A stretch of 29,923 nucleotides of DNA, taken from assembly GCA_023245915.1 (NCBI GenBank), contig JAHFJK010000002.1, forward strand, positions 1-29,923. The letters are read 5' to 3'. Positions 1 to 29,923 of the stretch are shown piece after piece. This DNA is from Candidatus Doudnabacteria bacterium. Lineage in GTDB: Bacteria; Patescibacteriota; Doudnabacteria; UBA920. The translations under genes and the position numbers were made by a program. The notes under the pieces were generated by a model, which saw only the letters and a list, made by a program, of their open reading frames with translations, did no database searches and was not told where the DNA came from. How positions within the stretch are numbered: the first letter of the stretch is position 1; each line of letters opens with the position of its first letter.

Positions 1-82
1 ATTGAGTTTTATTTTTGTTTCTTGGCTGAAAACTGTACCTGTTGCTATCTTAGCATGTTTTCAGGCGTAAATCCAGGGGACT

Positions 83-102
83 TATGCCCAGTGGGCAGTT
101 AC
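83..102. repeat. 20-bp dispersed repeat with palindromic core TGCCCA-G-TGGGCA (copy 1)
   Basis: TATGCCCAGTGGGCAGTTAC is the exact reverse complement of 28610-28629. Confidence 0.8.
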
Positions 103-127
103 TATGTCAAAAATTGTATAATCAAAA

Positions 128-145
128 AACCGCTTAACTGCGGTT
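128..145 (-). terminator. Rho-independent terminator after pilB
   Basis: AACCGC-6nt-GCGGTT stem followed by a T run on the minus strand, ~30 bp past the stop. Confidence 0.6.
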
Positions 146-173
146 ACTTTCAACTTTTCACTTTTAACTAACC

Positions 174-1829
174 CTATCCCTCCCCCGCCACCCTAAACAC
201 CTCTTCTACATCCGTAATCCCCTCCAAAGCCTTTAGCAATCCATCTTGAACCATGGTCACCATGCCTTGGGCAACAGCAGTTTTTTTAAATTCAGCCATG
301 GAAGTGTTTTCCGCTAAAATTAATTTTTGAACCGATTCGGTATTTTCCAAAACTTCATACACACCAATGCGTCCTAAATAGCCCACTCCTCCGCACTTTT
401 CACAGCCTTCAGAATGGTAAAACTGAAAAATTTTAGGTAATGCGATGTTGGCCGACTTGGGCAACTTATTCAGCAAAAAAGTAATTTTTTCCAAAACATG
501 CGGAGCAAGTTTGGCTTCTTTTTTGCAGGACTGACACAGCTTGCGAACCAAGCGTTGGGCCATAACAATAGAAAGCGCCGGAGCCACCACAAAAGGTTTA
601 ATACCCATGTTAAGCAACCGGGGAATTGCTCCGGCGGCATCGTTAGTATGCAATGTAGATAAAACCATGTGTCCAGTCAGCGCGGCCTGCATGGCAGTTT
701 CCGCGGTCTCCTGGTCGCGGATTTCACCTACCATGACAATGTCCGGATCCTGCCTAAGTATGGCCCGCAAGCCTTTGGCAAAATTAAAATCTACACTGTG
801 GTCAATGGGCGTTTGCACAATGCCTTCTAATTTATATTCCACCGGATCTTCCAGAGTAATAATTTTTACTCCCGGCTCATTAAGCTCGTTTAAAAACGCG
901 TAAAGCGTGGTGGTCTTGCCGCTGCCGGTTGGGCCGGTGGTGATTATCATGCCATGGGGTTTTTGCAAAGCCTTGTCAACAATGCTTTGGGCTTCCGGCC
1001 GAAAGCCTAAATCTTTCAATTTTAAATTTACCGCGCCGGTGCCCAAAAGCCGCATGACCAGCTCTTCACCATAGGCCGAAGGCAAAGTTGAAATACGGAC
1101 ATCAATGGGTTTTCCCAAATAGTAAAAAGTAATGCGCCCGTCCTGCGGCACGTTTTCCACATTTAATTTCAGTTTGGATAAAATTTTTACACGGGTGATA
1201 ATCGGGCGATGTAAAGCTGTGCTGATATGTAAAATATCCTGCAGCACACCGTCAACGCGAAAGCGCAATTTTACAAAATGTTCTTCCGGCTCCAAATGAA
1301 TGTCGCTGGACTTATACGCCATACTGGCGCCAAACACGATTTCCAGCAGTTGGGTGGCGCTTAACTTTTTCTGCTCGTCTTCTGACTGTAAATTTTTCAA
1401 AATGGGTTTATAATCCTGTTGTTTTTCCACCCTGACCACTTCTTCTGTAACCGCTTTCAGACGTACAACCTTGCTGTAAAAACGCAAAGTTTGCGCAAGG
1501 CTCATTTTGGAAATAAAGTACAAGCTGACTTTATTTTTTTTGGAAAGTTCCGCCACCTTTTCCAGCAGCAAAGCATGCTGGGGGTGGGTGGTGCCGATTC
1601 TTAAATCAGTCAAATCTTTGTAAAACGGCACGGCGCCCATTTCTTTGGCCTCTTCTTCGGTAAAAATGCCCAACACCGACAAATCCACAGGAAAACTGTG
1701 CAGGTCAATGTAGGGCAAACTCAAAGAGCGGGCCTGCACCTGGGCCTCTTGCTCCTGCATTTTGCGGTTTAAATCATCCATGCTGCGCTGCAGCTCCTGC
1801 GGCGTGCTGGACAAAAAATGAGTGGACAT
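174..1829 (-). CDS. pilB: Type IV pilus / type II secretion assembly ATPase (PilB/GspE family)
   Basis: Walker A GPTGSGKTT, TLEDPVEY, LRQDPDIVMVGEIRD, STLHTN, tetra-Cys CQSC...CEKC, N-terminal T2SSE_N-like region. Confidence 0.93.
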   Translation of the reverse strand: MSTHFLSSTPQELQRSMDDLNRKMQEQEAQVQARSLSLPYIDLHSFPVDLSVLGIFTEEEAKEMGAVPFYKDLTDLRIGTTHPQHALLLEKVAELSKKNKVSLYFISKMSLAQTLRFYSKVVRLKAVTEEVVRVEKQQDYKPILKNLQSEDEQKKLSATQLLEIVFGASMAYKSSDIHLEPEEHFVKLRFRVDGVLQDILHISTALHRPIITRVKILSKLKLNVENVPQDGRITFYYLGKPIDVRISTLPSAYGEELVMRLLGTGAVNLKLKDLGFRPEAQSIVDKALQKPHGMIITTGPTGSGKTTTLYAFLNELNEPGVKIITLEDPVEYKLEGIVQTPIDHSVDFNFAKGLRAILRQDPDIVMVGEIRDQETAETAMQAALTGHMVLSTLHTNDAAGAIPRLLNMGIKPFVVAPALSIVMAQRLVRKLCQSCKKEAKLAPHVLEKITFLLNKLPKSANIALPKIFQFYHSEGCEKCGGVGYLGRIGVYEVLENTESVQKLILAENTSMAEFKKTAVAQGMVTMVQDGLLKALEGITDVEEVFRVAGEG

Positions 1830-1894
1830 TTTTGTTTCTTTGATTTATCAAAAAGCACATTTATTATATCATCGCGGATAAAAATTAACAAAAA

Positions 1895-1916
1895 AATCAG
1901 CGCCGCGGCGCTGATT
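1895..1916 (-). terminator. Perfect 22-bp palindrome, probable terminator of the DHH-like gene
   Basis: AATCAGCGCCGCGGCGCTGATT flanked by A and T runs. Confidence 0.6.
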
Positions 1917-1958
1917 AATTTTTTTTTAACAGAACTTGCGGTGGGTAAGTTCTGTAAG

Positions 1959-3110
1959 CTACAAACTTTTTACCGCTTCCAAAAACTTTTTTTCTATGTC
2001 TTCCAATGTGCTCTGCTCAAAGCTTGCCTGGACAATGACAAAATTGCCCAAAGTGGAATCTAAAATTTTTACCTGACTGCCGCCTAAATTGCCCAAAAAT
2101 TTTCCGGCAGGCAGCTGTTCGTGAAGCGCGCACAAAAACTTAATTAAACCTTTCTCAACTTCGGCCAAAAGGCCGACAAGTTTATAGCCGCTAACATTAA
2201 CCACCAATTCGCTCAAAGCAGGCAAAAGCTCGCCTGGAGTGGCTTCGGCTTTTTCAAAATCTGTAAAATTTAATAACGAATAAATTGTATTTTCTTTGTC
2301 CAAAATTTTCATCCTGGCCAGAGCGCGACCCCATAATTTTAGTAGGGCCAAAGATTTCGTCTTAAAAATATTTTTAACAATTTCCTGTTGCCGGCCGCCT
2401 AAATTAACAAGCTCAGAAGCTTTCAAAAAAGCTTTGGGAGTAGTGTGGACATGCTGAAAACTGTGCGTTTGGGCAATAATGCCGGTCAGCAAACAGGTGG
2501 CAATATCTTCGTCCAGCAATTGCTCTTCGTATTTTTGCAAGAGCTCGCTTAAAATTTCCGCCACCGAAGTCGCGGTGACATCAACTAAATTAACCTGGCC
2601 GAAATATTCATTCTGGGGACTGTTGTCAATATTAATTTTTGGAGTTTCAAAAAATAAATCAGCCTGCTGTTCATAAATTTGACCCAAGTCTTCCAGGGTT
2701 TTTACTCCCAGACTTATTACTAAATCTATGGGGAACTTGTCCTGGGAAAAAGTCACATCTTGGGCTGTAAAGGAATCGCCTTTTGACTTTAAAAATATAC
2801 GGGCCTTGTCAGAGGAGGTCTGATAGCTTAACTCCTCCAGCTTTTTTTGCGAGGTGTCAACGGCAATGACCAGGCTTTTGCCGGCATCAATCTGGCTTTT
2901 TATTTCGCTTATGCCGGGTAAAAAATTTAAGTTTTCCGGCAAAAGGGCGGAAGAAACTACTACTACATCTTTTTGCAGACGGCTTAAAAACAATTTTAAA
3001 GCTAGAGCTGACGATATATAGTCAGCACTGGCATTTTGGGGCAAAACTATTAAGATCTTATTGCTTTTTTTAATAAGATCAAAAATTTGTTGGTCTGTAG
3101 ATAATTCCAT
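1959..3110 (-). CDS. DHH/NrnA-like phosphoesterase-fold protein with degenerate catalytic motifs
   Basis: DHH family layout (SALAL, INID, N-FG-VNLVD--ATS--EI, ATCLLTGII--T-SF), but the DHH motif reads IDNS and motif 1 lacks its H/D ligands. Confidence 0.75.
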   Translation of the reverse strand: MELSTDQQIFDLIKKSNKILIVLPQNASADYISSALALKLFLSRLQKDVVVVSSALLPENLNFLPGISEIKSQIDAGKSLVIAVDTSQKKLEELSYQTSSDKARIFLKSKGDSFTAQDVTFSQDKFPIDLVISLGVKTLEDLGQIYEQQADLFFETPKINIDNSPQNEYFGQVNLVDVTATSVAEILSELLQKYEEQLLDEDIATCLLTGIIAQTHSFQHVHTTPKAFLKASELVNLGGRQQEIVKNIFKTKSLALLKLWGRALARMKILDKENTIYSLLNFTDFEKAEATPGELLPALSELVVNVSGYKLVGLLAEVEKGLIKFLCALHEQLPAGKFLGNLGGSQVKILDSTLGNFVIVQASFEQSTLEDIEKKFLEAVKSL

Positions 3111-3116
3111 AATGAA

Positions 3117-3218
3117 TATATCGAATCAACGAACCAGATGAATCTACGAAGGTCTACAAATTAACGAATTCGTAACTTCGTAGTTATTCGTTGATTCGTT
3201 CTATTCGTAGATTCTATA
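3117..3218. repeat. Periodic-arm imperfect palindrome (ACGAA/TTCGT core)
   Basis: GAATCAACGAA 3123-3133 pairs with TTCGTTGATTC 3187-3197; GAATCTACGAA 3140-3150 pairs with TTCGTAGATTC 3204-3214. Confidence 0.8.
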
Positions 3219-3235
3219 TATTTTTACGATTAATC

Positions 3236-3277
3236 AGTATAAAACATTTTACTTTATTGGTCAATCCACACTATAAT
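3236..3277. promoter_or_regulatory. Overlapping divergent sigma70-type promoters (DHH-like gene / tsaE operon)
   Basis: Minus: TTGACC (3264-3259), 17 bp, TATACT (3241-3236). Plus: TATAAT at 3272-3277, 7 bp before the tsaE ATG. Confidence 0.55.
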
Positions 3278-3284
3278 ACAGGCA

Positions 3285-3701
3285 ATGGACAGCCAAAAGA
3301 CCACTCTTAATGATATCCCAAAACTCGCCAAGCACATCGCAAAAAACCTGCGGGGCGGGGAAATTTTTGCCCTTGTTGGTCAGCTAGGCAGCGGCAAAAC
3401 CACTTTTGTGAAAGCCTTAGGCAAACAACTGAAAATTAAGCACGTAATCCCAAGCCCAACCTTTATTCTTCTGCAGGGGTTTGAAGCTAAAGTTAAAAAC
3501 AGGAAAAAAATTTTGTTTTACCACCTGGATTTATATCGCATCAAAAATTTTAAAGAAGCCAAAGCCTTGGGCCTGACCGAATTCTGGGGCAGACCGGAAA
3601 CCGTTAGCTTAATAGAATGGGCAAATAAAATCAAAACCCATTTACCTAAAAAGACCCGGATAATAAAATTTCAATCACCAGCCAGGCGAAAAAATACATG
3701 A
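3285..3701 (+). CDS. tsaE: tRNA threonylcarbamoyladenosine biosynthesis ATPase
   Basis: GQLGSGKTTF, SPTF, HLDLYR, IEWA motifs; 138 aa. Confidence 0.93.
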   Translation: MDSQKTTLNDIPKLAKHIAKNLRGGEIFALVGQLGSGKTTFVKALGKQLKIKHVIPSPTFILLQGFEAKVKNRKKILFYHLDLYRIKNFKEAKALGLTEFWGRPETVSLIEWANKIKTHLPKKTRIIKFQSPARRKNT

Positions 3702-4924
3702 ATAATATAAAAAAAATCATCTGCATTAGTCCAACCATTTTATTATTTGTGTTCATCATTTACCTCAATCAGCCAGGAAAAGTTTTGGCCGCGTCTGTAG
3801 ATACTTTTTCCTTTAGCTTTGAAGGTCAGAATTATGCTGTCAGCGCAAAAGAACTCTCTGGCTGGCGAGGCAGACAAATTGTCGAATCGGCAAATATTTA
3901 TTCCCCTCCAGCTGAAAATATAGAGACATCTATAAAAAAAATTTTAGGTCAACAAACTTTAATTAAAAAGCCATCTCAAACCTATAATTACACCTTAGCT
4001 CCCATTTATTTATACCTTCAAAACCTGGCCAGCAGCACTATAGACACGCAAATTTCAGAGCCAAAATTAAAAATTGAAAACAATCGGGCAATTGAATTCA
4101 CGCCGCCGCAAAATGGCCGCAAGACCGATGTCTACAAAAACGCCTTAGATGCTCTTGATGCGCTTGAATTACACAAAGAAGGATTAGCACTAACTGTAAT
4201 AGAAACTAAGCCCAACACCAGCCTCGGGCAAAGCAATGACTTGGGCATAAACGAACTGATTGCTCAGGGTGTTTCCAAATTTACAGGTAGCCCAAAAAAC
4301 CGCAGACACAACATTTCTGTGGGAGTCGGAAAATTTAAGGGCTTAATAATTGCCCAGGGGGAAGAGTTCAGTTTTAACAAAAACTTAGGACCAGTAGAGG
4401 AAGAGCAGGGGTTTTTGCCCGAACTGGTTATAAAAAAAGAAGGTACAATTCCGGAATTCGGGGGAGGCTTATGCCAGGTTTCGACCACAACTTTTAGAGG
4501 AGCCATGGAAGCTGGATTGCCAATTACCCAAAGACGCAATCACGCTTACGCGGTTCAGTACTACTCTCCTCAAGGCACCGATGCTACAATTTATCCCGGG
4601 TCTTCTGACTTAAAATTTATTAATGACACGCCCGGAGCAATTTTAATTTGGCCACACATAGAGCCTAAAGAGACTTTAGTTTTTGATTTCTACGGCACTA
4701 AAGACAGCCGGCACGTAACTTTGGAAAAGCCCGTGGTCTATGACAGAAAAGAAGACGGCAGCATGAAAGCCACCTGGACACGGGAAGTGGTTGCGGCTGA
4801 CGGAAAACTGCGAACCGATATTTTCAAATCTATCTACCAATCCCCGGCGCTCTTTCATAAAACCGAACAGTTTGTGAGCAATACTTCTACACCTTCAAGC
4901 CTACAGGCACCAAAAACAAACTAA
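3698..4924 (+). CDS. VanW-family protein with N-terminal membrane anchor
   Basis: RRHNI, GEEFSFN, GGGLCQVSTT, QRRNHAY, DATIY, DLKFINDT motifs. Confidence 0.88.
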   Translation: MNNIKKIICISPTILLFVFIIYLNQPGKVLAASVDTFSFSFEGQNYAVSAKELSGWRGRQIVESANIYSPPAENIETSIKKILGQQTLIKKPSQTYNYTLAPIYLYLQNLASSTIDTQISEPKLKIENNRAIEFTPPQNGRKTDVYKNALDALDALELHKEGLALTVIETKPNTSLGQSNDLGINELIAQGVSKFTGSPKNRRHNISVGVGKFKGLIIAQGEEFSFNKNLGPVEEEQGFLPELVIKKEGTIPEFGGGLCQVSTTTFRGAMEAGLPITQRRNHAYAVQYYSPQGTDATIYPGSSDLKFINDTPGAILIWPHIEPKETLVFDFYGTKDSRHVTLEKPVVYDRKEDGSMKATWTREVVAADGKLRTDIFKSIYQSPALFHKTEQFVSNTSTPSSLQAPKTN

Positions 4925-4933
4925 AAGACTCCT

Positions 4934-5974
4934 ATGATTCAATCAGGCAACGAAAACCTTGCTCCGCTTAAGACCGAAGCGCTGGATGAGGAAGAAATAA
5001 TAATTGAACAGACTTTACGGCCGCAGACGCTTTTGGAATACATTGGCCAGACGGGCGTAAAAAACAATCTCAAGATAATCATCGAAGCCGCAAAAAAACG
5101 CGGCGAGGTCTTGGAGCATTTGCTGTTTTACGGACCGCCGGGTTTGGGCAAAACCACCTTGGCATTTATTGTTGCCAAGGAAATGGGCAGCAACATTAAA
5201 GTCACATCGGGACCCGCGATTGAGAGGGCCGGCGACCTGGCTTCTTTGCTAACCAACTTAAGCGAAGGTGACGTTTTATTTATAGATGAAATTCATCGTT
5301 TGAATAAGGCGGTAGAAGAAGTTTTGTATCCTGCCATGGAAGACCATGTGCTGGATATTATTTTAGGCAAAGGCCCGGGCGCGCGCAGCATTAGAATGGA
5401 GCTGCCAAAGTTTACCCTAATAGGAGCCACAACCAGAATTGGGATGATTTCTTCTCCGCTACGCGACCGTTTTGGCGCCACTTACCGGCTGGAATATTAT
5501 CCGGAAGAAGATTTGCAAATTATTATCAACCGCAACAGCAAAGTTTTAAAAGCCAATGTTGACAAAACTGCCTCCGGAGAGCTTTCCAAACGCAGCCGGT
5601 TTACCCCCCGCATCGCGAATCGATTATTAAAAAGAGTCCGGGATTTTGCCCAGGTCCATGGCCATGATACAATTAATCAAGATATTGCTAAAAAGGCTTT
5701 ACAGCTGTTGGAAATTGACGCGCTTGGCCTTGATAAAAATGACCGACGAATTTTGGAAACCTTAATTAATAAATTTTCCGGCGGCCCAGTGGGGCTTAAC
5801 ACTTTAGCCGCAGCTACTGGTGAAGAAGAAGACACTATTACTGACATTCACGAACCATTTTTAATCCGCTTAGGTCTGTTAGCCAAAACCCCTAAAGGAC
5901 GAGTGGCAACCGAAGCTGCGTATAAACATTTGGATATTGCCCCGCCAAGCTTGGCACAAAAAACCCTGTTGTAA
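4934..5974 (+). CDS. ruvB: Holliday junction branch migration helicase
   Basis: [43 protein letters not shown]. Confidence 0.97.
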
Positions 5975-6072
5975 TTCCAAATATCAAATGTCAAATCAAG
6001 TTTTAAAGTTTCTTAATTTTAAATTCAAACATTTGAGCTTCATTTGAAATTTGTAATTTGATATTTGTCATT
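5973..6072. repeat. Heptamer-periodic palindrome (NNCAAAT)n...(ATTTGNN)n, copy A
   Basis: Three CAAAT heptamers at 5976-5996 and four ATTTG heptamers at 6042-6069; 29 bp (6039-6067) identical to 13655-13683. Confidence 0.85.
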
Positions 6073-6078
6073 ACCTTC

Positions 6079-6291
6079 ATGAACCTCTCCAATCCCGCCA
6101 ATTTACTTATTGCTGTCATCTATTACATCCTTGCCGGTCTTATAAGCTTTTTTTCTATATTCGGAATTTATATTTTAATGCGCTACGGCAAATCCACGCC
6201 TTTTGCTTTAACCGTAGCCTTGCTTTATGGCTTTATTTTTTTAGCTATCTTAAACCAAAGCTATCAAACTCTTCAGTCCATATTAGTATGA
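6079..6291 (+). CDS. Small two-helix membrane protein
   Basis: 70 aa from ATG 6079 with two hydrophobic segments; the longer 6058 start lies inside the repeat. Confidence 0.65.
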   Translation: MNLSNPANLLIAVIYYILAGLISFFSIFGIYILMRYGKSTPFALTVALLYGFIFLAILNQSYQTLQSILV

Positions 6292-6367
6292 GGTTATAAG
6301 TTATGGCGACCGGTAAAGTTGTCAGGCGGCGGTTTTAAGTAACCAATAACTATTATCCATCCAAGCC

Positions 6368-6913
6368 ATGCACAAACTCTTTCCCAGCCAGATGGACGAC
6401 GAAAAAATTTATCTTGTCGTCCGTGAACACTGGTTCCATCTACTTCTAAAAATTCTTATCTGGCTATTTTTTGCCGCTGCTTTAATTGTTTTTAACCGCT
6501 ACGCGCTACCCAAATTACTTGATTTCGCGCCAGCCTGGGCCGGTATTATTAAACTTTTTACAGAAGTTTACACTTTGTTTTTAGCTTTGGCTTTGTTTTT
6601 AATTTTTAATTTCTGGTATTTAAACATCCAAATTATTACCAACATAAGAGTAGTAGACGTTGACCAAGAAGGACTATTTTTTCATGTTGTCTCTGAATTG
6701 CATATAGACAAAATAGAAGATGTCACCAGTCAGGTTGGGGGCATTTTTGGCACAATTTTTAATTATGGCGACGTATTGGTCCAAACCGCGGGCACAGTTG
6801 AACGCTTTGAATTCCCCAATGTGCCTAACCCGGCCGCCATTGAAAAATTGATTTTAGACCTATACGAAGAACACTCTAATTTATCTAAAGTCGGAAAAGG
6901 GACAAATCCATGA
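6368..6913 (+). CDS. Membrane protein with bacterial PH domain (bPH_2/YdbS-like)
   Basis: Two TM helices then IITNIRVVD, IEDV, GGIFGTIFNYGDV-VQTAG, F-NVPNP. Confidence 0.8.
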   Translation: MHKLFPSQMDDEKIYLVVREHWFHLLLKILIWLFFAAALIVFNRYALPKLLDFAPAWAGIIKLFTEVYTLFLALALFLIFNFWYLNIQIITNIRVVDVDQEGLFFHVVSELHIDKIEDVTSQVGGIFGTIFNYGDVLVQTAGTVERFEFPNVPNPAAIEKLILDLYEEHSNLSKVGKGTNP

Positions 6914-7356
6914 AAGTTGTTGCCATATCTGGCGGCTTTGACCCCATCCACATTGGCCATATCAGACTGCTAAAAGCAGCCAAAGCTTTAGGAGACAAAC
7001 TGATTGTTATATTAAATAACGATAATTGGTTGGCAGTAAAAAAAGGATTTGCATTCATGCCCGAGCAGGAGCGTAAAGAAGTTCTGTTAGCCATGCAATA
7101 CGTTGATGAAGTGGTTATTACTAGCCACCCAAACAATCCGACCGACATGTCAGTTTGCAAAGAACTGGAACAGTTAAAACCCGACATTTTTGCCAACGGG
7201 GGCGATAGAAAACCCGATGCAGATCCAGTCCCTGAAGTCGAATTATGCAACCGGCTTGGAATTGAACTTGTCTACAATGTCGGCGGCGAAAAAGCCCAAA
7301 GTTCCAGCCAACTGGTGCACAAAGCCTTGGGCCTTAAAAGCAAATCGCTAAAATAA
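6910..7356 (+). CDS. Cytidylyltransferase-like nucleotidyltransferase (TagD/RfaE-II/RibL type)
   Basis: GGFDPIHIGH HxGH motif, ERKEVL, ANGGDR, terminal SSS; overlaps the upstream stop (ATGA). Confidence 0.85.
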   Translation: MKVVAISGGFDPIHIGHIRLLKAAKALGDKLIVILNNDNWLAVKKGFAFMPEQERKEVLLAMQYVDEVVITSHPNNPTDMSVCKELEQLKPDIFANGGDRKPDADPVPEVELCNRLGIELVYNVGGEKAQSSSQLVHKALGLKSKSLK

Positions 7357-7372
7357 TTTTTTGGGGAAACTA

Positions 7373-7396
7373 AAACTCCGGCGCAGACCGGAGTTT
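7373..7396. terminator. Bidirectional terminator between convergent genes
   Basis: AAACTCCGG-CGCAGA-CCGGAGTTT. Confidence 0.65.
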
Positions 7397-8125
7397 AAAT
7401 TTGGGATAAAATCGCAAGGCTGGCTAAAACAGCGGTTTCGGCCCGCAGCAGAATGGGGCCGAGGGAGAGAGTTTGCAGATTTGGCAACGATTTAAATTTG
7501 TCAATTTCTTCGCTTGTGAAACCGCCTTCGGGACCAACTATGATTGAACAAGATTTAAAAGCTTGATCAAGATTGACAAGAATCTTTATGGGTTCACCTG
7601 AAATATCAGCCAACAAAATTTTATCGTAAAATTTCATCAGCTCAATCGCCTGAGCTAAATTAGAAACAAAAACCAAACTCGGCCAAACCGCCCGTTCGCA
7701 TTATTTTGCTGCTTCAATTAAAATTTTATTCCAACGTTGTTGCTTTTTCTGGAACTGATCAGCAGATAGTTTCGTGGCGGTATTTTTGGAATTGAATAAA
7801 ACAATTTTACCCAAGCCCAGCTCCGTGCCTTTTTGAAAAATAAAGTCTTAAGCTTTTTCCGAAACTACGGATTGAAATAAAGTTATTGAAATTAACGGTT
7901 CTGTAGGTACTGCTATTTGCTCAAGCGGTTTGACGGTCAATGAATCTTTATTAATATCCATAATCCATAATATCAACTGGATATCTTTCCCTGTCTGGCC
8001 CCTGGACTTTTATCTGTTCTCCTTTTTTTATTCTGCGCGACAACAAAAATATGTCCCGCTTCGGGCGGGACAATTTCAAATATCTGATTAAGCTTTAGAT
8101 TTTGGTCAGAAAGGAAATACGGCAT
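7395..8125 (-). pseudogene. rsmE: 16S rRNA m3U1498 methyltransferase pseudogene with four lesions
   Basis: Removing +1 nt in the A5 run (8045-8049) and a 7-bp duplication (7956-7969), and reading through TAAs at 7848-7850 and 7701-7703, gives 241 codons with QKGTELG, EAAK*CER, VGPEGGF and LGPILLRAETA motifs. Confidence 0.9.
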
Positions 8126-8130
8126 CTAAT

Positions 8131-8442
8131 TCAAACCTGAATGTAAATAGCATAAACAATCTGCCTGCCCAATACCTGATTTAAAGCGCTGATTATTCTG
8201 TGAGCCAATAACTTTAATTTGTTGGCCAACTCCTTAGACAGGCAGGCAATGATAAGTACGCCTTTTTTAAAATCAACGGCTTGTGTCTGCTCACCGGCTT
8301 CTTCTACAAAAGAGCCGGAAAGCTGCTGCCAGGCTTTTAAGGCTTTATGGCGATGATAAGCGTTTTCTAAATTGTATTGTTTGGCGGTGTGCCTAATTAA
8401 GTTGTCGATTTTGGAAAAGCCTTTGTATTGATTTCTTTGCAT
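8131..8442 (-). CDS. dciA: DciA (DUF721) family helicase-loading protein
   Basis: 103 aa with W--L, G-L-I-C-S...A--L pattern; directly downstream of recF as in dnaA-dnaN-recF-DUF721 clusters. Confidence 0.75.
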   Translation of the reverse strand: MQRNQYKGFSKIDNLIRHTAKQYNLENAYHRHKALKAWQQLSGSFVEEAGEQTQAVDFKKGVLIIACLSKELANKLKLLAHRIISALNQVLGRQIVYAIYIQV

Positions 8443-8460
8443 ATAAAATCTTTATATCTT

Positions 8461-8628
8461 TCAAAATTTCCGCATTGAGCCGAGTACGAGGCAAAATGCG
8501 AGGATATTTGGAGACGTAGTAGAACTACGGCGACAAACACCACAGCATTTTAACGAAGTAATCGGCCAAAGCCGCTTTGCAAGTCCGACTTGACGTCGGA
8601 CTAAAAAGCGGCGGTGCGGAAATTTTGA
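8461..8628. mobile_element. 168-bp MITE-like or structured element with perfect 14-bp terminal inverted repeats
   Basis: TCAAAATTTCCGCA (8461-8474) and TGCGGAAATTTTGA (8615-8628), with several nested internal stems. Confidence 0.65.
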
Positions 8629-8629
8629 T

Positions 8630-9739
8630 TTAGCCTTCAACTTCTTCCTCTTCTTCTACTTCAGCAGGAGTAAGCGTAATGTGTTGGGCCGGCATTTCCA
8701 ACGGGTAAGTGGTGGTTATAAAAACCTGAAATTTACCTTGTAAATATTTAAGCAGGAAAGTTCTTCTGGTTTCATCGAGTTCTGAAAGCACATCGTCGAG
8801 CAATAATATCGGCTTGTCATCTCCGTGGCTCAAATATTCCATTTCCAATATTTTTAATGCCAGTACCTGGCTTCTGAGTTCGCCCCTCGAGGAAAAGGGC
8901 GAAAGGTAAAGTCCGTCGCTTTTTAAGAAAAAGTCGTCGCGATGCGGACCTACCAGACAGGCTGCCAAAAGCGCTTCCTTTTTTGCAGCGTTGGCCAGCT
9001 TAAGTCTGAAGTTTTCGGCAATTTCTTCCAGGGTGTTGCCTTCCAGGCCTTCATAGGTAACTTCCACCGGGCGGTGGAAACCGGAAATGGTCGTATAAAT
9101 TTCCGCAATACTGGTGTTTAAAAAATTAATAAACTTCTTTCTCTCTAAAATTATGTAGCTGCCCAAATTTACCAGCTGCTCATTCCAGGAAGCCAGGTCT
9201 TCTCCCTGGCTTTTACCAATTTTCATGTCATTGAGTACACGATTTTTTTGGAATAAAACTTTTTTATAATTAGAAAGAGCGTCCAAATATTCCAAATTAC
9301 TTTGGGAGAGCACCATGTTTAAATATTTCCGGCGTTGTTCCGGGGTTTTGGTGAACATGTCAACATCTGTCGGGTCAAAAATTACCACACTTAAAAACCC
9401 CTGGGCTTCCCGGCGTTTCTTTTTTACCCCGTCAATAAAAAAATTAGCATAAATTTTTTCCCGCTTTTCCAAAAATACTTCCAAGCTATGTTCCTGGCTG
9501 TCTTTTTCCAAAGTCAGCTTTAATTCCAAATTGCCGCAATTTTGTAAAAAGATATATTCATTGTCATCGCGAAAAGATTTAAACAGCGAGGCAAAGTAAA
9601 CCGATTCCAAAAGATTAGTTTTGCCTACCGCATTGGGGCCGGTTAAGACCACGGTATCGTTGTTAATTTTTAAATCCAGCTCCGGATAATTACGAAAGTT
9701 TTTGACTTGTATATTTTTAATGCGCATTTTATTGTCCAT
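8630..9739 (-). CDS. recF: DNA replication and repair protein RecF
   Basis: GPNAVGKTN Walker A, SFR, GPHRDD, SRGE signature, LLLDDVLSELD; alternative start at 9727. Confidence 0.95.
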   Translation of the reverse strand: MDNKMRIKNIQVKNFRNYPELDLKINNDTVVLTGPNAVGKTNLLESVYFASLFKSFRDDNEYIFLQNCGNLELKLTLEKDSQEHSLEVFLEKREKIYANFFIDGVKKKRREAQGFLSVVIFDPTDVDMFTKTPEQRRKYLNMVLSQSNLEYLDALSNYKKVLFQKNRVLNDMKIGKSQGEDLASWNEQLVNLGSYIILERKKFINFLNTSIAEIYTTISGFHRPVEVTYEGLEGNTLEEIAENFRLKLANAAKKEALLAACLVGPHRDDFFLKSDGLYLSPFSSRGELRSQVLALKILEMEYLSHGDDKPILLLDDVLSELDETRRTFLLKYLQGKFQVFITTTYPLEMPAQHITLTPAEVEEEEEVEG

Positions 9740-9810
9740 GAATCACTAATAGCACGAATGACACAAACCAACTATTGGTGTAATTAGTGTCGATTCGTGA
9801 TTGGTGGATA
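9738..9810. repeat. Periodic-arm palindrome (CACGAAT/ATTCGTG core)
   Basis: CACGAAT 9753-9759 with ATTCGTG 9793-9799; CACTAAT 9744-9750 with ATTAGTG 9783-9789. Confidence 0.6.
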
Positions 9811-9811
9811 A

Positions 9812-10912
9812 TTAACTTTTTATTGGCATGACAAGATAAGTATAATCGTTTGTCTCTTCTGGTACAAGTAAACAAGGCGAGCTGTCATCTATGGTTTTTA
9901 TAATAACGTTTTTGGAATCAATACTGCTTAAAGCATCCAACAAGTAATGGTAATTTAAAATCAAAGATACTTCCCCGCCTTCGGCTTTGGCTGCAAGCTC
10001 AACCTGACTTTTGCCTAAATCTGAAGATTCAGCGGTTAACACCAGCTGCTGCTTGACCGGAAGAATTTGAGCCTTGACGCTGTTGTTGTTTTGACTGAAA
10101 ACCGAAACTGTTCTTAGGGCATTAATTAAAGAAGTTTTTTCTGTAGCTAAATTGGTGGAAAAGCTGGTTGGAATGATTTGTTGATAATCCGGATACTGGC
10201 CATCGACTAAACGGCTGATAATTTGGGTTTCGTTAAAGTTAATTGAGCATTGGTTTTGGGAAAAAACCATTTCAACATTGCCTTTTTGATTGCCAATTAT
10301 TCTGGATAGTTCAGCAATGGTTCTTTGTGGTACAATAACTTCTTGCGAACTTGGAGGTTTTTGGGCTAAAACCATTTTTTTTTCTGCCAACCTGTAGCGG
10401 TCTGTGGCAACAATTCTCAACCCTTTATCATCCCAGGCAAATAAAACTCCGGAAATTTCTGGTTGTGTTTGGTTTGTGGAAGCTGCAAAAAACACCTGGT
10501 CAACCGCCTGTTTTAAATCCTGGGAGTTTAAAACTAAGGTTGTGCCGTTTTCCACACTAGGGATAATTGGGAACTCCTCTGGGGGCAGGGTTTTAATTTT
10601 GTTATGGTGGTTGTCGGTTTCAATAAACAATTCGTTTTCTTTGCCCTCTAAAATAATGTTTTGGTTGGGTAGGCTGTTAATCAGATCACTAAAAGTCTTA
10701 CTTATAACCGTAACCGCCCCCTCCTCTTCGGTTTTGCATCTGGTGTTGGTAATAATAGCTATTTCTAAATTAGTCGAGGAAATTTTTAAGGTTCCGTTTT
10801 CAGTTTTTAAAAGCAGGTTGTTTAAAATTGGTAAGGTGTTGGATGAAGATATGATTCTTCCAACTATTACCAGTCCGGCTTTTAGGTTTTCCTGGGTGCA
10901 TATTACTTTCAT
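9812..10912 (-). CDS. dnaN: DNA polymerase III beta clamp
   Basis: Likely start MKVICTQENL at 10912 (366 aa); LPILNN, STNLE, ATDRYRL, SRLVDGQYPDY, YLVMP. Confidence 0.96.
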   Translation of the reverse strand: MKVICTQENLKAGLVIVGRIISSSNTLPILNNLLLKTENGTLKISSTNLEIAIITNTRCKTEEEGAVTVISKTFSDLINSLPNQNIILEGKENELFIETDNHHNKIKTLPPEEFPIIPSVENGTTLVLNSQDLKQAVDQVFFAASTNQTQPEISGVLFAWDDKGLRIVATDRYRLAEKKMVLAQKPPSSQEVIVPQRTIAELSRIIGNQKGNVEMVFSQNQCSINFNETQIISRLVDGQYPDYQQIIPTSFSTNLATEKTSLINALRTVSVFSQNNNSVKAQILPVKQQLVLTAESSDLGKSQVELAAKAEGGEVSLILNYHYLLDALSSIDSKNVIIKTIDDSSPCLLVPEETNDYTYLVMPIKS

Positions 10913-11070
10913 AAAAGTTTTTAAATATTTTAATAATAAGCTGGGTGGATATGTGGAAACAAAAAAAACCTTAATAGAAACAACAATTTCATCAAAATTA
11001 ACTGTGGAATAAATGAGGGGAAAAACCACACTAAGCTTAGCAAGAGAAATAAATTTTTACCAATCCACAA
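10913..11070 (-). promoter_or_regulatory. oriC: Candidate oriC unwinding region between dnaA and dnaN
   Basis: DnaA-box-like 9-mers at 11069-11061, 11011-11003, 10960-10952 and 10952-10944, then CAGC, TTATTATTA and an AT-only tract. Confidence 0.7.
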
Positions 11071-12420
11071 CTATACAAACAGTTTATTCAGAATTAAATC
11101 CATTTCTTGTTTAAAAGATTCCTTTGCAGAAACCAAACCTTGAATTTTGTCCACAGCGTGCATTACTGTGGTGTGGTCACGCCCACCAAAAAATTCACCT
11201 ATAGAAGGAAAGGAGTTGTCCAGCTCTTTTCTTATCAAGTACATAGCTATTTGTCTGGGTTTAACATATTCTTTTTTCCTTGACTGTTTGATTAAATCTT
11301 CCATATTGATATTGTAAAATTCAGCGACCATCTCGGCGATTTTTTTGACTGAAGTTACGCGTTTTTTGGCACTGACAATACCGGCTAAGATTATTTTTGC
11401 TTGGTCAAGCGTCAGGCTTTTGTTTTCCATTTGCTGGTAAACAACCAGCTTGTTTAATGCTCCTTCCAGTTCGCGGATGTTATTAATAACGTTTTCGGCA
11501 ATGTAAAATAAAATTTCATCACTAATATTAACCGCCCTTTTTTCCATTTTGGTTCTAAGGATAGCCAGGCGGGTTTCTAAGTCCGGTGATTGGATGTCAG
11601 CGACCATTCCCCATTCAAAACGGGAAACTAAACGCTGCTCTACTGCCGGGATTTCTTTTGGCGGGCGGTCAGAAGTTATAATAATTTGTTTGCCTTTGTC
11701 ACGCAGTTCGTTAAAGGTGTGGAAAAATTCTTCCTGAAAGCCTTCTTTGCCCGCCATAAATTGAATATCATCAATTAACAGGGCATCGGCGCTGCGGTAT
11801 TGCTTTTTAAAATCGTCCATGCGTTTTTGTTTGATGGCATCAATGTAGTCATTGGCAAATTTTTCGCTGGTAATATACAAAACTTTAATTTTAGCATTGT
11901 TCAAAAGGAGTTTGTGGCCGGCGGCATGCATAAGATGGGTTTTGCCCAAGCCGACTCCGCCGTAAATAAACAGCGGATTGTACTGGACGCCGGGATTTTT
12001 TGCCACTGCCTGGCTGGAAGCATGGGCCAATTCATTATTTTTGCCAATAATGAAAGTTTCAAAAGTATATTTTGGATTTAATCCCGTTGTGCTGGATATA
12101 GCAGCCGCCGAAAAGTTTGGTGTGTCGGTGGCAGTTTTAGACCCCGGGCGGCTTGAGGTTTGAGTTGGTACTAGCATGCCACCCAAACGATATTTAATTT
12201 CTTTAATTTCCGGCGCTAAAGTTTTAAGGGCTTTAAGCATTTCTGTATGATATTTATTTGCAATCCAGTCACGCGAAAATGCGCTGGGCACGCCGACCAA
12301 AATAAAATCACCTCCACGCTCTAAAATGCCGGTATTTTTAAACCAGGTGTTAAAGTTAGCTTTGCTTAAGGAAACTTCTAAACTGCCTAAAATTGCCTGC
12401 CAAAGTTGTTGATTGTTCAT
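11071..12420 (-). CDS. dnaA: Chromosomal replication initiator
   Basis: Likely start MNNQQLWQ at 12420 (449 aa); YNPLFIYGGVGLGKTHL, LLIDDIQF, NIRELEGAL, GGRDHTTVMHA. Confidence 0.98.
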   Translation of the reverse strand: MNNQQLWQAILGSLEVSLSKANFNTWFKNTGILERGGDFILVGVPSAFSRDWIANKYHTEMLKALKTLAPEIKEIKYRLGGMLVPTQTSSRPGSKTATDTPNFSAAAISSTTGLNPKYTFETFIIGKNNELAHASSQAVAKNPGVQYNPLFIYGGVGLGKTHLMHAAGHKLLLNNAKIKVLYITSEKFANDYIDAIKQKRMDDFKKQYRSADALLIDDIQFMAGKEGFQEEFFHTFNELRDKGKQIIITSDRPPKEIPAVEQRLVSRFEWGMVADIQSPDLETRLAILRTKMEKRAVNISDEILFYIAENVINNIRELEGALNKLVVYQQMENKSLTLDQAKIILAGIVSAKKRVTSVKKIAEMVAEFYNINMEDLIKQSRKKEYVKPRQIAMYLIRKELDNSFPSIGEFFGGRDHTTVMHAVDKIQGLVSAKESFKQEMDLILNKLFV

Positions 12421-12423
12421 ATA

Positions 12424-12518
12424 TTCCACAGATACGCCGATTGCACAGATGACACAGATGATGACAAATCTCACTTTAAGAATCTGTGCAGTCAGCAGTT
12501 ATCAGTGTATCTGTGGAG
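12424..12518. repeat. Periodic-arm palindrome (CACAGAT/ATCTGTG core) in the dnaA 5' region
   Basis: CCACAGATA 12426-12434 with TATCTGTGG 12508-12516; GCACAGAT 12443-12450 with ATCTGTGC 12482-12489. Confidence 0.75.
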
Positions 12519-12534
12519 GTATTCTAACAAGCAG

Positions 12535-12611
12535 TTATCAACATGTAAACCAATCAAAAACCCGCTTATCTGAAAGTTAATTTAATTTTGCTGTGAATAT
12601 GTTGTGGAAAA
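12535..12611. promoter_or_regulatory. DnaA-box cluster upstream of dnaA
   Basis: TTTTCCACA consensus match on minus 12611-12603; one-mismatch boxes TTATCAACA 12535-12543 and ATATTCACA on minus 12600-12592. Confidence 0.6.
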
Positions 12612-12642
12612 AATGTGGCCAAATTAAAATGAGATTTTATAA

Positions 12643-12671
12643 TTGACCAAAGGACAAGTTTTCTTTATAAT
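12643..12671 (+). promoter_or_regulatory. Sigma70-type promoter of the rpmH operon
   Basis: TTGACC-17 bp-TATAAT. Confidence 0.7.
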
Positions 12672-12752
12672 CTTAAGTACATCTAAATGGACCAGTCAAG
12701 CGAATTTGCCAAGGTCTATTAAATTTACTAATTTGTAGATTCTATATATTCA

Positions 12753-12887
12753 ATGAAAAGAACCTATCAACCAAAAAAAATTAGAAGAGCCAGGCGCCAC
12801 GGTTTTTTTAAACGCATGCAAACCAAAACCGGTAGAAATGTTTTGGCTAGAAGAAGGGCAAAAGGACGCAAGCGTTTAAGCGTATAA
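12753..12887 (+). CDS. rpmH: 50S ribosomal protein L34 (below the ORF-track size cutoff)
   Basis: [44 protein letters not shown], 44 aa. Confidence 0.97.
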
Positions 12888-12965
12888 TATCTACAGATAT
12901 CTTTAATATCTATAAATATCTTAAAAAGATATTGCTTGATATTAGTTGATGTTTATAGATATTAT
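12886..12965. repeat. Periodic-arm palindrome (ATATCT/AGATAT core)
   Basis: Four ATATCT units; AATATCTATAAA 12905-12916 with TTTATAGATATT 12952-12963. Confidence 0.7.
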
Positions 12966-12975
12966 TTTTAATCCC

Positions 12976-13302
12976 ATGCTTAAAAAAGAAAACCGTTTAG
13001 GTAAAACTTCAGAGATTCAAAAAATTTTAAGTAAGGGCAAAGGCGTTTTTAACCCATTTTTCACCATAAAATTTTTACCCTCCAGCAATGAAAAAAAATT
13101 TACCGTCGTGGTTTCAGTCAAAGTTTTCAAAAAAGCCGTGGCCCGCAACCGTTTAAAAAGAATTGTGCGTGAATATTTGCGTAAAAATCTTAAGGCTCTA
13201 AAAAACGGCAGCTACATAATTATTGCCAGGCCAAAAATTAACAGCACACCTGAAAAGCATGTGATTCCTGCTTTTGCTCAATTGCTGGCTAAAATCCGGT
13301 GA
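12976..13302 (+). CDS. rnpA: Ribonuclease P protein component
   Basis: MLKKENRL, VSVKVFKKAVARNRLKR (RNR motif); between rpmH and yidD. Confidence 0.93.
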   Translation: MLKKENRLGKTSEIQKILSKGKGVFNPFFTIKFLPSSNEKKFTVVVSVKVFKKAVARNRLKRIVREYLRKNLKALKNGSYIIIARPKINSTPEKHVIPAFAQLLAKIR

Positions 13303-13312
13303 TAAAAATTTT

Positions 13313-13585
13313 ATGAAGAAAATTTTAAATAAAATCTCTAAAATCAATAAATGTCTACTAATCGTTTTAATAGATATTTATCAGCAAACACTTTCCCCAG
13401 ACCACAGCTGGCTTTCTGCAAAATATCCATATGGTTTTTGCCGTCATTATCCTTCTTGCAGTGAGTATGCTAAGCAGGCAATATTGAAATTCGGGATTGT
13501 GAAAGGCGGATGGCTGTCTGCTAAACGATTGTTAAAATGCCACCCCTGGGCAGAGCCTAAGGTCGATTTGGTCCCTGTAAAATAA
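13313..13585 (+). CDS. yidD: Membrane protein insertion efficiency factor
   Basis: YQQTLSP, CRHYPSCSEYA, RLLKCHPW. Confidence 0.92.
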   Translation: MKKILNKISKINKCLLIVLIDIYQQTLSPDHSWLSAKYPYGFCRHYPSCSEYAKQAILKFGIVKGGWLSAKRLLKCHPWAEPKVDLVPVK

Positions 13586-13688
13586 TTCCAAATTACAAAT
13601 GTCAAATATCAAATCAATTTATAATTTAAAAATTTCAAACTTTGCCATTTAATATTCATTTGAAATTTGTAATTTGATATTTGAAATT
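13584..13688. repeat. Heptamer-periodic palindrome (NNCAAAT)n...(ATTTGNN)n, copy B
   Basis: Four CAAAT heptamers 13587-13614 and four ATTTG heptamers 13658-13685; starts at the yidD stop as copy A starts at the ruvB stop. Confidence 0.85.
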
Positions 13689-13691
13689 CTT

Positions 13692-14417
13692 ATGTCCGTT
13701 CTTCACCTTCTTTATAACGAAATTATCTATCGCCCCCTGCTTAACTTGCTGGTGTTTTTTTACAATATTATTCCGGGACATGACATTGGCATTGTAATTA
13801 TTATTTTGACCATAATCATTCGTTTAGTTTTGGCTCCAAGTTTTCACAGGTCATTGAAAAGCCAAAAAACTATGACTGATTTGCAGCCCAAACTCAACGA
13901 GCTGCGTGAAAAACACAAAGACAACAAAGAAGCGCAGGCCAAGGCCATGATGGAACTTTATAAAGAGCATAAAATTAATCCGCTCTCTTCCTGTTTGCCT
14001 TTGTTGGTTCAATTGCCTATTTTGATTGGTTTGTATCAGGTTTTTAATAAAGCTCTAAATCCAAGTTTTGATATTGCCACCAGGTTAAGCGGTTTGTATG
14101 CATTTATCCACCCGCCGCAAAGTTTAAGTCCTTTATTTTTAAATTTGACTGATCTTTCCAAACCAAATATTATTTTTGGCATTATTGCCGGTTTGGCTCA
14201 ATTTTGGCAATCAAAATTAATGATGCCAAAAACGCAAGGCGCCGATGCTACTACTAAAGCCATGCAGCTGCAGACGACTTATGTTTTACCTGTTTTAAGC
14301 ATTATTATCGCCATTAAATTGCCCGCGGGTTTGCCGCTTTACTGGATAGTGACCACCTTGTTTGCCGTGGGGCAACAGTATTGGATTATGAAAAGGAAAA
14401 CTGATGGACACGGATAG
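13692..14417 (+). CDS. yidC: Membrane protein insertase YidC/Oxa1 (short form)
   Basis: LTIIIRL, LQPKL, ELYKEHKINP--SCLPLLVQLP, GLPLYW. Confidence 0.93.
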   Translation: MSVLHLLYNEIIYRPLLNLLVFFYNIIPGHDIGIVIIILTIIIRLVLAPSFHRSLKSQKTMTDLQPKLNELREKHKDNKEAQAKAMMELYKEHKINPLSSCLPLLVQLPILIGLYQVFNKALNPSFDIATRLSGLYAFIHPPQSLSPLFLNLTDLSKPNIIFGIIAGLAQFWQSKLMMPKTQGADATTKAMQLQTTYVLPVLSIIIAIKLPAGLPLYWIVTTLFAVGQQYWIMKRKTDGHG

Positions 14418-14500
14418 ATTACTGATGCACACGGATTAGTGCTTAGAGAAAAGAGAAAAGCGTTCTATCCTATTCTCTTGTCTCTAATTTCTAATCACTA
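14399..14500. repeat. Composite periodic repeat at the yidC-jag junction
   Basis: CTGATG(G/C)ACACGGAT twice (14401-14415, 14422-14436), then TAGTGCTTAGAG...CTCTAA...ATCACTA inverted arms. Confidence 0.55.
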
Positions 14501-14504
14501 GCGC

Positions 14505-15017
14505 ATGACTGACTATAATAAGATTGAAAAGGTAAAACAAATAATAAATGAAATTTTACAACATGCGGGCATTTCAGGCAGCGTGGAATTTGAAGAAAGC
14601 CTTACTAAGGGCCTGGTTTTTAATATTGCTTCGCCCGATTCTTATCTTTTAATAGGCAGACAGGGCGGCACTTTGCATGCTCTGCAGATTTTGGTGCAGG
14701 CCTTGGCCGCTAAACATTTGCAATCGCAAGAACCATTTTGGTTTAGTTTGGATGTGGATGATTACAAAAGAAAACGCGAATGGTTTTTAAAAGAAACAGC
14801 CAAGGCAGCAGTAGAAAAATTAAAAATGACCGGCCGCGCACAAGCGCTTGAGCCCATGCCGAATTACGAACGCCGCCTAGTCCACGCCTACCTTCAGGAA
14901 CATCACCCGGAAGTGGAAAGCTCAAGTATAGATTACGATCCTTACAGGAGAGTGGTTATAAAGTTAAAAAGGGAGATATCTGTTTATAGATCTTACCTTT
15001 CCAACCCCTCACAGTGA
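14505..15017 (+). CDS. jag: Jag/KhpB (KH + R3H) RNA-binding protein
   Basis: LIGRQGGTLHALQ KH motif, LDVDDY, PMPNYERRLVH R3H motif; downstream of yidC. Confidence 0.88.
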   Translation: MTDYNKIEKVKQIINEILQHAGISGSVEFEESLTKGLVFNIASPDSYLLIGRQGGTLHALQILVQALAAKHLQSQEPFWFSLDVDDYKRKREWFLKETAKAAVEKLKMTGRAQALEPMPNYERRLVHAYLQEHHPEVESSSIDYDPYRRVVIKLKREISVYRSYLSNPSQ

Positions 15018-15026
15018 GGGGGTTTT
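15003..15026 (+). terminator. Terminator at the end of the rpmH-jag operon
   Basis: CCCCTCA-CAG-TGAGGGG followed by GTTTT. Confidence 0.6.
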
Positions 15027-15078
15027 ATAATGAAACGACAAATCAATAGGGATTGTTAAAAATGCCTTAAGGAATAAT

Positions 15079-15867
15079 TTATTTAATTTTTTTTCCCTGC
15101 TCCCACGCCAGTTCAAAAATTATTTTTAAAGAATTGGCAAAGGACGAATTTTTAATTTCAAAAGCTGTATTCTCACCAGGTTTAACGAGCACACCCATGA
15201 CTATGTCATCGTAAATATTTACTTCAGCTGCCGGCAGAAAAGAAAATTTTTCATTTAACCATCTATACTCCTGATATTTTTGGCTATCGGGATTGTTTTT
15301 ATAGTTGTAATTAAAAAAATGCTCGCCTTTTTCGTTTTTGACCACAAGGGAACGTTCTTTAATTTTTAATTTTGTTCTTTCCTTAACATACTCTATTCCC
15401 ATTTCATCAAATTCGGGCAAATAAACACTGAAGTCAATTATAGAATAAATGGTGGACTTGGCCTCCAGAGTATGCCAATAAATATTTTTGATTCCGTCTC
15501 TCCCCTCAAAAAATTTTATGACCGGCTTATTTTCTTTTTTATAAAGATTTTGCAAATCCGGTAATACTTCGCTTATGTCTGTCAGGCGTCTTTCGGCCTG
15601 GTTTTTTTTGTTTTCTAAGTATCGCCTTAATCGGGACGGCGGTTCGGCAACGTATCTCTGCTTTTTGCTTCCAACAGTCGTTCGGTTAATTAGGCCATAT
15701 AAAGCCAGCCTCTCCAAAACATCATAACCAGTAGTTCTATTGAGCTGTGCGGATTTGCTTATTTCGCTCACTGTTCCCTGCCCCAATTCTAATATAGCCA
15801 GATAAACTTTGGTTTCGTTTGGTTGCAATCCCAAAGATTGTAGATTTTCTGATATTTTATAATCCAT
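15079..15867 (-). CDS. TrmB-family wHTH transcriptional regulator (copy 1)
   Basis: LGLQPNETKVYLAIL...RTT-YDVLERL N-terminal HTH; EG--GIKNIY linker; C-terminal effector-like domain. Confidence 0.85.
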   Translation of the reverse strand: MDYKISENLQSLGLQPNETKVYLAILELGQGTVSEISKSAQLNRTTGYDVLERLALYGLINRTTVGSKKQRYVAEPPSRLRRYLENKKNQAERRLTDISEVLPDLQNLYKKENKPVIKFFEGRDGIKNIYWHTLEAKSTIYSIIDFSVYLPEFDEMGIEYVKERTKLKIKERSLVVKNEKGEHFFNYNYKNNPDSQKYQEYRWLNEKFSFLPAAEVNIYDDIVMGVLVKPGENTAFEIKNSSFANSLKIIFELAWEQGKKIK

Positions 15868-15943
15868 TCAATAAATAAAGTGTCAAATTATTCCGACAAA
15901 AATTAATTTTAAATAATAATAAGCTTTAAATAAAGCTAATTTT

Positions 15944-15995
15944 ATTATATCAAATGATGAAACTTATTGTCAATTTTATAAATTTAGACTATATT
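15944..15995. promoter_or_regulatory. Back-to-back promoters with overlapping -35 elements
   Basis: Minus: TTGACA (15973-15968), 18 bp, TATAAT (15949-15944). Plus: TTGTCA (15967-15972), 17 bp, TATATT (15990-15995). Confidence 0.65.
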
Positions 15996-16044
15996 TCCGA
16001 GTTAAAACAAAAAACCCGGCGGGGATACGCATAAAGGGGGATAG

Positions 16045-16776
16045 ATGCAAGTCTTTCAGGCAAGCAATCGAAGAGGCTCTCGCATGAGAAGAGCCCTTAA
16101 TTATTTAGGTCAGTTGCGGATTTATTCGCTGGTTGATCTGATACTCATGCTACGGGCAGTCTCGCAATTCTCCAAGCCATTTTTGGGAGCAGTATTTTTG
16201 TGGATAGGGTTTCTGGCATTTTTGGAATCCATCCACAAAGACAAAGGCCGCGAGCCAGTGAATCAGACATTCGCTTGGCTAGTCTGGCTTCAGGCTTGCA
16301 TCTTCTTGGGAGACAGTAGCGAGATAATACCTTTATACATTGTTTTCTCTATACTTTATTCTTTTAAGAAGCGCTGGTACTGGGCTAGGTTGTCCCCATT
16401 GTTGAGAGGTTTGCAGACTATAGCAATCGTGGTTCTTGTTTCCCCTTCGGAAATAAAATGGTATTGGCTTGCAGCCACTGCACTTTTAATTGCCATCCGA
16501 AATTTTTGGGGAGATGCACGCGACATTGTGCAGGATGAGAAAGAGGGGATAAAAACCTGGCCTATTTACTTTGAGATGCAGCAGCGTCCCCTAGCTCACT
16601 TATTTTGCACATTAGGCACTACGGCCGCGTGGTGGGCCTATGCCGGCGACCTGTCGCTAAAGTGGCTGCTACTTGTCTGGGTTGTCGAGGCTTCAACCTA
16701 TTTGCTTACTCCCAGACAATCAAACAACAAAACAGCTCAAGGTTTGAGCAAAATCCTTCATATTGTATGGAGGTAG
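16045..16776 (+). CDS. Polytopic membrane protein, divergent UbiA prenyltransferase-like
   Basis: Multiple TM helices; GDARDIVQDEKEGIKTWP matches the second UbiA Asp-rich motif; SD-like AAAGGGGG upstream. Confidence 0.6.
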   Translation: MQVFQASNRRGSRMRRALNYLGQLRIYSLVDLILMLRAVSQFSKPFLGAVFLWIGFLAFLESIHKDKGREPVNQTFAWLVWLQACIFLGDSSEIIPLYIVFSILYSFKKRWYWARLSPLLRGLQTIAIVVLVSPSEIKWYWLAATALLIAIRNFWGDARDIVQDEKEGIKTWPIYFEMQQRPLAHLFCTLGTTAAWWAYAGDLSLKWLLLVWVVEASTYLLTPRQSNNKTAQGLSKILHIVWR

Positions 16777-16804
16777 GCGGAACGCTTCGTGCGGACCGCC
16801 TTTT
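16775..16804 (+). terminator. Terminator after the UbiA-like gene
   Basis: AGGCGG...CCGCCT stem with an inner CGC/GCG stem, then TTT. Confidence 0.55.
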
Positions 16805-16807
16805 CGT

Positions 16808-16872
16808 TTATATGGCTAGTGACAGAACCATCCAAAACACCACCGTAAGCTTGTTTTTTAAAAATTGGGTTG
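16808..16872 (-). repeat. Displaced, diverged copy of the 3' end of the O-antigen ligase gene
   Basis: Translates as ...KNKLTVVFWMVLSLAI* versus ...KNDLAMVFWMVLSLSI* at 17559-17622; 17-bp identical core at 16826-16842 and 17577-17593. Confidence 0.85.
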
Positions 16873-16887
16873 CGTTAGGCTGGCTGG

Positions 16888-16916
16888 TTGACGCCGGACG
16901 ATTTTTAAATTATAAT
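16888..16916 (+). promoter_or_regulatory. Sigma70-type promoter of the TA operon
   Basis: TTGACG-17 bp-TATAAT. Confidence 0.75.
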
Positions 16917-16946
16917 TGCATCAGAGAAATTAAAATTTTTTGGATA

Positions 16947-17201
16947 ATGCTAAAACTATCTCTCAACAAATACATTATTGCCGACCCGGCAATTTGTCAT
17001 GGAAAACCGACCTTTAAAGGTACACGCATTATGGTTTGGCAGGTTTTAGAAATGCTTTCAGCCGGAGAAAGCGTTAAAGGTATCATTAGCGCTTTTCCCA
17101 GCTTAAAGATTGTCCATATACGCGCCGCTTTGGAATATGCCAGCAGTTTAACCAGACAAAATTATGTTATCGTCAACACGGCTGACCCGGTTCTTGCTTG
17201 A
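16947..17201 (+). CDS. DUF433 family antitoxin (VapB45-like)
   Basis: DPAICHGKPTFKGTRIMV--VLEML--G-S---I---FPSL----IRAALEYA; ATG at 16947, 84 aa. Confidence 0.88.
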   Translation: MLKLSLNKYIIADPAICHGKPTFKGTRIMVWQVLEMLSAGESVKGIISAFPSLKIVHIRAALEYASSLTRQNYVIVNTADPVLA

Positions 17202-17532
17202 TGAAAATGTTCGCGCGGAACTGGAAAAGTTTTTACGGCGACGCAGATTAAATCTGCGGTTGGCAGTTAAGGGATCATCCGATCAATTTTTAGCGCGTGT
17301 TTCAAAGAGAGAAAAGCGGGTTTTTGTAACAAATGATACAGATTTTACAATACTGCCCGCGGACAAAATTTTTTCAGTAATCTGGCTGAGACTGCCGCAA
17401 AATAATCCTGACTTGCTCATTGTGTCTTTTGAAAAACTCCTTATGGAATGTAAAAATTTCCAGAGTCGGATTATTATTCTTGAACCTTGGGGTTGGTCAA
17501 GCTTGCCGTTGCCAAAAGAAACACAAATATAA
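17164..17532 (+). CDS. DUF5615 PIN-like toxin (VapC45-like)
   Basis: FLLDENV, SD--L, RVFVTNDTDF, VIWLR; overlaps the DUF433 gene. Confidence 0.85.
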   Translation: MLSSTRLTRFLLDENVRAELEKFLRRRRLNLRLAVKGSSDQFLARVSKREKRVFVTNDTDFTILPADKIFSVIWLRLPQNNPDLLIVSFEKLLMECKNFQSRIIILEPWGWSSLPLPKETQI

Positions 17533-17560
17533 AAAACTGTCACAGTAAAGACAGTTTTTT
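17531..17560. terminator. Bidirectional terminator between toxin and ligase genes
   Basis: AAAAAACTGTC-8nt-GACAGTTTTTT, 11-bp perfect stem. Confidence 0.7.
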
Positions 17561-18833
17561 ATATTGATAACGACAAAACCATCCAAAACACCATTGCCAA
17601 ATCGTTTTTAAAATAGGGGTTGTCAATAAGGCCTTGGAAGAGGAGGCAGATGAGGAAGAGGGCGACAGCCAACTTTATGTCATTCCCGCGAAAGCCTGCC
17701 TTGCCGGCAGGCAGGCGGGAATCTAGATTGTGGATTCCGGCTAGCCCTTCGCCGCTTCGCGGCTCCGTGGCTGCCGGAATGACACTGGGGCGGAGGCCGC
17801 GATAAATATAAATTGATATTAATCCCAAGAAACTAATTAGACCTAACAAGCCCGTTTCTACCCAAAAATTTAAAAATACGTTATGCGGAAAGTTGTGAGT
17901 ATCTAAATTGGGGTCAGTGTTTAGCTTTTGCCAGTTATTACCAAAGCCTGTTAAGCCTAATCCAAAAATTGGCGACTCTTTTATAGCTTTAACGCCTGTG
18001 TGCCAAAGCGAAAGGCGAGAGATGGCAGATTTTTCCCCATAAAAGGGAAGGACAAAGCGCCAGCGAAGATTGGGGACGGAAATTATAACAATAACCATAA
18101 CAATAACGGCGGCGAAGATCAGTTTGCGGATTTTGGCTTCAGCAGCCACAATCAAATAAATTCCAATAGCTGCGGCCAGCCCTAAGAAACCGGCGCGGGA
18201 AAAGGAAAGGAGCAGGCCGAGCGCGCCTAAGGCCCAGGCGAGGGATTTTAGATTTAAGATTTTAGATTTAAGATTTTCAAAAACGTCGGGAATCAATAAT
18301 GCCAAAAGCGGGGCTGACCAAAGGGCGTAAAAATTCGGATGTGCAAAAAAACTCAACGCGCGTTTTGGCTCGTTGGCATTGCCCCAATAAATTTGCGGAA
18401 GGCCGAGTAAAGTGAAATATTGCAGTATTGCGTAAAGACCAGCTAAAGCTAGTAAGTAGTAAGTAGTAAGTAGTAAGTAACTTTTGCTTTGCGGATGTTG
18501 CTCAAAGAAAAATTTGCCAATGAAAAAAATCGAAATCGGTTGAAGAAACAAAACAATAAATTGTCCCAACTTTGCCTGGTCGAAGCCTTTGATGAATAAA
18601 CTGATTATTCCAGAGATGAAGAAAAAGCCGACTGTTAGTAAAATCTCTTTGCGAATATTTTTGACGGCCGTCAAAAATATTCGCGCCCGTTTTTTTGCGA
18701 TGACATTAACCACAAATGCTATCCAAACCAAAAATACCCACATCATCAGAATATTTCTGGGAAGAAAACCCAAGTTAAACCGAATGGCATAAGCCGGAGC
18801 CAGAATAAAAGTTATAATAAGCAGGTAAAGCAT
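17559..18833 (-). CDS. O-antigen ligase-like (WaaL/Wzy_C) membrane protein with in-frame repeat insertions
   Basis: ~12 TM segments, RA--FF-HPN, LSFSRAG, R--LW--G, P-FG-G, PHN-FL-FW-E-GL-G, F------ND motifs. Confidence 0.88.
   Translation of the reverse strand: MLYLLIITFILAPAYAIRFNLGFLPRNILMMWVFLVWIAFVVNVIAKKRARIFLTAVKNIRKEILLTVGFFFISGIISLFIKGFDQAKLGQFIVLFLQPISIFFIGKFFFEQHPQSKSYLLLTTYYLLALAGLYAILQYFTLLGLPQIYWGNANEPKRALSFFAHPNFYALWSAPLLALLIPDVFENLKSKILNLKSLAWALGALGLLLSFSRAGFLGLAAAIGIYLIVAAEAKIRKLIFAAVIVMVIVIISVPNLRWRFVLPFYGEKSAISRLSLWHTGVKAIKESPIFGLGLTGFGNNWQKLNTDPNLDTHNFPHNVFLNFWVETGLLGLISFLGLISIYIYRGLRPSVIPAATEPRSGEGLAGIHNLDSRLPAGKAGFRGNDIKLAVALFLICLLFQGLIDNPYFKNDLAMVFWMVLSLSI
17678..17784. 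repeat. CGTC-type REP/RPE-like palindromic element inserted in frame in the ligase gene
   Basis: Terminal IR TGTCATTCC/GGAATGACA; translates as VIPAATEPRSGEGLAGIHNLDSRLPAGKAGFRGND. Confidence 0.85.
18245..18279. repeat. Heptamer-periodic tract inside the ligase CDS
   Basis: ATTTTAG ATTTAAG ATTTTAG ATTTAAG ATTTTCA; encodes ENLKSKILNLKS. Confidence 0.8.
18450..18479. repeat. (TAGTAAG)4 simple sequence repeat inside the ligase CDS
   Basis: Four perfect heptamers at 18450-18477; encodes YLLLTTYYL. Confidence 0.9.
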
Positions 18834-18838
18834 ATTTT

Positions 18839-18880
18839 GAGATCCCTCGCTCCGCCAGCTGGCGGAGCTAAGGATGACGG
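18839..18880. repeat. Half of a GTCATCC-type REP with a nested perfect 20-bp palindrome
   Basis: GAGATCC...AGGATGACG frame; GCTCCGCCAGCTGGCGGAGC at 18849-18868; 5 bp from the ligase start codon. Confidence 0.7.
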
Positions 18881-18888
18881 CGTGGACC

Positions 18889-21492
18889 TCAGTTGCCTGG
18901 GAATTTTAACCCGCCGACGTCAAAAATAATGTTGGTGCTGGTGTCTGCGGAATTGCCGCCAATGTCAGTGGCTTTGGCAGCCAAAACGTGGGTACCGGCT
19001 CCGTAATCTTTATTTAAAGAAAAAATAAATGGCGCTAGAGTTTTGCTTTGTAGTAGTTCACCGTCCACCGACACTTGCACCCGCGCAATTGGTTTAGACC
19101 CGGCCGCAGTAACCTGGATATTAAACGGTAAGGAGGTAATTACCGCACCCTCGGACGGAGCGTCAATGCTCACCGCGGGTTTTTGTCCTGTTGAGTTGTC
19201 TGGATTGTTGGCAGGAGGGTTAATAAGGTCGCCTGGAGGATAAGTATAGCCGTGAGCCAGTGCCCATTCCACTACCGGGTTTTCCCAGTCAGGGTTGTCT
19301 TTTTTTTCGCTGTGCAAAACTGTGTAAATTTTGTCAATAATATTTTCGGGCAAAGTTAAATTAGTCGCCGGCAAGCCAGTGGCGGAATCGGCAGAGACTT
19401 TTATGTGCACATCGTCATAAGTTGTGGGTACCGCGTAGTCAGCAAAGACTTCGGTTTTGGTGACTGGTGTGGCGTCAGTAGGCAGTTTGCCGGAAAGTTC
19501 GTCCACAGCAACCTGCTGGATGCCGCTGGGCACAGGGAAAGCCTCCAGGGGCTGGCCGGCTAATGCGTTTTGCATGAATTCGTGCCAGATTGGCGCGGCT
19601 ACCACAACTCCATCCGCGCCTTTTTTCATGGGACACTTGGTACCGCCGCAATTATTTCCGGCCCAGACACCAGCTGCCAGGGAAGGGGTAAAGCCCATGG
19701 TCCAGCCATCCCCCCAGTCGTTGGTAGTGCCGGTTTTGGCCGCTACCGGCCGGTCAGGCAAAGTCAGCGGCGAGTTGGCGCCGAAAATAAAACTTCGGGC
19801 GTTATTGTCAGTCATAATGCTGATAAGCTCATATGCGGCCTGGGGGTCTAAAACACTTTGGGGATTGCTTTTGTATTCTTCCAAAATCTGGCCATCTTTG
19901 TTTTCAATTTTTAAGATGGGGGTCTTTTCATTTTTTACGCCTTCGTTAGCGATTACCGAATAAGCGGCAACATGGTCAACAAGTTTTACCGTACATCCCC
20001 CTAAAACCAAAGACAGCCCGCAGTCGGCCATGGGGCTGGTAATACCTAAATCTCGCGCGGTTTGGGTGGCACTATTTACTCCTACCAAAGCTAAAGTTTT
20101 TACCGCAGGAACATTCAAGCTTCCAGCTAAAGCTTTGCGCATAGAAAGCGGCCCATAAGATTGGCCAGAATAGTTGCTCGGAGCGTAGTCTTTTCCGCCA
20201 TATGTACCGAAATCAGTTACAACATCAAATAAGGGGGAGGCCGGTGAATATTTAAAATCTTTTTTGAAAGCCGTTGCGTAAACATAAGGCTTAAAGCTTG
20301 AACCGGGTTGTCTCTTGTCTGAAATAGCGACATTCACGTTCGGCTCAAACATACAGTTTTTTCCGGGCGTACAGCCGGCGGGTTCAGGCTTGCCAAAATA
20401 ATCTTTGCTGCCGACCATAGCCAAAATTTGGCCGGTCCTGGGATCGATAGCCACCAGCGCGGCATTGTCGGCATTGTATTTTTTGGATGAGTTTTCTACC
20501 CCGTTTTTTACCGCGGCCTCGGCAATTGCCTGTAGACGCAAATCTAAAGTAGTATAAACCTTTAGGCCGCCTTCCTGCAAAGTTTTTTCCCCGTATTTAT
20601 TGGCCAGATAATCTTGCACCCATAAAACAAAGTGCGGCGCTTTTATGCCGTTAGTCAGTTCGGAAAACTGGACTTTTTCTTCCTGTGCCTGCTTTTTTTG
20701 TTCTTCAGTAATATAGCCCTGTTGCTGCATGTAAGATAAAATTGTATTTTTGCGGTTGTCCAAAGCCTGACGGTTTGGACCCAGTGGATTGTAGTAGGTA
20801 GGGGCTTGCGGTAAAGTGGCCAAATAAGCGCTTTCTGCTAAAGATAAATCTTTTGCCGATTTGTTAAAGTAGCTGTTGGCCGCCGCTTCAATGCCATATG
20901 AATTCCTGCCGTAAGGGATTTCGTTTAAATATAATTTTAAAACTTCGTCCTTGGAAAAACGTGAATCTATAGTGACGGCTAAAATCATTTCACGGATTTT
21001 TCTGTCCCAGGATTTGTCGTCGGTCAATATGGCTTTTTTGACAAATTGTTGGGTAATCGTGCTGCCACCCTGGCTTTTGCTGGCAGTCAAAACGTCGACT
21101 ATGACAGCTCGGGCAATGCCAGTTAGAGAAATACCGCCGTGTTTATAAAAATCTTTATCTTCTATTGCAATAGTCGCGTTTTTTAAAAAGGGAGAAATAT
21201 CATTTAAGTTTTTTTGTGTGCGTTTGTAGCCACCGTGAATTTCGTAAAGCAAACTGCCGTCACGCGCAAAAATTTTGGAAGATTCCGGGACATTTCTGTC
21301 TAAAAGTTTGTTTGGATCGGGCAAATCTTTGGCATAGTACAAAAACATGACAGCAATAAATAAAACGCCCAAGGCAAATAGGCGGAAAGCCCAGGTAAAG
21401 AGTTTTCTGGCATTAAATCTGCCCCACTTAAAACGCAAGCGTTTCCTGGAATTTTTACTGTAAGGCGAGTTTTTGTAACTGTAAACACGCAT
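18889..21492 (-). CDS. Class A penicillin-binding protein with C-terminal Ig-like domain
   Basis: EDKDFYKHGG and GGSTITQQ (transglycosylase); SSFK, SLN, KTGT (transpeptidase); C-terminal G-H---A-ATD--GN Ig-like domain. Confidence 0.95.
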   Translation of the reverse strand: MRVYSYKNSPYSKNSRKRLRFKWGRFNARKLFTWAFRLFALGVLFIAVMFLYYAKDLPDPNKLLDRNVPESSKIFARDGSLLYEIHGGYKRTQKNLNDISPFLKNATIAIEDKDFYKHGGISLTGIARAVIVDVLTASKSQGGSTITQQFVKKAILTDDKSWDRKIREMILAVTIDSRFSKDEVLKLYLNEIPYGRNSYGIEAAANSYFNKSAKDLSLAESAYLATLPQAPTYYNPLGPNRQALDNRKNTILSYMQQQGYITEEQKKQAQEEKVQFSELTNGIKAPHFVLWVQDYLANKYGEKTLQEGGLKVYTTLDLRLQAIAEAAVKNGVENSSKKYNADNAALVAIDPRTGQILAMVGSKDYFGKPEPAGCTPGKNCMFEPNVNVAISDKRQPGSSFKPYVYATAFKKDFKYSPASPLFDVVTDFGTYGGKDYAPSNYSGQSYGPLSMRKALAGSLNVPAVKTLALVGVNSATQTARDLGITSPMADCGLSLVLGGCTVKLVDHVAAYSVIANEGVKNEKTPILKIENKDGQILEEYKSNPQSVLDPQAAYELISIMTDNNARSFIFGANSPLTLPDRPVAAKTGTTNDWGDGWTMGFTPSLAAGVWAGNNCGGTKCPMKKGADGVVVAAPIWHEFMQNALAGQPLEAFPVPSGIQQVAVDELSGKLPTDATPVTKTEVFADYAVPTTYDDVHIKVSADSATGLPATNLTLPENIIDKIYTVLHSEKKDNPDWENPVVEWALAHGYTYPPGDLINPPANNPDNSTGQKPAVSIDAPSEGAVITSLPFNIQVTAAGSKPIARVQVSVDGELLQSKTLAPFIFSLNKDYGAGTHVLAAKATDIGGNSADTSTNIIFDVGGLKFPGN

Positions 21493-21604
21493 GCCCAGTA
21501 AGACTTCTTTGTAATTTTATTAATAATTAGTCCAGTTCACTTTTGTTATTTACCCAGTATCTTTTGAACAAGCAGCCGGATTGCAAAGAAGTTCTACTGG
21601 GCAT
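21491..21604 (-). promoter_or_regulatory. PBP 5' leader with a 25-bp inverted repeat covering the start codon
   Basis: 21491-21515 versus 21580-21604: 22 of 25 positions complementary. Confidence 0.6.
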
Positions 21605-21610
21605 GGACAA

Positions 21611-21648
21611 ATTATAGCCTTTTTTAAGGTTTTGGAAAATGGTATAAT
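21611..21648. promoter_or_regulatory. Divergent -10 elements for PBP (minus) and tyrS (plus)
   Basis: TATAAT on minus 21616-21611; extended TGgTATAAT on plus 21640-21648. Confidence 0.55.
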
Positions 21649-21668
21649 GGTTGAGAATTAAGATATAA

Positions 21669-21688
21669 CCTGCCTGCCGGCAGGCAGG
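21669..21688. repeat. Perfect 20-bp micro-palindrome in the tyrS leader
   Basis: CCTGCCTGCCGGCAGGCAGG; variants at 17695-17715 and 23898-23913. Confidence 0.85.
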
Positions 21689-21700
21689 GATTTAAGATCT

Positions 21701-22891
21701 ATGAATGATCCAATTCAAGAGCTTTTAAGCAGGGGCGTGGCTGAAATTTTTGTTAAAAGCGAGTTAGAGCAAGCTTTGCAATCGAAAAAAAGTCTTAGTG
21801 TTTATTATGGGGTCGATCCATCGGGACCCGCAATCCATTTGGGTCATGCCGTGCTTTTGAGGAAGCTTCAAATTCTTCAAGAATTAGGTCATAAAATAAT
21901 TTTTTTGATTGGCGATTTTACCGGAATGATTGGCGATCCTACCGATAAAAATTCTATAAGACAGCCGCTTAAGAGAAAAGAAGTTTTAGCAAATGCTAAA
22001 ACTTATAAAAAACAGGTTTCAAAATTTTTAAATTTTACGGGGAAAAATCCTGCCAAGATTGTTTTTAACAGCAAGTGGAATGATAATTTGAAATTTAAAG
22101 ATGTTATTGAGCTTTCGGGTAAGTTTACTGTTCAGCAGCTTTTAGAAAGAGATATGTTTCAAAAAAGAATGGAAGAAAACAAGCCGATTGGCCTGCACGA
22201 GTTTTTATATCCACTTATACAAGGCTACGATGCCGCTGTTTTAGAGGCGGATATGCAGATTGGGGGGACGGATCAAACTTTTAATATGCTGCAAGGCCGT
22301 TATTTGACCAAAGCTTTAAAGAATAAAACTCAAATGGTTTTAACTTGCGAGCTGTTAGTAGGCACAGACGGCAGGAAAATGTCAAAAAGTTTTAATAATG
22401 TGATTGATATTGAAGATGAGCCCAGTGAAATGTTCGGCAAGGTCATGTCAATAAACGACGATTTAATAAAAAAATATTTTGTTTTGGCTACCCGTGTGCC
22501 TTTGGAAGAAATTGACCTGATAATAAACTCAAATGCAAATCCACGAGATCAAAAATTAATTTTAGCTGAAAAAATTACAGCTTTATATCATGGTGAGAAA
22601 AAAGCCGTTGCCGCTAAAGCAAATTTTGGTAAAAAGTTCAGACAATCGTCAGGAGAAATTAAAGCTGATTTTGAGCTGGCGTTAGATAAAGGGAGTCGGA
22701 CATTTAGCGGACTACTTGGAATATTAGTTAGTGGAGGCTTGGCGACTTCAAAATCTGAGGCTAGGAGAAAAGTGGAAGAAGGTGCGGTAGAAATCAACAA
22801 TGAACGAGTTAGTGTCAATGAAAATCGGTTACTTGAAATAAATAAGGGAGATCTGATTCGTTTAGGAAAAAGATTTTTAAAAATTGTCTAA
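21701..22891 (+). CDS. tyrS: Tyrosine--tRNA ligase
   Basis: GVDP...HLGH, IGDPT, YPLIQGYD, GGTDQ, KMSKS, C-terminal S4-like domain. Confidence 0.97.
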   Translation: MNDPIQELLSRGVAEIFVKSELEQALQSKKSLSVYYGVDPSGPAIHLGHAVLLRKLQILQELGHKIIFLIGDFTGMIGDPTDKNSIRQPLKRKEVLANAKTYKKQVSKFLNFTGKNPAKIVFNSKWNDNLKFKDVIELSGKFTVQQLLERDMFQKRMEENKPIGLHEFLYPLIQGYDAAVLEADMQIGGTDQTFNMLQGRYLTKALKNKTQMVLTCELLVGTDGRKMSKSFNNVIDIEDEPSEMFGKVMSINDDLIKKYFVLATRVPLEEIDLIINSNANPRDQKLILAEKITALYHGEKKAVAAKANFGKKFRQSSGEIKADFELALDKGSRTFSGLLGILVSGGLATSKSEARRKVEEGAVEINNERVSVNENRLLEINKGDLIRLGKRFLKIV

Positions 22892-22895
22892 ATTA

Positions 22896-22920
22896 AAACC
22901 CCCTCTTTGCGAGGGGGTTT
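22896..22920. terminator. Bidirectional terminator after tyrS
   Basis: AAACCCCCTC-TTTGC-GAGGGGGTTT. Confidence 0.75.
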
Positions 22921-22966
22921 CTCTTTTAGCCTGAGTTGAGCGTTTATCCGCGACAAATCGGCGGAT

Positions 22967-23092
22967 TTACATAGCGCCGCCACTCATACCTTCACCACTT
23001 TTATCCTCATCTTCGTCAGAAGCAGGCGTAGAGGGCTCTGCCGCGGTTCCGCCGCCCATGCTGCCGTCGGCAGGCATATCGTCAAAAAACAT
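22967..23092 (-). CDS. 41-aa acidic Gly/Ser-rich small protein (below the ORF-track size cutoff)
   Basis: MFFDDMPADGSMGGGTAAEPSTPASDEDEDKSGEGMSGGAM; SD-like AGAAAGGA upstream, promoter TTGCGT-17-TATAAT (23322-23294) and downstream hairpins. Confidence 0.55.
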   Translation of the reverse strand: MFFDDMPADGSMGGGTAAEPSTPASDEDEDKSGEGMSGGAM

Positions 23093-23307
23093 TTTTGTTA
23101 TCCTTTCTCGGGTCAATCGCTCTCTCTTCGTTCGTCTAGATTATCATCTAGACTCACTTTGTTTCGAGCATTGCCCCTCTCCCCAAATTTTCCTTGTATA
23201 AACCCCAACTGAAAATTTGGGATCCCCTGAAAATTTATGTTGAGGAGTTAGTGTTAAATTTACAGAATTTACCTATATAAATTCTATTTTCAGATTATAG
23301 CAAGTCC

Positions 23308-23802
23308 TTATTGTATACGCAAGCTTGTATGAAAGTGGTGCATGGTACATACGGCAATAGCTAAAGCGTCGGCGGCATCGTCGGGCTGGGGCGCAGATTT
23401 TAGTTTGAAAGTTTTTTTAATAATGTATTGGACTTGTTCCTTGGTTGCTTTGCCATAACCGCAAATGAAATTTTTGACTTGCAAGGGTGTGAATTCAAAA
23501 ATCGGCAGTTTGTTGGTTTGGCAAACCAAAAGCGCCACTCCCCTGGCCTGCGAGACCGTCATGACGGTTTTTTGGTTGGTAGTTAGAAAAAGTTTTTCCA
23601 CTCCTACAGCGTCCGGCCTAAACTTTTTTATTATTTGATTTAAATCCTCTGCCAAAATTTCCAGCCGTTGGGCATGGGATAAAACTTTTTTGGTCGCGAT
23701 AATTCCAAAGTCTTCGAGCAGGTACTCGTCTGCCCGTTTTGTGGATTTAATAATTCCGTATCCGGTTGTCGCGGTTCCGGGATCAATTCCCAATATAACC
23801 AT
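23308..23802 (-). CDS. ruvC: Holliday junction resolvase
   Basis: LGIDPG, VEKLF, QARGV, FTPLQVK, GYG-ATKEQV, PDDAADALAIA. Confidence 0.96.
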   Translation of the reverse strand: MVILGIDPGTATTGYGIIKSTKRADEYLLEDFGIIATKKVLSHAQRLEILAEDLNQIIKKFRPDAVGVEKLFLTTNQKTVMTVSQARGVALLVCQTNKLPIFEFTPLQVKNFICGYGKATKEQVQYIIKKTFKLKSAPQPDDAADALAIAVCTMHHFHTSLRIQ

Positions 23803-23807
23803 AAAAG

Positions 23808-23931
23808 AAATCCTAAATCCTAGAACCTAAAAACTAAACAAAGTTGAAATTCTAAAGGTTTAAATTTTTAAACTTTAATTTTATAGAGTTTGTTTAGCCT
23901 GCCTGCCGGCAGGGCTTTAGTCTTTAGATTT
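23808..23931. repeat. Heptamer-periodic palindrome (CTAA/TTAG core) with a nested CCTGCC micro-palindrome
   Basis: ATCCTAA ATCCTAG AACCTAA AAACTAA left arm; TTTGTTTAG-[23898-23913]-GCTTTAG TCTTTAG right arm. Confidence 0.7.
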
Positions 23932-24647
23932 TATAAATTAGCTGATGTATGTACCGCAATCACGTCTTCGTCATTTTCCAGTGCAGCAAACAGCTCATCC
24001 ACTTTAGGTTTTTGTTCTTCTGTTAAGTCAGTGCCTTGCGATGATTCTTGAATAATATCAGCCTGTGCCACTTTAGCGCCGGCTTTTATAAGCACGTTTT
24101 TGATTTTAGTAAGATCGTTAGCATATGTGTAGACTTCTAAACCTTCCACAGATTCCCGGACATCTTGCGCTCCCGCATCTATCGCCGCTAATTCGATCTT
24201 AGGCAAATTATCATCGCGTTCCACCAAAATTTGTCCTTTTGTAGCAAACTGCCAGACAACACTGCCCTGCGCGCCCATGTTGCCGCCGTGGTCTTCAAAA
24301 ATTTTACGGATATTATTGGAAGTGCGGTTGGTGTTGTCAGTCGCACACTCAACCAAGAAGGCTGTGCCAAAAGGGCCGTAGCCTTCGTAAGCCACTTCTT
24401 TAATATTGCCTCCGCCTGCGCCTGTGGCTGCCTTTATGGCGCGATCAATGTTGTCATTCGGCATGCCCTGGGCCTTGGCATATTCAATCGCGCTTTTTAA
24501 TTTAAAGTTGGAGTTAGGGTCTCCGCTTCCGCCTTCTTTGACCGCAATGGAGATTTTTTTTGAAAGTTTGGAAAAGAGCAGTCCCCGTTTTTGGTCGAGA
24601 ACCCCTTTGGTGCGTTTAATTTGCGACCATTTGCTGTGTCCGGACAT
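23931..24647 (-). CDS. yebC: YebC/PmpR family protein
   Basis: MSGHSKWSQIK, YEGYGP, TDNTNRT, LE--EDV--V-TSA. Confidence 0.96.
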   Translation of the reverse strand: MSGHSKWSQIKRTKGVLDQKRGLLFSKLSKKISIAVKEGGSGDPNSNFKLKSAIEYAKAQGMPNDNIDRAIKAATGAGGGNIKEVAYEGYGPFGTAFLVECATDNTNRTSNNIRKIFEDHGGNMGAQGSVVWQFATKGQILVERDDNLPKIELAAIDAGAQDVRESVEGLEVYTYANDLTKIKNVLIKAGAKVAQADIIQESSQGTDLTEEQKPKVDELFAALENDEDVIAVHTSANL

Positions 24648-24671
24648 AGAATAGGAATTAGCAGTTAGGAA

Positions 24672-25454
24672 TTAGGATTTAAAACTAATCAAGACTGTTA
24701 ATTCTCCCTTTATCGACTGTCTTTTTTTTAATTCATCTGACACTTGCATTGGCGTGCCGCGGATGAATTCTTCATGCATTTTTGTCAGTTCTCGGGCAAC
24801 CACAACCTGCGATGTTGGAAAGGCGTTGGCAATGTAATTTAAAGTTTTTAAAATTCTTTCCGCTGATTCATAAAATATGGCCGTGGCCCCTGCTTGCTGC
24901 GCGGCTTCCAAGGCTTCGACAGATTTAATCGCGGTTTTTTGCAAGAAGCCTAAAAATAAAAATCTGTCAGTTGGCAGGCCAGAGGCGGAAAGCGCAGCAA
25001 TCGATGCGCTCGCGCCAGGGATTGGAACCACTTGGACTTTTTCTTTTACACATTCTCTCACTAACCTAAATCCCGGATCAGAAATTCCCGGCGTGCCCGC
25101 ATCTGTAATTAGGCAACCGTCAGATTTTTGCAATCGTCTAGTTAAATCTTTTACCACCTGCTGTTCGTTGTGCTCTGCGAATTGGACAATCTCTTTTTTT
25201 GCGAGCGCAGCCGACCTGTCCGCCGAAGCTTCAGCGTAGGTGGAAGCAATCTTACCTTGGATGGAGATTGCTTCGTCCCCCTCGACTGCGCTCGGGATCC
25301 TCGCAATGACAGGGAGAGAGTCGATGTATTGCAGCAACCTTTTGGAATAATTCGGATTCTCCGCAATCACAAAATCGCAGGCTGTTAAAGTTTCAATTGC
25401 CCGCAAAGTTATGTCCCCCAAATTGCCTATAGGAGTAGCAACAACGTAGAGCAT
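24672..25454 (-). CDS. rsmI: 16S rRNA C1402 2'-O-methyltransferase with ~37-aa repeat-derived insertion
   Basis: LYVVATPIGNL-DIT-RA, TDAGTPGISDPG, PIPGAS, YES--R, RELTKMHEE, KGE. Confidence 0.93.
   Translation of the reverse strand: MLYVVATPIGNLGDITLRAIETLTACDFVIAENPNYSKRLLQYIDSLPVIARIPSAVEGDEAISIQGKIASTYAEASADRSAALAKKEIVQFAEHNEQQVVKDLTRRLQKSDGCLITDAGTPGISDPGFRLVRECVKEKVQVVPIPGASASIAALSASGLPTDRFLFLGFLQKTAIKSVEALEAAQQAGATAIFYESAERILKTLNYIANAFPTSQVVVARELTKMHEEFIRGTPMQVSDELKKRQSIKGELTVLISFKS
25199..25310. repeat. CGTC-type REP/RPE-like element inserted in frame in rsmI
   Basis: TTGCGAG...CTCGCAATGAC ends; GAAGCAATCT/AGATTGCTTC stem (25243-25252, 25265-25274); encodes VIARIPSAVEGDEAISIQGKIASTYAEASADRSAALA. 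Confidence 0.85.
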
Positions 25455-25470
25455 GGTTTATTTTATTAGA

Positions 25471-26214
25471 TCATTTAGATTGTTCCCACATATACCAAAA
25501 CCAGGTTCTGTAGCTTTCGGCCAGATTTTTGCTGTGAATTACAAAGAAGACAACATTTTCGTCCAGTCTTTTTAAAGTTAAGCCGGTGTAGGTCATAACA
25601 TAATCGCCAAAAACATGGATGCCGGAAGTCGTTGAATACTCTTTGGGTAAAAAACGGTATTGTAAATCCCCTTCATAATTTTTAGCAAAATCTTTTAAAT
25701 TTTTAACTTCGTAGTCAAAAAGCTGAATAAATTTTATTTTTTTGCGTTTGGCTTCGGCAAAAAAAGCTTTGCGCGCGGTTTCTAAACGCGGGTCATACCA
25801 CCCACCCTTGGCCCCGATAAAATAACTTTCCTTGCCCACACGCAAGACGTCCCGCCAAATATTTTTTTGCCCTTCCAAACCGCGGTAAATATAGGCTTCC
25901 TCGGGGGCGATTCTCTGAATGAATCTTTTTTTTAGCTCCGGTAAAATTGTCTTAAGTTTTTGTTCTTTTTCCGAGTAAAGCTCCAGCAATTTATCGGGAT
26001 CCACGGCATTGTATTTATTTTCCTTGCTGGAGAAAATTTCAAAACACAAGCCCTTGTCAATCAGCCGGTTAATCGCATCATAAGCATTCCTCCGGTGAAT
26101 TTGGGCGCTTATGGCAATCGCGCTAATGGACGACTCGCCTTTTTCTACTAAGGTTTGGTAAATTTTTCCTTCATTGGGCGAGAGACCCAGGTCTTGGTAT
26201 ATTTCTTGATTCAT
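25471..26214 (-). CDS. TrmB-family wHTH transcriptional regulator (copy 2)
   Basis: LGLSPNEGKIYQTL...RRNAYDAINRL HTH; Y-GLEG-KNIW linker parallels copy 1. Confidence 0.85.
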   Translation of the reverse strand: MNQEIYQDLGLSPNEGKIYQTLVEKGESSISAIAISAQIHRRNAYDAINRLIDKGLCFEIFSSKENKYNAVDPDKLLELYSEKEQKLKTILPELKKRFIQRIAPEEAYIYRGLEGQKNIWRDVLRVGKESYFIGAKGGWYDPRLETARKAFFAEAKRKKIKFIQLFDYEVKNLKDFAKNYEGDLQYRFLPKEYSTTSGIHVFGDYVMTYTGLTLKRLDENVVFFVIHSKNLAESYRTWFWYMWEQSK

Positions 26215-26310
26215 TTTGTGGTGCTTATTGCTACCCTATGGTGGTCTTGGCCACTCAATAGGTATATTATAGACTTTATTATTGATAGTCAAGCAAGAAG
26301 GGGGAGAAAC

Positions 26311-26748
26311 ATGTCCATCCATCAAGCAGAAATTTTAGATCGATGGAAGCGGGGGAATTTTTTGGAGGTAGGAGTTGCAATTCCCGGTTTCAAGTACGAT
26401 TTGCCCTGGGTGCCCTATGAGAACTACATGCAAGTGCAGCTCGTTGAGGCCATACCAGGACAACCCGGTAAACTGATAATTCAGTTTCCAAAAGATGGCG
26501 CGGAAGACGAGCAGTTTCACATCCATCCGGTTTCTGACCGGGTGATTACGGTTCTCCAAGGCAGCGGCCAGTTTGTGGCAATTCGTAACTTCACCAAAGT
26601 TGTTTATGAGTTGGAGGCGGGTTGTCGCTTGTGCATGCCGCGCGGTGTTGTGCGCAATTTTTTCGGAAATTTGTTGGTTGAGTCGTTGCATCTCCCTTTT
26701 ATCGCGTTTGAAAGTCCGTTCTGCTTCGTTCGCGTGCTGGTTGACTGA
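26311..26748 (+). CDS. Cupin-domain protein
   Basis: HIHP-SDRVITVLQGSG (cupin motif 1) and G--L-MPRGVVRNF (motif 2); ATG 26311 after SD GGGGAG. Confidence 0.75.
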   Translation: MSIHQAEILDRWKRGNFLEVGVAIPGFKYDLPWVPYENYMQVQLVEAIPGQPGKLIIQFPKDGAEDEQFHIHPVSDRVITVLQGSGQFVAIRNFTKVVYELEAGCRLCMPRGVVRNFFGNLLVESLHLPFIAFESPFCFVRVLVD

Positions 26749-26761
26749 TAAGAAAGCGCCG

Positions 26762-26790
26762 ACAGGCCGTTAATCTTCAGCGGCCTGTTT
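26762..26790 (+). terminator. Hairpin after the cupin gene
   Basis: ACAGGCCG-11nt-CGGCCTGT followed by TT. Confidence 0.5.
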
Positions 26791-26822
26791 CTATGTATGG
26801 TTGTTAAAAAAAGGAGGAAGGT

Positions 26823-27271
26823 ATGCGGATTGTAAAAGATAATAAGGGTGGCAAAACTGGCCGTATAGTTTTACTTGTGCTTCGCTTTAATTTGGCCATA
26901 AAGTTTTTTCGTTGCCGCTCTTTGTGGCGGGGCTTGGCAGACAACTGGCGCGAATATCGCTTTTACAGCAAAACCCACCATCCTTTTTGCCAGCCAACCC
27001 ATTTTTCTTTTTTTGGGTTGGTTAACTTTCAGGCTTTGGGCGACGTTTGCCAGATGCATGAAGAAAGTTTTTACCTTAAGATGTCAGAGTTCTTGGGCGA
27101 AGACGATTGGGCGAAGACGAGGAGACTTGGACTGATATTCACCATTTCAGCAATCCCAAAAATTTCTGTATTGATTTTGATGGCAAGTTGCGCATTCTGG
27201 ATTATGGTAGCCTTTTAACACAGGCGGTTATTAAGCGGTATGGAAAAGTAATCCGACAGAATTTTTGTTAG
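26823..27271 (+). pseudogene. Minimal protein-kinase-like gene frameshifted by a 14-bp tandem duplication
   Basis: TTGGGCGAAGACGA repeated at 27093-27106 and 27107-27120; deleting one copy gives a 144-aa ORF with GGKTGR, AIK, NWRE, DIHHFSNPKNF and LDYG. Confidence 0.7.
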
Positions 27272-27302
27272 TCGACAAAGAGAAACGAGAGAGGAGACGG
27301 AA

Positions 27303-27674
27303 ATGAGTCTAAGCAACGAAGAAGTGATTGAACATCTACGGCAAACCCATCCAAGAGAAGTGCCTAGTGATTACAGTTTGTACAATTGTAATAGACGCGT
27401 AAATGTTTGGGCGGTACACGAACAAAACAGAAAATCCGGAGTGCTAGGGTTTGACGCTCTGTTCTTGGTATGGAAAACCAAGACTGGCAAAATCACTTCT
27501 CACTGTGGAGCCCTCAGTAATCTCGGTCAGGAGTACAATATTATAAGTGTTGTTGAAAAGAATAAAGCTGTCTACGTTACTTATACCTACTATAACCCTC
27601 GAGAAGATAAGGAGAAATGGTGGGCGTTTAAAATTCCGCTAGCTGAAATGCAGGAGGAAGCCGAAAAAGAGTAG
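27303..27674 (+). CDS. Hypothetical protein
   Basis: 123-aa ORF with SD GAGGAG and a downstream terminator; no family recognised. Confidence 0.7.
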   Translation: MSLSNEEVIEHLRQTHPREVPSDYSLYNCNRRVNVWAVHEQNRKSGVLGFDALFLVWKTKTGKITSHCGALSNLGQEYNIISVVEKNKAVYVTYTYYNPREDKEKWWAFKIPLAEMQEEAEKE

Positions 27675-27698
27675 ACCAGTTCAACTTTGGGAGTGCGC

Positions 27699-27725
27699 TG
27701 ACAGACCGCGTAGTCTGTCATTTTT
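27699..27725 (+). terminator. Rho-independent terminator
   Basis: TGACAGAC-CGCGTA-GTCTGTCA then TTTTT. Confidence 0.75.
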
Positions 27726-27729
27726 CTTT

Positions 27730-28008
27730 TTACCAATTTTTATCTGGCGATTCGAGTCCAGACGCCGCTTCTAAAAAGTCATATTCCGCTTTTAACTTAT
27801 CCCGGTAATCTTCCAGTTCAGCTTTGGCCTCCCCTTCGGCTTCGTACCATTCGTCATAAGTCGACTTTAATTCATCTTCAATCTCCTGAAGCCTTGCGTA
27901 TGCTTCGGTTTCATTCTGCGGGCCCTGCTCTGCCCACTCCTCATAGCTAATACCTAAGAGCTTGTGGTACTTGTCGTCATATAAAGTTTTTATATCTTCC
28001 GGATCCAT
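27730..28008 (-). CDS. Highly acidic helical hypothetical protein
   Basis: 92 aa, 28 D/E; upstream TTGGCT-17-TATACT promoter-like sequence. Confidence 0.75.
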   Translation of the reverse strand: MDPEDIKTLYDDKYHKLLGISYEEWAEQGPQNETEAYARLQEIEDELKSTYDEWYEAEGEAKAELEDYRDKLKAEYDFLEAASGLESPDKNW

Positions 28009-28057
28009 AAGTTAATTTAGTATACAATAGGCGAGATTATCAGCCAAATATAAATAA

Positions 28058-28269
28058 AGAAAAACCCCTTGGATTACCTGACCGTCAGGTCATATTGGTA
28101 AAAGGGGTCTTTCGGAAAAGTCAAAAGAAGCTATTTAAGCCGGAAGATTAACCTTGCGGCCCATCGCCTTAAAAATAGAGGCGATATATGTCCCGATTGG
28201 TCGGGACCGCTTAAAACCTATGAAATTGGTTTTTATTTTGGTTTCTTCTAATGAAGAACTAACTTTTCT
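28058..28269 (-). ncRNA. Candidate stand-alone structured small RNA
   Basis: Bounded by a strong promoter and a GACCCCTTT/AAGGGGTT terminator with T tract; no plausible ORF; nested stems. Confidence 0.4.
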
Positions 28270-28275
28270 ATAGCT

Positions 28276-28304
28276 ATTATAGCACATCTAACTTTTTTTG
28301 TCCA
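28276..28304 (-). promoter_or_regulatory. Sigma70-type promoter with extended -10
   Basis: TGGACA (28304-28299), 17 bp, TGc-TATAAT (28281-28276). Confidence 0.65.
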
Positions 28305-28609
28305 TGCTTAGACTTATCCTGTTATTTAAAATCCAAAAGTAGACTTATCCAATGCAGATGATACACCCTATGCCACCCGTGCCTTACGCCAAATAATACC
28401 TCTGCTGAAGGTTTTAAGCCAAAAAAGAATAGCTTGGGGATTAGTTCCTGTAAACGGATTATACAGCAAATATTAAGGTTTGGGATAAAGCAATGCCGGG
28501 ACTTACCAAGAAACCAAGCCAATAAGCATTTAAGCTAAAACCGTTCAAAATTTAAAAATCGCCGCTTAAGGTGTATCATTGTTGGATTGGAAAATACTTG
28601 CTTGGTAAG

Positions 28610-28629
28610 GTAACTGCCCACTGGGCATA
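28610..28629. repeat. 20-bp dispersed repeat (copy 2, inverted relative to 83-102)
   Basis: GTAACTGCCCACTGGGCATA. Confidence 0.8.
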
Positions 28630-28639
28630 CAAAACATCG

Positions 28640-28736
28640 GTATTGCTGCGAGCGAGTGCATCCGAGCGAAGCAATCTTTCTCAAGATATGATTGCCACGC
28701 AATTTAAGCCAAAGCCCTTAAATCGCTCGCAATGCC
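28640..28736. repeat. Degenerate intergenic relative of the REP-like element in rsmI
   Basis: TGCGAGCG...GAAGCAATCT...GATTGC...CTCGCAATG with a nested ATTTAAG/CTTAAAT stem. Confidence 0.65.
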
Positions 28737-29493
28737 AAGAGTGCGGTAAAAATTTTCAAAACAGCAGGAACAAAAGCAAGTCACGGAATGAACCTCCTCG
28801 CAGCAAGCTGCGAGGTATCAACTGCAGACTGCAGAGTGATTCCGCAGCAGAGCTGCGGGGTATTAAACCCTAAGAGGGAATAAATTATGGCGTCAATACA
28901 TCTGGTGCAGGCAAACAATTAAGCAACTGGCTGGACAATATCGTAAGAGCGAAAAATGGATCAGGCTGCAACTGGACAAAGCCAGGCTGACAAACTTTCA
29001 TCTTTACCCGCAGCCAGTAGTCGCCATCGCTGATGTGACTTTCTGGGGCAGAAAGTATGGTGTGCTGGTATTTCGTTCCTACGATTTAAAACAGAACCTG
29101 ATCTGGCTGGAAGTAAAGACCGAAACAGCCGAAGTCTACCAAGAGGCTAAACAGATTTTAGAGAGCTTGGGTTTTACCTTTGACGCCGTCGTAATTGACG
29201 GGAAACTAGGCATTAAAGGGGTTTTTGACGGCATACTCATCCAAATCTGCCAGTTCCACCAGATTAAGACCGTTAACAAATATTTGACCCGAAGGCCAAA
29301 ACTACAGGCCGCGATAGAATTACGAACCATAGCCTTAGCCTTAACCGAAGTTAAAGAAGAATATTTTACCACCTTACTTAATCAGTGGCACGAGAAATGG
29401 AAAGACTTTTTAAAAGGACGAACAACTAATCCGGAAACCGGCAAATGGTTTTACACCCATAAAAGAATTCGGTCAGCCCACAGAAGTTTAATC
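28735..29493 (+). mobile_element. IS256/Mutator-like transposase remnant, interrupted and 3'-truncated
   Basis: CQECGKNF Zn-ribbon fragment; open frame from 28867 with LW--Y...D-TFWGR, IDG--G, Q-CQFHQ, YTHKRIRSA-RSL; stops abruptly at the IS66 junction. Confidence 0.75.
28783..28872. repeat. Twin-hairpin REP-like element interrupting the transposase 5' end
   Basis: CCTCGCAGC-AA-GCTGCGAGG (28796-28815) and CCGCAGC-AGA-GCTGCGG (28842-28858). Confidence 0.65.
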
Positions 29494-29906
29494 TGGCCAA
29501 GGGCGTTATCGCAATCAGGGCAGTGGGTCAGGTAAACGTCCTTTTCCAAGCCAATTTCCATTGGTTTCTTCCTGGACTTGCCTTTGTGGCCGGTTTGTCC
29601 GCCGCGCTTTTTGCCAGTTAAAGAGCCAAGATTGCTTTTGACGGCAGCCTTAAAAATCATGCCCTGGTATTTGTCCTTAACCTCGGTTAACGCAGAGAGC
29701 TTATCCTCTAAATCCTGGTTGGCATCTTTAAGACGCCGGACTTGATCAGCAAGAGCTTTTTTCTCCGCTTCCGATTGTTTTAGCTGCTCTTCCAGGTTAT
29801 TGTTTTTTTGTTTTTGTTTCTGCCAGGCATTCCAGGTATCGGCGAATTTTTTGCGCAGAAAACTGGCTTCCACCCGAAGCTTGCCCAGCTCCTCGGTGAC
29901 TGTCAT
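29494..29906 (-). mobile_element. IS66-family transposase (TnpC) N-terminal remnant
   Basis: Coiled coil, KKRGGQTGHKG motif and CPDC Zn finger; DDE domain absent. Confidence 0.8.
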
Positions 29907-29923
29907 ATACTGTCATTTTATCA

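What the first reader, a model, noticed from the sequence alone, without database searches (positions are those of the whole stretch)
3117..23931. One architecture, many sequences: periodic-arm hairpins fill intergenic gaps
At least seven spacers share a design: a left arm of short tandem units, an AT-rich loop, and a right arm of reverse-complement units. The cores differ: CAAAT/ATTTG (5973-6072 and 13584-13688, period 7, 29 bp identical), CTAA/TTAG (23808-23931, period 7), ACGAA/TTCGT (3117-3218), CACGAAT (9738-9810), CACAGAT (12424-12518) and ATATCT (12886-12965). Several begin right at a stop codon within operons. A shared shape with divergent cores suggests an unrecognised class of non-autonomous elements or structure-defined RNA-processing or protein-binding sites. 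Possible autonomous partners are small genes (four-helix-bundle or GxxExxY type) sitting in such loops elsewhere; this rests on my recollection, not on this window.
Basis: partly seen in the sequence, partly recalled or inferred. Interest (0 to 1): 0.72.

Follow-up and report, generated by a model that had tools for sequence, protein, structure and literature searches.

The report
Ribosomal-RNA-type hairpin elements between genes
The gaps between genes of this tiny groundwater bacterium (Candidatus Doudnabacteria) hold long hairpins with repeat-built arms. They belong to the same repeat families that interrupt its own 23S ribosomal RNA gene and that bracket two kinds of small genes, which links three features so far described separately.

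Summary
All seven hairpins are real (fold z -2.2 to -6.5). Genome-wide, long hairpins exceed composition-matched shuffles about 75-fold in intergenic windows (299 vs 4).

They are not one-off structures. Five of the seven belong to dispersed families of 80-170 bp with full-length homology.
- The CAAAT family (two window copies) has the same arms as a cassette carrying a PF05635 "23S rRNA intervening-sequence" four-helix-bundle gene.
- The CACGAAT copy links, through sister copies, to a PF13366 (GxxExxY nuclease) cassette.
- The CTAAA and CACAGAT copies match inserts inside this genome's own 23S rRNA gene, which also holds hairpins at the classical helix-25 and helix-45 sites.

Orthologous spacers in 17 same-genus species are mostly empty (3-30 nt) or hold a different family, so these are insertions with turnover, not conserved regulators.

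Best reading: gene-less intervening-sequence-type palindromic elements living in mRNA spacers. Their stems are probably cut by RNase III. That step is inferred, not shown, and the mobilising enzyme is unknown.

This scan made the cassette link earlier in other genomes. I found no paper describing it. Verdict: new variant of a known kind.

The parts
3109..3221 (.). CGAAT-family palindromic element (113 nt, units of about 8 nt) between divergent genes 1959-3110(-) and tsaE 3285-3701(+)
   Evidence: Fold z -5.4. Scan score 39. TRF period 8. Seven genome copies align over their full length with shared ends AATATATCGAAT / ATTCGATATATT. No cassette or rRNA partner found.
5971..6074 (.). CAAAT-family element (period 7). 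It spans the upstream TAA stop and ends 5 nt before the ATG at 6080.
   Evidence: Fold z -5.6. TRF period 7. Clusters with five other hairpins and both arms of the PF05635 cassette C100:6280-6760. 96.7% identity over 30 nt to a hairpin inserted at the helix-25 site of the 23S rRNA of relative G017.
9728..9815 (.). CACGAAT/CACTAAT-family hairpin that exactly fills the 72-nt gap between two minus-strand genes (stop at 9812, start at 9739)
   Evidence: Fold z -3.8. Copies at C102 (89.7% over 39 nt) and C53. The C53 copy matches both flanks of the PF13366 cassette C30:8434-8814 (94% over 36 nt and 89% over 44 nt).
12420..12520 (.). CACAGAT-family hairpin directly upstream of dnaA (start at 12421, minus strand)
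   Evidence: Fold z -5.2. TRF period 9. 86.5% over 37 nt to the hairpin inserted in this genome's own 23S rRNA at C34:3644-3731. A hairpin built from the same words sits at the helix-25 site of relative G012.
12884..12965 (.). ATATCT hairpin (units of 9-10 nt) filling the rpmH-rnpA spacer
   Evidence: Fold z -6.5. TRF period 9-10. Only weak relatives, on contig C20. The orthologous spacer is 4-26 nt in most relatives and holds other families in four of them.
13581..13691 (.). CAAAT-family element (period 7) filling the yidD-yidC spacer
   Evidence: Weakest fold, z -2.2. Scan score 40. 100% over 31 nt to the C100 cassette arm. Full-length copies at 74-82% identity in all 19 genomes of the genus. 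The orthologous spacer is 3-30 nt in 14 of the 15 same-genus relatives where it could be measured.
23800..23935 (.). CTAAA-family element (period 7) filling the gap between two minus-strand genes. A GC-rich micro-palindrome is nested at about 23896-23915.
   Evidence: Fold z -3.8. Aligns over its full length with six other copies; only this copy carries the 18-nt insert. 89.5% over 38 nt to the 173-nt hairpin inserted in the own 23S rRNA at C34:1632-1804.
24648..24681 (.). Solo (unpaired) array of TAGGAAT units in a 24-nt spacer, running into the 3' end of the adjacent gene. Same word as the arms of PF05635 cassette C71.
   Evidence: TRF period 7, 4.3 copies. Sequence read. C71 cassette arms.

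Best explanation
The window's hairpins are gene-less members of several families of small palindromic repeat elements. Each is 80-170 bp, with arms made of 3-5 degenerate units of 7-10 nt.

In this Doudnabacteria genome the same families occur in three settings:
1. alone in spacers between protein genes;
2. as the two arms around a small gene, either a PF05635 four-helix-bundle '23S rRNA intervening-sequence protein' or a PF13366 GxxExxY PD-(D/E)XK nuclease;
3. as intervening sequences at helix tips of the genome's own 23S rRNA gene.

At the DNA level they behave as insertions with turnover. Sites are empty in sister species, or hold a different family.

Inferred, not shown: at the RNA level the two arms pair into a long stem, which RNase III cuts or removes, as has been shown for 23S intervening sequences in other bacteria. 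That would make an insertion harmless both in rRNA and between the cistrons of an operon.

The enzyme that copies the elements is unknown. The cassette proteins are the candidates, because arms and gene travel together and the arm words are conserved far better than silent sites.
For: **Shown here**
- Real and non-random.
- Dispersed families with full-length homology and defined ends.
- The CAAAT family is present in all 19 species of the genus at 74-82% identity.
- Seven PF05635 genes, each directly bracketed by inverted periodic arms. The same holds for 31 of 31 cassettes examined across the genus.
- Nine PF13366 genes, at least three with clearly periodic arms.
- Gene-less CAAAT elements align to cassette C100 minus its ORF. 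For example, C110 maps to cassette 6285-6339 plus 6695-6753, while the ORF is 6332-6697.
- Contig C34:26-3944 is the 23S rRNA gene. It carries five gene-less periodic hairpins and one PF05635 cassette. At the same rRNA sites, relatives have native loops of 4-28 nt or hairpins of other families.
- Window copies match the rRNA inserts at 86-97% over 30-38 nt.
- In the Rfam alignment one insert lies in the hairpin at model positions 572-600. I recognise this, and the insert at C34:2250-2374, as the helix-25 and helix-45 intervening-sequence sites. That recognition is from my knowledge of the E. coli sequence.
- Empty orthologous spacers, and different families at the same spacer.
- CAAAT arms bracket one PF05635 subfamily (67-80% amino-acid identity) in five species, in two different gene neighbourhoods.
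- Those arms are about 80% identical between species, against 45% at third codon positions of the enclosed gene.
- The PF05635 genes have dN/dS of 0.05-0.07.
- An RNase III gene is present.

**From papers**
- The Coxiella intervening sequence is an S23p ORF in the loop of a 28-bp terminal stem that RNase III cuts in vitro, and S23p is a homopentamer (PMC4990558).
- CPR rRNA genes hold many short uncharacterised inserts at known intervening-sequence sites, and some inserts encode 23S_rRNA_IVP (PMC11270868).
Against: - There is no RNA evidence. No RNA run holds this organism, and the runs that do hold it are contigs, which say nothing on ends or on presence/absence variants.
- Hairpins are equally stable as sense and antisense RNA (55 vs 57 of 121, p=0.67). 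So nothing points to selection on the transcript rather than on the DNA.
- Within families, a left arm pairs as well with the right arm of another copy as with its own. There is therefore no copy-specific compensatory change.
- No target-site duplication and no recognised transposase.
- No reverse transcriptase was found in this 93.5%-complete genome.
- Two window elements have no cassette or rRNA partner.
- Most close PF05635 pairs sit at orthologous loci, so much of the protein-arm association is vertical inheritance.
- The arm-identity figure is inflated somewhat by the low complexity of the arms.
Confidence: 0.68

Rival explanations
1. The arms are first of all arrays of protein-binding words. 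Each cassette protein (a PF05635 pentamer or a GxxExxY nuclease) recognises its own 7-nt word, repeated 3-5 times in inverted arrays. On this view the hairpin potential is a by-product, and the gene-less copies are binding sites, decoys or regulatory sites. This overlaps with the best explanation rather than excluding it.
For: - Arm words are conserved across species far better than silent sites.
- One protein subfamily goes with one arm word in five species and in two genomic contexts.
- There is no copy-specific pairing constraint and no strand asymmetry.
- Solo unpaired arms exist.
- PDB relatives 2GSC and 2RLD have five chains each. S23p is a homopentamer (PMC4990558). PF05635 resembles the nucleic-acid-handling Avd protein of diversity-generating retroelements (PMC10053308).
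Against: - No binding data.
- Three families with several copies (CTAAA, CGAAT, ATATCT) have no cognate gene in this assembly.
- Binding sites would not need to sit at rRNA helix tips.
- The paired layout is the rule: 44 periodic hairpins in the genome.
Confidence: 0.15
2. The hairpins grew in place by replication slippage of short tandem repeats, with hairpin-templated correction, like STRR or microsatellite tracts. On this view they are not mobile and not related between loci.
For: - Heptamer repeats are over-represented in many bacteria, and slippage has been proposed as the cause (PMC4692102).
- Unit number varies between copies.
Against: - Copies at unrelated loci align over their full length, including loops and non-repeat ends.
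- The same family appears in rRNA helices, in gene spacers and around genes.
- Full-length copies at 74-82% identity are found in all 19 species.
- Units are degenerate (77-91% matches), not fresh perfect arrays.
Confidence: 0.05
3. They are locus-specific regulatory RNA structures, such as terminators, attenuators, mRNA stabilisers or devices that occlude the translation start, kept because each one tunes its own operon.
For: - They start at stop codons and end just before start codons.
- 35 of 42 periodic hairpins lie between co-directional genes.
- REP elements are known to stabilise upstream mRNA (from my own knowledge, not checked here).
Against: - They are not conserved at orthologous sites. 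The yidD-yidC spacer is empty in 14 of the 15 same-genus relatives where it could be measured, and the rpmH-rnpA spacer is empty or filled by four different families.
- No sense-strand bias and no orientation bias.
- The stems are AT-rich and 30-50 bp long, not GC-rich stems followed by a U tract.
- The same elements sit inside rRNA.
Confidence: 0.07
4. They are REP/BIME-type elements mobilised by a RAYT (IS200-like Y1 transposase).
For: - One Y1_Tnp match in the genome, at C75:14228-14626 (28.7 bits).
- They are intergenic, palindromic and multi-copy.
Against: - There is a single weak Y1 gene, and its flanks are GC-rich and unrelated to any periodic family.
- More than ten different arm families would need more than ten specificities.
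- The elements are 80-170 bp with periodic arms, not 20-40-nt REPs with a conserved GTAG head.
Confidence: 0.05

Closest known systems
Intervening sequences (IVS) of 23S rRNA, with or without the S23p/PF05635 ORF (Coxiella burnetii, Leptospira, Salmonella; PMC4990558)
   Same: - Complementary termini form a long stem.
- An optional small four-helix-bundle ORF sits in the loop.
- They sit at helix tips, including the helix-25 and helix-45 sites.
- Their distribution is sporadic, with empty sites in relatives.
- The host has RNase III.
- In this genome the very same repeat families are inserted in the 23S gene.
   Different: - Known intervening sequences are described only inside rRNA genes. Here most copies lie in spacers between protein genes.
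- The arms are built of periodic 7-10-nt units.
- There are many sequence families per genome.
- A second cargo type exists, the PF13366 nuclease.
- Excision by RNase III is not shown for this organism.
Short uncharacterised insertion sequences (<200-250 bp) in rRNA genes of CPR bacteria (Tsurumaki et al. 2024, PMC11270868)
   Same: Same phylum-level group. Same kind of short, ORF-less rRNA inserts at sites that match known intervening-sequence sites. 23S_rRNA_IVP ORFs were detected in some of those inserts.
   Different: In the passages my term search returned, that study surveys rRNA genes only. It reports neither the periodic-arm hairpin design nor the same elements between protein genes or around PF13366 genes.
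Intergenic heptamer repeats: GGGAATC of Xanthomonas (70-75 inverted pairs per genome) and GGGGAYT of Nostoc (Rehm et al. 2015, PMC4692102); STRR heptanucleotides of heterocystous cyanobacteria
   Same: Tandem 7-nt units in intergenic DNA, often as two convergent arrays that could form a stem-loop. Length and sequence vary between close relatives.
   Different: Those are essentially one G-rich word per genome, read as G-quadruplex formers, with no partner gene proposed. Here there are more than ten AT-rich words per genome, the units are degenerate, and the arms are tied to cassette genes and rRNA inserts.
REP/BIME, ERIC and MITE-type bacterial intergenic palindromic repeats
   Same: Small, non-coding, palindromic, multi-copy, placed between genes of operons, present or absent between relatives.
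   Different: No RAYT or DDE transposase partner. No target-site duplication seen. Periodic arms. Gene-bearing relatives carry a four-helix-bundle protein or a small PD-(D/E)XK nuclease.

Membership tests
23S rRNA intervening-sequence (IVS) type element | Complementary termini that form an extended stem-loop | tested here: met
   Folds with z -2.2 to -6.5. Arms of 24-57 nt at 71-94% complementarity.
23S rRNA intervening-sequence (IVS) type element | Located at helix tips of the 23S rRNA gene (classically helices 25 and 45) | tested here: inconclusive
   The window copies are in mRNA spacers, not in rRNA. Members of the same families (CTAAA and CACAGAT in this genome; CAAAT in relative G017) are inserted at 23S helix tips. 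The feature is therefore met for the families and not for the window copies.
23S rRNA intervening-sequence (IVS) type element | Excised from the transcript by RNase III without re-ligation | not testable with these tools
   An RNase III gene is present at C104:3863-4249. No RNA run holds this organism.
23S rRNA intervening-sequence (IVS) type element | Sporadic presence: relatives have the uninterrupted site | tested here: met
   rRNA sites: 4-28 nt native loops in relatives against 74-173 nt here. Gene spacers: 3-30 nt against 88-106 nt.
23S rRNA intervening-sequence (IVS) type element | Some members carry an S23p/PF05635 ORF in the loop | tested here: met
   Seven PF05635 genes are bracketed by periodic arms. 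One of them lies inside the 23S gene at C34:1069-1493.
REP/BIME with RAYT | A cognate Y1 (IS200-like) transposase gene flanked by the repeats | tested here: not met
   Only one weak Y1_Tnp match (28.7 bits), and its flanks are unrelated GC-rich sequence.
MITE | Terminal inverted repeats plus a target-site duplication and a related transposase-encoding parent element | tested here: not met
   Defined inverted ends exist. No duplication is visible at the family ends, and the gene-bearing relatives encode PF05635 or PF13366, not a transposase.
STRR / heptamer simple-sequence repeats | Head-to-tail arrays of a 7-nt unit in intergenic DNA | tested here: met
   TRF period 7 at 5978-5996, 6042-6067, 13658-13688 and 23808-23831. 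Genome-wide arm periods are mostly 7-9.
STRR / heptamer simple-sequence repeats | Arrays arise locally by slippage, so loci are not homologous outside the unit | tested here: not met
   Copies align over loops and non-repeat ends. Full-length copies occur in 19 species.
Intrinsic (Rho-independent) terminator | A short GC-rich stem followed by a U tract at the end of a transcription unit | tested here: not met
   The stems are AT-rich and 30-50 bp long. Most lie between co-directional genes such as yidD-yidC and rpmH-rnpA. They are not conserved in relatives.

The most novel reading that the evidence does not exclude
Gene plus arms form a new kind of mobile cassette. Its protein (a PF05635 pentamer, or a GxxExxY nuclease) recognises its own tandem word array and copies or maintains both full and gene-less versions. 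RNase III removal of the stem keeps every insertion silent, whether it lands in rRNA or between cistrons. If so, 23S intervening sequences, the uncharacterised PF05635 and PF13366 families, and the long-unexplained bacterial heptamer repeats (STRR, Xanthomonas GGGAATC) would be parts of one system.
Probability: 0.3. Interest if true: 0.85.

Novelty: new variant of a known kind. Interest (0 to 1): 0.66.

Why it matters
Three features have been treated as separate oddities:
- intervening sequences of 23S rRNA;
- two widespread small protein families of unknown role (PF05635, related to the Avd protein of diversity-generating retroelements, and the PF13366 GxxExxY nucleases);
- intergenic heptamer repeats.

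In this one small genome the same repeat families connect all three, with clean empty-site controls in sister species. That gives PF05635 and PF13366 concrete candidate nucleic-acid partners that can be tested at the bench. It also offers a reason why such inserts are tolerated in essential operons and in a single-copy rRNA gene.

There is a practical side too. These elements break assemblies and lengthen spacers in CPR genomes, so annotators should expect them.

Tried and rejected
- **Sense vs antisense RNA stability.** No bias (55 vs 57 of 121 hairpins between co-directional genes). It gives no support for selection at the transcript level.
- **Orientation of family words relative to transcription.** No consistent bias, and the numbers are small.
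- **Own-arm vs cross-copy complementarity.** No difference, so no compensatory covariation to report.
- **Protein identity vs arm-word sharing across 31 cassettes.** Mantel r=0.18, with 8 of 2000 permutations as high. I do not lean on it, because the closest pairs are orthologous loci.
- **Deriving loops of gene-less copies from the cassette ORF.** The cheap-gap alignment scattered short fragments through the ORF and is over-fitted. Only the arm matches are used.
- **Reverse transcriptase as an Avd-type partner.** None found.
- **RAYT.** One weak, unrelated hit.
- **Laying public runs on 2900-14600.** Contigs only. They show contig breaks and pile-ups at the repeats, but no presence/absence variants.
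- **No RNA run holds the organism**.
- **DnaA-box reading of 12424-12518.** The units match TTATCCACA at only 5-7 of 9 positions by eye, and the hairpin has a relative inside the 23S gene. I reject it as the main reading, although oriC probably lies next to it.
- **Shine-Dalgarno occlusion.** By eye, neither the filled nor the empty spacers show a clear SD motif, so this was not pursued.
- **Window elements 3109-3221 and 12884-12965.** No match to any cassette flank or rRNA insert at E<=0.001.

Full report
**1. What is there**

The window is a whole 29.9-kb contig (C5) of a 1.06-Mb, 110-contig, 42% GC genome. Close YidC relatives are named Candidatus Doudnabacteria (Patescibacteria/CPR), and the DNA comes from a groundwater metagenome.

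They fold much better than dinucleotide shuffles, with z from -2.2 to -6.5; the weakest is 13578-13692.

Tandem Repeats Finder confirms period 7 for the CAAAT and CTAAA arms, period 8 for the CGAAT arm, and 9-10 for the CACAGAT and ATATCT arms. The CACGAAT hairpin has only loose units.

Five of the seven begin on or beside a stop codon and end 4-11 nt before the next start codon.

**2. More than chance, genome-wide**

I ran a Smith-Waterman hairpin scan of my own: 200-nt windows, step 50, each window also shuffled with its dinucleotides preserved.

- All windows, score >=30: 648 real against 19 shuffled. Score >=36: 237 against 0.
- Windows at most half coding: 299 against 4.
- After merging there are 261 hairpins. 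Of these, 171 are under 30% coding, although crude ORFs cover 85% of the genome.
- Of 121 intergenic hairpins with arms of 24 nt or more, 44 have significant arm periodicity, mainly at 7, 8 and 9 nt.
- The periodic hairpins lie a median 4 and 6 nt from the flanking ORFs. Two thirds fill the gap, and 35 of 42 lie between co-directional genes.

**3. They are families, not lone structures**

I clustered the hairpins with blastn-short and aligned three of the families that include window copies (CTAAA, CGAAT, CACGAAT). The families are dispersed, copies are homologous over their whole length including loops, and the ends are defined. For example, the seven CGAAT copies share the ends AATATATCGAAT / ATTCGATATATT.

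| Window element | Family | Copies found in this genome |
|---|---|---|
| 5971-6074 and 13581-13691 | CAAAT | 6 hairpins |
| 23800-23935 | CTAAA | 8 in cluster; window copy aligns |
| 3109-3221 | CGAAT | 7 |
| 9728-9815 | CACGAAT/CACTAAT | 3 |
| 12420-12520 | CACAGAT | weak relatives only |
| 12884-12965 | ATATCT | weak relatives only |

The CAAAT element has full-length copies at 74-82% identity in all 19 genomes of the genus, with copy numbers that differ widely. Many solo arms also exist.

**4. Gene-bearing relatives**

The notes of this scan gave me the accession PF05635, and I tested the link here.

- The genome has seven PF05635 genes above the Pfam cut-off. Every one is directly bracketed by inverted periodic arms.
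- The C100 cassette has the CAAAT arms: 100% identity over 26-31 nt to the window copies.
- Gene-less CAAAT elements align to the cassette on both sides of the ORF and not to the ORF itself.
- An independent scan for ORFs with inverted flanks (32 real against 5 control at score >=28) also found PF13366 'GxxExxY' PD-(D/E)XK nucleases with periodic arms. It found DUF559 and GIY-YIG nucleases too, but with GC-rich, non-periodic arms.
- There are nine PF13366 genes. The arms of the C30 copy belong to the family of the window's CACGAAT hairpin, linked through the C53 and C102 copies.
- Across the genus every genome has 3-12 PF05635 genes. All 31 cassettes I examined have inverted periodic arms.
- The proteins are under strong purifying selection, with dN/dS 0.05-0.07.
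- PDB relatives are 2GSC and 2RLD, with five chains each. S23p is reported to be a homopentamer (PMC4990558), and PF05635 is reported to resemble Avd of diversity-generating retroelements (PMC10053308).

**5. The same families interrupt the 23S rRNA gene**

Contig C34:26-3944 is the 23S rRNA gene. It matches model positions 15-2044 spread over 3919 nt.

I compared it with the 23S genes of the genus. This genome has five gene-less periodic hairpins (74-173 nt), one PF05635 cassette (425 nt) and one 780-nt insert. At those same sites relatives have native loops of 4-28 nt. Some relatives instead carry a hairpin of another family at the same site:
- G017 has a CAAAT hairpin at the site I read as helix 25.
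- G012 has a CACAGAT-type hairpin at that same site.
- G018 has a CGAAA hairpin at the site I read as helix 45.

The window's CTAAA element matches the own-rRNA insert C34:1632-1804 (89.5% over 38 nt). The CACAGAT element matches C34:3644-3731 (86.5% over 37 nt). The CAAAT elements match the G017 rRNA insert (96.7% over 30-31 nt).

In the Rfam alignment the insert C34:3066-3145 sits in the loop of the hairpin at model positions 572-600. From the flanking sequence I recognise this as helix 25, and the insert C34:2250-2374 as helix 45. These are the two classical intervening-sequence sites. That assignment rests on my knowledge of the E. coli 23S sequence.

A survey of CPR rRNA genes reports many short uncharacterised inserts at such sites, and 23S_rRNA_IVP ORFs in some of them. 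The passages my term search returned deal with rRNA genes only, and I did not read the whole paper (PMC11270868).

**6. Insertion and turnover, not conserved function**

I compared orthologous spacers in the 17 same-genus species that had a YidC match; YidC identity is 70-81%.

- yidD-yidC: 106 nt here. It is 3-30 nt in 14 of the 15 relatives where it could be measured. One of those (G018, locus L021) keeps what looks like a right arm only.
- rpmH-rnpA: 88 nt here and 4-26 nt in most. Four species have it filled with hairpins of families different from the window's (the two CGAAA fillers look related).

**7. Gene and arms travel together**

CAAAT arms bracket one PF05635 subfamily (67-80% amino-acid identity) in five species, in two different gene neighbourhoods.

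The arms are about 80% identical between species, against 45% at third codon positions of the enclosed gene. Low complexity inflates the first figure somewhat, but identical runs of 21-29 nt are shared between species.

**8. How it most likely works**

Shown:
- dispersed families;
- gene-bearing and gene-less forms;
- presence in rRNA helices and in mRNA spacers;
- empty sites in relatives;
- conserved arms;
- an RNase III gene in the genome.

Inferred: the arms pair in the transcript and RNase III cuts the stem, as shown in vitro for the Coxiella intervening sequence and reported for other bacteria (PMC4990558). This would explain why the inserts are tolerated in a 23S gene and in essential operons.

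Unknown: what copies the elements. I found no reverse transcriptase, and the only Y1 transposase match is weak and unrelated.

Tests that could have shown selection at the RNA level gave nothing:
- strand asymmetry;
- orientation bias;
- copy-specific compensation between arms.

A DNA-level or protein-binding role for the words therefore stays open.

**9. Novelty**

The following are described in the papers I found:
- inverted pairs of heptamer repeats in Xanthomonas (PMC4692102);
- intervening sequences with S23p (PMC4990558);
- short rRNA inserts in CPR (PMC11270868).

In seven full-text searches I found no paper that ties intergenic periodic hairpins to PF05635 or PF13366 cassettes, or to rRNA intervening sequences.

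This scan has made the cassette link before in other genomes. It also provides clean empty-site controls.

I rate the finding a new variant of a known kind, with interest 0.66.

Noticed in passing
window 23896-23915 and 21669-21688; at least 12 other loci (e.g. C57:14223-14244, C95:12790-12811): An 18-nt GC-rich micro-palindrome (CCTGCCTGCCGGCAGGGC) is a dispersed element of its own. In the window it is nested inside the right arm of the CTAAA element. A different small GC palindrome is nested in the C55 copy of the CGAAT family.
   Followed up: partly
G000 contigs C88:9122-9283, C78:11-186, C1:16-179 and about 13 more: A non-periodic palindromic repeat of about 160 bp, starting GGGACTGTTGCCGAATG, has at least 16 copies. 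Several lie inside crude ORF calls. A second such family (GGCAAAAATAACTTCC) has 7 copies.
   Followed up: no
L149 (G000:C34) 121-900: The 23S rRNA gene also carries a 780-nt insert holding a 183-aa ORF (C34:191-742, minus strand). Relatives have 0, 248, 408 or 736 nt at this site. It is probably an intron or homing-endonuclease type insert, not a periodic hairpin.
   Followed up: no
G000 C107:1924-2289, C24:4670-5017, C75:15983-16273, C60:12470-12760: Small DUF559 (Vsr-like) and GIY-YIG nuclease genes are also bracketed by inverted repeats, but these are GC-rich and non-periodic (CCCCTCCCC..., TGTCATTCCGAGC...).
   Followed up: partly
G000 C11:2258-2923 and C74:6620-7135: Two genes with a PaaX_M / Cas2-like domain are each flanked on both sides by a strong palindrome (e.g. 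GTACAAAGTTTCAGAT...).
   Followed up: no
window 12521-12752: The divergent dnaA-rpmH spacer next to the CACAGAT hairpin holds DnaA-box-like 9-mers (TTATCAACA, and TTTTCCACA on the other strand). It is probably the replication origin.
   Followed up: no
window 3271-3287: A TATAAT lies 8 nt before the ATG of tsaE (3285), which suggests a leaderless mRNA.
   Followed up: no
window 18244-18277 and 18450-18479: Two period-7 tandem tracts lie inside a coding sequence (17559-18833, minus strand): GATTTAA x4.7 and a perfect TAGTAAG x4.3. Another note of this scan reads them as phase-variation tracts.
   Followed up: no
window 3158-3182 and 13659-13687: In the source run's contigs, depth piles up over the CGAAT element (up to 85 against about 8), and contigs break inside the CAAAT element. 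Both fit multi-copy repeats that fragment the assembly.
   Followed up: partly

Follow-up and report, generated by a model that had tools for sequence, protein, structure and literature searches.

The window analyzed here, a stretch of 29,923 nucleotides, belongs to the 1.06-Mb genome (G000) of an uncultured groundwater bacterium. The locus of interest (Table 1) consists of an intact ligase gene and a gene for a UbiA-like membrane protein, which is the ligase's ancestral convergent neighbour, with a 685-bp insert between them that holds a promoter, an antitoxin-like DUF433 gene, a PIN-like DUF5615 toxin gene and a hairpin. These two genes overlap by 38 nt and are the only genes in the insert; no mobility gene was found in it, and no recombinase gene in it or its flanks. 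The first-pass annotation had described a toxin-antitoxin (TA) pair with its own promoter and terminator and no integrase, lying between two copies of the ligase end, and this description is borne out by the Pfam matches, the TTGACG-17-TATAAT promoter and the 16-bp hairpin, which resembles a bidirectional terminator. An integron cassette was also considered: the locus has no integrase, and the GTTAGGC heptamer found at 16874-16880 could have arisen by chance.

Table 1 Features of the ligase locus, with positions in the window
Feature	Position	Strand	Basis
UbiA-like membrane protein gene, left flank of insertion	16045..16776	+	Pfam UbiA weak, E 1.2e-4, below cut-off
UbiA-like terminator: stem-loop GGCGG...CCGCC, then T-rich tract	16776..16809	+	Read from sequence
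Orphan ligase 3' end (target duplication copy 1), last 20 codons and stop	16807..16872	-	Alignment, in-frame reading
Sigma-70-like promoter of TA pair, TTGACG, 17-nt spacer, TATAAT	16888..16916	+	11/12 matches
DUF433 (COG2442) antitoxin-like gene, 84 aa	16947..17201	+	Pfam E 1.7e-20
DUF5615 (reduced PIN, Mut7-C/COG4634-like) toxin-like gene, 122 aa	17164..17532	+	Pfam E 2.2e-9
Perfect 16-bp inverted repeat, 8-nt loop, over toxin-gene stop and ligase stop	17526..17565		
Live ligase 3' end (target duplication copy 2)	17558..17622	-	53/66 identical to single G011 copy
Intact 424-aa Wzy_C gene of the O-antigen ligase/polymerase family	17559..18833	-	Pfam E 6.5e-22

The pair has the predicted make-up of a type II TA system, with a DNA-binding partner and a PIN-like nuclease that are kept together across genomes. 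The DUF433 and DUF5615 genes are paired in 16 of the 16 related loci that were read, and precomputed domains of homologues of the DUF5615 gene are Mut7-C and DUF5615. The same arrangement, in which a DUF433 winged-helix gene lies upstream of an overlapping small PIN-like gene and the two are conserved as a unit, is known from PIN-COG2442 (VapBC-type) pairs such as Synechocystis VapBC10 (PMC3834315) and from COG4634/Mut7-C-like PIN toxins with DUF433 partners (PMC5499597), while the putative toxin of the present pair belongs to the reduced DUF5615 kind. Growth arrest and its neutralisation have been demonstrated for a relative within the family only (PMC3834315), and no paper in the literature searched names both DUF433 and DUF5615. 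DUF5615 is found in 0 of 18 genomes of species of the same genus, and for this reason the TA pair is regarded as an acquisition. Homologues of the toxin gene recovered by metagenome and genome scans are at most 58% identical, come from other CPR and DPANN lineages and never lie by a ligase; relatives at 67-73% identity do adjoin one.

The end of the ligase gene is present twice, once as the live end and once as an orphan on the far side of the cassette. The two are identical at 50 of 66 positions in a global alignment, and they contain a direct repeat of 56 nt at 77% identity (16807-16862 versus 17558-17613) that is continued by 16855-16872 versus 17605-17622. A 17-nt exact core, AACCATCCAAAACACCA, occurs twice in the window, where shuffles expect 0.01 occurrences. 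Read in frame, the orphan gives TQFLKNKLTVVFWMVLSLAI and a stop and the live ligase gives NPYFKNDLAMVFWMVLSLSI and a stop, in agreement with the earlier statement that the orphan still encodes the ligase C-terminus. The five mismatches counted in that annotation hold for the terminal 35 nt and do not describe what lies beyond, since the part distal to the stop is far more diverged, with about 11-12 mismatches in 30. Both parts of the repeat beat shuffled sequences (0/2000 for the stop-proximal 35 nt and 6/2000 for the distal part), and no further copy exists elsewhere in the genome. The orphan has neither a start codon nor a gene, and no tRNA overlaps the locus. A small translated ORF on the orphan was also considered; following a stop, 34 codons of that frame are open, and it was judged to be no gene.

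Is the duplication a product of chance, of assembly, or of the decay of a tandem copy of the whole ligase gene? Explanations of this kind can be dismissed almost entirely. Chance and artefact are excluded by the shuffle tests and by an independent assembly, in which a Logan contig of 3931 nt (depth 6.9) spans 14500-17589 with no differences and so includes the orphan, the TA pair and the hairpin and reaches 31 nt into the live ligase end. A tandem origin might be suggested by G010 and G021, which have two ligase homologues each, but in both genomes the two homologues are on separate contigs and each is flanked by a Jag-YidC pair of its own. Moreover, no relative has tandem ligases at this locus, and the orphan's position beside the UbiA-like terminator is the one native to a ligase end. 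The first-pass annotation had itself raised both a whole-gene duplication and an assembly artefact, and neither survives these comparisons.

The state before insertion is represented in the sister species G011, which groups with G000 and G012 and is a different species of the same genus rather than a conspecific. There, a UbiA-like homologue (62% identical) directly adjoins the live ligase stop, and the single live ligase end stands at the orphan's place; the UbiA-like terminator abuts the ligase stop in G011 and the orphan's stop codon here. The G011 end is identical to the orphan at 49 of 67 positions and to the live end at 53 of 66. This arrangement of UbiA-like gene, terminator and single ligase end is the empty allele whose existence in relatives had been proposed as a check, and it upholds the view that something was inserted at the ligase 3' end and that the two copies are the footprint of this event, one of them a displaced copy of that end. 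Another contig, whose ligase is 99% identical, is arranged like the window and is hence uninformative.

Ligase orthologues in 41 of 41 relatives conserve the gene order PBP1A, ligase, variable gap, Jag and YidC. Across 22 loci the gap ranges from -16 to 3118 nt and the cargo differs. In two other species, G012 and G017, orphan ligase ends surround unrelated cargo, which answers the earlier suggestion to look in other genomes for cargo here; the cargo ORF of G012 is unique in the family, with no donor found. The three orphans, of G000, G012 and G017, measure about 66, 130 and 90 nt and have different exact cores, which code for VFWMV, PYFKNDL and QGQVDN. The TA pair also adjoins the ligase stop in non-sister lineages, namely in L052 and in the P0001 contigs. 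The L052 cassette keeps its promoter and has no orphan, its similarity to the window starting exactly at the -35 box, and an apparent 36-nt remnant of the UbiA-like 3' end lies by the cassette promoter (1/500 shuffles). Dating by dS against L052 is saturated for most genes.

The same scar recurs across the genome. About 20 small inserts of 0.5-2.4 kb are flanked by direct repeats of 40-145 nt that derive from their own local target, and a genome-wide scan for unique local repeat pairs (40-200 nt, 0.3-4 kb apart) yielded 28 direct versus 2 inverted pairs. The duplicated target is the 3' end of a gene in nine cases, a 5' end in three or four and intergenic DNA in the rest, and the ends of IF-2, MurA, GatA, UvrA and DnaJ are among the targets; no tRNA gene is among the targets of these inserts. 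Empty single-copy sites are seen in relatives for IF-2 (12/12), UvrA (10/10) and GatA (9/10). At least 8 of the approximately 20 inserts carry TA modules. The Pfam matches of the cargo are DUF433+DUF5615 (twice), PIN_3+MazE, PemK, HTH_3+Gp49, ParE, HepT+MNT, a weak BrnT+CopG, NYN (three times) and AAA_14/DUF4143 (twice). No integrase lies in or beside the cargo of any of them, and no end motif shared among the loci was found by eye. Repeat identities range from 99% to 76%, as expected if the copies were born alike and then decayed, and the youngest repeats (97-99% identical) are of local sequence and include 5' ends and intergenic DNA. The youngest loci lie at C81 14298-15259, C7 1-2664, C89 2058-3909, C48 1236-2361 and C4 1-802. 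These scars point to a recombinase-free entry of selfish genes into genomes.

One hypothesis is site-specific integration of the cassette, in which a recombinase would have acted in trans and AACCATCCAAAACACCA would be the att core, and the 17-nt exact core inside a more diverged repeat is what such an event might leave. One tyrosine recombinase, the only intact one of the genome, is encoded on contig C37, away from the locus. However, by a rough estimate an exact run of 17 has about a 10% chance of arising within 56 nt at 77% identity, and the core, which encodes the conserved VFWMV, is near-identical in the single-copy ligase ends of relatives; it is no more than conserved coding sequence of the ligase end. 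Different cores are found in G012 and G017, and 20 other loci have unrelated repeats with no common motif and no integrase by any cargo. We therefore consider a recombinase in trans highly improbable. The differing cores and lengths in G000, G012 and G017, together with some 20 other targets, likewise give no support to the idea that the surface-glycan gene, earlier suggested as the attachment site, is dedicated to that role, or that crossover takes place at the 17-nt core. Islands that integrases place in the 3' ends of tRNA or protein genes resemble the present locus in that an intact gene end is supplied or kept and a partial direct repeat is left; in contrast to such islands, the inserts here lack an integrase and a common core, their repeats vary in length, and they measure just 0.5-2.4 kb. 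Neither a recombinase in or next to the element nor an att core common to G000, G012 and G017 was found.

The reading that we favor, and regard as probable, is that the 685-bp TA cassette was inserted at the ligase end with a target duplication of about 66 bp and with no integrase or transposase of its own, the duplication being the work of host repair or replication, followed by homologous transfer. Insertion at the very end of the ligase gene would duplicate about 66 bp of the target, such that one copy would still close the ligase frame and the other would be left without coding function, as an orphan next to the UbiA-like gene, the former neighbour. The duplication may have been made by the host's break-repair or replication machinery, for instance if staggered breaks were filled in, or if synthesis switched template and resumed past the break. 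Selection would be expected to spare only those insertions in which the duplicated stretch holds intergenic DNA or the start or stop of a gene. The cassette and its repeats could then pass between related genomes, probably after DNA uptake, by homologous recombination through the conserved target gene, which would hold related cassettes at the same site across lineages. The transfer step is included because random duplicative insertion alone would not predict recurrence at the same site in non-sister lineages. Observations that run against this reading are the related same-site cassettes in L052 and P0001 (ligase) and in G010 (GatA), and the L052 cassette without an orphan. Mismatches inside several repeats are also strongly one-sided (DnaJ 2 versus 20, GlpX 13 versus 2), which uniform decay does not explain; a bias of mismatches toward the cargo side of orphans is absent (64 versus 68).

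An alternative hypothesis is that the 3' end was displaced by one-sided (homology-facilitated illegitimate) recombination, in which case the orphan would be the resident's or the donor's end and no copy would have been made by insertion. The incoming DNA would be either a ligase end with the cassette or the UbiA-like gene with 66-78 nt of ligase end, joined by homology on one side and illegitimately on the other. Such displacement fits the hypervariable ligase-Jag interval, the adjacency of cassette and ligase stop in other lineages that could act as donors, the L052 remnant as another orphaned gene end, and the greater divergence of the orphan's distal half relative to its proximal half. One-sided recombination has been proposed for rhs, CDI and T6SS effector ends, where it has been used to explain strings of orphaned 3' ends; there, too, a displaced old 3' end lies downstream of new cargo and no recombinase is involved (PMC5361080 and papers cited in it). 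In those systems the new end is a different toxic tip with an immunity partner, whereas here the same conserved housekeeping C-terminus is found twice and no new end of other function with a cognate partner was found; 5' ends and intergenic DNA are also duplicated here. The terminal 24 nt of the orphan match its own live copy at 19 of 24 positions and 23 other ligase ends at 18 of 24 at most, which is unexpected for a distant donor. Against displacement also stand the young, local, nearly identical repeats at other loci, and, by our own reasoning, integration of single-stranded donor DNA should normally delete recipient DNA rather than duplicate it. We consider displacement a rather improbable account of the locus, and a less probable one than duplicative insertion.

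A further possibility is that recombination between the repeats frees a circle, consisting of cargo and one repeat, and that a RecA-type single crossover into the same gene end recreates the repeats. This would account for same-site recurrence in non-sister lineages, namely at the ligase in G000, L052 and P0001 and at GatA in G000 and G010, where both GatA inserts have an orphan of their own (in G010, PemK stands behind GatA). Few parts of the target genes are as conserved as the ends concerned, contigs C4, C7 and C81 end exactly at young repeats, and a similar life cycle has been proposed for restriction-modification units (PMC2853133). However, no circle or empty-site joint across the islet was seen in the Logan contigs of two DNA runs, an assembly type that drops rare forms, and the excision junctions that the first-pass annotation had suggested looking for did not appear there. 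An exact-match search for the orphan junction in a collection of genome contigs gave no match, and a metatranscriptome run yielded no contig over the islet region. For RecA, stretches of only 17-20 exactly matching nucleotides are short, L052 has no second repeat, and the origin of the first target copy on the cassette is left unexplained. Homing of a circle is, for these reasons, distinctly unlikely here. The proposition that TA and other small selfish cassettes, each with one copy of the long target repeat, are recombinase-free homing units that loop out between repeats and, after transfer, use homology to re-enter the same conserved gene end in related genomes, and that this CPR genome has collected about 20 of them at housekeeping-gene ends, is doubtful.

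Duplicative insertion, the favored reading, matches a known class, except that the host is a CPR bacterium and TA genes are the cargo. This class, insertion with long target duplication, has been described for units of restriction-modification genes (Nobusato et al. 2000, cited in Furuta, Abe and Kobayashi 2010, PMC2853133), and the published cases combine repeats over 30 bp, a single copy in the empty site and no mobility genes, mostly in naturally competent species. The shared features are an addiction-type selfish unit of about 1 kb, direct repeats over 30 bp with a single copy in a relative's empty site, repeats unique to the locus and often over a gene 3' end, and the lack of a transposase or integrase, and the restriction-modification hosts are mostly able to take up DNA. 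The present repeats exceed 30 bp, are single copy in the empty site of another species (G011), and are accompanied by no mobility gene, tRNA or multicopy element. The cargo differs, being type II TA pairs and small nuclease or ATPase genes here and restriction-modification genes in the published units, as does the host, a CPR (Doudnabacteria-like) bacterium in whose 1.06 Mb such loci are dense, at about 20. For the published units, breakage of DNA by the cargo itself had been put forward as the cause, which is inapplicable to RNase-type toxins. Since the toxins here are of that type, cutting by the cargo is excluded as the cause, and host repair or recombination is indicated.

Minimal mobile elements are defined by conserved flanking genes that hold different small cassettes in different genomes, and a duplicated target is no part of the definition. 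Likewise, the ligase and Jag genes here flank differing cassettes, presumably swapped through flanking homology after DNA uptake, and the same flanking genes with different cassettes are found across relatives. Such elements were described for Neisseria (Saunders and Snyder 2002, cited in PMC1538595).

An old question touched by these observations is how TA modules move without mobility genes of their own. One small genome presents about 20 events of graded age, with repeat identities from 99% to 76%, and this graded series, together with the recurrence of some related cassettes at the same gene ends in other lineages, provides a natural test set for junctions, empty sites and circular forms. 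Annotators of CPR genomes should read a short orphan gene end next to a housekeeping gene as an insertion scar rather than as a pseudogene of a paralogue. Strings of orphans occur on contigs C48 and C7.

The pair of DUF433 (antitoxin-like) and DUF5615 (toxin-like) genes lies between the live 3' end of an O-antigen ligase gene and a decayed copy of that end, here called the orphan. The first-pass annotation had described this duplication, and it is confirmed: the repeat comprises 56 nt at 77% identity plus an 18-nt extension, 50 of 66 positions are identical in a global alignment, and the window contains exactly two copies of its 17-nt core, where 0.01 would be expected. Both halves of the repeat exceed chance when compared with shuffled sequence (0/2000 for the stop-proximal half and 6/2000 for the distal half). 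The orphan keeps 20 codons and the stop in frame and has no start codon; it is not a gene. The target is duplicated, the ligase frame is intact and the insert carries no recombinase; the reading of the structure as an insertion footprint is borne out. In a separate assembly, made from the public run that matches best (a groundwater metagenome that may be the window's own source sample), one contig covers 14500-17589 with 0 differences, and the structure is therefore not an assembly artefact, the objection that the annotation had itself raised.

Features of the window and repeat-flanked inserts at loci outside it
Feature	Stretch	Coordinates	Strand	Content
Wzy_C (O-antigen ligase family) gene	window	17559-18833	minus	424 aa
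DUF433 gene	window	16947-17201	plus	
DUF5615 gene	window	17164-17532	plus	overlapped by DUF433 gene
Live ligase end	window	17558-17622	minus	last 66 nt of ligase gene
Orphan	window	16807-16872	minus	direct-repeat copy of ligase end
Near-consensus promoter	window	16888-16916		
Perfect 16-bp hairpin	window	17526-17565		over both convergent stop codons (DUF5615 gene, ligase)
IF-2 3' end repeat	L079	2626-2671 + 3529-3574		PIN_3+MazE
MurA-like 3' end repeat	L078	1530-1596 + 2334-2400		weak BrnT+CopG
GatA 3' end repeat	L080	2047-2166 + 2862-2976		PemK
UvrA 3' end repeat	L081	2058-2171 + 3795-3909		473-aa unknown
Gene 3' end repeat, three copies	L082	68-202, 1236-1344, 2253-2361		HTH_3+Gp49, then second orphan
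DnaJ 3' end repeat	L083	420-530 + 1893-2003		AAA_14/DUF4143 ATPase
FMN reductase gene start repeat	L124	1-61 + 742-802		second DUF433+DUF5615 pair before gene
glpX gene start repeat	L125	2143-2263 + 2771-2894		ParE + 80-aa ORF before glpX
Gene start repeat inside operon	L126	1757-1796 + 2859-2898		HepT + nucleotidyltransferase between two genes

A 198-aa ORF (16605-17201) extends from the UbiA-like gene's end, through the orphan and promoter, into the DUF433 gene, and in a near-identical contig a gene caller placed a 144-aa 'DUF433' product in this region; the long ORF is an annotation trap. Within the ligase gene, a GC-rich palindromic element (17678-17784) is inserted in frame and supplies residues ~349-381. 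The ligases of many relatives match only over residues 1-348 and 382-423 and thus are without the element, a related piece of which lies on contig C86 of the same genome.

By the names that its homologues bear, the organism falls within Candidatus Doudnabacteria (Patescibacteria/CPR). All 22 related loci read share the order PBP1A, ligase, gap, Jag, YidC. Across species the gap, measured from ligase stop to Jag stop, spans -16 to 3118 nt and differs in gene content. The empty allele that the annotation expected among relatives is present in the related species G011, where TrmB, a UbiA-like gene and a terminator are followed directly by the live ligase stop, colinear with the UbiA-like gene, terminator and orphan of the window. 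Trees of YidC plus Jag and of the ligase cluster the window's genome with G012 and next with G011, both of which are without the toxin-antitoxin pair, and DUF5615 was found in 0/18 same-genus species genomes. Other cargo occupies the same site, as the annotation had also anticipated: orphan ligase ends lie behind unrelated cargo, a 95-aa ORF in G012 (repeat ~130 nt; no relatives of the ORF found in the family) and a 2.3-kb insert with a PIN-like, a TrmB-like and a DUF433 gene in G017 (repeat ~90 nt). The longest exact repeat runs in the window, G012 and G017 encode different parts of the conserved ligase C-terminus; therefore a single att core is not supported, and the proposal that the cassette uses an attachment site is not borne out. 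The rival of end displacement invokes one-sided recombination, which has been proposed at rhs and T6SS loci (PMC5361080); it accords with the hypervariable ligase-Jag locus and with the uneven divergence along the orphan, but less well with the orphan's last 24 nt being nearest the live copy in the same genome (19/24, while 23 other ligase ends reach at most 18/24).

Is the ligase gene special in this respect? Comparison of the last 90 nt of each of 1002 crude ORFs in the window's genome with the 5 kb downstream gave 8 matches in 7 genes versus 3 in the upstream control. When the 1.06-Mb assembly was compared with itself in an unbiased search for unique local repeat pairs (40-200 nt, 0.3-4 kb apart), 28 direct versus 2 inverted pairs emerged, some loci being counted more than once. 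Inspection left ~20 small inserts, all of 0.5-2.4 kb except one of 3.9 kb, between 40-145-nt direct repeats of their own local target; the specificity for a surface-glycan gene that the annotation had suggested is not borne out. Nine repeats lie on gene 3' ends (ligase, IF-2, MurA-like, GatA-like amidase, UvrA, DnaJ, ATP synthase delta and two unnamed), 3-4 on gene 5' ends plus upstream DNA (GlpX, FMN reductase, NYN gene), and the remainder are intergenic. None overlaps a tRNA gene, and inspection of the ~20 loci by eye revealed no motif common to the cargo ends. At the six 3'-end loci L078-L083 the second copy lies 0.7-1.7 kb downstream. By Pfam, the cargo includes pairs (a second DUF433+DUF5615, PIN_3+MazE, HTH_3+Gp49, HepT+nucleotidyltransferase, weak BrnT+CopG), PemK, ParE, three NYN genes, two AAA_14/DUF4143 ATPases, DUF3800, a response-regulator domain, a TrmB-like regulator and several unknowns. 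Relatives have single-copy empty sites at IF-2 (12/12), UvrA (10/10) and GatA (9/10). Copy identities range from 76% to 99%, and the near-identical young repeats fit end displacement poorly. The window's cassette exemplifies a recombinase-free mode of insertion that is found genome-wide.

[quoted passage not shown] In the literature searched, the class is described for restriction-modification genes and merely cited in toxin-antitoxin reviews, whereas here the cargo is toxin-antitoxin genes and the host a CPR bacterium. How might the duplication arise? Insertion driven by the cargo's own DNA cutting cannot hold, because the toxins here are RNase-type. Host repair or replication probably makes the duplication upon capture of foreign DNA, and selection would then retain only events in which the duplicate takes in intergenic DNA, a gene's stop codon, or its start together with the promoter; such a survival filter would explain why, in so compact a genome, scars crowd at the ends of genes. 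The recurrence of related cassettes at the same site, beside the ligase in the window's genome and in the metagenome contigs L052 and P0001 and beside GatA in the window's genome and G010, calls for a second step. Homologous recombination within the conserved target gene could transfer the cassette, or, more novel, a circle carrying one repeat copy could home to the site.

The closest DUF5615 proteins (67-73% identical) are from metagenome contigs; in those with known flanks the pair once more adjoins a ligase stop, in the order Jag, pair, ligase in P0001 and Jag, TrmB, 129-aa ORF, pair, ligase in L052. L052 is no close kin of the window's genome and has no orphan ligase end; divergence is about equal in cassette (73.5% nucleotide identity) and flanks (66-70%), with synonymous sites saturated in most genes. 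Similarity begins exactly at the -35 box, just after a terminator and the letters TTATATA. Just upstream of the promoter in L052, next to the unrelated 129-aa ORF, ~36 nt (5653-5690) resemble the UbiA-like 3' end and the start of its terminator (1/500 shuffles) and seem to be a kept remnant. More distant homologues (at most 58%), in other CPR and DPANN genomes, are invariably paired and never seen beside a ligase. The pair belongs among type II modules of the PIN-COG2442 kind, for which a cyanobacterial relative has been validated (PMC3834315), and likewise to the reduced Mut7-C/COG4634-like PIN group, whose toxicity is predicted (PMC5499597).

Several observations concern individual loci. The ligase of G018 extends 19 codons beyond where ligases usually end (…VFWIVLSLSLSPIHGEMSRVQPSDREVNK), as though its stop codon had been lost to another insertion. 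In G010, contigs C13 and C63 each carry a complete ligase-Jag-YidC locus; the two loci are sisters in the YidC+Jag tree, so G010 possibly represents two strains binned together. Its PemK homologue, 60% identical, also lies behind GatA; the cassettes of these non-sister species (G010, L112 3039-3618; window's genome, L104 3014-3812) each have an orphan GatA end of their own and share a conserved hairpin motif that ends in GGAACGTGG; the window's genome has the motif twice, with the spacer between interrupted by an N run. The youngest repeats (97-99% identical, 61-143 nt) reach contig ends (C81 14298-15259, C7 1-2664, C4 1-802) which may mean that occupied and empty alleles coexist in the sampled population, or that amplification has taken place there. 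Finally, mismatches are crowded into one repeat half at DnaJ (L083, 2 vs 20), GlpX (L125, 13 vs 2), atpH (L128, 0 vs 4) and C7 (L132, 0 vs 4), which uniform decay fails to explain and which suggests gene conversion or a mosaic origin.

Follow-up and report, generated by a model that had tools for sequence, protein, structure and literature searches.

The host genes and their inserts

The stretch of DNA analysed here, referred to as the window, comprises 29,923 nt of a groundwater Candidatus Doudnabacteria genome of 1.06 Mb, the assembly of which is 93.5% complete. Two genes on the minus strand of the window carry hairpin repeats within their reading frames. One of these (17559..18833) encodes a Wzy_C, O-antigen-ligase-like protein of 424 aa (Pfam PF04932, E = 6.5e-22), orthologues of which are present in all 31 relatives searched; it hosts element A. 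The other, rsmI (24672..25454), encodes a 260-aa member of the 16S rRNA 2'-O-methyltransferase family, residues 1-234 of which are covered by the TP_methylase domain (PF00590, E = 3.7e-29); it hosts element B.

Element A (17678..17784) consists of two hairpin units with GTCAT heads, arranged head to head, and is recognised by its folds and by its inverted termini, TGTCAT...ATGACA, with borders of T-GTCAT at 17678 and ATGAC-A at 17784. Its DNA fold has an energy of -35.5 kcal/mol (z = -4.8), and none of 200 shuffled sequences was equally stable. Unit A1, on the plus strand (17678..17726; TGTCATTCCCGCG...GCGGGAATCTAG), is NTS-like and its stems enclose a loop holding a nested mini-palindrome at 17694-17716. 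Unit A2, on the minus strand (17733..17784; GTCATTCCGGC...GCCGGAATC), is a CCGGC-stem variant with an inner hairpin at 17751-17763. Read in frame, the element supplies ligase residues about 349-383, VIPAATEPRSGEGLAGIHNLDSRLPAGKAGFRGND. A preliminary description of the window had counted a 35-aa ligase insert at 17678-17784, and the 35 element codons are confirmed; as they stand in place of about three codons in empty orthologues, the protein is a net 32 aa longer. The nearest copy of element A lies at C86:3945-4055, with 85% identity over 116 nt.

Element B (25196..25311) is a head-to-head pair of GCAAT-stem units, recognised by its folds and by its nearest copy, at C82:4643-4752, which is 87% identical over 111 nt and retains both heads intact. 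In element B itself the minus-strand head is intact (GTCATTGCGAG), ending at 25310/25311, whereas decay of the plus-strand head has left a T run at 25196-25200. The earlier statement that both elements are GTCATT-ended therefore applies to only one end of element B. Unit B1 (25263..25311, minus strand; GTCATTGCGAGG...CGAAGCAATC) contains a nested hairpin, as does the headless unit B2 (25196..25254, plus strand; GCGAGCG...GGAAGCAATC), where it occupies 25221-25236. The fold of the element on the minus strand has z = -3.0. Its in-frame reading gives RsmI residues 49-86, VIARIPSAVEGDEAISIQGKIASTYAEASADRSAALA (the insert first noticed was put at ~37 aa), and the net gain against empty orthologues is +38/39 aa. 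The degenerate intergenic relative of the rsmI element, previously placed at 28640-28736, is real. It lies on the minus strand (28640..28737) and shares the architecture, with a mutated GGCAT head (GGCATTGCGAG) and a GCAATC inner stem; none of its six frames is free of stops, and C3:3243-3376 holds a copy with 95.5% identity.

Indels among orthologues

Alignment of the ligase, RsmI and the ATP synthase gamma subunit across congeners revealed clean indels at matching codon positions, and at all three sites the presence of the insert is polymorphic within the genus. Element A is missing from 6 of 15 aligned ligase orthologues, in which the site reads ...GLKNRxN...; the empty site has CCGCGGCAATC, resembling half a unit. 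Element B is missing from 24 of 41 RsmI orthologues. Loops of equal length lacking the palindrome were not encountered among these, since RsmI is 220-223 aa long in all 24 insert-free relatives, as it is in all outgroups, against 239-272 aa in the 17 filled relatives. The filled congeners bear differing inserts at one shared site, and the open frame is kept in every filled allele, 17/17 for RsmI and 9/9 for the ligase. The RsmI gene tree calls for about five state changes (4-6 in bootstraps), at least two of which are forced by well-supported branches.

These clean indels support the earlier reading of the inserts as in-frame selfish palindromes creating new peptide. Translation of the inserts is suggested by the frames, which stay open in every filled orthologue. 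Three metatranscriptomes from the source study yielded no contig on 17400-25500, and no RNA run is listed that holds the rsmI or the ATP synthase gamma gene. DNA contigs from the source sample break at the repeats and so neither support nor contradict the assembly.

The AlphaFold model of RsmI gives residues 50-81 a pLDDT below 50, between a helix at 34-46 and a strand at 88-91. For the ligase, residues 348-382 are modelled as coil with a pLDDT of about 34, between helices at 317-347 and 383-402. Both models were built on 15-sequence alignments, and that of the ligase is poor overall (mean pLDDT 55.9). In these predictions of modest quality, both inserts occupy low-confidence loops between elements of secondary structure.

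A genome-wide family of repeats

Across the whole genome 103 strict units were found in about 72 clusters. Head-to-head dimers with both heads intact account for 31 of the 72, and many of the single units are decayed pairs. The GTCAT head is preceded by T in 96 of the 103 units and by C in five; C directly follows the stem in 77, and all four units of A and B terminate in ...AATC. Unit sizes have modes near 24 and 43 nt, with many units containing extra nested hairpins. The genome contains the terminal 10-mers 14-42 times, where about 1-2 occurrences would be expected, an excess which indicates that the elements are not due to chance. In one pair of GCAAT-type dimers, set in unrelated flanks, identity is 100% over 68 nt. 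A second identical pair, on C2 and C86, was dropped as evidence of mobility, as it forms part of a 203-nt duplication which includes the flanks.

A scan of the coding sequences placed in-frame elements in at least 19 genes, including those for ATP synthase gamma, TGT, GlmS, CarA, GatB, RecJ, DinB and PurL. In the 19 host genes Pfam domains flank the insert on both sides or span it; beyond the ligase, RsmI and ATP synthase gamma, there are 16 further genes with Pfam support either side of the insert. Of the isolated 10-mer 'half sites' in genes, about half proved to be chance matches (VIA.., GND..) and were discarded. Long ORFs make up 76% of the genome but hold only 25% of the clusters, a deficit which fits selection against genic copies. 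An intrinsic ORF-friendliness of the repeats was ruled out, intergenic dimers having on average 1.17 open frames of six compared with 2.0 in random windows. As to frame bias, GTC forms a codon in 5 of the 8 intact genic dimers, numbers too low to establish a preference.

The flanks of the 31 dimers were searched for a target-site duplication, and 30 of the 31 have no direct repeat. Thus, of the features of a classical MITE, the family displays the inverted ends but not the target-site duplication. A search for a strong target motif returned none other than T...A at the termini and a left flank rich in pyrimidines.

Relation to known repeat families

The repeats in the ligase and rsmI genes belong to a known class, that of the CGTC-tagged REPs and the Ssn-related repeats, and represent a rich new example rather than a new kind of element. 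Both genic CGTC-type repeats (PMC3733652) and the association of Ssn with SRM repeats (PMC11893778) are already known in kind. The CGTC-tagged REPs form a superfamily which includes Neisseria dRS3 and the Rickettsia conorii elements RPE-4 and RPE-6 (Di Nocera, De Gregorio & Rocco 2013, PMC3733652); the initial comparison of the inserts with both RPEs and CGTC-tagged REPs was accordingly accurate. These REPs are known inside genes for known proteins, and the same authors did not find CGTC repeats on the flanks of any tyrosine transposase gene (PMC3733652). The Doudnabacteria repeats share with them a short hairpin, an unpaired xGTC head, a prevalence of head-to-head dimers, genic copies and the lack of an attached tyrosine transposase. 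They differ in having a head of TGTC rather than CGTC in 96 of the 103 units and frequent extra nested hairpins. Furthermore, their genic share is high, and the Patescibacteria/CPR fall outside the five phyla listed in that study.

The class was described anew as the NTS/SRM repeats, which a GIY-YIG nuclease with a single domain, Ssn, recognises as its single-stranded DNA target (Chenal et al. 2025, PMC11893778). A C right after the palindrome is reported to be critical for SsnA binding, and Ssn has been shown to cleave single-stranded DNA next to the motif, transposition not forming part of the published evidence; in-frame copies and CPR bacteria are not discussed there (PMC11893778). The Doudnabacteria genome shares with this system the arrangement of hairpin, small GIY-YIG gene and hairpin, together with an ATTCCC...GGGAAT core followed by C, and matches the 27-nt Neisseria NTS consensus exactly at two places, on C4 and C86. 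Only 2% of NTS are genic in Neisseria, however, whereas 25% of the Doudnabacteria clusters lie within long ORFs. The Doudnabacteria loops are also longer than the published SRM pattern allows, and the GCAAT-stem type of element B falls outside it. With its loop of 0-5 nt, this pattern has just 5 matches in the genome, where 1.6 would be expected. To accommodate unit A1 the permitted loop has to be extended from 5 to 60 nt, and neither unit of element B conforms to the pattern. The Doudnabacteria units are accordingly variants of the class and not matches to its pattern.

Rickettsia palindromic elements invite comparison by insertion pattern: they too are in-frame palindromes in unrelated housekeeping genes, tolerated as added peptide. 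RPE-1 and other such elements reportedly lie in frame in many unrelated housekeeping genes, an observation attributed to Ogata and colleagues in 2000 (as cited in PMC3733652). In the Doudnabacteria, by contrast with the RPEs, an associated nuclease gene resides in the same genome. A further parallel exists with REP/REPIN-RAYT systems, which likewise combine hairpin repeats with a small enzyme gene that has its own repeats on either side, and in which the dimer is the likely mobile unit. There, however, the repeats are GTAG-tagged and the enzyme is of the HUH/Y1 type, as opposed to the TGTC heads and GIY-YIG enzyme in Doudnabacteria.

The associated enzyme

Four small GIY-YIG genes, with products of 96-99 aa, sit at the centre of GTCAT...ATGAC units in the genome. 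Phylum-wide, 22 of 30 GIY-YIG homologues are flanked by units on both sides, compared with 0.6% of control positions. The full gene-carrying form, consisting of a hairpin, an ssn-like gene (about 96 aa) and a second hairpin, is 400-430 nt long, and the dimers of about 100 nt correspond to its ends with roughly 10 nt replacing the gene. In Pfam the Ssn-like proteins match GIY-YIG only; NCBIfam returned nothing specific, and the best PDB match is the UPF0213 protein 1zg2 (E = 1e-5). An ssn-like gene flanked by GCAAT-type units was not found in the 93.5%-complete assembly. The association of GIY-YIG genes with such repeats is not put forward as novel, having already been described by Chenal et al. 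2025 (PMC11893778).

It had been proposed at the outset that a cognate RAYT/TnpA(Y1) gene might be present. A RAYT-like gene, resembling Y1_Tnp and REP-associated tyrosine transposases, does exist at C75:14150-14701, scoring 28.7 bits with PF01797 (over the cut-off) and 60 bits with NF047646 (below the cut-off of 80). Its flanks carry another repeat, a GTAG-headed, G+C-rich palindrome of a separate family, and no GTCAT units, and it was therefore ruled out as the cognate enzyme. Judged by gene neighbourhood, the enzyme associated with the GTCAT repeats is a putative Ssn-type GIY-YIG nuclease and not a RAYT. It may be that Ssn, or some other particular enzyme, mobilises the dimers.

Other GIY-YIG subfamilies in the genome adjoin tRNA genes, with duplicated pieces of tRNA on both sides and a homing-like appearance.

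Origin and fate of the inserts

The inserts are very probably gene-less, head-to-head dimers of hairpin repeats which survive in frame in loops and are translated as disordered peptide. The unit consists of an unpaired TGTC(AT) head and a stem of ATTCC/GGAAT or ATTGC/GCAAT, usually with C after the stem. Copies would land across the genome, most genic landings being lost, and those that survive in genes would be the ones that keep the frame, are free of stops and lie in a loop or inter-domain linker, where they would be translated as disordered peptide.

The strong folding of both elements as single strands might instead mark them as intervening sequences that are lost ahead of translation, through DNA excision or through RNA processing at the hairpins, such that no new peptide is made. 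This is extremely improbable: removal before translation would not impose open frames, yet the 17 RsmI and 9 ligase filled alleles are all in frame and stop-free despite their diverse lengths and sequences, whilst the majority of intergenic copies have stops in most frames. An intron or intein signature is absent, and Ssn is reported to be inactive on RNA (PMC11893778). It is more plausible, albeit still on balance unlikely, that each site received one ancestral insertion, since remodelled by drift and gene conversion, and that the family has ceased to supply new loops. The identity of A and B to their nearest copies reaches only 85-88%, and one head of element B is decayed; moreover, filled RsmI alleles share flank changes (YIDGL for HVGAWP) and often one right junction (ATGACAGCAAAAAAAGA), and four ligase alleles have both junctions in common. 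Single ancient insertions are nevertheless difficult to reconcile with the state changes required by the RsmI tree, with the disagreement between the presence patterns of the ligase, RsmI and ATP synthase gamma inserts among the same genomes, with the GCAAT-type dimers identical over 68 nt, or with the four intact ssn-like genes. The preliminary view that the lineage has an active source of protein loops holds, given at least 19 genes, polymorphism at genus level and the 68-nt identical pair.

Further alternatives concern the means by which the dimers spread. Movement by the RAYT-like Y1 transposase, on the REPIN model, has in its favour the existence of such a gene in the genome, but is highly unlikely, as GTAG-headed palindromes flank that gene, GIY-YIG genes are what the GTCAT units flank, and CGTC repeats have not been found around tyrosine transposase genes (PMC3733652). 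There is a somewhat better, though still low, probability that the small GIY-YIG gene is a free-standing gene of homing type and lands in the centres of pre-existing dimers, which would spread by other means such as recombination or replication slippage. The gene is always at the dimer centre, its relatives beside tRNA genes have the look noted above, and the published Ssn work concerns cleavage only and not transposition (PMC11893778). Conversely, the units beside the gene are not alike from one gene copy to another, and across the phylum they change together with the gene, which fits enzyme and site travelling together. Dimers that lack the gene are also far more numerous than those that carry it, a situation known from IS/MITE systems. 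It may also be considered, though only as a speculation with a low chance of being correct, that hairpin-ssn-hairpin units are autonomous, GIY-YIG-mobilised transposons, the gene-less dimers of which repeatedly target a few loop-coding sites in conserved genes. If so, the system would generate disordered protein loops in CPR bacteria on a lineage-wide scale, with a bias towards particular sites.

Implications

CPR bacteria have tiny genomes and few obvious mobile elements. About 2% of the genes of this Doudnabacteria genome contain an in-frame hairpin repeat, core enzymes such as ATP synthase gamma, TGT, GatB and RsmI among them. Such repeats inflate protein lengths, interrupt domain matches and can lead the annotation and alignment of CPR proteins astray. 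With gene-carrying and gene-less copies side by side, these genomes are well suited to testing whether Ssn nucleases move repeats. Finally, the loop sites filled by differing repeats in sister species provide a natural series on the tolerance of proteins to random peptide insertions.

Hairpin elements within the ligase and RsmI genes

The stretch is contig C5 of a 1.06-Mb genome in 110 contigs (42% G+C, 93.5% complete) whose nearest RsmI relatives are Candidatus Doudnabacteria (Patescibacteria/CPR), and the sole run containing its sequence is a groundwater metagenome. Element A (17678-17784) is a dimer of two head-out hairpin units, with TGTCAT at its 5' end and ATGACA at its 3' end, within the gene for a 424-aa Wzy_C protein, the ligase (ORF 17559-18833, minus strand). 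In unit A1 (17678-17726, plus strand) the stem is CCCGCG and a mini-palindrome is nested in the loop; unit A2 (17733-17784, minus strand) combines a CCGGC stem with an inner hairpin. The folding energy of the element is -35.5 kcal/mol (z = -4.8). Element B (about 25196-25311) lies in the gene for a 260-aa RsmI-type methylase (ORF 24672-25454, minus strand) and has the same layout, with stems ATTGCGAG/GCAATC. Its minus-strand head is intact while the opposite head has become a T run, which reads as lysines; an intact copy on contig C82 reveals what the lost head was. The intergenic element at 28640-28737 is headed by GGCAT, and all six frames there contain stops; contig C3 carries a 95.5% identical copy. 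The intergenic region 28300-29100 is a mosaic of repeats common to other contigs, matching C89 (98% over 190 nt), C3 (95.5% over 134 nt), and C35 and C83 (99-100% over 100 nt).

A dispersed family and its genic copies

The terminal 10-mers of the elements occur 14-42 times in the genome, against about 1-2 expected. A strict scan for GTCAT plus a perfect 6-nt stem recovered 103 G+C-stem units in 72 clusters, 31 of which are intact head-to-head pairs. The base before GTCAT is T in 96 of the 103 units and the base after the stem is C in 77. Units fall into two size classes, around 24 and 43 nt, and those of the longer one have a nested hairpin. No target-site duplication was seen at the elements. 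A GCAAT-type pair (C20:7143-7205 and C93:22459-22524) is 100% identical over 68 nt between unrelated flanks, and suggests recent activity of the family. A complete hairpin dimer also lies within an inverted 203-nt repeat, 99.5% identical between C2:2590-2800 and C86:6140-6345, and may travel within this longer unit.

ORFs of at least 150 aa cover 76% of the genome, yet hold only 25% of the clusters. On average 1.17 of six frames are open in intergenic dimers, compared with 2.0 in random windows, indicating that the repeats are not made for reading; the figure for genic dimers is 2.0. The genic copies are survivors. The scan of all coding sequences proposed in the preliminary description, made here on long ORFs followed by Pfam, identified no fewer than 19 genes with an in-frame element. 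In addition to the ligase and RsmI genes, the hosts are a second Wzy_C gene, a GT4 glycosyltransferase, GlmS, CarA, an M24 peptidase, TGT, ATP synthase gamma, PrmC, a zinc alcohol dehydrogenase, DUF6580, DinB, RecJ, PurL, a YbaK-type editing protein, GatB, HsdS and, less certainly, a class II aminoacyl-tRNA synthetase with an element near its N-terminus.

Probably translated inserts in predicted protein loops

The earlier proposal that palindromes had entered the two proteins in frame is borne out by clean indels against orthologues. Among 18 congeners, about half of the RsmI sequences align as two pieces, skipping residues 49-85, as do eight of the ligases, skipping residues 349-381; the empty alleles, which lack the insert, read ...HVGAWPKE... 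and ...GLKNRGN..., respectively. In a wider set, RsmI measures 220-223 aa in 24 of 41 orthologues, all the more distant relatives among them, and 239-272 aa in the remaining 17. Since 24 are of the shorter length, orthologues without the palindrome do not have equally long loops, the outcome which the preliminary description had set against its own reading. Residues 60-94 of ATP synthase gamma are likewise absent in many congeners and in the other genera.

We infer that the inserts are translated, the main argument being that every filled allele is stop-free and in frame throughout (RsmI 17/17, ligase 9/9), with unrelated lengths and sequences. AlphaFold models, built on 15-sequence alignments, place both inserts in predicted loops, as low pLDDT values fall between secondary-structure elements. 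In RsmI (mean pLDDT 70.7), residues 50-81, which follow helix 34-46 and precede strand 88-91, score below 50. The ligase model is poor (mean pLDDT 55.9); it shows residues 348-382 as coil (pLDDT about 34) linking helices 317-347 and 383-402.

Varied occupants of the same sites

Among congeners the RsmI site is filled by GCAAT-type dimers, CCGG-type dimers, a near-canonical NTS-like dimer, a different G/C-run palindrome or short remnants, and the fillings of the ligase site are as varied. The sites may have been filled by repeated insertion: the RsmI gene tree requires about five state changes, at least two of them forced by well-supported branches, and presence at the ligase, RsmI and ATP synthase gamma sites is discordant among the same genomes. 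Alternatively, there may have been one old insertion with turnover, as some filled alleles have the same junctions, a sign of shared ancestry and later remodelling.

A different palindrome family, composed of G and C runs and reading as PLLSKEGLGEV or LPLPLGEGRGEG, occupies exactly these two protein sites in the ligase (L019, L023, L025) and RsmI (L007) of congeners. In empty ligase alleles (e.g. L029, L027) the uninterrupted site is ...CCGCGGCCTAAAAAACCGCGGCAATC..., the final part of which looks like a hairpin unit's 3' half (CGCGGGAATC), a likeness that may reflect target preference or coincidence. Ligase orthologues L018, L021, L025 and L029 have lineage-specific inserts in other loops, each in a single congener (e.g. 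SAGGRSASGG, LPVPRSLSEGGEIVRQLADWKF), and several resemble translated G+C-rich repeats.

Relation to known repeats

The preliminary observation is real and its interpretation right, and in-frame hairpin repeats are a phenomenon already known in kind. The CGTC-tagged REP superfamily, defined in 2013, includes dRS3 and Rickettsia RPE-4/RPE-6; its members are mostly head-to-head dimers, occur inside genes and have no dedicated transposase (Di Nocera et al. 2013, PMC3733652). Genes for Ssn, a family of single-domain GIY-YIG nucleases, have NTS (CGTCATTCCCGCGMAVGCGGGAATCYRG) and the broader set of SRM motifs on their flanks, and the enzymes cut ssDNA immediately upstream of the motif; an NTS-ssnA-NTS arrangement resembles an insertion sequence, and only 2% of NTS lie inside genes in N. 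meningitidis (Chenal et al. 2025, PMC11893778). The present genome contains two exact NTS 27-mers. Unit A1 matches the SRM pattern (PMC11893778) only with a widened loop limit, whereas element B, being of the GCAAT type, falls outside it. This case extends the class to another host lineage and shows an unusually heavy load of genic copies (19 or more genes within 1 Mb), TGTC heads in place of CGTC together with nested loops, and loop sites recurrently occupied by repeats of differing type.

Associated enzymes

A search for a cognate RAYT/TnpA(Y1) gene, also suggested previously, turned up a RAYT-like Y1 transposase gene at C75:14150-14701 (= L049:1423-1974). The palindromes on either side of it are GTAG-headed and rich in G+C (CTGTAGGGGC...GCCCGCCC type) and make up another repeat family of this genome, so the gene was rejected as the enzyme of the GTCAT units. 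There are 15 GIY-YIG matches in the genome, 13 of them in small ORFs. In one subfamily, four genes (96-99 aa) are each framed precisely by a GTCAT hairpin and an ATGAC-ending hairpin, forming units of 400-430 nt, and element A corresponds to both ends of such a unit with the gene replaced by about 10 nt. This subfamily is present in 58 of 151 genomes of the phylum, with correctly oriented units on both sides in 22 of 30 fetched loci; the figure for control positions within those loci is 0.6%. Ssn-like genes with GCAAT-type units on their flanks occur in three further CPR genomes (L077, L079, L081). Ssn-like nucleases may mobilise the elements. The association of GIY-YIG genes with repeats is not itself new, having been described by Chenal et al. 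(2025, PMC11893778).

Tandem head half-sites (3 to 6 copies of ..GGRATGACAA.., spaced 15-20 nt) adjoin Ssn-like genes in other CPR genomes (L061, L063, L079, L080). A second small GIY-YIG subfamily lies beside tRNA genes elsewhere in the studied genome, at C43:7862-8071(+), C30:651-863(-), C11:3306-3488(-) and C42:4367-4561(-). Two of these genes, those on C43 and C30, have duplicates of the 5' tRNA portion on either side, as though the nuclease gene had inserted into, or beside, a tRNA gene.

Follow-up and report, generated by a model that had tools for sequence, protein, structure and literature searches.

The stretch of DNA analyzed here (the window, 29,923 nt) belongs to the 1.06-Mb genome (G000) of an ultra-small member of the Patescibacteria. 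In this genome, a GC-rich palindrome of 16–21 nt, designated unit A (CCTGCCTGCCGGCAGGCAGG), proved to be a genuine module of DNA that was inserted on its own and lies within larger hairpin repeats, fragments of tRNA genes and, with the reading frame kept, coding sequences. In the reading that we favor, at a probability of roughly 60%, two layers of hairpins are superimposed, namely elements of the NTS/SRM type and separate micro-palindrome insertion modules with a link to GIY-YIG nucleases. Unit A is apparently among the smallest mobile DNA units.

Unit A and its host hairpins

A genome-wide count of A, as proposed in the initial annotation, gave eight copies of the exact 20-mer plus variants and approximately 35 true copies, a figure that overstates the number of independent events because some composites multiply as units (e.g., C36/C42/C62 and C59/C60/C74); the reversed-sequence control gave no matches in 41 related genomes. 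Three copies fall in the window, and their positions, like those of the other units first listed with them, proved correct: a 21-nt variant at 17695–17715, located at the junction of the loop and the 3' arm of an NTS-type hairpin and read as LPAGKAG; a free 20-nt copy at 21669–21688, which has TTAAGAT-like heptamers as its context and precedes the start codon of tyrS by 12 nt; and a truncated 16-nt copy at 23898–23913, in a heptamer-like tract between ruvC and yebC. The discreteness of A was evident from excision, since taking out 19–21 nt brought back a paralogous empty host, free of any target duplication, for 24 of the 43 A-like copies; the 16-nt copy at 23898–23913 gave a single weak paralogous empty. 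The hosts comprise at least eight unrelated families plus unique DNA, and A can also lie within A, such nesting being found in the present genome, a deltaproteobacterium and a Bacteroidetes MAG. While the arms of A are conserved, its center varies (GCCGGC, ACCGGC, ACCGC, GCAGGC and TTGCCGGC).

The 21-nt copy lies in an O-antigen ligase (Wzy_C) gene (17559–18833, minus strand; Pfam PF04932, E = 6.5e-22), which carries in frame a double-hairpin element of the family Fam1 (17679–17783, minus strand), an SRM/NTS-type doublet (GTCATTCC...GGAATGAC) whose architecture was derived from 41 genome copies. Excision of A from this repeat had been claimed to restore a canonical hairpin, and indeed the hairpin minus 21 nt (17694/5–17714/5) reads TTCCCGC-GAAA-GCGGGAA, with six paralogous matches at ≤2 mismatches, and the ligase orthologs of two sister species (G012 and G002) have the same hairpin uninterrupted, without the 21-nt A. 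Six orthologs are devoid of the whole insert, whose length is 96 nt in the present genome compared with 54 nt (G012) and 63 nt (G002). The initial annotation had suggested comparing filled and empty host sites and had regarded a lack of empty alleles as speaking against mobility; clean paralogous and orthologous empties of A exist, and thus this objection does not apply. In the present genome, moreover, an intact tRNA-Asn located 300 nt away from its own A-bearing fragment represents an empty counterpart. Among the assembler contigs of the source metagenome, which cannot show absence, no empty joint was seen at any A site.

In-frame filtering was likewise observed, in agreement with the expectation that coding copies add multiples of three. 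The copies in the ligase, a C86 membrane protein, BipA (20 + 1 nt) and uvrC (contig C52) all add a net 21 nt (4/4), and the other copies measure 16, 19 or 20 nt; the predicted peptides of in-frame copies include PAYRQAG besides LPAGKAG. Among the BipA genes of the same genus, 17 of 18 are without A. In other genomes, 48 of 128 copies lie inside long ORFs, with no reading-frame bias (18/13/12).

Once A is taken out, the ligase hairpin half (17678–17726) agrees with 27 of the 28 positions of the NTS consensus CGTCATTCCCGCGMAVGCGGGAATCYRG. The ligase host hairpin thereby conforms to the NTS/SRM motif, in which asymmetric flanks surround an ATTCCC-N8-GGGAAT core. Eight uninterrupted NTS-like copies were found in the genome (27-nt consensus, 0–2 mismatches), and none with the reversed control. 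As described in Chenal 2025 (Nat Commun 16:2388, PMC11893778), the NTS/SRM hairpin of Neisseria is the cognate repeat of SsnA-type GIY-YIG ssDNA nucleases, SsnA is a single-domain GIY-YIG protein of ~94 aa with the gene layout NTS-ssnA-NTS, and NTS hairpins with SsnA modulate transformation. Since the ligase host "REP" without A matches this Neisseria hairpin, it is not new; the host hairpins of the ligase and, on the favored reading, of rsmI are assignable to the NTS/SRM-kind repeats of the published Ssn GIY-YIG system, and the dRS3 repeats of Neisseria group with the Ssn family among the closest known systems. As in that system, the repeats are dispersed in many copies and GIY-YIG ORFs are flanked by hairpins on both sides, four of 12 small GIY-YIG ORFs (at C69, C75, C46 and C60) being bracketed by inverted GTCAT...ATGAC hairpins. 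These ORFs encode 96–97 aa with PF01541 (E = 1e-13 to 2e-16) and no further domain, and the C69 cassette has its first hairpin in common with a short element at C88 7284. In contrast to the published repeats, the host hairpins here are doublets sitting in frame in genes, and A has another sequence, being a bare 16–21-nt palindrome without NTS-like asymmetric flanks; the consulted sections of PMC11893778 mention neither nested micro-palindromes nor in-frame coding copies.

A second gene of the window, rsmI (TP_methylase in Pfam; 24672–25454, minus strand), holds a 114-nt hairpin element in frame, identified as a Fam2 double-hairpin element (25200–25311, minus strand; TGTCATTGCGAG...CGAAGCAATC...GATTGCTTC...CTCGCAA) with an architecture derived from 33 end matches. 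The insertion site is empty in eight orthologs and occupied by different elements in six other species of the same genus (seven including the present genome), all of them multiples of 3 nt, as are the lengths of the ligase, rsmI and C86 inserts. Such in-frame elements resemble the Rickettsia palindromic elements, which are palindromic repeats of ~100–150 bp described as lying in frame in unrelated housekeeping genes and being read as an extra peptide (Ogata 2000; summarized in PMC10969869). The likeness of the Fam1/Fam2 elements in the ligase, rsmI and the C86 protein is functional only: since the sequence families are unrelated, these elements are not members of that group, and they differ further in that the host lineage is another one, one gene site holds different elements in sister species, and the elements carry smaller nested modules and are tied to GIY-YIG genes.

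Target sites, spread and related units

The proposal that the units target pre-existing stem-loops was borne out at the tRNA D-arm, where 111 exact composites at GGTA^GAGC were found, and only in part elsewhere: outside tRNA arms the hairpin-loop preference is 2–4-fold, and most A copies lie in no recognizable hairpin. Loops of perfect stems of ≥6 bp contain 13% of A copies versus 4% of random positions (p = 2e-5), and this preference persists in ORF and non-ORF strata alike; in the present genome alone, it was not significant against other positions of the same hosts. When the reconstructed empty sites were folded by MFE, 10 of 29 insertion events were at most 2 nt away from a predicted loop, compared with 24–29% under the null; as weak spurious hairpins raise this null value, significance was not reached, and the perfect-stem tests were used instead. 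The loop preference of A outside tRNA arms is accordingly real but modest, and much of the nesting of the units can reflect neutral landing pads. As for the flanks, TC on the left or GA on the right accompanies 20 of 29 copies, a rule that is weak across phyla (24% vs 12%), and the asymmetric variant of A has a polarity of 9:1. Heptamer arrays are a further context, both here and for nearly all of the 20 inspected copies of the cultured Longitalea luteola, which harbors ~31 copies in all.

The exact 20-mer was found in at least 120 stretches of species-representative genomes from many phyla, where an estimated ~1 would be expected for a random 20-mer, and it is letter-perfect in distant phyla and unrelated contexts. 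Viral contigs account for 35 stretches, and 22 of the 41 relatives have A in patchy copy numbers. No relevant match to the sequence strings of the units was found in the literature.

Two other units share this behavior. Unit C (25215–25240), an imperfect palindrome of ~28–31 nt, is nested in one arm of the Fam2 element; its 26-mer has three exact genome copies plus variants, and the empty host form GCGAGTGCATCCGAAGCAATC occurs at C66 2830 and C57 1993. The exact 26-mer was found in 20 stretches from genomes of many phyla, often within other hairpins, with far fewer than one expected. In the 55-nt spacer between the PBP1A and ligase genes, a half element (18839–18880) carries at its tip a TCCGCC-AGCT-GGCGGA mini-hairpin (18851–18866), in which CCGCCAGCTGGCGG (18852–18865; five copies) is a member of a TCCGCC-loop-GGCGGA family with 38 loci; as this spacer is unrelated in ten orthologous loci, an exact empty allele for the half element is not definable. 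Unit C and the TCCGCC family are thus discrete modules like A, less completely supported, which occur free, nested in hairpins and nested in themselves.

The claim that all units behave alike did not extend to the remaining three, for which, beyond a single exact copy each, the genome holds just loosely similar relatives. Unit D (CCCTCGACTGCGCTCGGG, 25279–25296), the tip hairpin of the other Fam2 arm, is host sequence and part of a host hairpin, not a demonstrated insert; elsewhere, its CCCTCGAC..CGCTCGGG hairpin itself hosts other mini-hairpins. Unit E (ACCTGACCGTCAGGT, 28076–28090), a palindrome of 15 nt situated within the large loop of a hairpin that resembles a terminator, has one additional copy of its 13-nt core (C21 1609), and hairpins resembling unit F (GTCCCGATTGGTCGGGAC, 28190–28207; GTCCCGA..TCGGGAC) form element tips at C46 3178 and C93 24181 and are also found in G007, within a tRNA fragment that neighbors a GIY-YIG gene. 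With an exact copy number of one each in the genome, E and F gave no sign of mobility.

Small nested repeats of this kind have a precedent. The SDR1-8 of heterocyst-forming cyanobacteria, reportedly described by Elhai in 2008, are said to be very small (21–27 nt) nested mobile hairpin repeats that also sit inside heptamer tandem arrays, and we know of no partner enzyme or tRNA cassette for them. Like these, A inserts precisely into other repeats and heptamer arrays; the SDRs apparently differ from A and C in sequence and were described in a single group of cyanobacteria, in contrast to the letter-perfect occurrence of A and C in many phyla and in viral contigs. Insertion of SDR5 inside HIP1 is described in PMC4390886, and small dispersed repeats of cyanobacteria are also treated in PMC3116915. 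The suggestion of an undescribed system was hence partly right: the host hairpins are published Ssn repeats (PMC11893778), and small nested mobile repeats are known in cyanobacteria.

tRNA genes and a second GIY-YIG clade

Insertion of A at the tRNA D-loop junction GGTA^GAGC yields the composite GGTA-A-GAGC, which was found exactly in 111 stretches. Among 87 evaluable sites, a tRNA fragment was present at 85, an intact tRNA followed at 80 (11 tRNA identities), and a small GIY-YIG ORF of a second type followed A at 45–46, its domain starting at a median of 23 nt after A; a detectable nuclease ORF was missing at 34. The same association was revealed by a profile search of 155 A-bearing loci, in which five of eight small GIY-YIG ORFs lay ≤64 nt from A. 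The layout of tRNA fragment, A and nuclease was found at tRNA-Asn (G000), tRNA-Lys (WWE3), tRNA-Leu, tRNA-Gly and on a viral contig, as well as in G016 at a Leu-type tRNA according to the reading of its anticodon loop. The nuclease of this second clade comprises ~90 aa with the C-terminal motif EKYLKSGxGxxFLK; G000 encodes it in an ORF on C43, and homologs occur in WWE3 and Longitalea. An all-against-all BLAST of the ORFs from the 155 loci revealed no conserved neighbor genes of A and clustered phage structural genes only; the small divergent GIY-YIG ORFs escaped this search and were picked up by the profile. Most solo A copies lie at a large distance from nuclease genes, and A-rich relatives could not be told apart from A-free ones by their number of GIY-YIG genes per genome. 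The A of the tRNA fragment may also have arrived there through a secondary hit on a neutral hairpin, without belonging to the cassette.

While the initial annotation had looked to an HUH/Y1 transposase or a reverse transcriptase as the partner, the partner found was a GIY-YIG nuclease instead. A likeness is offered by free-standing genes for homing endonucleases of the GIY-YIG type (e.g., segB, one of the genes in the tRNA cluster of T4), in that a small GIY-YIG gene lodged at tRNA genes spreads among genomes and phages. In contrast to these, the ORF here has just ~90 aa and no DNA-binding domain, and the duplicated 5' part of the tRNA carries an invariant palindrome, which also disperses alone. 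A literature search found nothing relevant linking GIY-YIG with tRNA or MITE. The A-associated nuclease is just 33% identical to the SRM-flanked ones, and the word "tRNA" is absent from the text of the Ssn paper (PMC11893778); A and the second small GIY-YIG clade look like a parallel hairpin-nuclease pair.

On the favored reading, the ~100-nt "REPs" in the ligase and rsmI would form the first layer, as double-hairpin elements of the NTS/SRM kind that are cognate to SsnA-type GIY-YIG nucleases, behave like miniature derivatives of hairpin-bracketed GIY-YIG cassettes, and would survive in genes just when in frame and in tolerant loops, like the Rickettsia palindromic elements. The second layer would consist of A (16–21 nt), together with C and the TCCGCC family, as separate and much smaller insertion modules. 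These micro-palindromes are added precisely, without target duplication, and preferably at the 3' edge of hairpin loops, at palindrome centers (their own included), in heptamer arrays and beside TC/GA, the archetypal target of A being the tRNA D-loop junction GGTA^GAGC. A marks the left side of a cross-phylum cassette, in which a tRNA 5' fragment with A is followed by the ~90-aa GIY-YIG gene and then by an intact tRNA. By analogy with SsnA and the NTS hairpin, we infer that a second nuclease recognizes the A hairpin on single-stranded DNA, and that solo A copies may be dispersed by nicking plus host copying or repair; recognition, nicking and copy-in would all follow from this analogy. To our knowledge, GIY-YIG nucleases do not join DNA, and thus the copy-in step is without a known catalyst.

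More tentatively, and with considerable doubt, A and perhaps the C and TCCGCC hairpins could be the cognate ssDNA hairpin of a second stand-alone GIY-YIG clade, and the whole could represent a new tRNA-invading selfish class. Such elements would invade a tRNA at the D-loop or anticodon-loop junction, regenerate the tRNA and shed solo hairpins of 16–31 nt, which would insert into exposed hairpin loops anywhere, including those of selfish hairpins and genes. If this were true, no smaller units of mobile DNA would be known, and they would spread with phages and from one phylum to another.

Alternative explanations and significance

It is unlikely that A and its kin are REP-like hairpins moved on single-stranded DNA in trans by a Y1/HUH (RAYT or IS200-like) transposase. 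Such an enzyme would be consistent with the absence of target duplication, the hairpin formed by the unit and its polarity relative to a short flank; of the 41 relatives, 30 have Y1_Tnp genes, as does every genome with ≥6 A matches, and the present genome contains one RAYT-like ORF (NF047646, 60.5 bits). However, numerous Y1-positive genomes are without A and Y1 counts do not separate A-rich from A-free genomes; the RAYT-like genes inspected (those of G000, G036, G033, G016 and G006) each have different hairpins of their own at their flanks, with a GTAG tag in two cases, and never A; the REP beside the G000 gene has just ~7 copies; and no conserved GTAG or CGTC tag stands beside A (flanks of 29 + 129 copies). 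Only one A copy, in G036, lay close to a RAYT gene; it proved to be the tail end of a neighboring ROK-family gene, and this RAYT gene has flanking hairpins of its own. Identity of A across phyla also differs from REPIN-RAYT systems, which are reported in the abstract of 10.1101/2022.05.22.493013 to be mostly vertically inherited. With REP/REPIN-RAYT systems (PMC3116915, PMC3733652), our units share 20–40-nt palindromes in many copies, the lack of target duplication and the proposed ssDNA movement, and the present genome likewise has a RAYT-like gene between REPs of its own, but A is untagged, not beside the RAYT gene, found in coding DNA, a singlet rather than a doublet, and cross-phylum. The RAYT-like protein had no PDB match, and nothing relevant was found in the literature on Patescibacteria with REP/RAYT. 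MITEs of DDE transposons, which are characterized by terminal inverted repeats plus a target-site duplication, were rejected, since excision at the 24 sites gave back the host consensus with no duplication.

The exact conservation of the 20-mer across phyla, the copies in 5' leaders and at gene ends, and the modulation of transformation by Neisseria NTS hairpins with SsnA (PMC11893778) would suit palindromes that are kept or created by selection as functional sites of the host, be it for protein binding, as RNA stabilizers or terminators, or for an NTS-like modulation of transformation. This is quite unlikely as their origin, given the insertion polymorphism between sister species, the copies within coding loops, within each other and within dead tRNA fragments, and the lack of a consistent position relative to genes; the palindromes may still have a function after insertion.

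Very unlikely is the explanation that the units do not move alone and instead form the fixed tips of larger repeat subfamilies, with gene conversion, or recombination between conserved stems, shuffling them among copies. The occurrence of A in a single-copy gene with orthologous empties (BipA) and in tRNA fragments contradicts it as a complete explanation, and the unrelated host families, the unique DNA and the letter-perfect copies in distant phyla described above speak against it; it draws on the finding that C plus adjacent bases is common to Fam1 (C9 1210) and Fam2 copies, that a full-length Fam2 paralog at C82 4644 has both tips in common with the rsmI element, that composites with A at an identical host position recur, and that D is host sequence. 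Finally, a scar in which two 8–10-nt termini of a larger transposon were joined after imprecise excision would account for the conserved arms and variable center but is highly improbable, since target duplication is absent, the same center variants recur as subfamilies in many genomes, and inverted pairs of isolated A half-sites 0.1–8 kb apart were absent from the present genome (G000), whose fragmented assembly means that a multicopy insertion sequence bounded by A halves could be missed, and few among 155 other loci, all in repeat-rich viral contigs.

If new sites can indeed receive a copied 20-nt palindrome, as the favored two-layer reading holds, mobile DNA would have a new lower size limit, and this would point to an insertion route needing neither a classical transposase nor target duplication. 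The cultured carrier L. luteola (~31 copies) puts experiments within reach, and an ssDNA nuclease that is specific for a known hairpin site of 20 nt would be of use as a tool. The GIY-YIG link provides a testable function for a very large family of ~90-aa "hypothetical" nucleases, and widens the scope of the Ssn discovery of 2025, adding a second pair of hairpin and nuclease, the invasion of tRNA genes, and the Patescibacteria. In-frame hairpin copies account for many odd GC-rich peptides in metagenomic protein databases, and they show selfish hairpins adding or remodeling surface loops in essential proteins (BipA, UvrC, RsmI and the O-antigen ligase) of minimal genomes.

Precise addition of unit A

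All the micro-palindromes pointed out in the initial annotation (units A to F) were confirmed at their positions in the window, the flagged stretch of which encodes an O-antigen ligase (17559-18833, minus strand), PBP1A (18889-21492, minus), TyrRS (21701-22891, plus), and RsmI (24672-25454, minus), along with RuvC, YebC, and a TrmB-like regulator. Across the source genome (G000; 1.06 Mb, 42% GC, 110 contigs, of which the window is C5), which has relatives with ultra-small genomes of the Patescibacteria type (0.7-1.6 Mb), unit A (CCTGCCTGCCGGCAGGCAGG) occurred in 8 exact copies and approximately 35 including variants, namely one with A at position 8 and forms of 19 nt, 16 nt, and, with an extra T, 21 nt. 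CCGCCAGCTGGCGG was present in 5 copies as a member of a TCCGCC-loop-GGCGGA family of 38 loci, unit C in 3 exact copies plus variants, and units D, E, and F in one exact copy each. Unit C was further found in 20 stretches across phyla, often within other hairpins. The exact A 20-mer had at least 120 matching stretches among species-representative genomes, which span many phyla, and 35 among viral contigs. On the IMG/VR contig 3300025106_000007 (L249:3900-4142), a 21-nt A variant (CCATGCCTACCGGCAGGCAGG) is repeated in tandem at least 10 times up to the contig end, and more variants, among them the 21-nt extra-T form, lay nearby.

When A-like copies of the source genome were cut out and the rejoined flanks were sought as paralogous empty hosts, such a host was found for 24 of 43 copies, compared with 1% of random control segments. 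The excised length was almost always 19-21 nt, with no target duplication, and the empty hosts comprised both hairpins of host family Fam1, family Fam2, two more hairpin families, heptamer arrays, and A itself; A thus nests in hairpins and in itself. Heptamer-like tandem tracts, which often house A in this genome and in other phyla, also occur in the ligase gene and spacers of the window (18245-18279, 18450-18477, 23805-23930, and 24650-24680).

The proposed comparison of filled and empty hosts likewise yielded clean empty sites in orthologs. The ligase orthologs of G012 and G002 carry the hairpin AGATT..CGC-TTTC-GCGGGAATGAC uninterrupted, relative to which the G000 gene has 21 extra bases, i.e., 7 codons (LPAGKAG). 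The BipA/TypA gene on contig C72 contains A and one further base, which together encode an extra PAYRQAG between RGITI and DTPGH; of 18 same-genus orthologs, 17 are empty at this site. In contig C43, the 16-nt form lies exactly between GGTA and GAGC of a duplicate of the tRNA-Asn 5' part, the empty form being the intact tRNA-Asn 300 nt downstream. These comparisons show unit A to be a separate insertion module. At the same BipA beta-turn, G018 (L057) has another nested palindrome, of 54 nt, and G034 (L069) yet another insert, which marks the turn as a recurrent, tolerant insertion site.

Host elements in the ligase and rsmI genes

Listing of every G000 copy of the unit-flanking motifs revealed two host families of approximately 100-nt double-hairpin elements, with the layouts GTCATTCCGG-tip-CCGGAATCCA...GGATTCCCGC-tip-GCGGGAATGACA (Fam1) and TGTCATTGCGAG-tip-CGAAGCAATCT...AGATTGCTTCG-tip-CTCGCAATGACA (Fam2), to which the in-frame "REPs" of the ligase gene (Fam1, 17679-17783) and rsmI (Fam2, 25200-25311) belong. 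The ligase segment was absent in 6 orthologs and shorter in G012 and G002. At the rsmI insert site, 8 orthologs had an uninterrupted 87-nt segment, and different hairpin elements occupied the same codon in 6 other same-genus species (7 including G000); the lengths differed by 54-117 nt, in every case a number divisible by 3. The orthologs, empty or differently filled, show that both elements are insertions. In the six sister species (L022-L027), the rsmI elements were Fam1-like, NTS-like, or of other kinds, and the flanking residues were altered (QYIDGL vs. EHIGAWP), which suggested that the site was invaded once, long ago, and that its content was then rapidly replaced.

The second Fam1 hairpin without A matched at 27 of 28 positions the Neisseria consensus of NTS, the hairpin repeat published for the Ssn system (PMC11893778), and 8 uninterrupted NTS-like copies were found in G000. 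As shown there, SsnA is a 94-aa single-domain GIY-YIG protein that binds the NTS hairpin exclusively in ssDNA, cleaving a few nucleotides upstream of it, and such hairpins typically flank ssnA homologs. The same arrangement was present in G000, which has 15 GIY-YIG matches: ORFs of 96-99 aa on contigs C69, C75, C46, and C60 lay between inverted GTCAT...ATGAC hairpins, and a short element (C88 7284) had its first hairpin in common with the C69 cassette. The host elements thus belong to a known kind of repeat (Ssn/SRM, 2025). They also behave like the Rickettsia palindromic elements (PMC10969869).

Elsewhere in the window, an 856-nt segment (26808-27663) carrying two small ORFs (26823-27218 and 27303-27674) was missing from the main contig assembled from the source sample (depth 7.3), in which the two sides met over 6 nt of common sequence. 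The filled form was present at a depth of approximately 2.5, and the population is apparently polymorphic for the presence or absence of this segment.

Target preference and reading frame

Insertion at most 1 nt away from the loop of a perfectly paired stem of at least 6 bp was observed for 5 of 29 independent A events in G000 (genome-wide null 5%, p 0.014) and for 13% of 128 A copies in other genomes, compared with 4% expected (p 2e-5), both inside (10% vs. 3%) and outside (15% vs. 6.6%) long ORFs. In G000, the preference over other positions of the same hosts was not significant. As 62% of A copies, compared with 16% of random positions, lay outside long ORFs, insertion tolerance accounts for a large part of the surviving distribution. 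In G000, 20 of 29 copies had a left-hand TC or a right-hand GA, a rule that was weaker across phyla (24% vs. 12%). In relatives, the asymmetric A variant was preceded by TC in 9 cases and followed by GA in one, indicating that insertion has polarity.

The prediction that coding copies are multiples of 3 was borne out: all four (ligase, a C86 membrane protein, BipA, and uvrC on C52) add a net 21 nt, whereas the remaining copies are 16, 19, or 20 nt, except for a divergent 21-nt variant of uncertain coding status (C54 7139). Because the 21-nt variant was also found in a viral contig, this form is a pre-existing subfamily kept by selection rather than a bespoke repair. The same uvrC 5' region was found in C89 (7307-7360) with a 30-nt twin TCCGCC hairpin and in C52 (700-745) with the 21-nt A; the inserts are separated by 3 nt within a single heptamer tract and, by reading, are both in frame with the GIY-YIG domain. 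These two versions suggested that the region turned over very recently or that the bin mixes strain variants.

tRNA cassettes and the candidate mobilizing nuclease

When 155 A-bearing loci were searched with a profile built from the G000 GIY-YIG ORFs, 8 small GIY-YIG ORFs emerged, 5 of them within 64 nt of A. These five and G016 shared one layout, in which a tRNA 5' fragment with A in the D-loop, D-stem, or anticodon loop is followed by 16-32 nt, a GIY-YIG ORF of approximately 90 aa, and the intact tRNA. The exact 28-mer GGTA-A-GAGC occurred in 111 stretches, labeled as Patescibacteria, Omnitrophota, Planctomycetota, Gammaproteobacteria, Bdellovibrionales, Acidobacteriaceae, and Weeksellaceae, and in one case as a Nanoarchaeia MAG. 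At 87 evaluable sites, 85 were tRNA fragments, 80 had an intact tRNA downstream (11 identities, Asn and Thr being commonest), and 46 had a GIY-YIG ORF downstream, its domain starting at a median of 23 nt past A. The D-loop junction is a strong site for A, and A is associated with a GIY-YIG clade. At two of the 87 sites (L375 and L330), a tRNA-Asn without a second copy nearby and a tRNA-Ile were complete once A was removed; such genes either were hit recently or encode tRNAs in which the insert is tolerated or removed. In the C43 cassette (L002:1060-1335), the ORF extends into the intact tRNA gene, with its stop, by reading, a TAG in the D-loop (GGTAGAGC).

The A-associated nuclease has the C-terminal motif EKYLKSGxGxxFLK and shares just 33% identity with the SRM-flanked ORFs, compared with 61% among those ORFs themselves; the closest relatives of solved structure are a UPF0213 protein and the SLX1 structure-specific nucleases. 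Kindred layouts with other mini-hairpins were found in G007, G016, and G000 contig C30, and a Bdellovibrionales MAG has a GIY-YIG gene, then a Fam1-type hairpin, and then another copy of that hairpin whose loop contains A.

By analogy with SsnA and NTS, A would be recognized as an ssDNA hairpin by the GIY-YIG nuclease, which would nick beside it, and host replication or repair would carry the copy-in step. We tentatively put the probability that this nuclease mobilizes A at about 0.4. A Y1 transposase takes a small share, and the rest, nearly half, falls to a mobilizer of neither kind. Recombination of fixed subfamily tips contributes, but cannot account for A in BipA and tRNA. Mobilization by a Y1 transposase, for which the initial annotation had suggested looking, is improbable: REP-associated (RAYT) genes were indeed present, but those inspected in G000 and four relatives were flanked by hairpins other than A. 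As for a transposon scar or an artefact, no A-bounded element was found in G000, and isolate genomes, in-frame copies, and orthologs ruled out the latter. A RAYT-like ORF in G000 (C75:14085-14730, 177 aa; NF047646 60.5 bits, below the 80-bit cut-off), bracketed by GTAGGGGC... hairpins with approximately 7 genome copies, is a small REP-RAYT unit unrelated to A.

Very small nested repeats were reportedly described in cyanobacteria by Elhai in 2008. The host elements are likewise already known. On A, on its tRNA cassette, and on such repeats in Patescibacteria, a literature search found no paper. Longitalea luteola SYSU D00799, a cultured Bacteroidota, carries approximately 31 A copies, nearly all of the 20 inspected lying within heptamer tandem arrays of the TTNNGCG or AAATCTC type, and could be an experimental system for A.
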